From NCBI GenBank assembly GCA_964640985.1, contig CAZXJG010000004.1, positions 1 through 42,058 of the forward strand: a stretch of 42,058 nucleotides of DNA, given 5' to 3'. The position numbers and the translations under genes were made by a program. The notes beneath the pieces were generated by a model. The model worked only from the letters and a program-made list of their open reading frames with translations, had not been told where the DNA came from and did no database searches. The DNA comes from an uncultured Melioribacteraceae bacterium (GTDB taxonomy: Bacteria > Bacteroidota > Ignavibacteria > Ignavibacteriales > Melioribacteraceae). Of this stretch, positions 1 to 42,058 are shown in pieces (positions within the stretch are counted from its first letter, which is position 1; each line of letters starts with the position of its first letter).

Positions 1-235
1 AACGAACCTCTAGTGCACCAATTGTCGCGCCAGCGGCATCGTTGGGTAGCTACGTTCGGAAGGGATAAGCGCTGAAAGCATCTAAGTGCGAAGCCCACTT
101 TAAGATTAGGTATCCCTTCCCGACTTTATAGTCGGGACTGAAGACTCCTTGAAGATGACAAGGTTGATAGGCTGCAGGTGTAAGTGCAGTAATGTATTTA
201 GCCAAGCAGTACTAATAGGTCGTGAGACTTAACCA
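1..235 (+). rRNA. rrl: 23S rRNA, 3'-terminal fragment (window starts inside the gene)
   Basis: Contains the conserved 23S domain VI string GATAAGCGCTGAAAGCATCTAAGTGCGAAGCC. Ends ...GGTCGTGAGACTTAACCAA, matching the canonical 23S 3' end (E. coli ...CCGTGAGGCTTAACCTT). Confidence 0.9.
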
Positions 236-304
236 ATATTTTTATTAATGAACGGTTGTTTTTTCTGATTCAGAGCTCTTTCAATCTTATATTTTTATAA
301 AGTT

Positions 305-420
<116 letters not shown>

Positions 421-430
421 TTTAATTTTG

Positions 431-461
431 AGCCTTCATTTTAATGAGGGCTTTTTATTTT
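431..461 (+). terminator. Rho-independent terminator of the rRNA operon
   Basis: AGCCTTCAT (431-439) pairs with ATGAGGGCT (444-452): 9 bp including one G-U, 4-nt loop, followed by TTTTATTTTT. Confidence 0.8.
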
Positions 462-688
462 TAAATAAATTTGTTGTTTATATAGATTACCTATTTTATT
501 TTTATTATATGATTTTTAATTATAATAATTATTAATAGGAGACTTCGCAAAAGCTGCTAAAGTTTGAAATTAAGTTTTATAAAATGGGTAAGATTTTCAA
601 AATACAATTATGTTTTTGTACTTCACCTTCCTGTTAATGGATTTTCTCCATTAGAGTCCTATGGACAAATAGTTCTAATATATTATTT

Positions 689-762
689 GCCCCGGTAGCT
701 CAGTTGGAAAGAGCAACAGTTTCCTAAACTGTAGGTCGGAGGTTCGAATCCTCTCCGGGGTA
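689..762 (+). tRNA. tRNA-Arg (anticodon CCT)
   Basis: Hand-folded cloverleaf. Acceptor GCCCCGG/CCGGGGT (G1-U72), D arm GCTC-AGTTGGAAA-GAGC, anticodon stem ACAGT/ACTGT with loop TTCCTAA (CCT), T arm GGAGG-TTCGAAT-CCTCT, discriminator A. No encoded CCA. Confidence 0.85.
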
Positions 763-923
763 CATTAAAAAAGGCAAATGGGGAAAGAATTTTATATTAC
801 TCGGATCTTTTAATTATAAAAATATTTGTATCTATCTATTTTTTTTAATTAAATCAACTAACAAAAATTTGAAGTTTACTCCTTTGATATTTATATTTTA
901 TTGTTAATTAAATTGAGAATGAT

Positions 924-2510
924 ATGAATTACGATAAAGACCTTCAGTCTGTTCAAGAAGTAAGAAATTTAACTAAATCTGCCAAAGAAGCACAGTTAGA
1001 ATTTAAATATTTTAACCAAGATCAGGTTGATAAAATTGTTAAAGCAATAGCAGATGCGGCATTTGAAGAATCCGAACGACTTGCAAAAATGGCACAAGAA
1101 GAAACCGGATTTGGAAAATGGAAAGATAAACTGATTAAAAATCAATTTAGCAGTAAAAACGTTTGGGAGTCAATTAAAGATTTAAAAACTGTTGGTGTTA
1201 TTGAAGTAAAAGAAAACGGTAAAATAATAAAAATTGCAGAGCCTATGGGCGTTGTTGCTGCTCTTATACCGTCTACAAATCCAACTTCTACCGCCATTTT
1301 TAAAACACTGATATCATTAAAGTGCAGAAATGCTATTGTAGCAAGCCCTCACCCAAAAGCAGTTGAATGTTCGTTAGAAGCAATGAAAATAATGGCTGAT
1401 GCTGCAGAGACTGCCGGTGCACCAAAGGGGCTTATACAGTGTATGACGGCACCTACAATTGAAGGCACCAACGCATTAATGCATAATAAAAATATCGCTG
1501 TTATTCTTGCTACCGGCGGTATGCCTATGGTTCATGCCGCTTATGCTGCGGGTAAACCTGCTTATGGTGTTGGACCTGGAAATGTGCCGGCTTTTATTGA
1601 GAGAACTGCCGATTATAAAAAGGCAGTCGCCGATATAATTTATGGAAAAACATTCGACAACGGTACGATTTGCGCTTCAGAGCAAGCAATGATTGTTGAT
1701 AGCTCTTTGAATGAAAAAGTTATAGCTGAAGCAAAGAAGTTAGGTGCTTATTTTGTTAATGCCGAAGAAAAAGAAAAATTAGAGAAATCTGTTGTTAAAG
1801 GTGGAAGAATCAATCCTGAAATTGTTGGAAAGTCTGCCGCTTGGATTGCAAATTATACCGGATTTTCCGTGCCGAATGATATAAGCGTTCTAATAGCTCA
1901 ATGTTCAAAAGTAGGGAAAGAAGAACCGTTATCAATGGAGAAACTTTCTCCTATTCTCGCATATTATGATGTAAACGGTTGGCTTGAAGGATGCCATAAA
2001 TGTATTGAATTACTTAATTTTGGCGGTGTTGGGCATACTTTAGCCATCCATTCAAACGATAAAGATATTATCATGAAATTTGCTTTGGAAAAGCCTGCTT
2101 TTAGAATTGTTGTTAATACATCGAGCGCTGTCGGTGCAATTGGTTATACAACGGCTTTAACACCTTCCTTAACTTTAGGACCAGGTACCTGGGGTGGTTC
2201 AATTGTTTCGGAAAATGTAACGGCAAAGCATTTAATGAATATCAAAACCTTAGCCTTTGAAACTAAACCTATTAATTTTGGTCAGGCACTATCCTCATTT
2301 AATGAGCCTAATTCCGTTAGCTCCTATAATTCTCAACGTAGTTTCATTCCTGAAATAGAAGATAGGTTAAAAGCTCGTGCAGGTAATCCGGTCGTAAGTC
2401 CAATCAAAAATAATTTTGACAATAACGTTTCTCAAAAGAAAGAGCAAAAATATGGAAATGGAATTTCTGAAAGTGAAATCCAAAAGATTATTAGGGAATT
2501 TAATGGTTAA
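924..2510 (+). CDS. CoA-acylating aldehyde dehydrogenase (EutE/PduP-like ALDH) with a C-terminal extension of about 80 aa
   Basis: 528-aa ORF. ALDH-superfamily layout with catalytic-Cys context FDNGTICASEQ. N-terminus (VRNL...AKEAQLEF..F.QDQVDKIV) is typical of acetylating aldehyde dehydrogenases. The tail beyond about aa 450 is low complexity and ends in an amphipathic helix. Confidence 0.8.
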   Translation: MNYDKDLQSVQEVRNLTKSAKEAQLEFKYFNQDQVDKIVKAIADAAFEESERLAKMAQEETGFGKWKDKLIKNQFSSKNVWESIKDLKTVGVIEVKENGKIIKIAEPMGVVAALIPSTNPTSTAIFKTLISLKCRNAIVASPHPKAVECSLEAMKIMADAAETAGAPKGLIQCMTAPTIEGTNALMHNKNIAVILATGGMPMVHAAYAAGKPAYGVGPGNVPAFIERTADYKKAVADIIYGKTFDNGTICASEQAMIVDSSLNEKVIAEAKKLGAYFVNAEEKEKLEKSVVKGGRINPEIVGKSAAWIANYTGFSVPNDISVLIAQCSKVGKEEPLSMEKLSPILAYYDVNGWLEGCHKCIELLNFGGVGHTLAIHSNDKDIIMKFALEKPAFRIVVNTSSAVGAIGYTTALTPSLTLGPGTWGGSIVSENVTAKHLMNIKTLAFETKPINFGQALSSFNEPNSVSSYNSQRSFIPEIEDRLKARAGNPVVSPIKNNFDNNVSQKKEQKYGNGISESEIQKIIREFNG

Positions 2511-2569
2511 AGCGAAAGCGTAATAACTTTTGTGTAAATAGGAAATATGAATGTATATATAGTACTGTT

Positions 2570-3313
2570 CTATGTATATCTTTCCAATTTAAATTTTTCT
2601 CCCAAATATAATTTTCTAACATCCGGATCGTTTGCAAGTATATCGGCATCTCCTTCCCTAAATATTTTCCCATTTATAAGAATATAAGCTCTATCAACAA
2701 TGCTGAGAGTTTCGTGCACATTATGATCAGTAATCAATATTCCGATTCCCTTATTTTTTAAATTAGCAACAATATTCATAATATCTTCAACTGCAATTGG
2801 ATCAATACCGGCAAATGGTTCATCTAATAAAATAAATTTAGGATCTAACGCAAGGGCTCTGGCAATCTCAGTTCTGCGTCTTTCGCCCCCGCTTAATTGA
2901 TAACCGAGATTTTTTCTAATTTGAATAATACCAAGTTCATTTAAAAGGCTTTCTACTTTTGCTTTACGTTCGTTTTTTGGTAAATGTATTAATTCCAGAA
3001 CCGCCGTCAAATTATCTTCTACGGATAATTTTCTAAATATCGATGCTTCTTGGGGTAAATAACCGATACCTAATTTTGCCCTCCTATACATCGGTAAGGA
3101 AGTAATATCGGTATTATCAAGAAATACTTTCCCATCGTCTTGTTTTATCATTCCAACTATCATATAAAAAGTGGTTGTTTTACCTGCTCCATTTGGTCCT
3201 AACAGTCCTACTACTTCACCTTGTTGTACATTGATAGATACTTTGTTAACCACTTTCCGTTTTTTGTAAATTTTTATCAAATTTTTACTTTCAAGCTTAA
3301 GTTTATTATCCAT
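2570..3313 (-). CDS. lptB: LPS export ABC transporter ATP-binding protein LptB
   Basis: 247 aa. Walker [10 protein letters not shown], signature LSGGERRR, Walker B ILLDEP. Sits immediately downstream of lptC and an OstA-like gene, as in canonical lptCAB. Confidence 0.9.
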
Positions 3314-3347
3314 ATTATATTGCTCTATAAGTTATATACTATTTATT

Positions 3348-4706
3348 TTATTGTCGTTTAAAATCTTTCCGGATTGGTCTGCCGGAATAAATTATAAAAG
3401 TAGGGAGCGTAAAATCTTTTTCATTCCCATTTACCAAATTTTCCGGATGAAATTCGCTGACAGGTGAACCGTACATTTTTACATTATCAACTTTGTTGTT
3501 TTTAAAATAAATTATTTCATTTTCCGCACTAGATTTAAGCAAACCATTCGGTTTATTATTTTCGTATAAATAATAAATACTTAAAACATTTTTGTAAACT
3601 TTTGTATCAATAAGATTACCATTTTGGAATTTCATAACTATTTTTCTTCCGGATATTTGATCAAACCGAAATGGATAAGTTTTATTATGTGAAATTATAA
3701 GGGCATTTTGTTCCATCTGTATTTTGTCGAGATATTTTTTTTTCAAATAAATTTCTATCGTATCGCCGGACATTTGAGAATTTTGATACCAAAGCACCGA
3801 CGGGCTGCTGCTTTGATTAATTTTGTAAGTTAAAATTTCATTCTCGTTTTTATAAAATACGGAATAATCGTTCCGGGAAGCAAAATTATCACGAAGGATT
3901 TTAACGGAATCTTTTGCAATAAGTCTTTTAACGCTATCGCCGAGTGAGACCATCGATTTTGAAGTTACAAATAAAGTATCAAATTCGCCATTGGAAGCGG
4001 TATCAATTTTTGTTAAAATAGGATTTCCCGTAATTTTAGCATACTTTTTTTTCGGTAAATAAATTAATTTTTTACCTTTTATTTCCACGCTGTTTTTTTT
4101 ATTAATTAAATGCACATTATTATATGCGAATGATGAATTCCATTTCCTTAAATAAATTAAGCTATCCGCATAAATTATTGAAGATGTATCGGAAACCTGC
4201 ACGTTGCCAATGGCAACCGCGCTGTCCGGTTTATCAAAATATGTTAGTGTGTCGGATATCAAAACATTACGTGAGTTTTGTAATTTCACGTTACCATAAA
4301 AATATGCTTTCTTTTCGTTCATAAAGTAATAACCATTTTCAGCAGTTAATAAAATATGACCGTCAGTCAGCATAACACCCGAATTAGAATAAGAATATTT
4401 TTCGTTGCCGAAATAATAACCTTTATTTGATGTGATTTTAACGGTATCTTGAGTAACCACCACATTACCAATTAATTCGACTTCATTTTTTGTTAAATAT
4501 TGAATTGCCTTGTTACATGTAATACGCACATTACCTTGTGTTATAACTACATTACCGAAAACTTTTCTTACGTTCTCATTATTTATACGATTACCGATTA
4601 AACTATCGCCAACAATTGTAATAACTTCATTTTGTTGAGCCAAAAGCGACAGCGGCAGCATAATAACAAAAAGAAAAGCAATTAAATTTTTTTTATAGAA
4701 ATTCAT
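3348..4706 (-). CDS. OstA/LptA-like periplasmic LPS transport protein (long form)
   Basis: 452 aa with an N-terminal signal sequence. Repeated beta-jellyroll-like segments (GNV.ITQG...I.C.KA, GNV.V.Q....ITS..G.Y) resemble OstA_N/LptA repeats. Positioned between lptC and lptB. The 4-nt overlap with lptC suggests translational coupling. Confidence 0.65.
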   Translation of the reverse strand: MNFYKKNLIAFLFVIMLPLSLLAQQNEVITIVGDSLIGNRINNENVRKVFGNVVITQGNVRITCNKAIQYLTKNEVELIGNVVVTQDTVKITSNKGYYFGNEKYSYSNSGVMLTDGHILLTAENGYYFMNEKKAYFYGNVKLQNSRNVLISDTLTYFDKPDSAVAIGNVQVSDTSSIIYADSLIYLRKWNSSFAYNNVHLINKKNSVEIKGKKLIYLPKKKYAKITGNPILTKIDTASNGEFDTLFVTSKSMVSLGDSVKRLIAKDSVKILRDNFASRNDYSVFYKNENEILTYKINQSSSPSVLWYQNSQMSGDTIEIYLKKKYLDKIQMEQNALIISHNKTYPFRFDQISGRKIVMKFQNGNLIDTKVYKNVLSIYYLYENNKPNGLLKSSAENEIIYFKNNKVDNVKMYGSPVSEFHPENLVNGNEKDFTLPTFIIYSGRPIRKDFKRQ

Positions 4707-5227
4707 TTTGTAGTTGTATAAGTTATTTTTTTTATAATATAATGATCAAATTTTTCATCGGATTTGAATCCGTATCCTTCAATATGTTCATTGTGATCAT
4801 CAATAGTTACAAATTTGTTTGTTACTATTTCTTGAAGTCTATTGTTCCACATAAGTTCTTTCGTTTTCAAAACAACACCGCTATCATTTACGACAACAAC
4901 ACTATCAATAGCATACATATTTTTAGTTATATTGTTTACCCTTCCTCTTTTTGCGGTAAGTGTAGATGTTATTTTTTGCTGTTTATTAAAAAAATTAATT
5001 TTAATACCCTCTAACAAAGTAACATTTTGTTTTTCGAAATCGCGCAAATGTTTAGCATAAAGAATTGCTCTCAAATTTCCATTTTGTGAAAAAACAATTT
5101 GAGAATCCCAACTTTCTTGAGTTGGAATTTCTTGCCCCGAAATTGATTTGTCGATAGTGGGCTTAAGTTCTTTTTCTCCACAACTGACAGTAAAAATAAC
5201 AAGTAATAAAATTGAGAGTTTTTTCAT
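4703..5227 (-). CDS. lptC: LPS export system protein LptC (possibly lipoprotein-anchored)
   Basis: 174 aa. Size and position (kdsD-lptC-lptA-lptB order) match LptC. N-terminus MKKLSILLLVIFTVSCGEK ends in a Cys that could be a lipobox. Confidence 0.7.
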   Translation of the reverse strand: MKKLSILLLVIFTVSCGEKELKPTIDKSISGQEIPTQESWDSQIVFSQNGNLRAILYAKHLRDFEKQNVTLLEGIKINFFNKQQKITSTLTAKRGRVNNITKNMYAIDSVVVVNDSGVVLKTKELMWNNRLQEIVTNKFVTIDDHNEHIEGYGFKSDEKFDHYIIKKITYTTTK

Positions 5228-6210
5228 CTTCTTTGCAAACCTAAATTTACTAAATCGTGAAGATGTACTAAACCAACCGGTTTATTGTTATCAACGGCAA
5301 TTAAAGAAGTAATCTTATATTTTTCCATTTCTTGTAATGCAAACGAAGCAAGCAAATTAGGATCAATGGTTTTAGGATTTTTGGTCATTAAATCTTCAGC
5401 ATGTAAATTTCTTATATCTAAAGTTTTTTCAAGTAATCTTCTTAAATCGCCGTCGGTAATTATTCCAATTAATTTTCCATCATCATTTACAACGCAAGTT
5501 GTACCGAGCCGTTTGGAAGTTATCTCCAATATTGTATTTTTAATAGAATCTTTTTGATTCACAATCGGCAATTCGTTATCGGTATACATAATTTCCGAAA
5601 TTCTTAATGATAATCTTTTACCAAGGCTTCCGCCAGGGTGTAAAGAAGCGAAATCTTCTATTGTAAAACCTCGTAATTCCAACAAAGCAACCGCAAGTGC
5701 ATCGCCCATAACTAATGTTACGGTTGTAGATGCAGTGGGTGCAAGGTCATAAGGGCAAGCTTCTTCTTTTACACTAATATCTAATATGCAATCGCACTGT
5801 TTGGCAAGTATAGAATCATTGTTACCGAGCATGCCGATAATTTTAACACCTAATCTTTTGAACATCGGAACAAGTATCATCAGTTCATCGGTACTGCCCG
5901 ATTTTGATATAATAATTATTGTATCTTCTTTTCTTACCATTCCAAGATCACCGTGTAAAGCATCTGTAGGATGCATAAAAATAGCCGCTGTTCCTGTAGA
6001 ATTTAATGTTGCAACAATTTTACGGGCAATTAACCCCGACTTTCCCATTCCGGTAAATATGACTCTTCCTTTAGAATCGTAAATCATTTTAATAGCTTTA
6101 ATAAATTCTTTTCCAATTCTATCTTTTAATGATTCAACGGCTTCGGCTTCAATTTTAATAACTTCTTCTGCTTTTAATATTATTTGGTCTTCCGACACAT
6201 TATCTCCCAT
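5224..6210 (-). CDS. kdsD: Arabinose-5-phosphate isomerase KdsD (SIS domain plus tandem CBS)
   Basis: 328 aa. SIS motif GMGKSG, followed by a C-terminal CBS pair (...IGIITDGDLRR..., ...VGLVHLHDL...). KpsF/GutQ family. Confidence 0.9.
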   Translation of the reverse strand: MGDNVSEDQIILKAEEVIKIEAEAVESLKDRIGKEFIKAIKMIYDSKGRVIFTGMGKSGLIARKIVATLNSTGTAAIFMHPTDALHGDLGMVRKEDTIIIISKSGSTDELMILVPMFKRLGVKIIGMLGNNDSILAKQCDCILDISVKEEACPYDLAPTASTTVTLVMGDALAVALLELRGFTIEDFASLHPGGSLGKRLSLRISEIMYTDNELPIVNQKDSIKNTILEITSKRLGTTCVVNDDGKLIGIITDGDLRRLLEKTLDIRNLHAEDLMTKNPKTIDPNLLASFALQEMEKYKITSLIAVDNNKPVGLVHLHDLVNLGLQRR

Positions 6211-6655
6211 TTTTTATTATATGAATTTCCCTTACTTGAGAATTGTCGTTTGGTGCTTTTTTACCCGGTATCCAATTTGAATAGCTTCCGAAAGTCCAAT
6301 CTGATAAATCATCGGGAATTTCATCAACTCCGTCAAGTGAAATATCAATCTCAATTTTGTTTTCTAATTCTTGATGAATAACAACATAAATTTCTTTTTC
6401 ATATTTTTTATAGCTGCCGCAAGCAAACACCTGAGCTGACGATAAAGTTAAATCGGATTTAGAATTTTCACTACCTAAAAAGAAGTTGTTTCTCTTTTTA
6501 TCTCGAAAACCGATAATTTTATAGTTATTGATTTTACTTCGATATTCAGCATAGCCTTTCTTGTTTTTTGGAAGTAGTGCAAGGAGTAATTTTTTTTCTT
6601 TCGGAGTAAGTGCTCGAATAAAGTTATTGTTGTTATTTAAACTATTTTCTTCCAA
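6200..6655 (-). CDS. Hypothetical protein embedded in the Kdo/Lpt operon
   Basis: 151-aa ORF filling the kdsC-kdsD gap exactly: 11-nt overlap with kdsD and 1-nt gap from kdsC. I recognise no motif. Confidence 0.55.
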   Translation of the reverse strand: MEENSLNNNNNFIRALTPKEKKLLLALLPKNKKGYAEYRSKINNYKIIGFRDKKRNNFFLGSENSKSDLTLSSAQVFACGSYKKYEKEIYVVIHQELENKIEIDISLDGVDEIPDDLSDWTFGSYSNWIPGKKAPNDNSQVREIHIIKNGR

Positions 6656-6656
6656 T

Positions 6657-7136
6657 TTAAACCGATTCGAATAAATTTATTATTTCATTTAACAGCGGTG
6701 CCCCTAAGGGGGCGGTGATTATAAAATCGGCACTTCTTTTAACTGTTCTATCGGCAGAAGCAGGTACCAATGCCAATTTTGTTTTTTGTAAAAGAGGCAA
6801 ATCGAGTATGCCGTCTCCAACATAAGCGGTATTGGCAAATTGTAAATTAAATTTTTTTAGGATTTTTTCTGCATTTTTCACTTTATCAATCGTGCCGTTT
6901 TTAAGTTCGATATTTTTAATTTTCTCAAGAAAACTAATAATTTTTTTATCGTTATCCGCAGTTACAATTCCGGTAATTATCCCTTTTTGAGTCATCTTTG
7001 TTGCAAACTCGGTTAAAGCCGATTTAATTATATTCAATTGATTTTCGTCCGAACTTTTGAAATTTTCCAGTAAAACACCTTCTAAATCAAATAAAATTAG
7101 TTTTATTTGATTCAATTTTAATGAGTAATTATTCAT
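6657..7136 (-). CDS. kdsC: Kdo-8-phosphate phosphatase KdsC (HAD superfamily)
   Basis: 159 aa. HAD motif I at LILFDLEGVL and motif GDGILDLP near the C-terminus. Short YrbI-type length. Adjacent to kdsA and kdsD. Confidence 0.8.
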   Translation of the reverse strand: MNNYSLKLNQIKLILFDLEGVLLENFKSSDENQLNIIKSALTEFATKMTQKGIITGIVTADNDKKIISFLEKIKNIELKNGTIDKVKNAEKILKKFNLQFANTAYVGDGILDLPLLQKTKLALVPASADRTVKRSADFIITAPLGAPLLNEIINLFESV

Positions 7137-7956
7137 ACTGTTTAACTACCTTATCTATTTTTTGAATTTCAACGAGCAAATTATCCAATTCGTTTAATGG
7201 GAGTTGACTCGCAGCATCGCTTAAAGCCTTTGAAGGTTCGGGATGAACTTCAAGAAACAAAGCATCTATACCGATTGCAGCAGCGGCTTTTGCAAGCGGT
7301 TTTATAAATAGCGATTGCCCGCCTGTAACATTGCTGCTGCCGTGGATTTGTACCGAGTGAGTAGCATCCATTACGACAGGATAGCCGAGATTGTGCATAA
7401 TAACAATACTCCGCATATCGACAACTAAGTTTTGATATCCGAAAAAAGTACCTCTTTCCGTAAGTAAAATTTTATTATTTCCGGTAAATTTTATTTTATC
7501 GATAATATATTTCATATCATCCGGAGCTAAAAACTGTCCTTTTTTTACGTTAATTACTTTTCCCGTTTTGCCCGCTGCAATTAATAAGTCTGTCTGTCTG
7601 CAAAGAAATGCCGGAATTTGTAAAATATCTGCAGTTTCAGCCGCAATTTCGGCTTCATCGGGAAGATGTATATCGGTCAAAATAGGGATATCAAATTCTC
7701 TTTTAACTTCCGCCAAAATTGATAATGCCTTTTCATCTCCAATACCGGCAAATGAATTTATCGAAGTTCTATTTGCTTTGCGGTAACTCGATTTGAAAAT
7801 GAAAGGGACCCCGATTTTTGTAGTAATTTGTTTGATTTTTCCGGCAGTTCTCATTGTAATATCTTTATTCTCAATAACACAAGGTCCTGCAATTAAAACA
7901 AACGGGTTATTTCCACCAATGCTGATATCTTTTATTTTTACTGTTGAAGTTTTCAT
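7129..7956 (-). CDS. kdsA: 2-dehydro-3-deoxyphosphooctonate aldolase KdsA
   Basis: 275 aa. Family strings IAGPCVIE, FKSSYRKANRTS, QIPAFLCRQTDL, VNVKKGQF and DATHSVQ are characteristic of Kdo8P synthase. Confidence 0.92.
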   Translation of the reverse strand: MKTSTVKIKDISIGGNNPFVLIAGPCVIENKDITMRTAGKIKQITTKIGVPFIFKSSYRKANRTSINSFAGIGDEKALSILAEVKREFDIPILTDIHLPDEAEIAAETADILQIPAFLCRQTDLLIAAGKTGKVINVKKGQFLAPDDMKYIIDKIKFTGNNKILLTERGTFFGYQNLVVDMRSIVIMHNLGYPVVMDATHSVQIHGSSNVTGGQSLFIKPLAKAAAAIGIDALFLEVHPEPSKALSDAASQLPLNELDNLLVEIQKIDKVVKQYE

Positions 7957-8982
7957 TTAGTCGAATAATAAATTATCGTTTAATTTTTTTCTGCTTTTAT
8001 TGAATCTTGCATAAGCAATATTAGTTGCTTCGCGTCCACGGGGTGTTCGTTGTATAAATCCTTGTTGAATTAAAAACGGTTCATATACTTCTTCTATTGT
8101 ACCCGGGTCTTCATTTACTGCAACCGACAAAGTGTTTAAGCCGACAGGCCCGCCGTTAAACTTTTCGATTATCGTTAAAATAATATCCTTATCCATTTCA
8201 TCTAATCCGTATTGGTCAACTTCAAGGGCGGTTAACGCTTTTTGGGCAATTTCAATTGAAATTATTTCTAAATTCTCAAAATCGGCAAAATCGCGTGTTC
8301 TTCTCAACAATCTATTTGCTATTCTCGGTGTTCCTCTCGAACGTTTGGCAATTTCTATTGCCGCAATTTCTTGAATTTTTATATCTAATATTTTTGAAGA
8401 ACGTTTTACTATTTGTGCTAATAGTTGACTATCGTAATAATCCAACCTCGATTTAATTCCGAACCTGTCGCGCAACGGTGCGGTTAACAATCCTGCACGT
8501 GTTGTGGCTCCTATAAGTGTATATGGAGGAAGTTTTATTTGAACGGTTCTTGCGCTTGGACCGGTATCAATCATTATATCAAGTTTGTAATCTTCCATTG
8601 CAGAATATAAATATTCTTCCACAACTGGACTTAAGCGGTGAATTTCATCGATAAAGAGCACCGATTTTTCTTCAAGATTTGTCAATATTCCGGCAAGATC
8701 GCCAGGTTTTTCTAAAACCGGTCCTGATGTAATTTTTAACTTTACACCCATTTCATGGGCAATTACGTGAGCAAGAGTGGTTTTGCCTAAACCTGGAGGA
8801 CCTGTTAATAAAACATGGTCAAGGCTCTCGTTTCTTTTTTTTGCCGCACCGATAAATACTTTTAAATTATCCGTAATCTTTTTCTGTCCAACGAAATCAT
8901 CAAATCTAAATGGACGAAGTGTCTGTTCAAATTTTTGTTCGTTGTCTTTTAAAATTGGATTTGTGTTTTCAGATTTTCTCAT
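7957..8982 (-). CDS. ruvB: Holliday junction branch migration helicase RuvB
   Basis: 341 aa. LRP..FD.F.GQ lead-in, Walker [18 protein letters not shown], and [12 protein letters not shown] sensor region. Confidence 0.95.
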
Positions 8983-9500
8983 TAGTATCTGTTTTAATTT
9001 TTTGTTATTAAACTTAAAAATTATTTTAAATGATTTATTTTTTCGATAATGAAATTTTCCTTAACTATGTTTATTAATACTGTTAAATTATATATCGAAA
9101 ATCATAAATAACAAAATAGTATTATTTATGAACTTAATGTTATTAATACATTATGAATATTATTTGTGTTAAATGAAATAACAATACAATTTAACAACAA
9201 AACAATTTTAAAATAGAAAAATACTAACGAAAAAACTCCAAACCAAAAAGCTTTTGTTAAGTAAAAGGTATTTTGATTCATCAAAAATTTGTCGAATGCA
9301 TGAAAATAAACAAAAAACCGGTTTATGATTTGTACAATATTTTTAATGAATCCAACTCAAAAAAGATGAATCTTATAAAAATCAAATAAAAAAAAGTAAT
9401 AATCTTATAGATTTTTATTATTTGTAACTGATTTGAGGAATAACAAAATTTAGTATACTAAGAATTAATTTTATGTAAAAGAAAATTATGGAGATACAAC

Positions 9501-10454
9501 ATGTCGAAAAATCATTATAAAGTTGTTGTTATAGGGTCGGGACCTGCAGGGTTAACATCTGCATTATATACAGCGAGAGCGAATTTAAATCCGATAGTTT
9601 TTGAAGGGATGCAGCCGGGAGGACAATTAACAATAACTACGGAAGTTGAAAATTATCCCGGTTTTGAAAAAGGAATTCAAGGTCCTGAGTTAATGGATGT
9701 AATGAGAAAACAAGCTTGTAAATTTGGAGCCGAGTGTGTATTCAAAGAAATTACGGAAGCTGATTTTTCGAAAAAACCTTTTGTGCTGAAATCTGATGAC
9801 GGAGTTAATTATACAGCCGATGCGGTAATAATTTCGACCGGTGCAACTGCAAGATTATTAGGGCTTGAAAGTGAAAAAAAATATATGGGCTATGGGGTTT
9901 CTGCATGTGCTACTTGTGACGGATTTTTCTACAAAAATCAAAAAGTATTGGTTATAGGCGGCGGCGATACAGCTATGGAAGAAGCCACGTATCTAACCAA
10001 ATTTGCTTCAGAGGTTATAATTATTCATCGCCGCGAAGGATTTAGAGCCTCTAAAATTATGCTTGAACGTGCTAAAAAAAATCCTAAAATTAAGTTTATT
10101 ACTAATGCGGTAATTAAAGAAGTATTGGGCGCAGAGGTAATGGGTAATAAGCGTGTAACCGGAGCTTTGTTAAAAAACACTAAAGATAATTCAACGTTTG
10201 AAGTTAAAACCGATGGAATTTTTATTGCAATTGGACATCAACCGAATACGTCTGTTTTCAAAGGGCAGTTAGATATGGATGAAGTGGGCTATTTGCAAGT
10301 ACAAGCGGGTTCAACACGTACAAACATTGAAGGGGTTTTTGCAGCCGGCGATGTTGCGGATAAAACTTATCGACAAGCAGTTACGGCTGCGGGTACAGGC
10401 TGTATGGCTGCTTTAGATGCTCAAAGATGGCTTGAAGAGAAAGGACTTGATTAG
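9501..10454 (+). CDS. trxB: Thioredoxin-disulfide reductase
   Basis: 317 aa. FAD motif VIGSGPAG, redox-active CATCDG, NADPH motif VIGGGDTAMEEA, C-terminal GVFAAGDV. Confidence 0.95.
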   Translation: MSKNHYKVVVIGSGPAGLTSALYTARANLNPIVFEGMQPGGQLTITTEVENYPGFEKGIQGPELMDVMRKQACKFGAECVFKEITEADFSKKPFVLKSDDGVNYTADAVIISTGATARLLGLESEKKYMGYGVSACATCDGFFYKNQKVLVIGGGDTAMEEATYLTKFASEVIIIHRREGFRASKIMLERAKKNPKIKFITNAVIKEVLGAEVMGNKRVTGALLKNTKDNSTFEVKTDGIFIAIGHQPNTSVFKGQLDMDEVGYLQVQAGSTRTNIEGVFAAGDVADKTYRQAVTAAGTGCMAALDAQRWLEEKGLD

Positions 10455-10502
10455 TATCTTTGTTAAAAAGATGGCAGCATATTAAAGATAATTAGGGATG
10501 AA

Positions 10503-11162
10503 ATGGATAATGGTAAATTTCAAAAATTAAAAGAGTGCCTGCCTGCATATTCAGTGCTAATTGGAAGGGAAGAATTTTTTAATTCCGCCGTTCTTATTCC
10601 ACTTGTTCTATTTGAAAATGAATATCATTTCCTTTTTGAACTGCGTTCAAATCAAATTAGGCAAGGTGGTGAAGTTTGTTTCCCCGGAGGTGCCGTTGAA
10701 CAGAACGATAACAATATTATAGAAACCGCAGAACGTGAAACAATAGAAGAATTAGGATTAAACAAAAATAAAATTGAAATAATCGGGTTACTCGGGACTT
10801 ATATTGGGGCAAAAGGTGTTGCCGTTGATGCCTGTGTAGGTAAGTTAAAGATAAATTCATTAAACGAGTTAAATGTTCAAAGTACCGAAGTCGAAAAAGT
10901 ATTTACAGTTCCGGTTTCCTTTTTTGAAAAGAACGAACCGGAAATTTATCGGGTAGATCTTGAAATTCATCCATCCTATCACGATGAAAAAGGGAATAAA
11001 GTTGATCTGCTTCCGGTAAAAGAGTTATCGTTGCCGAAACGATATGAACAACCTTGGAAGGGGAGAAAACATAGGGTACTGGTTTATAAAACTGAAGGTG
11101 AAGTTATTTGGGGAATTACCGCCGGACTGATATTCGAGTTCATCAAAAGATTAACATTGTAA
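10503..11162 (+). CDS. NUDIX hydrolase, CoA pyrophosphatase-like
   Basis: 219 aa. LFELRSNQIRQGGEVCFPGG lead-in typical of CoA pyrophosphatases. Nudix-box core ...AERETIEELGL. Confidence 0.75.
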   Translation: MDNGKFQKLKECLPAYSVLIGREEFFNSAVLIPLVLFENEYHFLFELRSNQIRQGGEVCFPGGAVEQNDNNIIETAERETIEELGLNKNKIEIIGLLGTYIGAKGVAVDACVGKLKINSLNELNVQSTEVEKVFTVPVSFFEKNEPEIYRVDLEIHPSYHDEKGNKVDLLPVKELSLPKRYEQPWKGRKHRVLVYKTEGEVIWGITAGLIFEFIKRLTL

Positions 11163-11268
11163 TATAACTGTGTCGCAATTGTTTTTAAAATACTTATAAC
11201 AATAATTAAGTAAAAAGCCTAAAAGTCTTAAATAAATAAGATTGTTAAATTCAGAATACATTTATCAC

Positions 11269-11297
11269 TTGACAAAATGAGAATTATTACATATTTT
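11269..11297 (+). promoter_or_regulatory. Sigma-70-like promoter candidate for the rhaI transcript
   Basis: TTGACA (11269-11274), 17-nt spacer, TATTTT (11292-11297). The -10 abuts the first 30-bp palindrome. Confidence 0.45.
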
Positions 11298-11326
11298 ACT
11301 TAAAGGTTTTCGAAAACGATTAAGTA
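11297..11326. promoter_or_regulatory. 30-bp near-perfect palindrome, candidate operator 1
   Basis: TACTTAAAGGTTTTC|GAAAACGATTAAGTA. 13 of 15 positions per arm are complementary. The core GTTTTCGAAAAC is a perfect palindrome. Confidence 0.5.
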
Positions 11327-11401
11327 ATTGATAAGTTTAGAAAATTATATTTGTGACTGACGTGGCGAAGCTGTATTTATTTTAAAAATTTTTTAAGATG
11401 T

Positions 11402-11431
11402 AACTTAAAGGTTTTCGAAAACGATTAAGTA
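11402..11431. promoter_or_regulatory. Second copy of the same palindrome, candidate operator 2
   Basis: AACTTAAAGGTTTTCGAAAACGATTAAGTA is identical to copy 1 over 29 nt. The centres are 105 bp apart. Confidence 0.5.
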
Positions 11432-11686
11432 TCCGTTGATTAAACATTTATACTTTTGAATTCTACTATTAAGCTGTATTAAAATGATATTATCGATTCT
11501 ATTAAGGGGTCATTCCATATATTTCATCAAAATTTTGCAAAGTTACATTAATAAATAATAATAAGTGAGTTTACTCTGAAAAGCCTAAAATTCAATTATT
11601 TGTTTCATCTTAGAGTAAGATTTAATATTTTTTTAAATACACCTTTTTAGATTGATTAATTAATAATTTAAAAAAAGAGAGAAATA

Positions 11687-12961
11687 ATGAAGGAAAAACA
11701 ATTTGAATATGGTTTAAAGTATCTTATCGAAGAATTTGGAGAAGATGCTGTAAACAAGGCAATAAAAGCCATTGAAAACTTTAAGGTAGAAATTCCAAGC
11801 TGGGTTTTTGGTAATTTTGGCGGGAATAGATTTGGGGAATATATGACCCCTGGTTATGCAAGGAATATAAATGAAAAATTAGATGATGCAGCGTATGTTG
11901 ATAGATTAACGTATGCTGTTGATGGAATAGCAACGCATATATTATGGGATTATTCAATTGATGGTATAAAAGGATCATTTGAAATTGCTGAACATGTAGC
12001 TCAAGAAGCAAAAAAGCGTGGTTTAAAACTAGGTTCAATTAATCCGACGTACTTTCTAAAAGGTTCGCACCGGGGAAGCTTATCTGCCGAAGAACCAAAA
12101 ACCCGGGATAATTTTATTGAACAAACAATTCTTGCCGCCCGAATTGCAAGTGAATTAGCAAATAGAATTCTAGCAATTTGGGTCCCGGATGGTTCGAATT
12201 ATCCAGGACAAGTTGAGTTACGAAAAGCTTTTAAAAATACAAAACGCTCGCTTAAAGAAATTGCTAAAGGAATTGAAAAAATTAATAAGAATTCAAAGGA
12301 TGGAAATGTAAAAACATTAATTGAATATAAAGTATTTGAACCTGGTACTTATAGTACTGTAATATCAGATTGGGGAAGTGCATACCTCTTAGCTAGAGAA
12401 TTCGGTGAAAATGGAGGTGTTCTAATTGATATGGGGCATCATCTCCATTCAACTAATGTAGAACAAATTATTGCTAAATTATTAAATGAAGGTATGTATG
12501 GCGGACTTCATTTTAATACTAGGTATGCAGCAGATGATGATCATGCAGTTGAACCTAATTCACAAATGGCAAGAGTTTTCTATGAATTAGTTTCCGGCGG
12601 TGGTTTATTTGGTAACAATAATTGGGCAATGATGATAGACCAGTGCAGCAGTAGAGAAAAAAGAATACCTGCAATTTTACATTCTATTGATTCTTTGCAA
12701 TTATCTTTGGCAAAGTCAGTGTTGGTAAATAAAGAATTACTTTCAGTTTATCAAAAAAATGATGATGTCATATTAGCCAATCGTATATTCAATAATGCAA
12801 TTATGAACGTTGATGTACGACCAATCGTGGCGAAGGCAAGGCTAAATAAAAATTTACCTGTCGATACACTTGAAGCTTACTACAAAAGCGGCTACCAAGA
12901 AAAAATAGAACATGAACGAATTAAAAAATCAGAGGCAAATACTATTAAAATTAATTCATAA
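11687..12961 (+). CDS. rhaI: L-rhamnose isomerase, Pseudomonas stutzeri-type (xylose-isomerase-like TIM barrel)
   Basis: 424 aa. From memory it aligns with P. stutzeri L-RhI: IPSWVFGNFGGNRF, KLDDAAYV, VWVPDGSNYPGQ, EYKVFEPGTYSTVISDWGSAYLLA, LIDMGHH..STNVEQI, GGLHFN.RYAADDD. Confidence 0.88.
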   Translation: MKEKQFEYGLKYLIEEFGEDAVNKAIKAIENFKVEIPSWVFGNFGGNRFGEYMTPGYARNINEKLDDAAYVDRLTYAVDGIATHILWDYSIDGIKGSFEIAEHVAQEAKKRGLKLGSINPTYFLKGSHRGSLSAEEPKTRDNFIEQTILAARIASELANRILAIWVPDGSNYPGQVELRKAFKNTKRSLKEIAKGIEKINKNSKDGNVKTLIEYKVFEPGTYSTVISDWGSAYLLAREFGENGGVLIDMGHHLHSTNVEQIIAKLLNEGMYGGLHFNTRYAADDDHAVEPNSQMARVFYELVSGGGLFGNNNWAMMIDQCSSREKRIPAILHSIDSLQLSLAKSVLVNKELLSVYQKNDDVILANRIFNNAIMNVDVRPIVAKARLNKNLPVDTLEAYYKSGYQEKIEHERIKKSEANTIKINS

Positions 12962-13164
12962 ACTAAATGTCTCTAATAAGTCGTTTTCAATTTATCGAAT
13001 CATTAATATTAACTAAAATCAAAGCTTATCCGTAAGAAAAATATTTTTTAGAGGGGATTCATAATTCAAATGTTAAATTTGATAATATGAATTGGTACAA
13101 TTTTTTTTGTTCATTAAATGTATTTATTATCTTAATAAGAAACTAATTAAAAAAAAGGACTTGT

Positions 13165-14592
13165 ATGTTTAAAGAGAAATTGCTAAGTCATCTGAATTCA
13201 GTAGAAGAATATGAACGGACTCCGGTTCCAAAACTACAGCGGAAAGGATGGGGGGGCTTTATAGGTATGTATATCGGAGAACATACTGCAGGCACAGAAT
13301 TTGTTATAGGACCTTTATTCGTTGCTCATGGGGTGACCGCTAGCGATTTGATTTTTGGATTATTAGTAGGTGATTTTTTAGCCGTATTAAGCTGGGCGTT
13401 TATTTGTTCCCCGATCGCTACAAGATATCGTTTAACGCTTTATTATATGCTTGAGAAAATTTGTGGGGTTAAATTAACAACGGTATATAATTTAGTAAAT
13501 GCACTTATGTTTTGTTTTCTTGCCGGAGCAATGATCGCAGTTTCTGCTACTGCAGTCGGTATCCCATTTCACTTAGGTATGCCTTCACTGAATCAATGGT
13601 TACCGAATAGTTTTGAGTGGATAATTATAGTTATACTTGTTGGAATAGTTACTACTTTGATAGCAATGTTTGGATATAATCAAGTTTCTAAATTTGCTAA
13701 TATAGCGGCGCCTTGGATGATTCTTGTGTTTATTGCTGCAGCTGTAGCTGTATTGCCGGATTTAGGTGTTACTTCAGTATCAAATTTTTGGGAAATCGCA
13801 AAAACAAAAATTTGGACAGGTAAAGCACTGCCCGGACAAAGCCAATTCACCTTTTGGCATGTTATGTTCTTCGCCTGGTTTGTTAATATGGCTATGCATA
13901 TTGGAATGTCTGATTTGTCTATTCTACGTTATGCAAAAAAATGGTATCATGGTTTTTCTCCAATTGGTGGAATGTACGTTGGTCATTATATCGCTTGGAT
14001 TGCGTCGGGTATTTTGTATGCATTGTTTTTACAAGAAACGCACTTTAGCACACAATTTGCCCCTGGTCCTATTGCCTACCGGGCTGCTGGAATAGCAGGT
14101 GCTATATGTGTAATTATAGCTGGATGGACTACAGCAAATCCTACAATTTACCGAGCCGGTTTAGCTCTTCAAGCTATAAAGCCGAAATGGAAGACCTGGA
14201 AGGTTACTATGATAGTGGGTTTGATGACTACCATAGTAGCAATATTTCCTGCCATAGTTATGAAACTACTCGATTTTGTAGCTCTTTATGGTCTTATATT
14301 AATGCCGATGGGCGCAATAATAATGATGGATGTTTATATACTACCAAAACTAAATTTAAAACCAAATTTTGCTGAATACTTTCACAAATCTTTGAATCAA
14401 GCTGCGATGATTACATGGGTTCTAACTTTGATTTTATGTCTGGCTATTAATTTATATTTTGGAATGGAGATTTTCTTTTTAGGTTTACCGGGATGGTTTA
14501 TCGCATCAATAATATATATTATCTCAAGTGTAATAATGCAAAAAATAACAACTAAAAGGAGTATGACCAATGAAGTTAAAATTGTTGCTTAA
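13165..14592 (+). CDS. NCS1/cytosine-permease-like membrane transporter; substrate unknown, context suggests rhamnose or rhamno-oligosaccharide
   Basis: 475 aa, about 12 hydrophobic segments. The N-terminal ERTPVPKLQRKGWGGF...G lead-in resembles purine-cytosine permease family openings. Confidence 0.6.
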   Translation: MFKEKLLSHLNSVEEYERTPVPKLQRKGWGGFIGMYIGEHTAGTEFVIGPLFVAHGVTASDLIFGLLVGDFLAVLSWAFICSPIATRYRLTLYYMLEKICGVKLTTVYNLVNALMFCFLAGAMIAVSATAVGIPFHLGMPSLNQWLPNSFEWIIIVILVGIVTTLIAMFGYNQVSKFANIAAPWMILVFIAAAVAVLPDLGVTSVSNFWEIAKTKIWTGKALPGQSQFTFWHVMFFAWFVNMAMHIGMSDLSILRYAKKWYHGFSPIGGMYVGHYIAWIASGILYALFLQETHFSTQFAPGPIAYRAAGIAGAICVIIAGWTTANPTIYRAGLALQAIKPKWKTWKVTMIVGLMTTIVAIFPAIVMKLLDFVALYGLILMPMGAIIMMDVYILPKLNLKPNFAEYFHKSLNQAAMITWVLTLILCLAINLYFGMEIFFLGLPGWFIASIIYIISSVIMQKITTKRSMTNEVKIVA

Positions 14593-14749
14593 GTTATTAT
14601 CTGCCATAGGATTTATTCTTACAATACTCCCCTCTTTTTTTGTATTTAATAATACAATTGATCTTAATACAGATAAATTATTAATGTTTTTCGGTACGAT
14701 AATTTGGTTTTCTAGTTCACCGTTTTGGATGAACAAAGGTGCTAAATAA
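14570..14749 (+). CDS. Small (59 aa) two-TM membrane protein, absent from the ORF track
   Basis: ATG at 14570, preceded by AAAAGGAG at 8-9 nt spacing. Translation: MKLKLLLKLLSAIGFILTILPSFFVFNNTIDLNTDKLLMFFGTIIWFSSSPFWMNKGAK. Overlaps the transporter 3' end by 23 nt. Confidence 0.45.
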   Translation: MKLKLLLKLLSAIGFILTILPSFFVFNNTIDLNTDKLLMFFGTIIWFSSSPFWMNKGAK

Positions 14750-15037
14750 TGAATAAATATAAGAAGGAGATTGACTTAAAGTATAACATTTAATAGTTTC
14801 ATTAATTAGTTTATCAAAAAGATATCTTCAAAGAAAAATATTCTAAAAATCAATCCTTTTCCATTGTTTAAATGAGCGGAATATTTTTATTTGATATTTC
14901 AAAAAGTTTTTACACTTTATATACATATGGCGACTAAGTCGCAATTATGAATGTTGAATGATGAATTGTGAATTGAAAAACTTAAGAGCAAAAATTTTCA
15001 AACAAAAAAAACAAGGATTTAGTTGTTAATACTATAA

Positions 15038-16051
15038 ATGTATCAAAAAATAAGAAATAAATTAACCTTAAAAGATGTGGCGAAGGAGTTGTCCGTTACG
15101 CCGGCAACGGTTTCCAAAGCGCTAAGAGATAGCAGTGATATCTCTTTAGAAATGAAACAAAAAGTTAAAAAAATTGCAAAAAAATTGGGGTATCGCCCAA
15201 ACTTATTGGCAAGATCGTTAATTAGTAAAAAAAGTAAATTATTGGGAATATTAATTCCGGACTTACGAATATCTTTTTTCTCCGAAGCTGTAAGAGGTAT
15301 ATACGAGGAAGCAAATAGGAAAGGATATGAAACTATTTTGTTGGTTCATGATGAAAATAGAGTAATTGAGAGGAAAAAATTAGAATTCTTATCAGACATT
15401 CATACTGATGGAATATTATTAAATGCAACAGGGGCTAAAAGCAATTATAAACTTTATACTAAATTAGCCGAAGAAGGTATAAATATAGTTTGTTGGGATA
15501 GAAAATTAGAAGGACTTGAGTTTTATTCGGTAACGATTGATGACAAAAAAGCGTCTTTCGAACTGACATCAAAGATGATCAATGAGGGACGAAAACATAT
15601 ACTTTTTTTAGGTCCAAATACGGGGATACCTGTTGCAAAATATCGTTTTGAAGGATACAAGTTAGCTTTGGAACACCATGGTATTGCTTTTGATCCCAAA
15701 TTGGAAGTTCAAACATTCAGGAATTATTCTGATAGTTATAAAAAAATATTATCATTGTTAAAAAGTAAAATAAAAATTGATGCAATTGTTAGTATTGGCG
15801 GTTTAATTACTTATGGTGCTGGGAAAGCAATTTTAGATAGCAAACTCTCTATTCCGGATGATATAATGCTTGGTGAATTTGGTGATAATAATATTGTTTA
15901 TAAACTAAGTGTCCCTTTTTTAACTGTCTATCAACATCCTTATACCTTAGGAAAGTCTTCTGTTGATTTACTTATTAAATTAATTGAAAATCAGGATAAA
16001 TTAGATGATTTTAAAGATATCATAATAGATTCTGAAGTTTTGCAGCGTTAG
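15038..16051 (+). CDS. LacI-family transcriptional regulator
   Basis: 337 aa. N-terminal HTH TLKDVAKELSVTPATVSKALRD, followed by a periplasmic-binding-protein-like sugar-sensor domain. Confidence 0.9.
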   Translation: MYQKIRNKLTLKDVAKELSVTPATVSKALRDSSDISLEMKQKVKKIAKKLGYRPNLLARSLISKKSKLLGILIPDLRISFFSEAVRGIYEEANRKGYETILLVHDENRVIERKKLEFLSDIHTDGILLNATGAKSNYKLYTKLAEEGINIVCWDRKLEGLEFYSVTIDDKKASFELTSKMINEGRKHILFLGPNTGIPVAKYRFEGYKLALEHHGIAFDPKLEVQTFRNYSDSYKKILSLLKSKIKIDAIVSIGGLITYGAGKAILDSKLSIPDDIMLGEFGDNNIVYKLSVPFLTVYQHPYTLGKSSVDLLIKLIENQDKLDDFKDIIIDSEVLQR

Positions 16052-16401
16052 AATTTTCATTTAACCTTCTTTTTTCTTTAGTTTATCATTATTTGCAGTT
16101 GTAGTCAGATTTAATATCTTTTTTATTGTCTCCAGACATATAAATGATCATGGAACATTAAAGTTGTTTGATAAATTTTAGAATTAAGTTTAACCTAAAT
16201 TTTTTATAAGAATTTTTATAATAAACCTTCATAAAGTTAAAAAAACTGTTCAGACTAAGTACTTCCTATTGCAAAGTCAGGGTTAAACAACAACGAAGTT
16301 ACAGATTGACATACATTTTTATCGTTCCCCAAAAAGTTATCTAAAAAGGACTTTTAATTTTTAACAATTAAATATTCTATAAATTTTTCAAGGCATAGAC
16401 T

Positions 16402-18258
16402 ATGAGAAACACTAAGTTGATAAAACGATTATCATTATTACAAATAGTAGCATTCAGTTTAGTCATTTTTATAAATTTTGTCGGCTCAGATAAAATATTT
16501 GGTAAAGAAATATTAACAATAAAATCTGATACTAAATCTGTACAAATGGGGCGTACCTTTCGATTAAAGGCACATTTAAAGTTAAAATCCGAATCATTGG
16601 CGAAAAACTATCTATTGCTTCCGTATGTGAATAATCGTAGATGGGGGGCTCAAGAAAAACCTGATTCCAATGGGGATGCAATTTTTATTATACCCCTTCC
16701 AAAGCCTGGTTGTGCAAATATTCAAGTGATTGCAGTGAAATCAGAAAATGACAATTGGATGGGAATTTCCAATCGGGATCTCTTAATGGTTGGTAAACTC
16801 ATGCCCGAGAATGTAGGTATAAGTTCCAACAAAATTAAAATCATAGTTAAAAGGCGAAAGATGCCTAAATTACCTGATGATTCTCATTTTTTTTGTATTC
16901 AATACGAGACGTGGTTTTCTCCTGAATCTTCTTATTGGCAAACTGCCGAAGCAGTACCCCTCATTGGTTTTTATGATTCATATAACGAAGACGTAATCCG
17001 ACAACAGATACTTTGGCTTGTGGATATTGGCGTGAATACAATTATGTTGGACTGGTCTAATCATATTTGGGGTGATGAACACTGGAATCAGCGTGGAAAT
17101 GGGGCAAGAACAATCATTAATAACACTACATTTTTTCTAGAAGTACTTGCAAAAATGCGTGATGATGGTATTGATATCCCCAAAGTTGTATTGATGACGG
17201 GGCTCAGTAACGGACCACCTGCAACAGTAGAAGCTTTAAACGAAGAATTACATTGGATATATCAAAATTATATTCTAAATCCACGATTTAAGAATTTATT
17301 TTGGATTTATGAAGATAAACCCTTAATGGTCATTTTGGATACTGGTGTAATTGGGAATAAGAAGGGTACTTCAGAATCTGCATTTAGAGTACCATTTTTG
17401 AAACAAACCCTTGCTCTTTCTGTTAAAAAACTCAATGAATTTAGAGCCGCTCAAGTTCCAATTGATGACACACATTTTACTATACGTTATATGTCAACTC
17501 AAAATCAGATTACTCATCATAATAAATTAGGCTATTGGTCATGGATGGATGGACAATTAGAGCCTATCGTAACTTATTATAAAGGGAATCCGGAAGCAAT
17601 TACAGTTACACCTTCATTCTTTGTACCAGGGGGTTGGACAGCACAAGGATCTTATGGTCGACTCGGCGGAACAACATATCTTGCAACATTCAAGGTTGCT
17701 CTGAAATATAGACCTCGTGTAATATTTCTTCACCAGTTTAACGAATTTGCCGGGCAAAGGAAAGGACATGGATATGGTAAGAATAAAAGTATTTTTCTTG
17801 ATGAATACAGTAAGGAATTAAGTGACGATATAGAACCGGTATCATTGACAACTCGGGGTTATCGAGAAGACAAAGGGGGATGGGGATTCTATTATCTTAA
17901 TCTAACACATGCTCTAATAGACATATTTCGCGGAAATTCAAGAGGTAGTACAATTTTAGCAGTTGCACCACCACATGTAGTTAAGGATAAGCTATACCTT
18001 AATTGGTCAACAGCGGGAGTATTACCGAGAAACTTTACAATAGCTATTGATGGTAAGACAGTGATAAAAAATATTACCGGAACTTCCTGTAATATTCCTA
18101 TAGATGGTTTAACTTCCGGCTATCACAATATCACTGTCGTTGCAAATGGAGCTATTACACATTATCCTCTTTCTAAAATAAAGTTTGATAACTTTACGAG
18201 ACTCCCAATGTTAGTTAAAGTAAAAAGGGTATTTCACTTAAATAGAAATAAAAGATAA
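16402..18258 (+). CDS. Exported TIM-barrel glycoside-hydrolase-like protein, family unassigned (GH99/WbsX-like pattern), flanked by Ig-like modules
   Basis: 618 aa with an N-terminal hydrophobic signal. Core pattern YETWF...PLIGFYDSYNEDVIRQQILWLVDIGVNTIMLDWSN ... FLHQFNEFAGQ ... LDEYS.ELSDDIEP. Distant paralog of the 26024 gene. Confidence 0.55.
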   Translation: MRNTKLIKRLSLLQIVAFSLVIFINFVGSDKIFGKEILTIKSDTKSVQMGRTFRLKAHLKLKSESLAKNYLLLPYVNNRRWGAQEKPDSNGDAIFIIPLPKPGCANIQVIAVKSENDNWMGISNRDLLMVGKLMPENVGISSNKIKIIVKRRKMPKLPDDSHFFCIQYETWFSPESSYWQTAEAVPLIGFYDSYNEDVIRQQILWLVDIGVNTIMLDWSNHIWGDEHWNQRGNGARTIINNTTFFLEVLAKMRDDGIDIPKVVLMTGLSNGPPATVEALNEELHWIYQNYILNPRFKNLFWIYEDKPLMVILDTGVIGNKKGTSESAFRVPFLKQTLALSVKKLNEFRAAQVPIDDTHFTIRYMSTQNQITHHNKLGYWSWMDGQLEPIVTYYKGNPEAITVTPSFFVPGGWTAQGSYGRLGGTTYLATFKVALKYRPRVIFLHQFNEFAGQRKGHGYGKNKSIFLDEYSKELSDDIEPVSLTTRGYREDKGGWGFYYLNLTHALIDIFRGNSRGSTILAVAPPHVVKDKLYLNWSTAGVLPRNFTIAIDGKTVIKNITGTSCNIPIDGLTSGYHNITVVANGAITHYPLSKIKFDNFTRLPMLVKVKRVFHLNRNKR

Positions 18259-18643
18259 TCTTAAGGATAACAAATTAATTATTATACTAAAAAAAATTAA
18301 AATAAGTCTTTAATATTTTAATCAAAAATATGTTTTGGGATAATATTTTTTTATTTCATCTAAAAAATATTTTAACACTATTTATCAAAAGATGAGAAAT
18401 GGATATTGGCTATTTATATTTAAGTTTTAGTTAAAATGCTAATGAATTTGAAAAATTTCTATTTTAAAATTTAGATTAAATAGACATTATCCACAAAAAA
18501 TTTTTCTTTCTAAAAGTTAAATAGTAATGAAGTGAATACTCGGATTTTTTATAAAAAAAAGCTATAGTATTCATTTAATTTCTGGATAAATAATTTTTTA
18601 ACATGTAATTAATGACTTTATTATTACAAAAAGAGGGTTTAAT

Positions 18644-21600
18644 ATGAAACGTAATATTTTGTATATATTTATTTTTTATAGCTTTATTTTTTGTTTAAGT
18701 ACAAAATCTCTATTTTCCCAGACTAATAAAACTGGTACATTGAGAGGAACTGTTACGGCAGCAGATACCAAATTACCGCTTCCTTTTGCAAATGTTATGA
18801 TAGTCGGAACTAATAATGGAACCGCCACAGATATGAAAGGTAAATTTATTTTAAGAGATATTTTGTTAGGAAAACATAAAATTAAAATAACATATGTTGG
18901 TTATGGGCAAAAAATTTTAAAAGTTATTGTACACCCTAACGAAACAACTTTTATCAATGTAATTTTAACTCCCCATAATATCCAAATAAAAAAAGTAGTT
19001 GTAACTGCACAAGCTTCTGGTCAGTTGAAGGCAATAAATGAACAAATAAATTCTAAAGATATAATAAATGTGGTAGCGCCTGATAGAATACAAGAAATTC
19101 CTGAGGCGAATGCAGCTGAGGCAATAGGACGTCTTCCCGGTATATCATTGATAAGATCGGGAGGGGAGGGACAAGGAGTTGTTATTAGAGGTTTAGCACC
19201 TAAATATAGTAAAATATTAGTTGATGGTATCCAAATACCTTCTACTAATCCAAATAATCGAAGTACAAATATTTCTAGTATTTCCCAATATATATTACAA
19301 GGTATTTCAGTTTATAAAACGATTACACCGGATATGGATGGAGATGCTACTGGAGGTGTAATTAATTTAAAATTAACTAAAGCTCCTTCAGGATTTCATT
19401 TTCATATATTAAGTGAGGGGGGGTATAATAATTTAAATAAGTATTGGAAAAATTATAATTTTCAAGCTAATGTTAGCAACAGATTTTTAGAAAATAAATT
19501 GGGAATGCAATTAAATATTGGAAGTGGAAGTGTTATAAGAAGTGCTCAAAGCACTACAAGTAGTTATAGTATTATCACAAGTGCTACACAAAATAATTAT
19601 CAAAAGCAGCCATTATATATTAATGCAATAAACTTAAATGATCAGTATAGACTCAACAATAGGTCAACAGCATCTTTAATCTTAGATTATAAATACTCAC
19701 CCGAATCAAATATTGTTTTTTTCAGCTTTTTCTCCCATTTATCCCAAGATAACAGGGGCGTTTCTAAAAGCTTCAATTTAGCGAATGCAAGCCGTAATAT
19801 TATGTATACTTTTACTCAAGACAAAGGGGATAATAGTGAATTATTTATAAGTTCACTTAAAGGTAAAAACAACATTAATTTATTTAATTTAACATATGGT
19901 ATTGCATATTCTCAAACACATAAGTATACGCCAAACTCTCGAGTATGGCGTTTTATAAATGCCGGTGGAGTTCCATCAGCTTTAACGGATACTTCATCAA
20001 GAAGATTACCTATTGGAACTATAGTTAATGCAGTAAAAGATTCTATGTCAAAAAGTATTTTAGAAAGAACAAGAATTTGGGATATTGGAGTATCTTCACA
20101 GAATAATATTGATAGAGAAATCACTGCATATTTTGATTCAAAAGTTAATCTACAATTTAGCAATTCTATTAATGGAGTAATCAAATTTGGTTTTAAATAC
20201 AAATACGAAAAGAAAAACAGATATTGGGCAAATTATGCTCAAAATGTATCATCACAAAATATTCCACAATTTGGCGATTCTGTAAAAAATAATATTTCAT
20301 GGGTAGATATTGTTGGTAGAGCGCTAACAGCTAATGGTTTCCAAGACCATATAGTTAATAGTTTCCAAAATGGTAGATTTTATTTCGGTTGGTATCCCAA
20401 TTTCAATAGATTGAATCAATTTTTTGACTGGTTTGCCAATTTTTCACATTATTATAAAACGCATCCGAATATAAACCCTCCTTTTGCTGAAAATAAAACT
20501 TTTCTCAATCCAAGCGTAACGGCTATGCAAAATAACAATTATAGTTTTGACCAAAAATATTATGCTGTATATATAATGGGTGAACTTAATTTAGGTAATT
20601 GGTTAACTTTTATTCCAGGTGTACGTTACGAAAAAGTTTTAGATAATCTAACCGGCTGGTATGCAATACAAATTCCTTTTCCAATTAAACCATTTGGTCA
20701 TCCGGTTTTTACTACTCATAAAGACGAATATTATTTACCTGACTATCATCTTATTATTAAACCTACTGATTGGATGAATATCCATATAGCTTATACAAAT
20801 TCATTAAATAGACCAGATTATATTAGCTTAGTTCCAATCACTTATATAAATACTAGTGGCTTACCTCAAATCCTAAAAGAAGGTAATCCCAATCTAAAAC
20901 CGGAACATTGGGCTAACTATGATTTACAAGTTTCTTTTTATAATAATGCATTAGGCTATTTGAGTATTGATGGCTTTTATAAAAAAGCCAAGGATGTGAT
21001 ATGGACACCTGTTTATGTAAGAACCCCAGGGGAACCGCCAATCCCTGGGTTTGAAAATATCTTTGGTAAGAATGCAGTAGTTAATATTATACAACCTGTT
21101 AATAATAATTATACTATTTTTGTTAAAGGGCTTGAATTAGATTGGCAAACAAACTTTTGGTATTTACCAGAGCCATTTAATAAGTTTTCGATGTATTTTA
21201 ATTATACATTAATGAAATCAGCAACGAAATATCCAAGAACGGTTACAGTAAATAAACAAGTTGGAACAGATAATAGGGGAAGGCCAATTTTTAAACTTGT
21301 TACAAATTATTATGTAGATAACGGTCCTATGATAAACCAACCTGATAACATTGTTAACTTTTCTTTAGGTTACAATTATAAGGGATTAGATCTATGGTTC
21401 TCATATCAGTTTTCTGGTCAAAAACTAAGTGGGTTTAATCCTCAACCAGAATTAAGTTCCTATCACCTAAGTTTTCAAAGATATGATTTACAAATCACTC
21501 AAAAGTTACCAATTCGTAATTTAGAATTATTATTTAATTTTGCGAATATTAATAATCCTACAGAAATATCGAAGTTAAAGGGTGACGTACGTCCCAATTA

Positions 21601-21652
21601 TTTGGAAAACTATGGTTGGACTATGAATTTAGGAGTAAGATATAAATTATGA
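18644..21652 (+). CDS. TonB-dependent outer-membrane receptor with N-terminal carboxypeptidase-regulatory-like domain
   Basis: 1002 aa. Signal peptide, then a CarboxypepD_reg-like segment (GTLRGTVTAADTKLPLPFANVMIVGTNNGTATDMKGKF). Plug region (EIPEANAAEAIGRLPGISLIRSGGEGQGVVIRGL..YSKILVDG). Long beta-barrel ending in aromatic-rich ...NLGVRYKL. Confidence 0.9.
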   Translation: MKRNILYIFIFYSFIFCLSTKSLFSQTNKTGTLRGTVTAADTKLPLPFANVMIVGTNNGTATDMKGKFILRDILLGKHKIKITYVGYGQKILKVIVHPNETTFINVILTPHNIQIKKVVVTAQASGQLKAINEQINSKDIINVVAPDRIQEIPEANAAEAIGRLPGISLIRSGGEGQGVVIRGLAPKYSKILVDGIQIPSTNPNNRSTNISSISQYILQGISVYKTITPDMDGDATGGVINLKLTKAPSGFHFHILSEGGYNNLNKYWKNYNFQANVSNRFLENKLGMQLNIGSGSVIRSAQSTTSSYSIITSATQNNYQKQPLYINAINLNDQYRLNNRSTASLILDYKYSPESNIVFFSFFSHLSQDNRGVSKSFNLANASRNIMYTFTQDKGDNSELFISSLKGKNNINLFNLTYGIAYSQTHKYTPNSRVWRFINAGGVPSALTDTSSRRLPIGTIVNAVKDSMSKSILERTRIWDIGVSSQNNIDREITAYFDSKVNLQFSNSINGVIKFGFKYKYEKKNRYWANYAQNVSSQNIPQFGDSVKNNISWVDIVGRALTANGFQDHIVNSFQNGRFYFGWYPNFNRLNQFFDWFANFSHYYKTHPNINPPFAENKTFLNPSVTAMQNNNYSFDQKYYAVYIMGELNLGNWLTFIPGVRYEKVLDNLTGWYAIQIPFPIKPFGHPVFTTHKDEYYLPDYHLIIKPTDWMNIHIAYTNSLNRPDYISLVPITYINTSGLPQILKEGNPNLKPEHWANYDLQVSFYNNALGYLSIDGFYKKAKDVIWTPVYVRTPGEPPIPGFENIFGKNAVVNIIQPVNNNYTIFVKGLELDWQTNFWYLPEPFNKFSMYFNYTLMKSATKYPRTVTVNKQVGTDNRGRPIFKLVTNYYVDNGPMINQPDNIVNFSLGYNYKGLDLWFSYQFSGQKLSGFNPQPELSSYHLSFQRYDLQITQKLPIRNLELLFNFANINNPTEISKLKGDVRPNYLENYGWTMNLGVRYKL

Positions 21653-22189
21653 TAATGTATAATAACATAAATTTTTAGAAGTTCTCAAAATTAAGTGAAT
21701 TGATTCTACATTTCCTCAAAACTTAATAAAAAATTAATTATAAGTACTTATTTTTATGATAAATATTCACTTCTTCAATAGAAAAAGATTCTACATTACT
21801 AATGTTGTAACCCAATCAAGCTCTAATTCCATTTTAGTATAGTCATCCTAACTTATAAACACTATAAATAAGACGTATCTAAAAGATCATTTTTGAATTG
21901 TAAATATTAGCAAAAAATCAAAGCTTATTTACAAAGAAAATATCATTTTAGATGAGACTTACAAATTTTTTTAATTCTATAAAAGGTATAAAGGAGGTGA
22001 TGAGAAAATTATTTCAAAAGGGAAAGAATTTGCTATACAACAGTATTTAAAAACAAGAATTTTCACAGTTTTATCTATTGTCGAAACTGAAAAAAATTTT
22101 AGACTGTATATAAAGCAAATTCAAGAAATAGGATTAGTTATTAACTAATCAAATTAATTAACATAATTATTAAATAAAGGAGGAATAAA

Positions 22190-24448
22190 ATGAAAAAGTT
22201 TATAACTTTACTAACTTTTTTTCTTTTTACTATTGTTTCATTCTCGCAAACTTATCTTGATGTTAAACCAGGTTATGGTACATTAAACGATGCTATTGCA
22301 AAAAACCAAGGTAGTGTGGTATATAGGTTACAGGCAGGTCAATGGTACGGTTTGACAGGTATAATTCAAAATTCAAATTTTAAATTGACAATTATTGGTA
22401 CAACACCTTCTAATTCTAAAACAATGCCTGCAATGATACAAGTTGGTTCTGATGCCAATGGAATTCCGTTTTCAAACATGTTTTCAGTGTTTCAAGATTT
22501 AACATTAAAAAATGTTTTTATAACTGATGCAAATTCAAACAATATTCAAGCAGGTAAAGCACTTATTTCAATGCAAGCTACTGCTAAAATTACTATTGAT
22601 AGTGTAGTAGTTGATCCATTAAGTGTTACTAATGCTTTAATCGATTGTGGTAGTTCAAAAAAACCTGTTATTTATATAACTAATAGTATGTTTATTCATA
22701 GCGGACAGCAAGTAGACCCCAATGATGGACGTTTTATCGATATAAAAGGAGATCCAACAAACGGATACGATACGTTGTATATTGAAAATAACTCTTTTTT
22801 GTACACAGGTACTTGGTTTGTGGCAAATGAAAATTTTAATACTGGTAGAGATAACTTTGTTTGGATTAACCACAATACATTCATAGCACATAAAAGTCAA
22901 TTGCAATGGGATTGGTATATTAATGATGAGTATTTTACAAATAATTTATTATTTGATTTTAACACACAACCCTGGAATATAAATTGGAATTCTTATTTTC
23001 CAGACGGTACTGCTAAAATCGGAGGAAAAGAATCAAAATTTAGTCTTATTACTGCCGACACACTTTTTACAACAGATGCTAATGGAAATGTTGTCCGTGA
23101 ATCATTTCCATCTGTTAGAAAAAGTTTTGTTGAGTATAACCTAGATTACACTAATCCGAAAATATTAGATATACCTGCTTGGGGTAATGACCCAGCACAT
23201 ACGAAAAATAATGATGGAAAGACTCCAATTGATTATTCTTATTTGATGCCCCTTGTTCAACCGAAAGATTCGATGGCAGTTAGCAGGGAAGCAAGAATGT
23301 TTAATAGTCCAACGAATTTTCCAGGTTTTAAATATGGCAATACTTTAACAAATGTTGATCCTCAGTTTAATTTAAAAAAGATCTATGCTCTTTCAGATTC
23401 ATTAGCTGCTTGGACGTTTCCAGCAGCAGAAATACATAGTTGGGGTTTCGATCCCGCCAATGTGATGCCAGTTGCTCAGTGGCCGAAATTCTGGTATTAC
23501 CCTGACAGTTCTGGCCTAGGTAATCCTACTGCTTGGCCTCGCTTTGATGCTACATATTCAAATTCAAAGGTATTAACGTCTTCTATTGAAGGGCTTCCTT
23601 TGGGAGACCTAAATTGGTTTCCAAAAGCAAAAGCTGTTTGGCAAGCACATAAAAAGGAAATAATGGATCATATTTTAGCTGAAAATGTAAGTAAAATGAA
23701 TATTGGGGTGAAAGAAACAGCGGTATCGTCATCTAACGCAGCAGCATCTCTTGGACCAAGTAATGTATTAGATAATAATCCAAATACTTTTTGGGCTAGT
23801 ATTCCACATCTAAATGCCGATGCTGAAGAATGGATTTATCTAGACCAAGGTATGTCAAAAACAGTAGCTCAAATTGTTTTAGTCCCCCGAGCTGTTGCCG
23901 ATACAGTAGTCTATTGTTTCCCTCAAGCTTTTAAAATTCAATATAGTTCGGATGCGAGTACTTGGACAGACGTTCCTGGACAAAGTTACACTAATTATCC
24001 TAATCCAAAAAATAATAAAGGCGAAGTTTTTACTTTTTCTTCTCCTGTTAATAGTCGTTATATTCGGATTGATGCAACAAAACTACGTGTGGATGATAGT
24101 GGGATTAATTACTATTTTCAATTAGCTGAAATTAATTTATATAGTTCAGTTACTGCAGTAGATAGAGCTAAAAACGAGGTTGTTAAAACTTTTTCCTTAT
24201 CGCAAAACTATCCAAATCCGTTCAATCCTACCACAACCATTAGTTACAGTATAGCAAAACAAGGATTAGTTACATTAAATGTATATAATATGTTAGGACA
24301 ACGGGTAGCAACATTAGTAGATAAGTTGCAAAATGCAGGAGAATATTCGGTAAATTTTGATGCATCAAAATTAGCATCGGGAGTATACCTTTATAGAATA
24401 CAATCCGGTAATTTTTCTTTAACAAAGAAAATGATTTTGATGAAATAA
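22190..24448 (+). CDS. T9SS-secreted protein: N-terminal beta-helix-like region (function unknown), F5/8 type C (CBM32-like) domain, and T9SS C-terminal sorting domain
   Basis: 752 aa. RBS AAAGGAGG and a signal peptide. aa about 513-655 match the discoidin pattern (NVLDNNPNTFWAS...WIYLD...FKIQYS.D..TW..V...RYIRID...FQLAEINLY). The last 85 aa are a FSLSQNYPNPFNPTT...SGVYLYRI... sorting domain. Confidence 0.75.
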   Translation: MKKFITLLTFFLFTIVSFSQTYLDVKPGYGTLNDAIAKNQGSVVYRLQAGQWYGLTGIIQNSNFKLTIIGTTPSNSKTMPAMIQVGSDANGIPFSNMFSVFQDLTLKNVFITDANSNNIQAGKALISMQATAKITIDSVVVDPLSVTNALIDCGSSKKPVIYITNSMFIHSGQQVDPNDGRFIDIKGDPTNGYDTLYIENNSFLYTGTWFVANENFNTGRDNFVWINHNTFIAHKSQLQWDWYINDEYFTNNLLFDFNTQPWNINWNSYFPDGTAKIGGKESKFSLITADTLFTTDANGNVVRESFPSVRKSFVEYNLDYTNPKILDIPAWGNDPAHTKNNDGKTPIDYSYLMPLVQPKDSMAVSREARMFNSPTNFPGFKYGNTLTNVDPQFNLKKIYALSDSLAAWTFPAAEIHSWGFDPANVMPVAQWPKFWYYPDSSGLGNPTAWPRFDATYSNSKVLTSSIEGLPLGDLNWFPKAKAVWQAHKKEIMDHILAENVSKMNIGVKETAVSSSNAAASLGPSNVLDNNPNTFWASIPHLNADAEEWIYLDQGMSKTVAQIVLVPRAVADTVVYCFPQAFKIQYSSDASTWTDVPGQSYTNYPNPKNNKGEVFTFSSPVNSRYIRIDATKLRVDDSGINYYFQLAEINLYSSVTAVDRAKNEVVKTFSLSQNYPNPFNPTTTISYSIAKQGLVTLNVYNMLGQRVATLVDKLQNAGEYSVNFDASKLASGVYLYRIQSGNFSLTKKMILMK
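24191..24445 (+). repeat. T9SS sorting-domain coding module, copy 1 of 3
   Basis: An 85-codon module shared at nucleotide level with 28322-28576 and 32606-32860. Long identical runs include TTATCGCAAAACTATCCA and ATTAGCATCGGGAGT. Confidence 0.85.
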
Positions 24449-24483
24449 TGATCGTCATTTCAAAATTAGTCATGGAAAAACAA

Positions 24484-24512
24484 ATGGTTCATTTCTTTTT
24501 GAGATGAACCAT
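24484..24512. terminator. Stem-loop between the 22190 gene and the IS-like element
   Basis: ATGGTTCAT/ATGAACCAT is a perfect 9-bp stem, extendable to 12 bp with one G-U, with loop TTTTT. The U-tract (TTGTTTTTCC) is present only when read on the minus strand. Confidence 0.4.
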
Positions 24513-24537
24513 AAAATTGATGGAATCTGATGGTTGG

Positions 24538-25999
24538 GTAGTGTCAAAAGTATTGTGAAAAAATGAAAAGAATGCAAAAGAGACAACTTGCCTTCAAAGA
24601 ACAACAAACATGTGAAAATAGATTGTTCTTTGAAAATATGGATTTGTAAAGATAGAACATCTAAGTAGCCACAGAAATAATCTTATTTCACTTGTTTTTT
24701 GTATTAAAGCAATACCAGAGAACTCAGGTAATTCAAAGGGATCTTGTATTAAGAGCAGAATGTTCACGTACGAAAATATGGTGAGTAATGAAGATTACTA
24801 ATTTAGAAATAGCACCGTTGTTACTACCGAAGCCATTTTAGAATTGAATAAGCTGTTTTTCTGAGCAGTAATGGCATAAGAGATGTGAAGACTCAGAACA
24901 AGTGAAACAACGCTTATGCCATTATGAATAGCTCTTAAATTCACAGTAGGTTTTATGTGGTTGTGCAACTTTTAATTGATTAGGCAGGTAGTGGTACTCA
25001 CGATATTGATAATTTATCTTGAATTGTGATAACCTATGTTTTCTAAGTTCAATTTCTTCTGGATTAAGATTATTTAACTTAGCTAATCTATGCGGACACT
25101 TCCGGTTCGAACATTTATATACCTTATAGTCATTATTTTGCTTCTAAGTAAAAAGAGCCTTTGAACAATAAGGGCAATAATATTTTGTTTTCTTAAGAAA
25201 ACGTTTTTCAATTTGGAAAGTATTAAAACAAATCTTGCATTTAAGTTGAGAGTTCTTTTTCCCATCATTAAAATAAATGTAGTAATATGGTGCAGAACAA
25301 TGCGGGCAAGTAATGGAGTTTGGAACGGGATTAGACGAAGAGCGATATTTTATTGGCTGCAGAGTTTTACCCTTTCTTTGCTCATATAAACTCAGAAGAT
25401 ATTGGTAATTTAATTTCGGTTTGTTTTTAATCAACCTTGAAAATCCACCTTCTTTGAAGGTGGTCATGTTCATTTGGCTATGCCTGTATTTGTTGACATA
25501 AATTGAATGATGAATATCGATTAACGAACAATGATTTACGATGTAACTCGAAAACATCGAAAGTCTAAAATCGTTAATCGGTGTTCGATATTCAAAAAGC
25601 AGAGAACTCTCAAAAGCCCTCTATGGGGGCAAACCAAAGCCACCTTCTAAGAAGGTGGATTATTTACTGATTTCAGAAGCATCAAGCGGAGAAAATGGGT
25701 CGATGCTAAAAATTTCTGTAATTAGGATGTTTATCCGCAAAAGCGTCTTTCGGTTTAATATCGGAGTGTTTGTCTTCAATGATTTTCACCAGTTCATCAA
25801 TAACATTAAGAATCTCATTACGAGTGAATTTTTTACATATCCAAATTATTAATTTTCAAATTTTATTCATTGGCTTGCCTCATGAGTCCAAGAAAAATGG
25901 TTTTTTGCTCACCTTTTTCAGTGGAGGCAAATCAATTTAATAAAACTTGTTGTAATTAAACAAATTATATAAACCGGTAGTGTATATTTTTGACACTAC
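24538..25999 (-). mobile_element. Decayed IS-like element (about 1.46 kb) bounded by imperfect terminal inverted repeats
   Basis: GTAGTGTCAAAAGTAT (24538-24553) matches the reverse complement of 25984-25999 at 15 of 16 positions. The interior carries a stop-riddled Zn-ribbon ORF on the minus strand and several long hairpins. I saw no target-site duplication. Confidence 0.45.
24922..25557 (-). pseudogene. Zn-ribbon (CxxC...CxxC, twice) transposase-like gene interrupted by in-frame stops
   Basis: The track ORF 25144-25557 ends at TAG (25146-25144). The same frame continues KQNNDYKVYKCSNRKCPHRLAKLNNLNPEEIELRKHRLSQFKINYQYREYHYLPNQLKVAQPHKTYCEFKSYS, then TAA (24924-24922), then a further Cys-rich stretch WHKRCFTCSESSHLLCHYCSEKQ. 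No DDE domain is recognisable. Confidence 0.45.
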
Positions 26000-26016
26000 T
26001 CGATGTTTATTTAGGA

Positions 26017-26096
26017 GTAAGTAATGAAAGTAATAATTATACAAATACGGTTTTTATTATACTTCTTCCTTTTTTCGCTTGTTTTAGAAGCGCAAA
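26017..26096 (+). repeat. 80-nt direct repeat, copy 1 (RBS, start codon and whole signal peptide)
   Basis: 77 of 80 nt identical to 28813-28892 by hand alignment. Encodes MKVIIIQIRFLLYFFLFSLVLEAQ. Confidence 0.95.
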
Positions 26097-28579
26097 CATG
26101 GAATGTAAATCCGGATTATTGGTCGGCAACCGATGCATTAGGAAGGACTATACCTACCGAAAATGAAACAGGTTCAACAAAAAGCGGAAAATATGTCGGA
26201 ATATTCTATTGGACTTGGCATACAGATCAAAATGCCGATTTTTCACCTGTTATTAATATTTCAAATATTCTTAGGAAAGACCCTAATGCGGCACATGAAT
26301 TAAATAATCCGGCATGGAAAGGAATCATCAACGGTGGGGTTTTCTGGTGGGATGAACCTTTGTTTGGATACTACCGGACAACTGATGATTGGCTATTACG
26401 TAAACATGCCCAAATGCTTGCTGATGCCGGGATTGATGTAGTATTTTTTGATGCTACAAACGGCACTTATACTTGGAAATCATCTTATATGGAATTACTA
26501 AAAGTATGGGAACAAGCAAGAAAAGATGGGGTCAAGACTCCTCAAATCGCTTTCATTCTTCATTTCCGAGCTGATAAAGAGTCATTAGCCGAAATTACAG
26601 AATTATATAATGATTTATATCAACCTGGGTTATATAAAGATCTGTGGTTTATGTGGGATGGCAAACCTCTAATTATGGCCTATCCTGGAATGCTTGTAGC
26701 TAGCAATAATAGTGCCGGATTGAAATTTAAAGCTGATTCCTCATTTATTGGGGTGGATGCAGCTTGTCCTAGTTGGGGTAATAATATAGGTAATCTTACT
26801 TTAACATTGTACAAATGGAAAACTGATTATGCCACAACGGTTAATGGAACACCCATCGCAGATTCAACATTTGTAAATTTTCACGATAATGAACGTCTTA
26901 GATTAAATATTAAGCCACAACCTCCGGGAGAATATTATTGGGAGTTGAGCAATGCTACAGAGGTAGTTGGTGTTTGGAAATGGAATAATACAAAGGATTC
27001 GGTTACTAGTTATTTCAATGGAAAAGTTGTAACAGATGGTAATTATGACAGTAGAATTTATTATGCTGATGGTATTTCAAAAAATTTAACTAATGACGAT
27101 GGTACAGGTCATACGCCAGTTCAAATTCTACCGGGTGCAAATACTGCTTTAGTTAATGATATAAAGAATTTTTTCACATTCCGACCGGGTCAACCTGACT
27201 ATGTTAATGGTCCCTCACGAAATGACCAGTGGGGTTGGCTTGAAGATTATCCTCAGCATGGGTATGGTAAAAAAGCTAACGGCGGTTATGAAGAGGTACC
27301 GGTTGGAGTAGCTCAAAATGCCAGTGGTGCCAGCGGCGGTCATGCATCTGCTTTTAATGAACCTGATACTTATGGACGAAGTTACACTAAAGCCAATGGA
27401 CAAGATACTAGTTCTGATGCATATTTCTATGGACTTAATTTTCAAGAGCAATGGAGCAGAGCATTTGAATTAAATCCTGACCTAGTATTTGTTACCGGAT
27501 GGAATGAATGGATAGCAGGACGTTGGAGTACTACTAATTGGTCTAATCCTTATGCACCTTTTTCTTTCGTAGACGAATACAATTGGGGAAAAAGCCGCGA
27601 TATAGAACCTGTAAAATCATGGGGAGATAATGGAGATGACTATTACATGCAGTTAGTTAGTAACGTACGAAAGTTTAAGGGAATGCAAATGCAAGAACCT
27701 GCATCTGCTATGAAAACTATTATTATGGGAAAATTTGATGATTGGACAAATGTAAAACCGGAATACCGGGATTACAAGGGAGATACAATATGGCGGAACT
27801 CTAAAGGACAAGGCGATAGTCTTTATTACAGTAATCATACCGGACGCAATGATATAGTATTGGCAAAAGTAGCCAGGGATACAAATTATATTTATTTTTA
27901 TGTTGAAACTGCGGCAACTTTGACGTTCAAAACTAATCCTAAATGGATGCGGTTGTGGATAGATATTGACCGGAGCAAGAAAACCGGTTGGGAAGGATAT
28001 GATTATGTTATTAATCTGATAAGTCCGGGTGATTCACTAGTAATAGAGAAAAGCACGACCGGATGGAATTGGAAAAGAGTAGGTTCGGCAGCATACGCAA
28101 TAAAGGATAGTGCGCTGGAATTGAAAGTAAAACGATCATTATTGAATGTGAAAGGGAAAAAATTAAATTTTGAATTTAAGTGGAGCGATAACAGTGAGAA
28201 CGATGGTAATATTATGGATTTTTATGTTAATGGAGATGCTGCACCTGACGGCAGATTTAATTATGTATATTCAACTCAAACTACCACCGATGTAAGTGAA
28301 CAGACTAAACAACCGGAGAGTTTCTCCTTATCGCAAAACTACCCAAATCCGTTCAATCCCACTACAACAATTAATTACAGTATATATAAAAGCAGTTTGG
28401 TTACTCTTAAAGTCTACAATATGTTAGGACAGGGAGTTGCTACATTAGTTAACCAGGAACAAACCCCCGGAAACTATACGGTAAACTTCAATGCTTCAAG
28501 ATTAGCATCGGGTGTATATATGTATAAAATACAAGCCGGTGATTTTTCAGCAATAAAGAAAATGATTTTGCTTAAATGA
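26024..28579 (+). CDS. T9SS-secreted TIM-barrel glycoside-hydrolase-like protein, family unassigned, with C-terminal beta-sandwich module and sorting domain
   Basis: 851 aa. Core pattern GIFYWTWH...EPLFGYYRTTDDWLLRKHAQMLADAGIDVVFFDATNG...VTGWNEWIAGRW...FVDEYNWGKSRDIEP. C-terminal module ...TGRNDIVLAKVARDTNYIYFYVET...WIDIDRSKKTGWEGYDYVIN...FKWSDN...GDAAPDGRFNYVY. Last 85 aa are a T9SS sorting domain. Confidence 0.7.
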   Translation: MKVIIIQIRFLLYFFLFSLVLEAQTWNVNPDYWSATDALGRTIPTENETGSTKSGKYVGIFYWTWHTDQNADFSPVINISNILRKDPNAAHELNNPAWKGIINGGVFWWDEPLFGYYRTTDDWLLRKHAQMLADAGIDVVFFDATNGTYTWKSSYMELLKVWEQARKDGVKTPQIAFILHFRADKESLAEITELYNDLYQPGLYKDLWFMWDGKPLIMAYPGMLVASNNSAGLKFKADSSFIGVDAACPSWGNNIGNLTLTLYKWKTDYATTVNGTPIADSTFVNFHDNERLRLNIKPQPPGEYYWELSNATEVVGVWKWNNTKDSVTSYFNGKVVTDGNYDSRIYYADGISKNLTNDDGTGHTPVQILPGANTALVNDIKNFFTFRPGQPDYVNGPSRNDQWGWLEDYPQHGYGKKANGGYEEVPVGVAQNASGASGGHASAFNEPDTYGRSYTKANGQDTSSDAYFYGLNFQEQWSRAFELNPDLVFVTGWNEWIAGRWSTTNWSNPYAPFSFVDEYNWGKSRDIEPVKSWGDNGDDYYMQLVSNVRKFKGMQMQEPASAMKTIIMGKFDDWTNVKPEYRDYKGDTIWRNSKGQGDSLYYSNHTGRNDIVLAKVARDTNYIYFYVETAATLTFKTNPKWMRLWIDIDRSKKTGWEGYDYVINLISPGDSLVIEKSTTGWNWKRVGSAAYAIKDSALELKVKRSLLNVKGKKLNFEFKWSDNSENDGNIMDFYVNGDAAPDGRFNYVYSTQTTTDVSEQTKQPESFSLSQNYPNPFNPTTTINYSIYKSSLVTLKVYNMLGQGVATLVNQEQTPGNYTVNFNASRLASGVYMYKIQAGDFSAIKKMILLK
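28322..28576 (+). repeat. T9SS sorting-domain coding module, copy 2 of 3
   Basis: FSLSQNYPNPFNPTTTINYSI...LASGVYMYKIQAGDFSAIKKMILLK. Similar at nucleotide level to copies 1 and 3. Confidence 0.85.
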
Positions 28580-28812
28580 GTGCCAAGCAAAGCTATATTG
28601 CATCTATCCGGATGAAATGTTGCGAACATGGTAAAACTTTACGACCATGTAGTGAGGAGTCAATCTAACTGTACAGCCGAAAAAGCTGGACAAAAAGACT
28701 TATCCTATAAGGAAATGAAATGGATAAGTGTTGGCAGAAAGCCGGATAAGACCATTATTGTAATGTTAAATTTTCCAAGAAAATTGATAATATCTGATAA
28801 TTACTTTTAGAG

Positions 28813-28892
28813 GTAAGTAATGAAAATAATAATTATACAAATACGGTTTTTATTATACTTCTTCCTTTTTTCATTTGTTTTAGAAGCGCAAA
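28813..28892 (+). repeat. 80-nt direct repeat, copy 2 (RBS, start codon and signal peptide fused to a foreign ORF)
   Basis: Encodes MKIIIIQIRFLLYFFLFSFVLEAQ. Similarity to copy 1 stops at ...GAAGCGCAAA, and an internal ATG (MNPNHRAL...) follows immediately. Confidence 0.95.
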
Positions 28893-29884
28893 TGAATCCT
28901 AATCATCGGGCTTTACATGGTGTATTAGGCAGAACAACTACTCATAGAGCACAACAGTCGATCACACCCGTGGATAAGGAGGCAGTTCGGGCGCACTTAC
29001 AGGTAACTGACTTCACAATGCAGCCTGGTGAAGTGGATCAAGCCGTTGTGCTAAGGGATCCTGCCGGTGAGCAAACCGTACTCTTCGACTTGGCCGAAGG
29101 TGGAGCAATCGTTTCATTGAAATATCGTAACATCGAACACGTTTGGGGATATAATGGAGGAGGACTTTTACAAATGGCTTTCCACAATCATAGGAAGGGA
29201 GGGGGTGATTACAATCCCACTCAAGCCGGAGACGGAACAGCTATGTCACCTGTTACCGGCATCTCTGGTCATGGCACAGATTCGGTGGACATCTTAACCA
29301 TGATGCTTGATTTCAATCATAATAACGGATTCTACAAGCATCCATTCCTTGCTGTGTGGGCTGGAAGGATTGATAGCACTATTCCGCTCAGCTATTTTGC
29401 TCCCTATACACTCGAAACCATCGCTCATTGGGTGCCGAATCCTGGCGGCGAACCCAAATACTACCTTAAACTTGACGAGCGTATCACTCATCTTACCGAC
29501 GAGAAGATGGGACAATTCGCTTTTGATTTTGCAGACTATCAACCTTGGAGATTTAGTGTCCGGGCGATCAGCCCAGCGAACTGTCCATGCACATCATCGG
29601 AGACAAACTATATATCTGGAGGTTGGTACTTGGATAAGACGCGCCAAGAAGGCTTAGCCATCGCCATGCCAACCGGCGATTTTTCAAATAACAAGGTCAG
29701 CAGTAATTTTAATGAGGGTTTCAATAGCGATTACATGTGGCGCAACCGCAGTTTTCATCTCTCGGCAAAAGAATCGCTCGATGGAGTGTCATCGAAGCGC
29801 TTCGTTTGGTATGTAATGGTTGGTCCTTGGAATAATGCCTTGCAATTTGCTCGAAAACTCGGTCTTTCCGGAGGTGAGCGATGA
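28820..29884 (+). CDS. Exported protein of unknown family (member P1), G+C-rich, no T9SS sorting domain
   Basis: 354 aa. Paralog of the next gene (VLRDPAGEQ, LAVW.G, PYT.ET...W..NP.GEPKYYL). More distantly related to aa 24-300 of the 31226 gene (DL..GGAI, NP.QAGD, ...Y.VGP/T C-terminal strand). Confidence 0.7.
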   Translation: MKIIIIQIRFLLYFFLFSFVLEAQMNPNHRALHGVLGRTTTHRAQQSITPVDKEAVRAHLQVTDFTMQPGEVDQAVVLRDPAGEQTVLFDLAEGGAIVSLKYRNIEHVWGYNGGGLLQMAFHNHRKGGGDYNPTQAGDGTAMSPVTGISGHGTDSVDILTMMLDFNHNNGFYKHPFLAVWAGRIDSTIPLSYFAPYTLETIAHWVPNPGGEPKYYLKLDERITHLTDEKMGQFAFDFADYQPWRFSVRAISPANCPCTSSETNYISGGWYLDKTRQEGLAIAMPTGDFSNNKVSSNFNEGFNSDYMWRNRSFHLSAKESLDGVSSKRFVWYVMVGPWNNALQFARKLGLSGGER

Positions 29885-31005
29885 GAATTGAAACTTATAA
29901 CCGTCAGCCCAAACCTCATTGGAATAGGCTAAGAACAAAATGCTTTCTAATGATCTTCATCTTCATCATTTTGGCCGGTGGTCCTGTAAAGAGCCAACAA
30001 ATTCCAGACGTCCGGTGTCACACCGAAGATTATCCTGTGAATATGGTTATCTCCTGGCAATCGCGACGGACGCTCAAAACCGTACAAGTAATTGTATTGC
30101 GTGATCCGGCGGGCGAACAAGAAGCACGATTCGATTTGACCCATGGGGCTTCGTTGATTTCGTTGCGCTACCACGGACACGAACTCTTGTATGGGCATAG
30201 TGCAGGAGCGAATGTTGAAATGTTCGCTTTTCGACACGGTAGAGAAAAAGGATTAAAAGGTCGTAGTTCTTACTGGTCCGCGTTTCACCCAAGCCAAGGT
30301 GGAACAAGTATGGGTGTAGCATCCACGACAGTAGGTGTTGCCTGCAATGGCGAGAAGTCAATGCGGGCTATTGCAATGATGGTGGATGCAGGTGTGGACA
30401 ATTCCTTTCAGAAAAAGCCTTTACTCGCTGTGTGGAAAGGTAAGTTAAGCAATCATTTCCCGCCTGGCTATTCCACTCCATACACAATTGAAACAGATGC
30501 GAGTTGGATTCAAAATCCCAATGGTGAACCGAAATACTACTTGAGACTTCATCAAGTAGTCGTGAATGTCCGACCGTCTAACTCAGGTCCTATGGAGTGG
30601 TTTTTAGAAGGTGTAGCACCGTGGTCATTCAAGTATAAGGTCGATGAACCGAAAAACAGTACTGAAAAAACGCCCAGTACCAGCACTACAACACCATTTC
30701 TTATGACCGGACGCTACCAAGACCCGGCACGGACACATGGTTTTGCCATTGTTGTTCCTACCGCAAGCTGGGCGACGAAGCGGGCTTATATTATGGGCAA
30801 CGCTGAATACGTCAAGCTTCTTTATGGAGCTGTTTGGGCCGCACCTCGCCACACTTTTGCCGTGGTCTTATCGCATCAACTCGAGGGTTTGAGAGCATAC
30901 TCTTTTGATTGGTATATCTGCGCAGGGAGCTGGCAACAGGCTCGCGCTTTTGGAGAGTCCTTAACACGTAAAAGTCAATCAAAAGCGACAAAATTCAGTC
31001 ATTAG
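29881..31005 (+). CDS. Exported protein of unknown family (member P2), G+C-rich
   Basis: 374 aa. ATGA start/stop overlap with P1 suggests translational coupling. Has its own hydrophobic N-terminus (CFLMIFIFIILAGGPVKSQQ). Carries HPSQGG where P1 and P3 have NP.QAGD. Confidence 0.7.
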   Translation: MRIETYNRQPKPHWNRLRTKCFLMIFIFIILAGGPVKSQQIPDVRCHTEDYPVNMVISWQSRRTLKTVQVIVLRDPAGEQEARFDLTHGASLISLRYHGHELLYGHSAGANVEMFAFRHGREKGLKGRSSYWSAFHPSQGGTSMGVASTTVGVACNGEKSMRAIAMMVDAGVDNSFQKKPLLAVWKGKLSNHFPPGYSTPYTIETDASWIQNPNGEPKYYLRLHQVVVNVRPSNSGPMEWFLEGVAPWSFKYKVDEPKNSTEKTPSTSTTTPFLMTGRYQDPARTHGFAIVVPTASWATKRAYIMGNAEYVKLLYGAVWAAPRHTFAVVLSHQLEGLRAYSFDWYICAGSWQQARAFGESLTRKSQSKATKFSH

Positions 31006-31091
31006 GTTTGTCCTTTGTCGCACGATGCTGATTGAAATGTTTTTTAGCAAAATGTCCGAACATCTATGTAAAAAAAATTTTTATTTGTTTT

Positions 31092-31202
31092 ATTAATGAG
31101 TCCACTAAAGAAAGATGCATTCATAGAAAAAATGTTTTGATTATGGCAGAAAAACGAATCCCAATATTGGTATAATTACCTTTTTTTAGTGGACTCATTA
31201 AT
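31092..31202. repeat. 111-bp element with 23-nt terminal inverted repeats (22 of 23 matched)
   Basis: ATTAATGAGTCCACTAAAGAAAG (31092-31114) against the reverse complement of 31180-31202, ATTAATGAGTCCACTAAAAAAAG. The loop is 65 nt. The element ends 23 nt before the ATG at 31226. Confidence 0.8.
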
Positions 31203-31225
31203 GGTAGAGACGTATTATAATATTT

Positions 31226-32863
31226 ATGGTAATGAAAATATTGTTTATTCTATTAATAATAGAAGTGTTCAGTTTATCAAGATTAAATGCTCAAACTACT
31301 GAACTAATTGCAGATAATGGGGTACTAAAAGTTAAACTTGATTTAACAAGAGGTGGAGCCATTAGTTATATTTCTCTTTCGGGGAGCAACCTGAATTTGG
31401 TTAATATACACGACAATGGCAGGTACATACAGCAATCTTATTATGCCGGCAAAAGAGTTGACCGTAGAGCCGAAGGTCAGAATCCCGCATGGTCACCCTT
31501 TCCGTGGAATCCTGTTCAAGCAGGAGACAGTTATGGTAATCGCTCAAAAGTACTCGATTACCAACAAAATGGAGATACATTATATGTAAAGAGTATACCA
31601 ATGCTTTGGGATATGAATAATATGCCTGCTGAAGCCGAAATAGAACAGTGGACTATCCTAAAAGGAAATATTATAGAAGTGCATAACAAACTTACTTGTC
31701 ACAGAACAGGTAATATTTATGGAGATAATATACTTCATATTCAAGAATTACCTGCGGTATATTTGATATCCGCATTAAGTAATTTATACACATATTCGGG
31801 TGATGTTCCTTTTACTAATGATATTTTAGATAAGTCTGCTGTTGTAAATTTATCAAGCGGAGGCTGGGGTCAATATCCAACCGTTAGTGAGCATTGGATG
31901 GCATTTGTAAATAATAACAAGTGGGGGGTTGGTATCTACAATCCAAATAGTACTTACTTTTCAGCCGGTATGGCTGGTAATCCCGGCGGCGAAGCTCATG
32001 ATGGTTCTACATCTTATATCTCAGCGAATAGATGGGAAACGTTGAATAAAAATAGTGTATTCGAATATGATTATTATATTATAGTAGGCACGGTGGAAGA
32101 AATACGGGCTAAAGTTTACCAATTGAATGTAAAGAATTACCATCCTCAAATTGAGCGGTGGGAATTTAATGATGATAATAATTTTGAAGGGTGGGGGCTT
32201 TCTCATTCACTTTCGGGCAAAGTAGCAAACGGTTATCTTAATTTGCAAATAACAGGCATCGATCCTTATATGGAAAACTATAATAGTTTGCTTGACGCAT
32301 TAAAGATTAATACCCTTGATATTAAGATGAAAAATAATACTACAGATAACCAAGCAGCCTTTTTTTTTATTCGTTCTGATTCAGTTTTATATCATATGAT
32401 TGGTTTCAATATCGTTCCTAATGATACCGTATACCGTGATTATTTAATTAAACTTGATAGCAATGTAGGATGGAAAGGTACTGTTGTAAGAGTTCGTTTA
32501 GATCCGGCACAAAATGTATCCACAGGTTCTATTAGTATAGATTATATCCGGTTGGAAAATGATATATCAACGAATGTAGCAGTAAATAAATATATGCCGT
32601 TCAAATATGTATTATCGCAAAACTATCCAGATCCATTCAATCCTACTACAACCATTAATTACAAGGTAGCAAAAGTAGGATTAGTCACATTAAATGTATA
32701 CGATATGTTGGGACAACGAGTAGCAACATTGGTAAATAAAGTTCAAAATACAGGGAAATATTCTATTAATTTTGATGCATCAAGATTAGCATCGGGAGTT
32801 TATATGTATAGAATAAATGCCGGTAATTTTTCAGCAACTAAAAAATTGGTATTATTGAAATGA
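31226..32863 (+). CDS. T9SS-secreted protein: unknown-family domain (member P3), CBM-like beta-sandwich, and sorting domain
   Basis: 545 aa with native AT-rich composition and a signal peptide. aa 24-300 are homologous to P1 and P2. The middle module ERWEFNDDNNFEGWG...NGYLNLQITGIDPYM...VRVRLDP...ISIDYIRLEN looks like a carbohydrate-binding or jelly-roll module. Last 85 aa are a T9SS sorting domain. Confidence 0.7.
   Translation: MVMKILFILLIIEVFSLSRLNAQTTELIADNGVLKVKLDLTRGGAISYISLSGSNLNLVNIHDNGRYIQQSYYAGKRVDRRAEGQNPAWSPFPWNPVQAGDSYGNRSKVLDYQQNGDTLYVKSIPMLWDMNNMPAEAEIEQWTILKGNIIEVHNKLTCHRTGNIYGDNILHIQELPAVYLISALSNLYTYSGDVPFTNDILDKSAVVNLSSGGWGQYPTVSEHWMAFVNNNKWGVGIYNPNSTYFSAGMAGNPGGEAHDGSTSYISANRWETLNKNSVFEYDYYIIVGTVEEIRAKVYQLNVKNYHPQIERWEFNDDNNFEGWGLSHSLSGKVANGYLNLQITGIDPYMENYNSLLDALKINTLDIKMKNNTTDNQAAFFFIRSDSVLYHMIGFNIVPNDTVYRDYLIKLDSNVGWKGTVVRVRLDPAQNVSTGSISIDYIRLENDISTNVAVNKYMPFKYVLSQNYPDPFNPTTTINYKVAKVGLVTLNVYDMLGQRVATLVNKVQNTGKYSINFDASRLASGVYMYRINAGNFSATKKLVLLK
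32606..32860 (+). repeat. T9SS sorting-domain coding module, copy 3 of 3
   Basis: My codon-by-codon hand alignment to copy 1 gives about 50 mismatches in 255 nt, roughly 80% identity. Confidence 0.85.
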
Positions 32864-32933
32864 GTTGATGCTATATCTTATTCAATAAAATTAATTTATG
32901 TTACGTAAGTAATAAATAATATGGAGAAATAAT

Positions 32934-35753
32934 ATGAAGGTATATTATAGTTATAAACAGTTTTATAAGGGGTTTACAATCCAGTTTATTAGGTTTAGTG
33001 TAATTGTATTAGCGTTGATGTTATTGATAATATTTTTAATACCGAATAAAATTTATGCACAAAATGGCAGTCTTAATGTAAAAGGTCTTCGTACAGAATA
33101 CCTAAGAAATCCGAGCGGTATAGATATGGCTCATCCAAGATTTTCATGGGTATTAAGCAGTGAACAGCGAGATGTTATGCAAAAAGCTTATCAGATTATA
33201 GTTGCAAGTACTAGAGATAATCTTTCTAATGATAAAGCAGATATGTGGAATTCGCAAAGAGTAATTTCTGATAAATCGATTAATGTAGTATATAACGGAA
33301 AACCATTTAAAAGCGATCAAACCTATTACTGGAAAGTAAAAGTTTGGAATCAAGACGATGAAGCAAGTCAATGGAGCCGGATCAATTTTTTCCATACGGG
33401 TCTTTTAAAAAAATCTGACTGGCAAGGTGAATGGATCGGAGCCAAAGATACTACCATTTCCGCACCTCTACTAAGGAAAGGATTTACAATAAATAAAAAA
33501 ATAAAAAGTGCTTATGTTTTCATAGTAGGACTGGGATATTATGAACTCTACTTAAATGGGGAAAAAGTAGGAAATCATGTCTTGGATCCGGGAACTTCCG
33601 ATTATAATAAAAGGGCATTGTATGTTACTTATAATATTAAAAAGTACTTGAAAAAAGGGGGAAATGCTATTGGGGTATGGTTGGGGAATGGATATTTTCG
33701 TATGCGAACAATTCGACATTATGGAGATAGTCCTCAGTTATTATTGCAGATGAATATCCGATATACTGATGGTACGGTAAATCATATTGTTTCAAACACA
33801 ACGTGGAAAACATCCGGTAGTCCAATTATAGCAAATAGCATATATGATGGTGAGATATTTGACGCACGTAAAGAAAAACCTGGTTGGAATTTACCAGGTT
33901 ATAATGACCGGAATTGGAATAATGCGGTCAAAGTAAATGTTCCTAAAGGAAGAATATTATCACCCCAATTAATGCCTCCCATTCGAGTTGTTAAGACTCT
34001 TTATCCAATCAGTATGAGTGAACCGGTAAAGGGTATCTATGTATTTGATTTTGGTCAAAATTTAACGGGCTGGGCGGAACTTTTTGTGAATGGAGGAGAA
34101 GGACAAAAAGTAATTATGAAAACAGCTGAGGTAACAGTTAAAGATATGGCTCAATTGAAAGAGGAAGGAACAAATTCAATTATCGATACCATTGATGCTG
34201 TATCAGATAGATCGGCGAAGGCAAGAGATATTTACATATTAGCCGGTAAACCTGGAATGGAAACTTACGAACCCCGATTTACGTATCATGGTTTTCGATA
34301 TGTGCAGGTAGAAGGTTATCCGGGAAAACCAGATCTGACTAGTATAGTGGCTAAGGTAGTTCATACAGATGTTACTCCTATTGGGAATTTTTATAGTTCA
34401 AATTCTCTTTTTGATAGAATACATCATAATGTGCTATGGGGACAGTTGAGCAATTTGTTTAGCATACCAACCGATTGTCCGCAGCGGGACGAACGAATGG
34501 GTTGGATGGCAGATGCTGATTTGTCGGCGGAAGAAGCCATACATAATTTTGATATGGCAGCTTTTTATACGAATTGGATTAGAGAAATTCAGGACGATCA
34601 AAATAAAGACGGGAGTGTTCCTGATTTAGTACCTCATCATAAATGGAGTGGAGTAGGGACACCGGCTTGGCAAGTTGCATATCCATTAATGATTTGGTAT
34701 ATGCATAAATATTATGGGGATGTCCGGATTATGAAAGAGCATTACAATAGCCTAAAGAAATGGATGAACTATATGAGTTCAATATCTCATAAATATATAA
34801 TTACTCGTGGTCGTGGTGATTGGGTGCCTCCTGAATTGGCTGGTGGGCCAAATAATCGTTCCATCGCTATTACTTCAACAGGATATTATTATAAAAGTGC
34901 TGAAATCATGGCTTACATTGCAGGTATTTTAGGAAATGGAAAAGATAGTGTTATGTATTCGCATTTAGCCGGTAGTATTAAACGTGCATTTAACAATCGC
35001 TTTTGGAATGCAACGAAAAATGTTTATGGTACGGGTTCGCAGACAAACAACGCTTTTCCTCTCTATCTTGGAATAGTGCCTAAAGACAAACAACAAAAGG
35101 TCGTCAAAAGCCTGGTGAATAACATAATGCTAACGCATAATGGACATTTATGGACAGGAATTATTGGTACTAAAGCTCTAATAGAAGCACTACCTGAATA
35201 TAATCAAATCAAAGTGTTATATACTATTACTAAACAAACAACTTACCCTGGTTGGGGATATATGATATCCAAAGGAGCTACCACTCTTTGGGAGAGATGG
35301 GGAGGTTACCGTTATTTTAATGCACAAATGAATTCTCTCAATCATATAATGTTTGGAAGTATTGATGAATTCTTTTATAAGGATCTTGCGGGAATAAAAG
35401 TGAAAAAATCTGGATTTAAACAAATTCTTATAAAACCCCATATTGTAGGAGATTTGAAATTTGTTAAATCTTCGATAAAAACCATAAGAGGTTTGGCAGC
35501 TTCTAGTTGGGTAAGGAATGGGAATAATCTCACGCTTAAGGTAATAATCCCTGCTAATAGTAAAGCTGAAGTAGATATTCCGGCTACAAATATGAGAACT
35601 CCTTTAACCCTAAAAGAGAGTGGCAAAATAATTTTTGAAAATGGTACCTTTAAAAAAGGTGTATCCGGTATTAATGGTGTAAAAGAAAATAAAAAATACA
35701 TAATAGTAAATATAGGTTCGGGAAATTATAAGTTTAAGTTAAAAGGGCAATAA
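32934..35753 (+). CDS. Alpha-L-rhamnosidase, GH78
   Basis: 939 aa. N-terminal LRTEYLRNPSGIDMAHPRFSWVL, then YYWKVKVWN. Catalytic (alpha/alpha)6 region with PTDCPQRDERMGWMADA. Typical multi-domain bacterial rhamnosidase length. Confidence 0.9.
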   Translation: MKVYYSYKQFYKGFTIQFIRFSVIVLALMLLIIFLIPNKIYAQNGSLNVKGLRTEYLRNPSGIDMAHPRFSWVLSSEQRDVMQKAYQIIVASTRDNLSNDKADMWNSQRVISDKSINVVYNGKPFKSDQTYYWKVKVWNQDDEASQWSRINFFHTGLLKKSDWQGEWIGAKDTTISAPLLRKGFTINKKIKSAYVFIVGLGYYELYLNGEKVGNHVLDPGTSDYNKRALYVTYNIKKYLKKGGNAIGVWLGNGYFRMRTIRHYGDSPQLLLQMNIRYTDGTVNHIVSNTTWKTSGSPIIANSIYDGEIFDARKEKPGWNLPGYNDRNWNNAVKVNVPKGRILSPQLMPPIRVVKTLYPISMSEPVKGIYVFDFGQNLTGWAELFVNGGEGQKVIMKTAEVTVKDMAQLKEEGTNSIIDTIDAVSDRSAKARDIYILAGKPGMETYEPRFTYHGFRYVQVEGYPGKPDLTSIVAKVVHTDVTPIGNFYSSNSLFDRIHHNVLWGQLSNLFSIPTDCPQRDERMGWMADADLSAEEAIHNFDMAAFYTNWIREIQDDQNKDGSVPDLVPHHKWSGVGTPAWQVAYPLMIWYMHKYYGDVRIMKEHYNSLKKWMNYMSSISHKYIITRGRGDWVPPELAGGPNNRSIAITSTGYYYKSAEIMAYIAGILGNGKDSVMYSHLAGSIKRAFNNRFWNATKNVYGTGSQTNNAFPLYLGIVPKDKQQKVVKSLVNNIMLTHNGHLWTGIIGTKALIEALPEYNQIKVLYTITKQTTYPGWGYMISKGATTLWERWGGYRYFNAQMNSLNHIMFGSIDEFFYKDLAGIKVKKSGFKQILIKPHIVGDLKFVKSSIKTIRGLAASSWVRNGNNLTLKVIIPANSKAEVDIPATNMRTPLTLKESGKIIFENGTFKKGVSGINGVKENKKYIIVNIGSGNYKFKLKGQ

Positions 35754-35799
35754 TTTTCAACATATTCCAGGTTGGATACTTCAAATGAAAACTATGCGA

Positions 35800-36170
35800 A
35801 ATGAGATGAGTCCTTTATAAAAAATCTACTTCATTTCCATCGAGAATTGCTATAGCTTCAACCTGGGATATCGCATTGATTAGAAAAGTGGGAGAAAGTA
35901 TTGGTACGAAGTTCTTGGAAAAGATAGAAATATTATTTTAGATTCAATATTAATATTACACGTAATCCTTTGAATGAGCGTACATTTGAATCATGTGAGA
36001 GATTTATTTTTCCGGTATTTAAGGCGCGGTTGTGCAAAAAGCTCATGTTGTGTTAGTTATGGCGCCTATAATAAGGTTAATAGAATCTAATTGTGGCGTG
36101 AATAATAATGTCTAAAAAAAACTAAGAAAAGGGGAAAATAATTTTATTCAAGCGGTTAAATTTAGGTTAT
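35800..36170 (+). pseudogene. Relic of a GH3 beta-glucosidase gene (frameshifted, stop-riddled, internally deleted)
   Basis: GH3 N-domain signatures appear in three different + frames: FPSRIAIASTWDIALIRKVGESIGTKF (from 35834), NINITRNPLNERTFES (about 35948), and YGAYNKVN (about 36058). Each is broken by stops. The relic is far shorter than an intact GH3. Confidence 0.6.
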
Positions 36171-36227
36171 TATTGCTATCAGTATAAAATAGAAAAAATA
36201 TTACTTAATAAAAAATATTAAAAAGTC

Positions 36228-36542
36228 ATGACAAAAATTGCTTTCAAAATGAAATTAAAACCCGGCTGTAAAAAAGAATATATTAGAAGACATAATGAAA
36301 TATGGCCGGAATTAAAGGAATTACTTATAAATAACGGTATACATGATTACACTATTTTTTTCGATAATGAAACGAACACTCTTTTTGCTGTTCAATATCA
36401 AGAGGGTTCTATCTCTTCACAAGATTTAGGCAATAATGTAATAGTTAAGAAATGGTGGAAATATATGGCTGATATTATGGAAACCAATCATGAACTATCA
36501 CCAATTACAGTTCCACTTGAAAAAGTATTTCACATGGATTAA
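36228..36542 (+). CDS. rhaM: L-rhamnose mutarotase
   Basis: 104 aa. FKMKLKPG...EY..RH.EIWPEL and YTIF pattern of the RhaM/YiiL family. Confidence 0.88.
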   Translation: MTKIAFKMKLKPGCKKEYIRRHNEIWPELKELLINNGIHDYTIFFDNETNTLFAVQYQEGSISSQDLGNNVIVKKWWKYMADIMETNHELSPITVPLEKVFHMD

Positions 36543-36759
36543 AAACATTCAAATAAAATGTCATCATACTTAAAATGCAACATATAGTCCAATTCTCAAA
36601 ATTTATAAATTAATACTTTTAATTTTGATTTAAAATAAATATTGTAAAACAAATTAAAAAGGTAATATCTATTACTTAGATTAAACTAAATATAATGACA
36701 AAAGATTTTTTAAATAATTAGTTTACAAAAAAATAAAATTTAGTAGGGAGAAATAAATA

Positions 36760-38943
36760 ATGAAAAAAAAGCTGAAATATTTGGAAGATAAATGGGATGA
36801 AAAATATGCTAATAAACTAGATGAACCTGAAAAATTACGCTACCGTTCTAATTTATTAGGCTCAGATTTACGTATAACAAATTTTGGAGGTGGAAATACT
36901 TCTTCTAAAATTATGATGAACGATATCCTTTTGGATAAATCTGTAGAGGTACTATGGGTAAAGGGAAGCGGTGGAGATCTTGGCTCCATCAAACGGAATG
37001 GTTTTGCAACTTTATATATGGATAAATTTTTATCAATTGAAAATAAATACAAAGGAGAAAAGTTTGAAGATGAAATGCTTGAATTTTATCCTTTGTGTAC
37101 ATTCGGAATAAATCCGCGCCCTGCTTCCATTGATACACCTCTGCACGGATTAATCCCGTATAAAAATGTTGATCATATGCACCCCGACTGGGCGATTGCT
37201 ATAGCTGCTTCAGCAAATGGTAGGCAATTACTGGCAGAATTTAATCGAGAATTCGGTTATAATATCGTTTGGGTTCCATGGCAGCGACCGGGGTATCATC
37301 TTGGTACTATTCTTAGAAAAGTTATTGACGATAATCCTGATGCGGAGGGGGCTATTCTAGCTTCACATGGTTTGATAAACTGGGCTGATGATCATTACGA
37401 ATGTTATCGACGTACATTAGAAATAATCGATAGTATGGGACAATTTGTAATATCGAAAATTAATAAAAAAGGAGAGAAAATATTTGGCGGGCAAAAATAT
37501 CAAACGCTTGAGAACAGAAAAAAAATTATTGAACAAATTTTACCTATCATTAGAGGTATTATTGGAGCGGATAAATCGGTAGTTGGTAATTATTCTGATT
37601 TAAAAGAAGTCCTAAGGTTTGTTAATAGTCATGATGGAGAAAAATTAGCTTTTATAGGTACAAGTTGTCCTGATCACTTTATTCGGACAAAAGTTCGTCC
37701 AATGTATGTAAATTGGAATCCTCAAAATGATAGTTTTAAATCACTAGAGAAAGCTGTGTCCGATTCTTTTAAAAAATATGAAAGTGATTATAAAAATTAT
37801 TATGAAACAAATAAAGAAGCCGGCTCTCCAGCCATAAGAGGCACAAAACCAACCGTGGTTCTATTACCCGGTGTTGGGATGCTTAGTTTTGGAAAAAATA
37901 AGAAAGAAGCTGGAATAACAGGTGAATTTTATGTTAATGCTATTCATGTAATGGAGGGAGCTACATCGATGGATACAGGTGTAATTGATGAGGGAATAGA
38001 CAGGGAGAGGGTTTATAATAACTATGTATCTTTATCTTCAAAAGAAGCATTTAGAATTGAATATTGGGCATTAGAAGAAGCGAAAATTCGACGTCGACCT
38101 AAAGAAAAAGAATTTGATAGAAAAATTGCAATCGTTGTTGGCGGAGGGAATGGTATTGGTCGTGAGTTTTGTTTAAAACTTGCAAGTGAAGGAGCTCATG
38201 TTGCAGTTGCCGATATTGATATTAAAGCTGCAGAAGAAACAGTTCAACAATTAAATTCCAGATATGGTTCTGAAATTTCAAAAGCTGTTCAAATAAATAT
38301 TACAGATAGACAATCTGTTATAGGTGCATACAATAAAGTTATTTTAGAATTTGGTGGCATAGATATATTAATCAATACAGCAGCAGTTTTTATACCAGCC
38401 GATAAGGAAGAGAATTCATATTATGATGAAACATGGGACAAAATATTTAATATAAATGTAACAGGTAATTACATCCTTGTTGAAGAGTTTGCAAATGTAA
38501 TAAAGAAACAAAAAACTAGCGGTACTATTTTGTTAACTAGTTCAGCTAATGCCGTAGTTCCAAAAACTGGCAGTGAGCCGTACGATGTCAGTAAAGCCGC
38601 AGTAAATCACTTAATTAGGGAGCTTGCAATCCGTTATTCTCCACTGATCAGAATAAATGGAGTTAGTCCTGCAACTGTAATTGAAGGCAGTACAATGTTC
38701 CCCCGTGATCGGATAATAAATAGTCTCGAAAAATACCAAATAAAATTTGATCAAAGTGAAGACACTGGATCTTTACGGAATAAATTGGCAAATTTCTATG
38801 CTAAGCGAACTTTGTTAAATAAAGATGTTCATCCATTAAATATTGTTGAAACGGGTTACTATTTGATATCGGATAAGGCTAGTAGAACAACAGGGCATAT
38901 CATACCTGTTGACGGAGGTCTTAAAGAAGCTTTTTTGAGATAA
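36760..38943 (+). CDS. rhaEW: Bifunctional rhamnulose-1-phosphate aldolase / lactaldehyde dehydrogenase (class II aldolase fused to SDR)
   Basis: 727 aa. N-terminal LRYRSNLLGSDLRITNFGGGNTS and aldolase/adducin-type region. C-terminal SDR with VVGGGNGIGRE and catalytic YDVSKAA (YxxxK). Confidence 0.88.
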   Translation: MKKKLKYLEDKWDEKYANKLDEPEKLRYRSNLLGSDLRITNFGGGNTSSKIMMNDILLDKSVEVLWVKGSGGDLGSIKRNGFATLYMDKFLSIENKYKGEKFEDEMLEFYPLCTFGINPRPASIDTPLHGLIPYKNVDHMHPDWAIAIAASANGRQLLAEFNREFGYNIVWVPWQRPGYHLGTILRKVIDDNPDAEGAILASHGLINWADDHYECYRRTLEIIDSMGQFVISKINKKGEKIFGGQKYQTLENRKKIIEQILPIIRGIIGADKSVVGNYSDLKEVLRFVNSHDGEKLAFIGTSCPDHFIRTKVRPMYVNWNPQNDSFKSLEKAVSDSFKKYESDYKNYYETNKEAGSPAIRGTKPTVVLLPGVGMLSFGKNKKEAGITGEFYVNAIHVMEGATSMDTGVIDEGIDRERVYNNYVSLSSKEAFRIEYWALEEAKIRRRPKEKEFDRKIAIVVGGGNGIGREFCLKLASEGAHVAVADIDIKAAEETVQQLNSRYGSEISKAVQINITDRQSVIGAYNKVILEFGGIDILINTAAVFIPADKEENSYYDETWDKIFNINVTGNYILVEEFANVIKKQKTSGTILLTSSANAVVPKTGSEPYDVSKAAVNHLIRELAIRYSPLIRINGVSPATVIEGSTMFPRDRIINSLEKYQIKFDQSEDTGSLRNKLANFYAKRTLLNKDVHPLNIVETGYYLISDKASRTTGHIIPVDGGLKEAFLR

Positions 38944-39051
38944 GTAATAAATGAAGACTACTTATTAAAATAACGTTGTTGAATGTATTTTATTGAACTG
39001 TTATAATACAAAACATTTTATCATTAATGCTGATTAAAAACAATTTGGGAT

Positions 39052-40551
39052 ATGGAAGAAAAAAAATTTATCGGTTTTGATATAGGGGCAGAAAGCGGGC
39101 GCTGTGTGGTTGCTAGATTGAGTGATAATAAATTAGAATATCACGAAGTACATCGCTTTTCAACATATAACATTAAATATGAAAAAGGATTTTATTGGGA
39201 TATCTTAGCAATTTATAAAGAAATTATTACCGGTTTGATTAATGCACAAAAAGCTTATGGTAGTAATTTCAATGGTATTGGAATCGATACTTGGGCTGTA
39301 GACTATGTTTTAATTGATTCAGATGGAAGAATATTAGGCTATCCTTATCATTATCGTGATGACCGTACGGATGGAATAATGGAAAAGGCATTTCAAATTG
39401 TTTCAAAAAATAAAATTTACAATCAAGTTGGTATTCAATTTGTTCAATTCAATACACTTTTTCAATTTTTAGCAGAGGAAATGCAAAATTTAAATTTATT
39501 AAATATTACAGACAAATTTCTTTTGATACCTGACTTTTTAAGCTTTTTACTTTCCGGTAAAAAGAAAGCTGAATTTACAAACGCATCTACCACTAGTCTT
39601 GTTAACCCTTTTAAGAGAGATTGGTGTTGGGAATTGATTGATGAATTCAAATTGCCGAGAAAAATATTCCCGGAAATAGTAGAACCAGGGCATATATTAG
39701 GAAATATTCTTCCTTCTATTGCAAAGAAGACTGGCTTAAATCCCGCTACTCCTGTCATTGCTACCTCCAGTCATGATACTGCTTCGGCAGTAGTTTCTGT
39801 GCCTGCAGCCGAAAATAATGAATGGGCATTTTTGAGCTCGGGAACATGGTCTTTAATAGGTATCGAATTAAAACATCCGTTCATTACTTCAGAAGCAATG
39901 GATTACAATTTTACTAATGAAGGTGGTGTTGAAAATACCACGCGATTTCTTAAGAATATTATTGGATTATGGCCGGTTCAAGAATGTAAAAGGAATTGGG
40001 ATGATAAATTTACGAATTATAACTATACTGAATTAGTATCATTAGCTAAAAAAAATGGTTATGCAAAATCATGGATAAATCTAAATGATTCAAGATTTAT
40101 TAAAGCAGGTCGAATGCCCGAAAAAATTCAAGAATATTTAAGAGAATCTGCACAAACCGTTAAATCTGATGCCGGATTTATTATTCGTGTGTTGCTTGAA
40201 AGCCTTGCTTTTAATTATAGAGAAACGCTAAAGCAAATTGAAGAAGTAACGGGAGAAAAAATAAAAAGTTTATATGTTGTGGGTGGGGGTGTTCAGAATG
40301 AGCTTTTAACACAGTTAACAGCGGATGCTATAAATCGTGATGTTTATGCCGGACCAATTGAAGGAACAATAATTGGGAATATTGGCGTTCAAGCGATAGC
40401 TGCGAAGGTTGTACCTAATCTTAAAACATGGAGAAATATTGTGGCAAATTCATTTGAGTTAAAAATATATAAACCAATGAATACGGAATATTTCAATGCA
40501 AATGAAAAGGATTATAGAAAGATATTGGAGTATAACCATGATAATTATTAA
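39052..40551 (+). CDS. rhaB: Rhamnulokinase (FGGY family)
   Basis: 499 aa. FGGY N-terminus IGFDIGAESGR, GIDTWAVDYVLID, HYRDDRT, and C-terminal VVGGGVQNELL. Confidence 0.88.
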   Translation: MEEKKFIGFDIGAESGRCVVARLSDNKLEYHEVHRFSTYNIKYEKGFYWDILAIYKEIITGLINAQKAYGSNFNGIGIDTWAVDYVLIDSDGRILGYPYHYRDDRTDGIMEKAFQIVSKNKIYNQVGIQFVQFNTLFQFLAEEMQNLNLLNITDKFLLIPDFLSFLLSGKKKAEFTNASTTSLVNPFKRDWCWELIDEFKLPRKIFPEIVEPGHILGNILPSIAKKTGLNPATPVIATSSHDTASAVVSVPAAENNEWAFLSSGTWSLIGIELKHPFITSEAMDYNFTNEGGVENTTRFLKNIIGLWPVQECKRNWDDKFTNYNYTELVSLAKKNGYAKSWINLNDSRFIKAGRMPEKIQEYLRESAQTVKSDAGFIIRVLLESLAFNYRETLKQIEEVTGEKIKSLYVVGGGVQNELLTQLTADAINRDVYAGPIEGTIIGNIGVQAIAAKVVPNLKTWRNIVANSFELKIYKPMNTEYFNANEKDYRKILEYNHDNY

Positions 40552-40572
40552 AATTTCTTGTGATATTGTGTA

Positions 40573-41112
40573 ATGCAAAATCAAATCAATTCAGAAATAA
40601 TGAATCATTTCATCTTTTCAGCAAGGGAATCGACCGCAACTGTAGAGATTGTAGCACAAAATCCAGAATCATTGAATAATGCTCTAATAATGGCTATAGA
40701 AAATAAATTAGTTCTCTTAGCTGAACCAGCTAATTTGAACCTAGAATTATTTCAAAAATTCAAATTGAACAAAAATGTAATTACTAAACCGACAAAGGAA
40801 CAACTTTCTACTCTAAAGATTGGTCTCACAGATGCATTTTGTGCGATAGCCTCAACAGGTTCTGTATGTGTCCCCATTACAAATAATTTATCAAGCCCTG
40901 TAAGTATGTTGACTCAAAAACATATAGTAATAGTTGATAGTAAAACAATAATACCCAGACCTCGAGATATTTTTTCAAACAATTATTTGAATGGAATAGG
41001 CTTATCTCTAAGCTTTTCAATAATTACAGGACCAAGTGCAACTGCAGATATGGGGCCTTTGGTGAGAGGCGTACATGGACCCGGTAAATTACATATAATT
41101 ATTTTAAAGTAA
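40573..41112 (+). CDS. lutC: LutC-family (LUD domain) lactate utilization protein
   Basis: 179 aa. LUD-domain end motif ...ITGPSATADMGPLVRGVHGPGKLHIIIL. Sits directly upstream of lutB. Confidence 0.7.
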   Translation: MQNQINSEIMNHFIFSARESTATVEIVAQNPESLNNALIMAIENKLVLLAEPANLNLELFQKFKLNKNVITKPTKEQLSTLKIGLTDAFCAIASTGSVCVPITNNLSSPVSMLTQKHIVIVDSKTIIPRPRDIFSNNYLNGIGLSLSFSIITGPSATADMGPLVRGVHGPGKLHIIILK

Positions 41113-41116
41113 TCTT

Positions 41117-42058
41117 ATGAAAAATTCATATAACTACAAAATTCATCCCCGAGAAGTAGCAAATAAATCTTCAAAAGAAGCTTTATTGAAAGCAATCGAC
41201 ATGGCTCTTAATACAGAAAGCACAGCCGTTAGACACAATACTCAAACTTTTAATACCAATCGATATAAAGCTGTAAAAAAAATAGAGGATTATGAAGAAT
41301 TAAAAAATCTTGCTCGGGAAATAAAAGAGTGGTCAATTAAAAATCTACCGGAATTGATTAATAAAGTTACGAAAACGATCGTAGCAAGAGGTGGAAAAGT
41401 ATATCTTGCTAAAACCCAAAAGGAAGCTACTGATTATATTAAAAGGGTTTGTCAGGAACACGATGCAAAGCTTGTAGTAAAATCTAAATCAATAACATCT
41501 GAAGAAATTAAGCTTAATACAGTTCTAGAAAAAGCGAATATTGAAGTTGCAGAAACAGACTTAGCTGAGTTTATTCTCCAGGTATCGAAAGAACAGCCGT
41601 CTCATATTGTTGCTCCGGCTATTCACAAAAGTAGAGAGAAGATTTCAAAATTATTTAAGCAACATTTTAACACGGATAAACCATTAGAAACGGGTGAAGA
41701 ATTAACTGAATTTGCTAGAGACATTTTAAGACAAAAATTTCTTAATGCAGATATTGGCATTAGCGGTGCAAATTTGATAGCTGCAGAAGAAGGGAGTATT
41801 TTATTGGTAGAAAGCGAAGGAAATATTCGTCTTACTACCCAGCTTCCTTCAATCCATATTGCTATTGCAGGCATTGAAAAAATCATCAACAGCAAAAGAG
41901 ATTTCGGTATATTCATAGAACTGTTAGCCGCTAGTGCTACAGGTCAATCATTAACATCATATACAAATATTTTGGAACCGCCGCTTGATTTGCCCATACT
42001 TAATTTAAATGGGAGAGATGATACAAAAAGAGAATTTCATCTTGTACTTTTAGACAAT
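41117..42058 (+). CDS. lutB: LutB-family iron-sulfur lactate utilization protein, 5' partial (runs off the window)
   Basis: Open frame of 314 codons from ATG 41117 to the window end, so it is missing from the track. Translation includes ...KVYLAKTQKEATDYI...KLVVKSKSITSEEI.LN..LE...IEV.ETDLAEFILQ...EQPSHIVAPAIHKSRE...DIGISGANLIAAEEGSILLVESEGN.RL, the LUD part of LutB/YkgF. Confidence 0.8.
   Translation, partial: MKNSYNYKIHPREVANKSSKEALLKAIDMALNTESTAVRHNTQTFNTNRYKAVKKIEDYEELKNLAREIKEWSIKNLPELINKVTKTIVARGGKVYLAKTQKEATDYIKRVCQEHDAKLVVKSKSITSEEIKLNTVLEKANIEVAETDLAEFILQVSKEQPSHIVAPAIHKSREKISKLFKQHFNTDKPLETGEELTEFARDILRQKFLNADIGISGANLIAAEEGSILLVESEGNIRLTTQLPSIHIAIAGIEKIINSKRDFGIFIELLAASATGQSLTSYTNILEPPLDLPILNLNGRDDTKREFHLVLLDN

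Follow-up and report, generated by a model that had tools for sequence, protein, structure and literature searches.

Gene content of the locus

In the 42,058-bp window (the whole stretch of DNA analyzed in this study), annotation of ORFs and domains placed the genes across positions 11687 to 42058 all on one strand (Table 1). Every gene listed in the original prediction was found in its expected place. A 475-aa permease, which is part of the locus, is an addition to that list. The phosphorylated L-rhamnose pathway is complete, with RhaM, RhaI, RhaB and RhaEW all matched by NCBIfam. RhaM (TIGR02625, 108.8 bits, cut-off 99.6) and RhaEW (NF006189, 955.6 bits, cut-off 634) exceed the family cut-offs, and the best matches of RhaI (TIGR02635 within NCBIfam, 314 bits) and RhaB (TIGR02627, 494 bits) lie under (531) and slightly under (528) theirs, respectively. 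RhaI homologues in two related loci, L001 and L167, additionally match PF06134 RhaA. The LutB-like frame matches PF02589 (E 2.3e-40), and its full-length homologues have 729-738 aa with Fer4 domains. No LutA is visible within the window.

Table 1. Features of the locus and their positions in the window
Feature	Position	Strand	Basis or remark
Probable RhaI-type L-rhamnose isomerase (xylose-isomerase-like TIM barrel)	11687..12961	+	Pfam AP_endonuc_2; TIGR02635
475-aa polytopic inner-membrane permease, unnamed family	13165..14592	+	10-12 hydrophobic segments
LacI-family regulator	15038..16051	+	Pfam LacI, Peripla_BP_1/3/4
P4, family A, signal peptide, no sorting domain, presumed periplasmic	16402..18258	+	BLASTP to P8; A5 profile
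TonB-dependent receptor (TBDR), non-SusC type, N-terminal carboxypeptidase-regulatory-like domain	18644..21652	+	Pfam CarbopepD_reg_2, Plug, TonB_dep_Rec_b-barrel
P6, family C beta-helix (1-500), F5/8 type C (512-633), T9SS type A CTD (674-749)	22190..24448	+	Pfam, NCBIfam
Spacer, 1.57 kb	24449..26023	.	Between P6 and P8, interrupts the cluster
P8, family A barrel, inserted and C-terminal beta-sandwiches, T9SS CTD (773-848)	26024..28579	+	AF2, profile
P9, family B, signal peptide, no CTD, presumed periplasmic	28820..29884	+	32% identity to P10; A4 columns
P10, family B, signal peptide, no CTD, presumed periplasmic	29881..31005	+	Similarity to P9, P11
P11, family B core (about 1-310), middle beta-rich domain, T9SS CTD (467-542)	31226..32863	+	AF2, Foldseek
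GH78 alpha-L-rhamnosidase, signal peptide, no CTD, presumed periplasmic	32934..35753	+	Five rhamnosidase domains
RhaM, L-rhamnose mutarotase	36228..36542	+	PF05336; TIGR02625
RhaEW, rhamnulose-1-phosphate aldolase and lactaldehyde dehydrogenase (SDR) fusion	36760..38943	+	NF006189, TIGR02632
Probable RhaB, rhamnulokinase (FGGY family)	39052..40551	+	FGGY_N, FGGY_C; TIGR02627
LutC-like LUD-domain protein, L-lactate utilization	40573..41112	+	PF02589
LutB-like, N-terminal 314 aa, cut by the window end	41117..42058	+	Frame translation; PF02589

The permease had no match in Pfam, NCBIfam or PDB. A homologue adjoins RhaI in L167/L098 as well (934 bits), and RhaT occupies the equivalent position in related loci. 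It is a candidate importer of rhamnose or a rhamno-oligosaccharide. The TBDR scores 321 bits with TIGR01782 (cut-off 310) and is not matched by the SusC model TIGR04056 of NCBIfam. Pfam returned zero SusD-family matches anywhere in the region, which agrees with the predicted lack of a SusD-like partner. As SusD-less clusters are usual in Ignavibacteriales (PMC10576277) and fit the older Xanthomonas-type CUT-locus concept, the absence of SusD alone is not unusual.

The spacer between P6 and P8 holds a reverse 137-aa zinc-ribbon ORF (25144-25557, with a weak Pfam Zn_ribbon match only) and two near-identical 19-nt palindromes, and the gap at this position in L001 is 125 bp as opposed to 1.57 kb here. 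It is probably a mobile-element remnant lying outside the locus function. A comparison of the intergenic regions found no operator motif common to them.

Three families of exported proteins

Six exported proteins had been predicted in addition to the rhamnosidase, and all six were recovered: P6, P8 and P11 carry type A sorting domains (TIGR04183, E about 1e-13), and P4, P9 and P10 have signal peptides without a sorting domain. The GH78 enzyme (Pfam Ig_Rha78A_N, Bac_rhamnosid_N, Bac_rhamnosid, Bac_rhamnosid6H with E 1.8e-101, and Bac_rhamnosid_C) is indeed the sole exported enzyme that Pfam, NCBIfam and PDB-sequence scoring placed in a named family. As single sequences, P4, P6 and P8-P11 matched no Pfam or NCBIfam catalytic family and no PDB sequence. 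Two multi-copy families had been proposed among these proteins. Both are real (BLASTP: P4-P8, E 2e-6; P9-P10, 32% identity, E 6e-53; P10-P11, E 1e-4), each with one CTD-bearing member and at least one without, but there is a third, represented by the N-terminal 500 aa of P6. The division into T9SS-secreted and CTD-less copies recurs in L167 with a pair from a different GH99-clan family, WbsX. None of the six unassigned proteins is a fold orphan.

For family A (P4 and P8), more than 5386 homologues of P8 were found, and the family has over 5000 clusters, spread across six or more phyla. Its profile A5, within which P4 aligns, matched GH99 structure 4acy (E 2.6e-5). The match runs over two co-linear segments and takes in the NEW motif, with TGWNEWIAG aligned to TSFNEWHEG. 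One residue of the GH99 catalytic Glu pair is conserved and the second is Ala; PF16317 is weakly matched by 4 of 25 members. The AF2 model of P8 (pLDDT 72) shows the domain layout, with the catalytic domain modeled poorly (pLDDT 40-55, residues 390-530). By its sequence profile, family A is a remote GH99-like TIM barrel, and it may be catalytic. Orthologues of P4 (614-618 aa) adjoin the T9SS copy in five other loci, L001 among them.

Family B comprises P9, P10 and P11. The genes for P9 and P10, orthologues of which were found in L001, are probably translationally coupled because they overlap by 4 nt. Their GC content looks foreign. P11 has 815 homologues and was modeled confidently (pLDDT 89.9); the best PDB matches by Foldseek were GH174 structures 8jd7 (E 2.5e-10, TM 0.61) and 9k1g, at 12-14% identity. 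The model indicates a mutarotase-like supersandwich, and among solved folds the GH174 endo-1,3-L-fucanase comes closest to it. In alignment A4, Asp39 and Asp129 are invariant and many aromatic residues are conserved, and the family may be catalytic.

Family C (P6) shows invariant N165, N200, H228/N229 and N251/N252 in alignment A3, which might constitute an Asn ladder. Among 65 distant relatives, PF13229 Beta_helix was matched in 31 and a T9SS CTD in 61; CBM35 is present, and a few match DUF4957 or DUF5123, both of them uncharacterized beta-helix domains of Bacteroides. The family profile matched the C-terminal domain of PL6 structure 7dmk (E 1.6e-10), a beta-helix that lacks catalytic activity and binds polysaccharide (PMC12992946). 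By these matches, family C is a right-handed beta-helix T9SS cargo with this non-catalytic, glycan-binding domain as its nearest solved relative.

It is probable that the locus encodes undescribed depolymerases. The two enzyme-like unnamed families look like good candidates for new carbohydrate-degrading enzymes, and CAZy may already list one of the three families. A different reading, which we consider unlikely, is that the target is a well-studied plant glycan of the pectic or arabinogalactan kind (RG-I, RG-II, gum arabic) and that the three families are divergent or recently catalogued members of known CAZy families, which would make this an ordinary PUL variant. Family A does also sit in canonical SusC/SusD PULs, those of Bacteroidales from gut and rumen, where GH78, GH106, GH2, GH29, GH43, GH127 and apiosidase-like genes adjoin it, a combination that recalls RG-II and AGP degradomes. 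Its neighborhoods include GH92 as well, and from this range of neighbors it follows that the families are not confined to one substrate. However, no RG-I, RG-II or AGP enzyme in the PDB was matched by any of the three families, whether by single sequence or by profile, and hundreds of homologues are named only “hypothetical” or “T9SS sorting domain-containing” at their source. Pfam found no GH28, GH105, GH88, PL1, PL4, PL9 or PL11 (the lack of recognisable GH28, GH105, PL4, PL9 and PL11 types had been predicted) and no genes for uronate catabolism in the locus.

Conservation of the cluster and its link to rhamnose

A synteny survey showed that the cluster recurs in other assemblies and metagenome loci. 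In L001, which comes from another assembly, the order is RhaB-LutC-LutB-RhaA-famA618-TBDR-famC-famA853-famB-famB-x-GH78; L084 and L167 have layouts akin to this one, and parts of the cluster reappear in dozens of metagenome loci. As the gene order is repeated in L001 and its parts in dozens of loci, the cluster is far beyond chance. LacI homologues lie immediately 5' of the TBDR in five loci. L001, L084 and L167, together with L123 and L130 (see below), bear out the proposal of a coherent conserved unit that couples the complete rhamnose pathway to a TBDR, to cargo of the T9SS and to periplasmic proteins.

The most distinctive feature of the locus, absent from the original prediction, is the conserved pairing of the TBDR and family C genes. 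Of 67 metagenome loci with family C, 60 have a homologue of this TBDR directly 5' of it, and the similarity scores of the two proteins co-vary (Spearman 0.67, n=44). The SusC-type TBDRs of other loci did not match this TBDR. Where 3 kb or more can be seen past the pair, half (20/40) of the family C loci have rhamnose genes (GH78, GH106, or rhamnose catabolism or transport); no rhamnose gene was seen in the other half. When 100 family A neighbors were sampled at random, rhamnosidases (GH78 and GH106) were likewise the most frequent glycosidases, and there are three GH78 genes in one family A locus (L085) and both GH106 and GH78 in another (L086).

That the exported and the rhamnose catabolic genes adjoin by accident, without forming a functional unit, is highly improbable. 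The lack of a common operator motif, the insertion that splits the cluster and the GC content of P9 and P10 would fit such an origin, but it is already contradicted by synteny: the combination is repeated in independent assemblies with differing gene orders, and in half of the family C loci surveyed.

Family C, and possibly family B, might not be enzymes at all but T9SS-anchored surface proteins that bind glycan and capture substrate for the TBDR, so that family C would be a functional stand-in for SusD/SusE-type proteins, leaving family A and GH78 as the only true depolymerase candidates. We regard this as possible, though not as the probable case. It is consistent with: the family C gene coming right after that of the TBDR, an order like that of susC and susD; the binding function of the related PL6 domain; the F5/8 type C domain on P6, as well as the CBM35 and DUF matches of distant relatives; and the galactose-mutarotase-like fold of family B, which is common in non-catalytic domains too. 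At the same time, glycanases are numerous among beta-helix proteins, with the endorhamnosidases of GH90 (tailspikes) and the rhamnohydrolases of GH28 as examples, and the acidic residues of family B are invariant. Also pointing toward an enzymatic role is the minimal operon L123 (RhaB-LutC-LutB-TBDR-famC-RhaM-x-RhaT-RhaA), in which no glycosidase was found among the five Pfam-annotated genes 3' of the pair or by query-protein search, several ORFs there being unannotated.

The same operon, with its pair beside RhaM, RhaT and RhaA, and a second one, L130 (TBDR-famC-GH78-RhaT-RhaEW-RhaI-FGGY), would suit a scavenging role, in which small rhamnosides or free rhamnose (for example plant flavonoid rhamnoglycosides or released oligosaccharides) are taken up without depolymerization and the T9SS proteins are binders or esterase-like helpers. 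GH78 enzymes often act on small rhamnosides. We find this quite unlikely, as the present locus adds six large exported proteins of three families, and homologues of families A and C are fused to polymer-binding CBM6, CBM35, PA14 or F5/8C domains. The paired surface and periplasmic copies suggest stepwise depolymerization instead.

Proposed function and comparison with known systems

We think it likely that the region is a TBDR-based utilization locus of the CUT-locus type for a rhamnose-containing glycan in an Ignavibacteriales-like host. The conserved cluster would probably serve to harvest rhamnose from such a glycan in this Ignavibacteria-type bacterium. The lack of uronate-processing and sulfatase genes in the locus agrees with this reading. 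Of the non-canonical rhamnoglycan locus originally proposed, the conserved, rhamnose-linked unit stands, but the unassigned proteins have fold relatives and form three families rather than two. In the proposed flow: P6 (beta-helix plus discoidin-type binding domain), P8 (a GH99-like barrel) and P11 (a GH174-like supersandwich) would be exported by the T9SS, held at the surface or released, and together bind and cut the polymer; the fragments would enter through the TBDR; P4, P9, P10 and GH78 would complete the breakdown to L-rhamnose in the periplasm; the permease would import the rhamnose; and RhaM, RhaI, RhaB and RhaEW would convert it to DHAP and L-lactate, the latter being oxidized by LutB/C. 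The whole set might be controlled by the LacI regulator.

The locus resembles Bacteroidota SusC/SusD PULs in the carboxypeptidase-regulatory-like domain of its TBDR, a dedicated regulator, co-located surface and periplasmic glycan-active proteins, and a surface-protein gene directly 3' of the transporter gene. It differs from them in lacking a SusD-family gene, in having a TBDR of the TIGR01782 and not the SusC/RagA (TIGR04056) type, in that T9SS type A CTD cargo takes the place of lipoproteins at the surface, and in its regulator, which is LacI instead of HTCS, ECF or SusR. The CUT loci of Xanthomonas and Caulobacter, reportedly described by Blanvillain and colleagues in 2007, combine a TBDR, an inner-membrane transporter, a degradative enzyme and a regulator. 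The TBDR subfamily (TIGR01782, “TonB-Xanth-Caul”), LacI-type regulator, inner-membrane permease, glycosidases and lack of SusD are all shared with those loci, whereas the FCB lineage, the T9SS-exported enzymes of unnamed families, the CarboxypepD_reg domain of the TBDR and its fixed beta-helix partner gene are not.

Reportedly, RhaEW-type L-rhamnose catabolic regulons were analyzed by Rodionova and colleagues in 2013. RhaM, an RhaI-type isomerase, RhaB, fused RhaEW, LacI-family control and lactate as end product are common to both; unlike those regulons, the present locus has a LutB/C link and a large secreted apparatus, and its permease, in place of RhaT or an ABC system, belongs to no named family. 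Polysaccharide degradation through the T9SS occurs in Bacteroidota, for example with the ChiA chitinase of Flavobacterium johnsoniae. The T9SS is the subject of a review (PMC11205867). Sorting domains of the TIGR04183 type on glycan-active proteins, teamed with TBDR uptake, are found in these systems as well as here, but those systems have SusC/SusD pairs and known GH families, while here it is a non-SusC TBDR that is consistently paired with cargo of the T9SS.

At the level of protein families, family A is like the GH99 endo-alpha-mannosidases in its barrel segments and the N-E-W motif with the first catalytic Glu, and GH99-clan WbsX (PF14307) replaces it in L167 with an equal CTD/CTD-less split. 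It is unlike them in falling under the Pfam GH99 threshold, in the Ala replacing the second Glu, in its large inserted and C-terminal beta-sandwiches, and in its rhamnosidase genomic context. In structure, the modeled core of family B comes closest to the GH174 endo-alpha-1,3-L-fucanases (Fun174A, Fun174Sb); they, too, are secreted Bacteroidota proteins, and their substrate is a polymer of another 6-deoxy-L-hexose. However, family B has no profile-detectable sequence similarity to them, the TM-score is only 0.6, and its genomic context lacks both sulfatases and a link to fucose. Finally, the C-terminal beta-helix of the two-domain PL6 alginate lyases (AlyGC, BcAlyPL6) is the sole solved sequence relative of the family C superfamily, which resembles this non-catalytic domain but lacks the PL6 catalytic N-domain and occurs in a context that is not that of alginate.

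Gene content of the locus and its surroundings

From 11687 to the end of the window, all genes except a single small reverse ORF lie on the forward strand. Every gene named in the original prediction (RhaI type, LacI, TonB-dependent receptor (TBDR), GH78, RhaM, RhaEW, RhaB, LutC and LutB) was recovered with Pfam and NCBIfam, so that the mutarotase, isomerase, kinase and aldolase of the phosphorylated L-rhamnose pathway are all present, with RhaB and RhaI under their NCBIfam cut-offs. One gene was missing from that list. It encodes a 475-aa polytopic membrane protein with 10-12 hydrophobic segments, for which no relative was found in Pfam, NCBIfam or PDB sequences. This protein is kept beside RhaI in one related locus (L167), and RhaT occupies the corresponding place in other related loci. 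Most likely, it is an inner-membrane sugar importer, and it may represent a new family of rhamnose transporters.

A shared LacI operator was sought across the promoters of the locus, and no half-site proved commoner than in shuffled controls; co-regulation is therefore without support from a motif. A GC-rich palindrome with perfect arms (TGGCGACTAAGTCGCAA), 94 bp upstream of the lacI start codon, occurs once in the window, which excludes it as a shared operator. An autoregulatory role is conceivable, as is a role as terminator of the permease gene.

Features of the window (genes of the locus on the forward strand unless stated), with profile evidence where it identifies the product
Feature	Coordinates	Description
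23S rRNA	1-236	3' end
5S rRNA	305-421	
tRNA-Arg(CCT)	689-763	
Acetaldehyde dehydrogenase	924-2510	acetylating; TIGR02518, above cut-off
Locus	11687-42058	
Permease	13165-14592	475 aa
Palindrome	14928-14944	TGGCGACTAAGTCGCAA
lacI start codon	15038	
P4	16402-18258	family A
TBDR	18644-21652	
P6	22190-24448	family C (N-terminal 500 aa), F5/8 type C domain, T9SS sorting domain
P6-P8 spacer	24449-26023	1.57 kb
Reverse ORF	25144-25557	137 aa, reverse strand, CxxC zinc-ribbon motifs
19-nt palindromes	25445; 25640	CCACCTTCTTTGAAGGTGG; CCACCTTCTAAGAAGGTGG
87-nt direct repeat	26010-26096; 28806-28892	94% identical
P8	26024-28579	family A, T9SS sorting domain
P9	28820-29884	family B
P10	29881-31005	family B
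P11	31226-32863	family B, T9SS sorting domain
RhaI-type isomerase		best NCBIfam match a rhamnose enzyme, 314 bits, below the cut-off of 531
RhaM		above NCBIfam equivalog cut-off
RhaEW		aldolase-dehydrogenase fusion, NCBIfam 955.6 bits, cut-off 634
RhaB		FGGY kinase, best NCBIfam match rhamnulokinase, 494 bits, below the cut-off of 528
LutC, then LutB		LutB: first 314 residues only within the window
GH78		full set of five Pfam rhamnosidase domains, six-hairpin domain E 1.8e-101

The rRNA genes at the start of the window place an rRNA operon about 11 kb upstream of the locus, and housekeeping genes extend from the rRNA and tRNA genes up to about 11.2 kb. The acetaldehyde dehydrogenase gene just after the rRNA operon is apparently unrelated to the locus. 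Within the locus, the spacer between P6 and P8, whose equivalent in L001 (a related locus from another assembly) is only 125 bp, contains the zinc-ribbon ORF and two near-identical palindromes and is probably a mobile-element remnant. The 87-nt repeat spans the ribosome-binding site and the entire signal peptide of P8, with its copy at the start of P9. The P8 and P9 counterparts in L001 have unrelated signal peptides, and the repeat seems to stem from a duplication or gene conversion of the 5' end that is recent and specific to this lineage. P9 and P10 also differ in composition, with a GC content of 0.46-0.47 against about 0.33 in their neighbours; as it is raised in the L001 orthologues too (15197-17343; 0.43 against 0.36), this gene pair suggests an older acquisition from a higher-GC donor.

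Type A T9SS C-terminal sorting domains (CTDs; TIGR04183/PF18962) were found on P6, P8 and P11 with E values of 1.6e-13 to 7.4e-13. They share 64-75% identity pairwise (BLASTP), and the solved CTDs 8glj and 8glk were also matched by profiles. P4, P9, P10 and GH78 have an N-terminal signal sequence without a sorting domain, and no T9SS component genes lie in the window. In seven of the eight exported proteins (TBDR, P6, P8, P9, P10, P11 and GH78) a Gln directly follows the likely signal-peptidase site, in contexts such as …FSQ/T, …EAQ/T, …NAQ/T and …YAQ/N; P4 is without this pattern. The Bacteroidetes "Q-rule" describes an N-terminal pyroglutamate, and the Gln at these sites fits it.

All-against-all BLASTP confirmed the two multi-copy unassigned families of the original prediction, here called A (P4 and P8) and B (P9, P10 and P11), but raised the total to three, as the first 500 residues of P6 group with neither (family C). 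Used as single queries against PDB sequences, P4, P6, P8, P11 and the permease returned nothing except the discoidin domain. The T9SS CTDs were the sole matches of the first narrow profiles of families A and B, and no catalytic family was returned for A, B or C when the window proteins and the whole alignments were compared with Pfam and NCBIfam.

The TonB-dependent receptor and family C

The TBDR consists of CarboxypepD_reg, Plug and barrel domains and exceeds the TIGR01782 cut-off (321.1 against 310 bits), and the NCBIfam scan gave no match to TIGR04056 (SusC/RagA) at E≤0.01. The predicted lack of a SusD-like partner held: no ORF between 11687 and 42058 matched SusD_RagB or a SusD-like family, and the gene that follows the TBDR is that of P6, a beta-helix T9SS protein. 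That P6 is itself a SusD homologue was ruled out, as its beta-helix contrasts with the helical fold of SusD.

A word-indexed search gave 243 matches to family C, and an exhaustive HMMER search with its N-domain profile gave 861 representatives. The T9SS CTD is present in all 28 members of the family alignment and in 61 of 65 distant relatives, which also carry Pfam Beta_helix (31), CBM35 (19) and, in a few cases, DUF4957 or DUF5123. The invariant Asn and His residues of the family (N165, N200, H228/N229, N251/N252) may represent a right-handed beta-helix signature. Among solved structures, the only sequence relative of family C is the C-terminal beta-helix domain found in PL6 alginate lyases with two domains, matched in AlyGC by the narrow profile (residues 440-532, E 0.008) and in BcAlyPL6 by the broad one (residues 445-679, E 1.6e-10). 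All of these alignments fall in the non-catalytic C-terminal domain, leaving the catalytic N-terminal beta-helix of PL6 (Ca-binding, Lys/Arg site) unmatched. The C-terminal domain is polysaccharide-binding and catalytically inactive (PMC12992946).

When metagenomes were scanned with the family C profile, 484 relatives were returned, from which 80 loci were kept. Upstream sequence of at least 600 bp was available for 67 loci, and in 60 of these a TBDR homologue lay directly upstream on the same strand, the ORF boundaries being -13 to 358 bp apart; the similarity scores of the two proteins co-varied (Spearman 0.67, n=44). The SusC-type TBDRs of other family A loci did not match the window TBDR. 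With RhaA, RhaT and GH106 as added queries, a rhamnose-linked gene was present in half (20/40) of the family C loci in which 3 kb or more could be seen beyond the pair. Among the sequence clusters searched, no named cultured carrier of the pair was found.

A synteny survey, which the original prediction had proposed, recovered the same logic in varied arrangements in L001, L084, L167 and L083, and this synteny rules out a chance juxtaposition of exported and rhamnose genes.

Gene order in related loci (fam, family member; x, other gene)
Locus	Description	Gene order
L001	169-kb contig, another assembly	RhaB-LutC-LutB-RhaA-famA(618 aa)-TBDR-famC-famA(853 aa, T9SS)-famB-famB-x-GH78
L084		AckA-RhaB-LutC-LutB-LacI-TBDR-famC, four exported proteins, RhaM-RhaT
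L167		RhaB-LutC-LutB-RhaI-permease-TBDR-famC-T9SS protein-GH127-WbsX-WbsX(T9SS)
L083	Bacteroidales	TBDR-famC-famA(614 aa)-famA(1200 aa; PA14, CBM6, T9SS)
L130	minimal operon (Pfam)	TBDR-famC-GH78-RhaT-RhaEW-RhaI-FGGY
L123	minimal operon (Pfam)	RhaB-LutC-LutB-TBDR-famC-RhaM-x-RhaT-RhaA-acetylesterase

The pairing and rhamnose-linkage counts, together with the minimal operons, suggest that the TBDR and family C form a rhamnose-associated uptake module to which family A, family B, GH78, GH106, GH127 and WbsX are variable exported add-ons. The role of family C within it may be read in two ways that are about equally likely. It might be a surface glycan-binding partner of the TBDR, as would be indicated by its constant place behind the TBDR gene and by its kinship with a non-catalytic binding domain, or it might be an enzyme, given that beta-helix endorhamnosidases exist and that none of the genes examined in L123 was identified as a glycosidase.

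Families A and B and their nearest folds

Family A is large, with more than 5386 clusters at E≤1e-3 among 8000 candidates examined; sequence identity among its members is about 60% across Bacteroidota, and many are fused to PA14 and CBM6. Its carriers, as recovered by a scan of genomes, span six phyla or more and belong to Bacteroidota (including Bacteroides, Prevotella and Alistipes of gut and rumen), Ignavibacteriales, Calditrichota, Kiritimatiellia, Verrucomicrobiota, Planctomycetota and Armatimonadota. Only after the diversity of its profile was broadened (P4 plus distant members) were the GH99 endo-alpha-mannosidases reached, with E 2.6e-5 over two co-linear segments, the second of which places the family A motif TGWNEWIAG opposite the GH99 catalytic motif TSFNEWHEG. 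The first GH99 catalytic Glu is kept and invariant in family A (E495 of P8), and the second is Ala. The GH99 family PF16317 matched 4 of 25 family A homologues weakly (best 2.5e-6) and neither P8 nor P4. Membership of GH99 proper was ruled out on two grounds, the lack of a score at the curated family threshold and the replaced second catalytic Glu. As judged from a remote profile match with one of two catalytic Glu kept, family A appears to be a distinct family within the GH99 fold group. In L167, family A's place (15808-18429) is taken by a pair of WbsX (PF14307) proteins, of which one has a T9SS sorting domain and the other has none, the same division as in family A. WbsX belongs to the same fold group as GH99. 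WbsX is a glycosyltransferase by name, yet in L167 it resembles an exported glycosidase pair.

The AF2 model of family A, built with 25 close homologues, was mediocre (pLDDT 72). Its beta/alpha pattern is broken by a well-predicted beta-sandwich (about residues 230-370), and another beta-sandwich and the CTD come after it. The barrel was poorly resolved, and the Foldseek matches of the model, all of them Ig-like domains, were uninformative. The genomic context of family A likewise points to rhamnose. Family A is accompanied by three GH78 genes in one related locus (L085) and by GH106 and GH78 in another (L086), and GH78 lies within 10 kb of it in about 17 of 80 genome loci. Rhamnosidases (GH78 in four cases, GH106 in two) were the commonest glycosidases in a random 100 of its 316 immediate neighbours, a sample that also holds DUF5722, SusD, GH2, GH29, GH43 and apiosidase-like proteins. 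Because SusD and several other glycosidases occur in this sample beside the rhamnosidases, family A is limited neither to SusD-less systems nor to one substrate; it consistently accompanies rhamnose-releasing enzymes. We consider it likely that family A is a glycoside hydrolase.

The family B core, about 300 aa long, exists by itself or joined to Big_2 and T9SS domains, and 815 homologues were found. The AF2 model of the P11 core was confident (pLDDT 89.9, pTM 0.86), and its top two Foldseek matches in the PDB were GH174 endo-1,3-L-fucanases (8jd7_A, E 2.5e-10, TM 0.61; 9k1g_A, E 3.3e-8, TM 0.60), with generic galactose-mutarotase-fold domains ranking below them at TM 0.4-0.5. The family B profile matched none of the GH174 chains among PDB sequences at E≤10; the likeness seen in the model is one of fold only, GH174 membership being without sequence support. 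Asp39 and Asp129 are invariant and E140, E174 and E222 nearly so, among many conserved acidic and aromatic residues that persist even in P9 and P10, at 19-21% identity. GH174 enzymes cleave alpha-1,3-linked L-fucose polymers, and the catalytic residues of one of them, Fun174A, are D119, E120 and E218 (PMC11943901). We lean slightly towards family B being a glycoside hydrolase. Minor capsid proteins of the chlorovirus PBCV-1 (8h2i chains cM, cG, cB and cE) are also among the closest folds to its core, at TM of about 0.51.

Proposed function and relation to known systems

The interpretation of the locus as a SusD-less, T9SS-coupled rhamnoglycan utilisation system was largely upheld, and it is sharpened here: the families number three and have recognisable folds of CAZyme type, and a transporter and its partner form a conserved pair at the core. 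According to our model: the surface-exposed T9SS cargo P6, P8 and P11 would bind a rhamnose-containing polymer and cut it into fragments, which would be imported by the TIGR01782-type TBDR; the periplasmic paralogues P4, P9 and P10, together with GH78, would convert the fragments to L-rhamnose, to be imported by the 475-aa permease; and RhaM, RhaI, RhaB and RhaEW would yield DHAP and L-lactate, the latter being oxidised by LutB/C, with LacI probably repressing the set. We regard this overall model of rhamnose-containing-glycan utilisation by a TBDR-based locus as quite probable. A neutral rhamnan-like or rhamnose-rich polymer would be favoured over RG-I, ulvan or gum arabic, since no sulfatase, unsaturated-uronyl hydrolase or uronate pathway was found in the locus with Pfam and NCBIfam, although genes of this kind may be present in another part of the genome.

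GH99 acts on alpha-mannosides, and L-rhamnose is 6-deoxy-L-mannose. As the nearest folds of families A and B, GH99 and GH174 (alpha-1,3-L-fucans), act on rhamnose-related sugars, both families may be compatible with endo-rhamnanase-type activities. A bolder combined reading, which we put forward as tentative and rather doubtful as a whole, is that: the TBDR-family C pair is a widespread T9SS-dependent alternative to SusC/SusD, in which a T9SS-tethered beta-helix is the obligate surface partner of a rhamnoside-specialised non-SusC transporter; and families A and B found new glycoside hydrolase families, endo-alpha-L-rhamnanases or similar, A with a GH99-related mechanism on 6-deoxy-L-mannose and B as the rhamnan counterpart of the GH174 fucanases. 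We class the locus as a TBDR-based glycan utilisation locus, and there is a realistic chance that it will yield both glycoside hydrolase families that are new and a T9SS-dependent equivalent of the SusC/SusD partnership.

Rhamnose-rich glycans are abundant as bacterial and cyanobacterial exopolysaccharides, algal rhamnans and pectic side chains, and to our knowledge almost no endo-acting rhamnan-degrading enzymes are known beyond phage tailspikes. The three widely distributed candidate families all occur in a context that names a likely sugar, and the TBDR-family C pair could explain how T9SS export is coupled to TonB uptake in FCB bacteria without SusD. The literature searched contained no description of this locus, of a constant TBDR-beta-helix T9SS pair, of families A, B and C, or of their link to rhamnose catabolism.

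SusD-less CAZyme clusters are reported to be the norm in Ignavibacteriales MAGs (PMC10576277), so the absence of SusD here is typical of the lineage. The locus shares with SusC/SusD PULs the co-location of glycan-degrading enzymes (GH78 and the GH99-like and GH174-like candidates), but both defining features of those systems, a TIGR04056 TBDR and an adjacent SusD gene, are absent from it. With the CUT loci of Xanthomonas and Caulobacter it has in common a TBDR of the carbohydrate-scavenging TIGR01782 subfamily, a LacI regulator, a permease, glycosidases and the lack of SusD; here GH78, LacI and a permease of presumed substrate lie in one cluster. In concept, the locus thus fits the CUT loci, and SusC/SusD PULs less well.

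Follow-up and report, generated by a model that had tools for sequence, protein, structure and literature searches.

A near-identical 5′ end on two unrelated neighbouring genes of a Melioribacteraceae bacterium, probably copied more than once onto an already exported protein

Two adjacent, unrelated genes for secreted enzymes, here called gene A and P1, begin with nearly the same ribosome-binding site (RBS), start codon and signal peptide in a rhamnose-polysaccharide locus of an uncultured Melioribacteraceae bacterium. The stretch of DNA analysed, hereafter the window, is 42,058 nt long (assembly GCA_964640985.1, contig CAZXJG010000004.1). P1 is chimeric in structure, and we consider it likely that it joins a core of its own to a 5′ end copied from gene A, this 5′ end having been transferred at least twice. 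The near-identity of the two starts would thus be due to the start of P1 having been overwritten by a copy from gene A. The original prediction described a resident signal grafted onto a foreign reading frame by local duplication; the in-frame copying of a gene A 5′ module onto the non-homologous P1 stands, whereas no new secretion arose from it. What is seen is a signal swap, not the creation of a newly secreted protein. The relevant features of the window are the following.

26010-26096 (+): leader copy 1, with SD sequence TAGGAG, ATG at 26024, signal peptide MKVIIIQIRFLLYFFLFSLVLEA and the +1 Gln of gene A.
26024-28579 (+): gene A, which encodes a secreted protein of 851 aa whose C-terminus bears a T9SS type A sorting domain; putative leader donor.
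26105-26149 (+): codons 28-42 of gene A (VNPDYWSATDALGRT), which encode its native mature N-terminus and align colinearly with the linker of P1.
28580-28805 (+): gene A-P1 spacer; for its last ~50 nt, an orthologous stretch precedes P1 in the related locus L001.
28806-28892 (+): leader copy 2, with SD sequence TAGAGG, ATG at 28820, signal peptide MKIIIIQIRFLLYFFLFSFVLEA and the +1 Gln of P1.
28820-29884 (+): P1 gene, chimeric, with a gene A-like 5′ end plus the P1 core.
28892-28936 (+): P1 codons 25-39 (MNPNHRALHGVLGRT), past a 9-nt deletion; apparently what is left, in decayed form, of the gene A sequence captured beyond the leader.
28937-28957 (+): rest of the linker (TTHRAQQ), with GC3 still host-like.
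28958-29884 (+): P1 core, a conserved domain predicted to be a beta-supersandwich (mutarotase-like fold), function unassigned, GC3 0.47.
29881-31005 (+): P2, a paralogue 32% identical to P1 and carrying a distinct signal peptide of its own; its start codon overlaps the stop codon of P1 (ATGA), GC3 0.43.

The direct repeat formed by the two leaders (26010-26096 and 28806-28892) is identical at 82 of 87 nt, with a longest exact run of 46 nt; the 77 of 80 identities first reported for 26017-26096 and 28813-28892 were reproduced. Both copies span positions −14 to +73 of the ORF start (ATG 26024 in gene A, ATG 28820 in P1), and both contain the RBS and the ATG, followed by a Sec signal peptide of 23 aa and its +1 Gln. 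Private differences are present in each copy (GGAG/GAGG, GTA/ATA, CGC/CAT), and relative to gene A the P1 leader has a changed SD sequence (GGAG to GAGG) and two changed residues. A 28-nt core pattern, with up to three mismatches allowed, occurs in the window at the two leader sites only (0 expected from 100 shuffles). Among 1113 gene starts in 105 related loci, the window pair is the only case of a leader common to non-homologous neighbours. A third leader-like match at 24780-24811 was rejected, being mere RBS and ATG consensus followed by a 17-codon ORF without a hydrophobic stretch. A scan with the leader DNA pattern gave 0 matches in a collection of genome contigs; it also gave 0 matches in metagenome contigs, a weak negative, since L001 fits the pattern and was missed, so that its contig must be absent from that collection. 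A 40-aa leader query against a set of 5.8 billion proteins returned no candidate but is uninformative, as it missed the known positive P0001 as well, and phmmer with P1 residues 1-40 gave 0 matches among 1.84 billion cluster representatives, a search of low sensitivity (24-aa signal, 50%-identity clusters).

An 87-nt repeat could also be the scar of a misassembly that fused contigs of two genomes, and the change in composition would then be accounted for. The sequence probably stems from a metagenome-type assembly, the exact P1 protein having no record (an exact look-up in the assembly index found none) and the relatives being all MAGs; such an artefact would also fit with a 46-nt exact run that could collapse short k-mers, and with the sharpness of the GC change. 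However, in the closest relative available, L001 (about 90% nt identity), assembled independently at JGI (3300044578), the P1 orthologue begins with this leader too, and the orthologous spacer lies upstream. The L001 leader is 91% identical over 87 nt to copy 1 and 89% over 66 nt to copy 2, and 88% identity extends over a 2069-nt core. The order A-P1-P2 and both flanks are syntenic with L004 and L008, where the gene order is that of the window (618aa-TonB-F5/8-A-P1-P2-F5/8-rhamnosidase). Two in-frame joins would moreover be required, each repeat copy has its private differences, and the GC3 step lies 65 nt past the repeat. The fusion in L001 and the syntenic L004 locus thus argue against an assembly chimera, which we regard as very improbable, and the leader-P1 junction is confirmed by the independent assembly.

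The repeats had also been proposed to mediate excision of gene A, which is mechanistically plausible given the 46-nt exact run, but no deletion product was found. L001 was considered as such a product and rejected, because the A-P1 spacer is kept upstream of its leader. The orthology of the spacer end in L001 further suggests that the leader copy replaced only −14 to +73, plus a short stretch beyond. No recombinase was found in the interval between the leader repeats.

Similarity was originally said to stop exactly after LEAQ, where the next codon of copy 2 is indeed an ATG. High identity does end at the Gln codon, but a weaker, colinear and in-frame similarity runs 45 nt more: past LEAQ and a 9-nt gap, the gene A and P1 blocks (VNPDYWSATDALGRT and MNPNHRALHGVLGRT) are identical at 27 of 45 nt, with local-alignment p about 0.01 at the nucleotide level and 0.002 at the amino acid level. 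Similarly, total G+C rises past 28892, as had been described, whereas GC3 is host-like (0.18) over 28892-28957 and 0.47 from 28958. Based on this host-like GC3 up to about 28957, the chimeric junction lies not at LEAQ but about 65 nt past it (45-65 nt downstream of LEAQ as a range). Met25 of P1 falls within a disordered, variable linker, residues 21-57 having an AF2 pLDDT <50, and the segment past ATG 28892 aligns with the post-signal linkers of homologues and with the mature N-terminus of gene A. Within the linker, AQ|QS looks like the region where acidobacterial P1 homologues are natively cleaved (SQQSATPVDKEA) and may be a relic cleavage site. The linker of the window has the sequence NPNHRALHGVLGRT; the old signal is taken to be of the WFILLCFLF type.

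According to the original prediction, ATG 28892 was the non-secretory start of a horizontally acquired cytoplasmic enzyme, which gained secretion through the duplicated resident signal. The ATG does stand in frame directly 3′ of the repeat, and the P1-P2 body is a compositional outlier (GC3 0.43 vs. 0.19-0.28 in the other 23 genes). However, a native hydrophobic h-region or N-terminal signal is present in 92 of 97 full-length P1 homologues, close and distant, and the paralogue P2 has a signal of its own. The segment after the ATG is linker-like, disordered in the model and host-like in GC3, and the product from M25 would have no hydrophobic segment (Kyte-Doolittle maximum 0.37 vs. 2.49). Moreover, P1 homologues were expected to be without this signal peptide, whereas the closest one, P0001, has the same signal peptide without the Met found after LEAQ, an observation named beforehand as telling against the prediction. 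A cytoplasmic origin of P1 thus has almost nothing to recommend it in terms of probability. Since the P1 family was already exported, the supposed rerouting to the envelope is instead a signal-for-signal replacement, and an in-frame ATG at such a junction is not readable as an ancestral start. This fixes the start of P1 at 28820 for annotation.

The junction was also taken to be a fresh acquisition, which is contradicted by the synteny of A-P1-P2 in L004 and L008 and by gene-A-like 5′ ends on P1 orthologues across the clade. P1-P2 likewise does not qualify as a recently acquired island: it is a GC3 outlier, yet it is syntenic in relatives and has no integrase or transposase at its borders. In every low-GC host, the G+C content of P1 and P2 is raised, by +3 to +12 points. 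The 1.5 kb that precede gene A were suspected to hold an IS remnant, but just a Zn-ribbon-like ORF below Pfam thresholds was found there, and the suspicion is unconfirmed.

Gene-A-like 5′ ends on P1 orthologues across the low-GC clade point to an old capture. With the signal peptide of P0124, a gene A orthologue, as the query, P1 orthologues were the top 8 of 384 signal-like N-termini. When the L106 gene A 5′ end was compared as DNA with 239 low-GC gene starts, gene A orthologues ranked 1-4 and P1 orthologues held eight of the next nine ranks, with the window P1 tied at 13 with one unrelated start. The L004 P1 leader ranked 94 of 239 and shows no similarity to gene A, suggesting that the old capture is either not clade-universal or was erased in L004. 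A clade alignment of P1 and gene A 5′ ends has CAACCTTGGTTCAT...TTGGACTGCAACAGACA in common, and the motif W[TS][AE]TD.L, picked after the data had been seen, was met in 850,000 aa of translated ORFs at one kind of place only, immediately behind the signal peptide in orthologues of gene A and of P1. In the gene A family, the ATDALGR motif that follows the signal peptide is invariant or nearly so; it is degenerate in P1, which points to gene A as the donor. A 20-aa HMM of the gene A mature N-terminus gave no significant match to P1 N-termini or linkers (best E 0.34, like shuffles), and the argument relies for this reason on statistics of the colinear alignments (DNA and protein), on rank tests and on the motif census.

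We propose that the P1 core comes from a widespread, natively Sec-exported two-gene module, P1-P2, of mutarotase-like fold. The rhamnose-polysaccharide loci that contain this module belong to Acidobacteriota and to low-GC bacteria resembling Ignavibacteria/Bacteroidota. In a first, old step in the low-GC clade, the gene A signal peptide and about 20 mature codons would have displaced the signal of P1. Three states can be distinguished in public data, which we read as native (Acidobacteria-type SP-TPVDKEA), captured and diverged (L003, L007, L010), and freshly homogenised (the window and L001).

Two ages are indicated by the window copies. Nucleotide differences number 5 of 87 in the leader vs. 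18 of 45 in the next block (p=2e-6), and synonymous differences in conserved codons number 1 of 22 in the signal peptide vs. 4 of 6 in the linker (Fisher p=0.003). The leader of the window P1 is closer to gene A of its own genome (d(A_win,P1_win)=5) than to its orthologue (d(P1_win,P1_L001)=13), and at 0 sites do the two P1 leaders agree with each other but differ from gene A. With the P1 of L001 as the outside comparison and equal rates assumed, these 5 vs. 13 differences suggest exchange after speciation (Poisson p=0.011 under a clock). The borders of the tract are abrupt, at the 9-nt indel on the 3′ side and at −14, where similarity ends, on the 5′ side. As expected of ectopic gene conversion, similarity within the genome exceeds that between orthologues, albeit in small numbers, and older homology extends beyond the tract. 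The leader was thus probably re-homogenised recently in this genome by ectopic gene conversion. In this second step, in the lineage of the window and L001, the surviving homology would have been the substrate for such non-allelic conversion or for a second partial duplication, rewriting −14 to +73 of P1 with the current leader of gene A and stopping where the 9-nt indel breaks homology. Over both steps, what P1 has taken from the 5′ end of gene A would run from the RBS and the ATG through the signal peptide and the +1 Gln to some 15 codons that have since decayed.

A single, fairly recent duplication of ~140 nt of the gene A 5′ end, after which the signal was conserved and the linker decayed, would do without old capture or conversion. 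One colinear block suffices for it, and an unconstrained linker could reach about 20-30% divergence, the third-position divergence between the window and L001 being 19%. However, purifying selection would protect neither synonymous sites nor the 5′ UTR, yet the synonymous differences are 1 of 22 vs. 4 of 6. In addition, where P1 orthologues of other species resemble gene A at the 5′ end, the deletion is another one, of 21 nt, and the distal linker part (LG.TT...AQQS.TP.DKEA) is common to them and the window P1. We therefore find a single duplication unlikely and prefer copying in two steps.

Both leaders show the sequence features of Q-rule-type Sec signals for signal peptidase I: an MK..R n-region, the h-region FLLYFFLFS(L/F)VL (Kyte-Doolittle maximum 2.49) and ..LEA|Q. 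The signal region of P1 is a helix (residues 2-22) in the AF2 model, and the Q-rule holds for Ignavibacteria, with a Q-value of 77% in I. album (Bochtler et al. 2018, PMC5837995). Both proteins would leave the cytoplasm through Sec, with signal peptidase I cutting at LEA|Q, after which the gene A product would exit via T9SS; its sorting domain (Por_Secre_tail / TIGR04183) covers residues 773-848 (E 7.5e-12 and 2.7e-13). No Cys, which a lipobox (SPII) would require at +1, occurs in residues 1-60 of gene A or P1, and no T9SS sorting domain was matched in P1 or P2. With neither lipobox nor C-terminal domain, P1 is predicted from its sequence to stay in the periplasm, as is P2. The gene A core, of roughly 750 aa, is a member of a large uncharacterised family. 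Neither P1 and P2 nor the core of gene A could be placed in a family by sequence and profile searches of Pfam, NCBIfam and PDB, the P1 core being without a match in Pfam and NCBIfam. The top Foldseek matches of P1 are Slr1438, YeaD mutarotase-like proteins and GH94/GH38 supersandwich domains, at E 8e-6 to 1e-4 but with TM only 0.36-0.43 for a model of pLDDT 70, and the P1 profile reached a hexose-6-P mutarotase in the PDB at E 0.94. Three unrelated cargo genes of the locus have T9SS C-terminal domains that resemble one another within the genome more than they resemble those of their orthologues.

Alternatively, the identical leader may be selected as a functional unit, for translational or sRNA control or for matched Sec targeting of cooperating enzymes. 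The identity takes in the SD sequence and the initial codons, on which the rate of initiation depends; gene A is found together with P1/P2 in more than one phylum; and the sorting domains of the unrelated cargo proteins are likewise more alike within the genome. However, the leader RNA is neither stable nor unusual by folding (z −0.31 and −1.32) and has no Rfam match at E<=1, gene A and P1 have diverged leaders in related loci, and the P1 copy is altered in the SD sequence and in two residues, all of which make this account quite improbable. A promoter and terminator scan found promoters not above shuffles and nothing relevant at the leaders. A broader possibility, which we hold doubtful, is that targeting signals in this polysaccharide-utilisation locus are exchangeable cassettes, with repeated copying from A to P1 and homogenised T9SS C-terminal domains, under selection. 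If so, the first copying would have occurred when P1-P2 entered low-GC hosts from a high-GC donor and the second recently, and exchange would have been selected for fitting foreign enzymes to host translation and export and for matching the export of cooperating enzymes.

The event is of a known kind and is well documented here; it involves no new system or mechanism. It is a natural example in which both the donor, probably gene A, and the recipient of a bacterial signal peptide can be named, and it indicates that partial duplication or gene conversion can carry an N-terminal export signal from one gene to an unrelated neighbour. The bab/sab outer-membrane paralogues of Helicobacter pylori undergo ectopic gene conversion and concerted evolution of their 5′ and 3′ ends. 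As in bab/sab, the tract is short, at a gene end and abruptly bordered, with a similarity above that of the rest of the genes and of orthologues; unlike those paralogues, gene A and P1 are unrelated apart from the captured 5′ module. In the Mycoplasma vsa/vsp and Lactobacillus slp systems, several surface-protein genes are served by one promoter-proximal leader and signal peptide. In contrast, the present locus has no recombinase, inverted arrangement or silent cassettes, and has just two direct copies, each with a complete gene.

Signal peptides change by wholesale acquisition of N-terminal segments, not by point mutations, according to Hoenigschmid et al. (2018, Genome Biol Evol, PMC5952966). 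The present case is likewise an N-terminal acquisition. Relative to that study, three points differ. First, the putative donor is named, as the upstream non-homologous neighbour. Second, the recipient, P1, had a prior signal. Third, the copy includes the RBS and part of the donor mature sequence. Finally, like the Q-rule signals of Bacteroidetes (PMC5837995), the leaders have a K/R n-region, a hydrophobic h-region and a predicted Gln-exposing cleavage, and the repeat ends at the Gln codon.

Gene A and its downstream neighbour P1 begin with nearly the same leader, in which a Shine–Dalgarno sequence and the ATG are followed by 23 signal-peptide codons and one Gln codon.

Leader copies and genes of the gene A–P1–P2 region
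26010–26096, + strand, direct repeat copy 1, positions −14 to +73 of the gene A ORF
26024–28579, + strand, gene A, 851 aa, with a T9SS type A C-terminal sorting domain
28806–28892, + strand, direct repeat copy 2, positions −14 to +73 of the P1 ORF
28820–29884, + strand, P1, 354 aa, without a Pfam or NCBIfam family
29881–31005, + strand, P2, a P1 paralogue (32% identity) whose start overlaps the P1 stop

The two copies, spaced 2796 nt start to start, are identical at 82 of 87 nt, the longest uninterrupted match covering 46 nt, and the repeat of the original prediction was borne out, with 77 of its 80 positions identical. With up to three mismatches allowed, a 28-nt core of the leader matches these two sites only in the window, with zero matches expected from shuffles. 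The Bacteroidetes Q-rule holds in Ignavibacterium (Q-value 77%, PMC5837995); thus, signal peptidase I is predicted to cleave between LEA and Q, so that the high-identity tract would stop immediately past the +1 residue. A survey of 1113 gene starts from 105 related loci revealed no other non-homologous neighbour pair with a common leader. Searches that looked for this leader on further proteins, which are insensitive, were negative, and no support was found for a regulatory RNA in the leader. Separately, two gene A relatives, P0125 and P0219 (851 and 615 aa), carry an identical signal peptide, MRKIILLSCSLLLYFLFPLILEAQ, and may represent a further shared-leader case.

It had been proposed that similarity stops exactly after LEAQ and that composition shifts at the end of copy 2. 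High identity does end at LEAQ; however, beyond a 9-nt gap gene A (VNPDYWSATDALGRT) and P1 (MNPNHRALHGVLGRT) remain colinear and in frame, with 27 of 45 nt identical (local-alignment p of ~0.011–0.015 for nucleotides and 0.002 for amino acids, with the matching position not yet allowed for). The compositional shift also exists but is displaced from the repeat, as GC3 is host-like to 28957 and rises to 0.47 only from 28958, the start of the conserved P1 core, which places the chimeric junction ~45–65 nt downstream of LEAQ. Within the post-gap stretch, ATDALGR is invariant or nearly so across the gene A family and degenerate in P1, which shows that the stretch is native to gene A and points to gene A as the donor. 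An assembly chimera is an unlikely source of the leader–P1 join: L001, a locus from an independent JGI assembly, has the same leader on P1 and an orthologous spacer upstream, and gene order and both flanks agree with the syntenic loci L004/L008. In addition, each leader copy has private differences around the exact core, the GC3 step is offset from the repeat, and a chimera would require two in-frame joins.

The central claim of the original prediction, i.e., that a cytoplasmic foreign enzyme retaining its original, non-secretory start at the ATG at 28892 was rerouted to the envelope, finds no support, although the underlying observation is correct. On inspection, the homologues' N-termini proved to be ordinary, native signal peptides with ..AQ or ..SQ as their last residues, and a hydrophobic N-terminal segment is present in 92 of 97 full-length P1 homologues. 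In acidobacterial homologues the signal is followed directly by ..(S/A)Q-Q(S/A)-x-TPVDKEAVR, and many low-GC homologues have a variable linker between the signal and the TPVDKEA core, the position occupied by MNPNHRALHGVLGRTTTHRAQQ in the window P1 (cf. ..ACTATDTLGSTTNQEAQQSPTPIDKEA in the homologue P0004). The closest homologue, P0001 of L001 (84% amino acid identity), has the same signal peptide fused straight to QSITPVDKEA, with no Met at that place. The linker has a host-like GC3 of 0.18 and is disordered in the AF2 model of P1 (pLDDT 70, pTM 0.72), which shows a helix at residues 2–22, disorder at 21–57 and then a beta-supersandwich. Taken together, the native signals, the Met-less P0001 and the location in the linker indicate that the ATG at 28892 encodes a chance Met. 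From M25 onward P1 has no hydrophobic stretch (Kyte–Doolittle maximum 0.37), and a product begun there would thus lack any signal. The event in P1 was the swap of one export signal for another. The best PDB matches of the modelled supersandwich are mutarotase-like proteins and GH94/GH38 supersandwich domains (E down to 8e-6, TM ~0.4), a fold-level hint only.

Gene A, P1 and P2 lie in a rhamnose-polysaccharide utilisation cluster that also contains a TonB-dependent receptor, F5/8-type-C T9SS proteins, GH78-type rhamnosidases and rhaM. A 338-kb MAG contig (L004/L008) shows synteny with this cluster, in the shared order 618-aa protein, TonB receptor, F5/8, gene A, P1, P2, F5/8 and rhamnosidase, at amino acid identities of 76% (gene A), 74% (P1) and 77% (P2). 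P1 and P2, overlapping by ATGA at 29881–29884, form a two-gene module found at ~100 loci, ordered P1–P2 in low-GC Ignavibacteria/Bacteroidota-like MAGs and P2–P1, sometimes fused, in most Acidobacteriota; gene A relatives are frequently nearby in both phyla. The module-order observation refers to the window and to loci L016–L038; P0002 and P0003 (575–587 aa) are apparent P2–P1 fusions, and L014 has the whole module in tandem duplicate. For the gene A core (~750 aa, within 26024–28320), Pfam, NCBIfam and PDB contain no relative, yet more than 5000 homologues were found, some with added PA14 or CBM6 domains; it represents a large uncharacterised family of probable carbohydrate-active enzymes. 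The rhaM gene (L-rhamnose mutarotase) lies ~5 kb downstream of P2 in the window (36228–36542) and directly upstream of P1 in L001 (273–587; 84% amino acid and 87% nucleotide identity), showing that the locus was rearranged between these two relatives.

Between the upstream F5/8 gene and gene A, 1.5 kb (24449–26009) is without a convincing gene, whereas the homologous L004 spacer is ~125 nt. This stretch, with a minus-strand 137-aa Zn-ribbon-like ORF below Pfam thresholds (25144–25557) and inverted repeats at 25442–25463/25640–25661 (95%) and 25503–25544/25554–25595, may have arisen from an insertion that has since decayed. Three unrelated cargo genes carry T9SS C-terminal sorting domains (24190–24446 in the 22190 gene, 28321–28577 in gene A and 32606–32860 in the 31226 gene) that share 73–82% DNA identity among themselves, whereas they share only 58–70% with those of their L004 orthologues, which suggests that these C-terminal signals may also be under concerted evolution or module exchange.

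Several comparisons point to an old capture in the low-GC clade. The gene A orthologue P0124 comes from another genome, and its signal peptide, searched against 384 signal-like N-termini of all loci, has P1 orthologues as its top eight hits. When the 5′ end of this same gene A (locus L106) was ranked against 239 low-GC gene starts at the DNA level, gene A orthologues took ranks 1–4, P1 orthologues eight of the nine ranks that follow (5–12), and the window P1 rank 13, tied with one unrelated start. The gene A/P1 5′ alignment has CAACCTTGGTTCAT..TTGGACTGCAACAGACA in common, with a 21-nt gap in L003/L007/L010 versus 9 nt in the window. The motif W[TS][AE]TD.L or [TS]ATD[AT]LG, picked post hoc after inspection, is confined, across 850,000 aa of six-frame ORFs, to sites directly after the signal peptides of gene A (three) and P1 (three) orthologues; a 20-aa HMM test of the gene A N-terminus against P1 was not significant. 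The low-GC P1 proteins are monophyletic in a rough NJ tree of P1 cores, and their signal peptides visibly form a single family, (K)IIL..WFILLCFLFPL.I.AQ.W, resembling those of gene A; in the syntenic L004, the P1 leader is no longer similar to gene A. From these sequence comparisons we infer that a gene A 5′ module displaced the signal of P1 early in this clade, possibly with the arrival of the P1–P2 module from a higher-GC donor. The GC of P1/P2 equals that of the flanks in Acidobacteria; every low-GC host shows an excess of 3–12 points over the flanks, and the window one of 13.5 points. GC3 of the module in the window (28958–31005) is 0.43 versus 0.19–0.28 in the other 23 genes. This elevation is consistent with either old inter-phylum transfer and incomplete amelioration or repeated replacement. 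Where the GC-rich segment ends on the right, the spacer separating P2 from the 31226 gene holds a 23-nt inverted repeat (31092–31114/31180–31202, 96% complementary, arms 65 nt apart).

The leader itself appears to have been refreshed recently in the lineage of the window. Gene A and P1 of the window differ at 5 of 87 nt in the leader versus 18 of 45 in the next colinear block (Fisher p = 2e-6), and synonymously at 1 of 22 conserved signal-peptide codons versus 4 of 6 in the block (p = 0.003). Since selection on the peptide is unable to shield synonymous positions or the 5′ UTR, the leader tract postdates the block. Window and L001 share 88% identity over 2069 nt of P1–P2, and their P1 cores diverge by 9.5% (19% at third codon positions). 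Over 85 nt of leader, gene A of the window differs from the window P1 at 5 sites and from the L001 P1 at 8, and the two P1 leaders differ at 13, with no site uniting them against gene A. Were these P1 leaders plain orthologues split earlier from gene A, at least 13 differences between gene A and P1 would be expected; the Poisson probability of 5 or fewer is 0.011, assuming a clock and with small counts. These substitution patterns are most simply read as ectopic gene conversion with gene A as donor and P1 as recipient, for which the old homology would have served as substrate; a second partial duplication would leave an identical pattern. Under gene conversion, the tract would be limited by the end of homology at −14 on the 5′ side and by the 9-nt indel on the 3′ side. 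The suggestion that the repeats mediate gene A excision found no backing, with no recombinase or deletion product found and the spacer retained in L001; RecA-mediated recombination between the 87-nt repeats, giving a deletion or duplication, is plausible in principle.

Gene ends of paralogues are well known to evolve in concert, whereas donor and recipient here, gene A and P1, are unrelated neighbours. Signal peptide gain via acquired N-terminal regions has already been described (PMC5952966); the unit copied here takes in the RBS together with some of the donor's mature sequence. Both features are less usual, as is the visibility of native, diverged and refreshed states of the P1 leader in public data.
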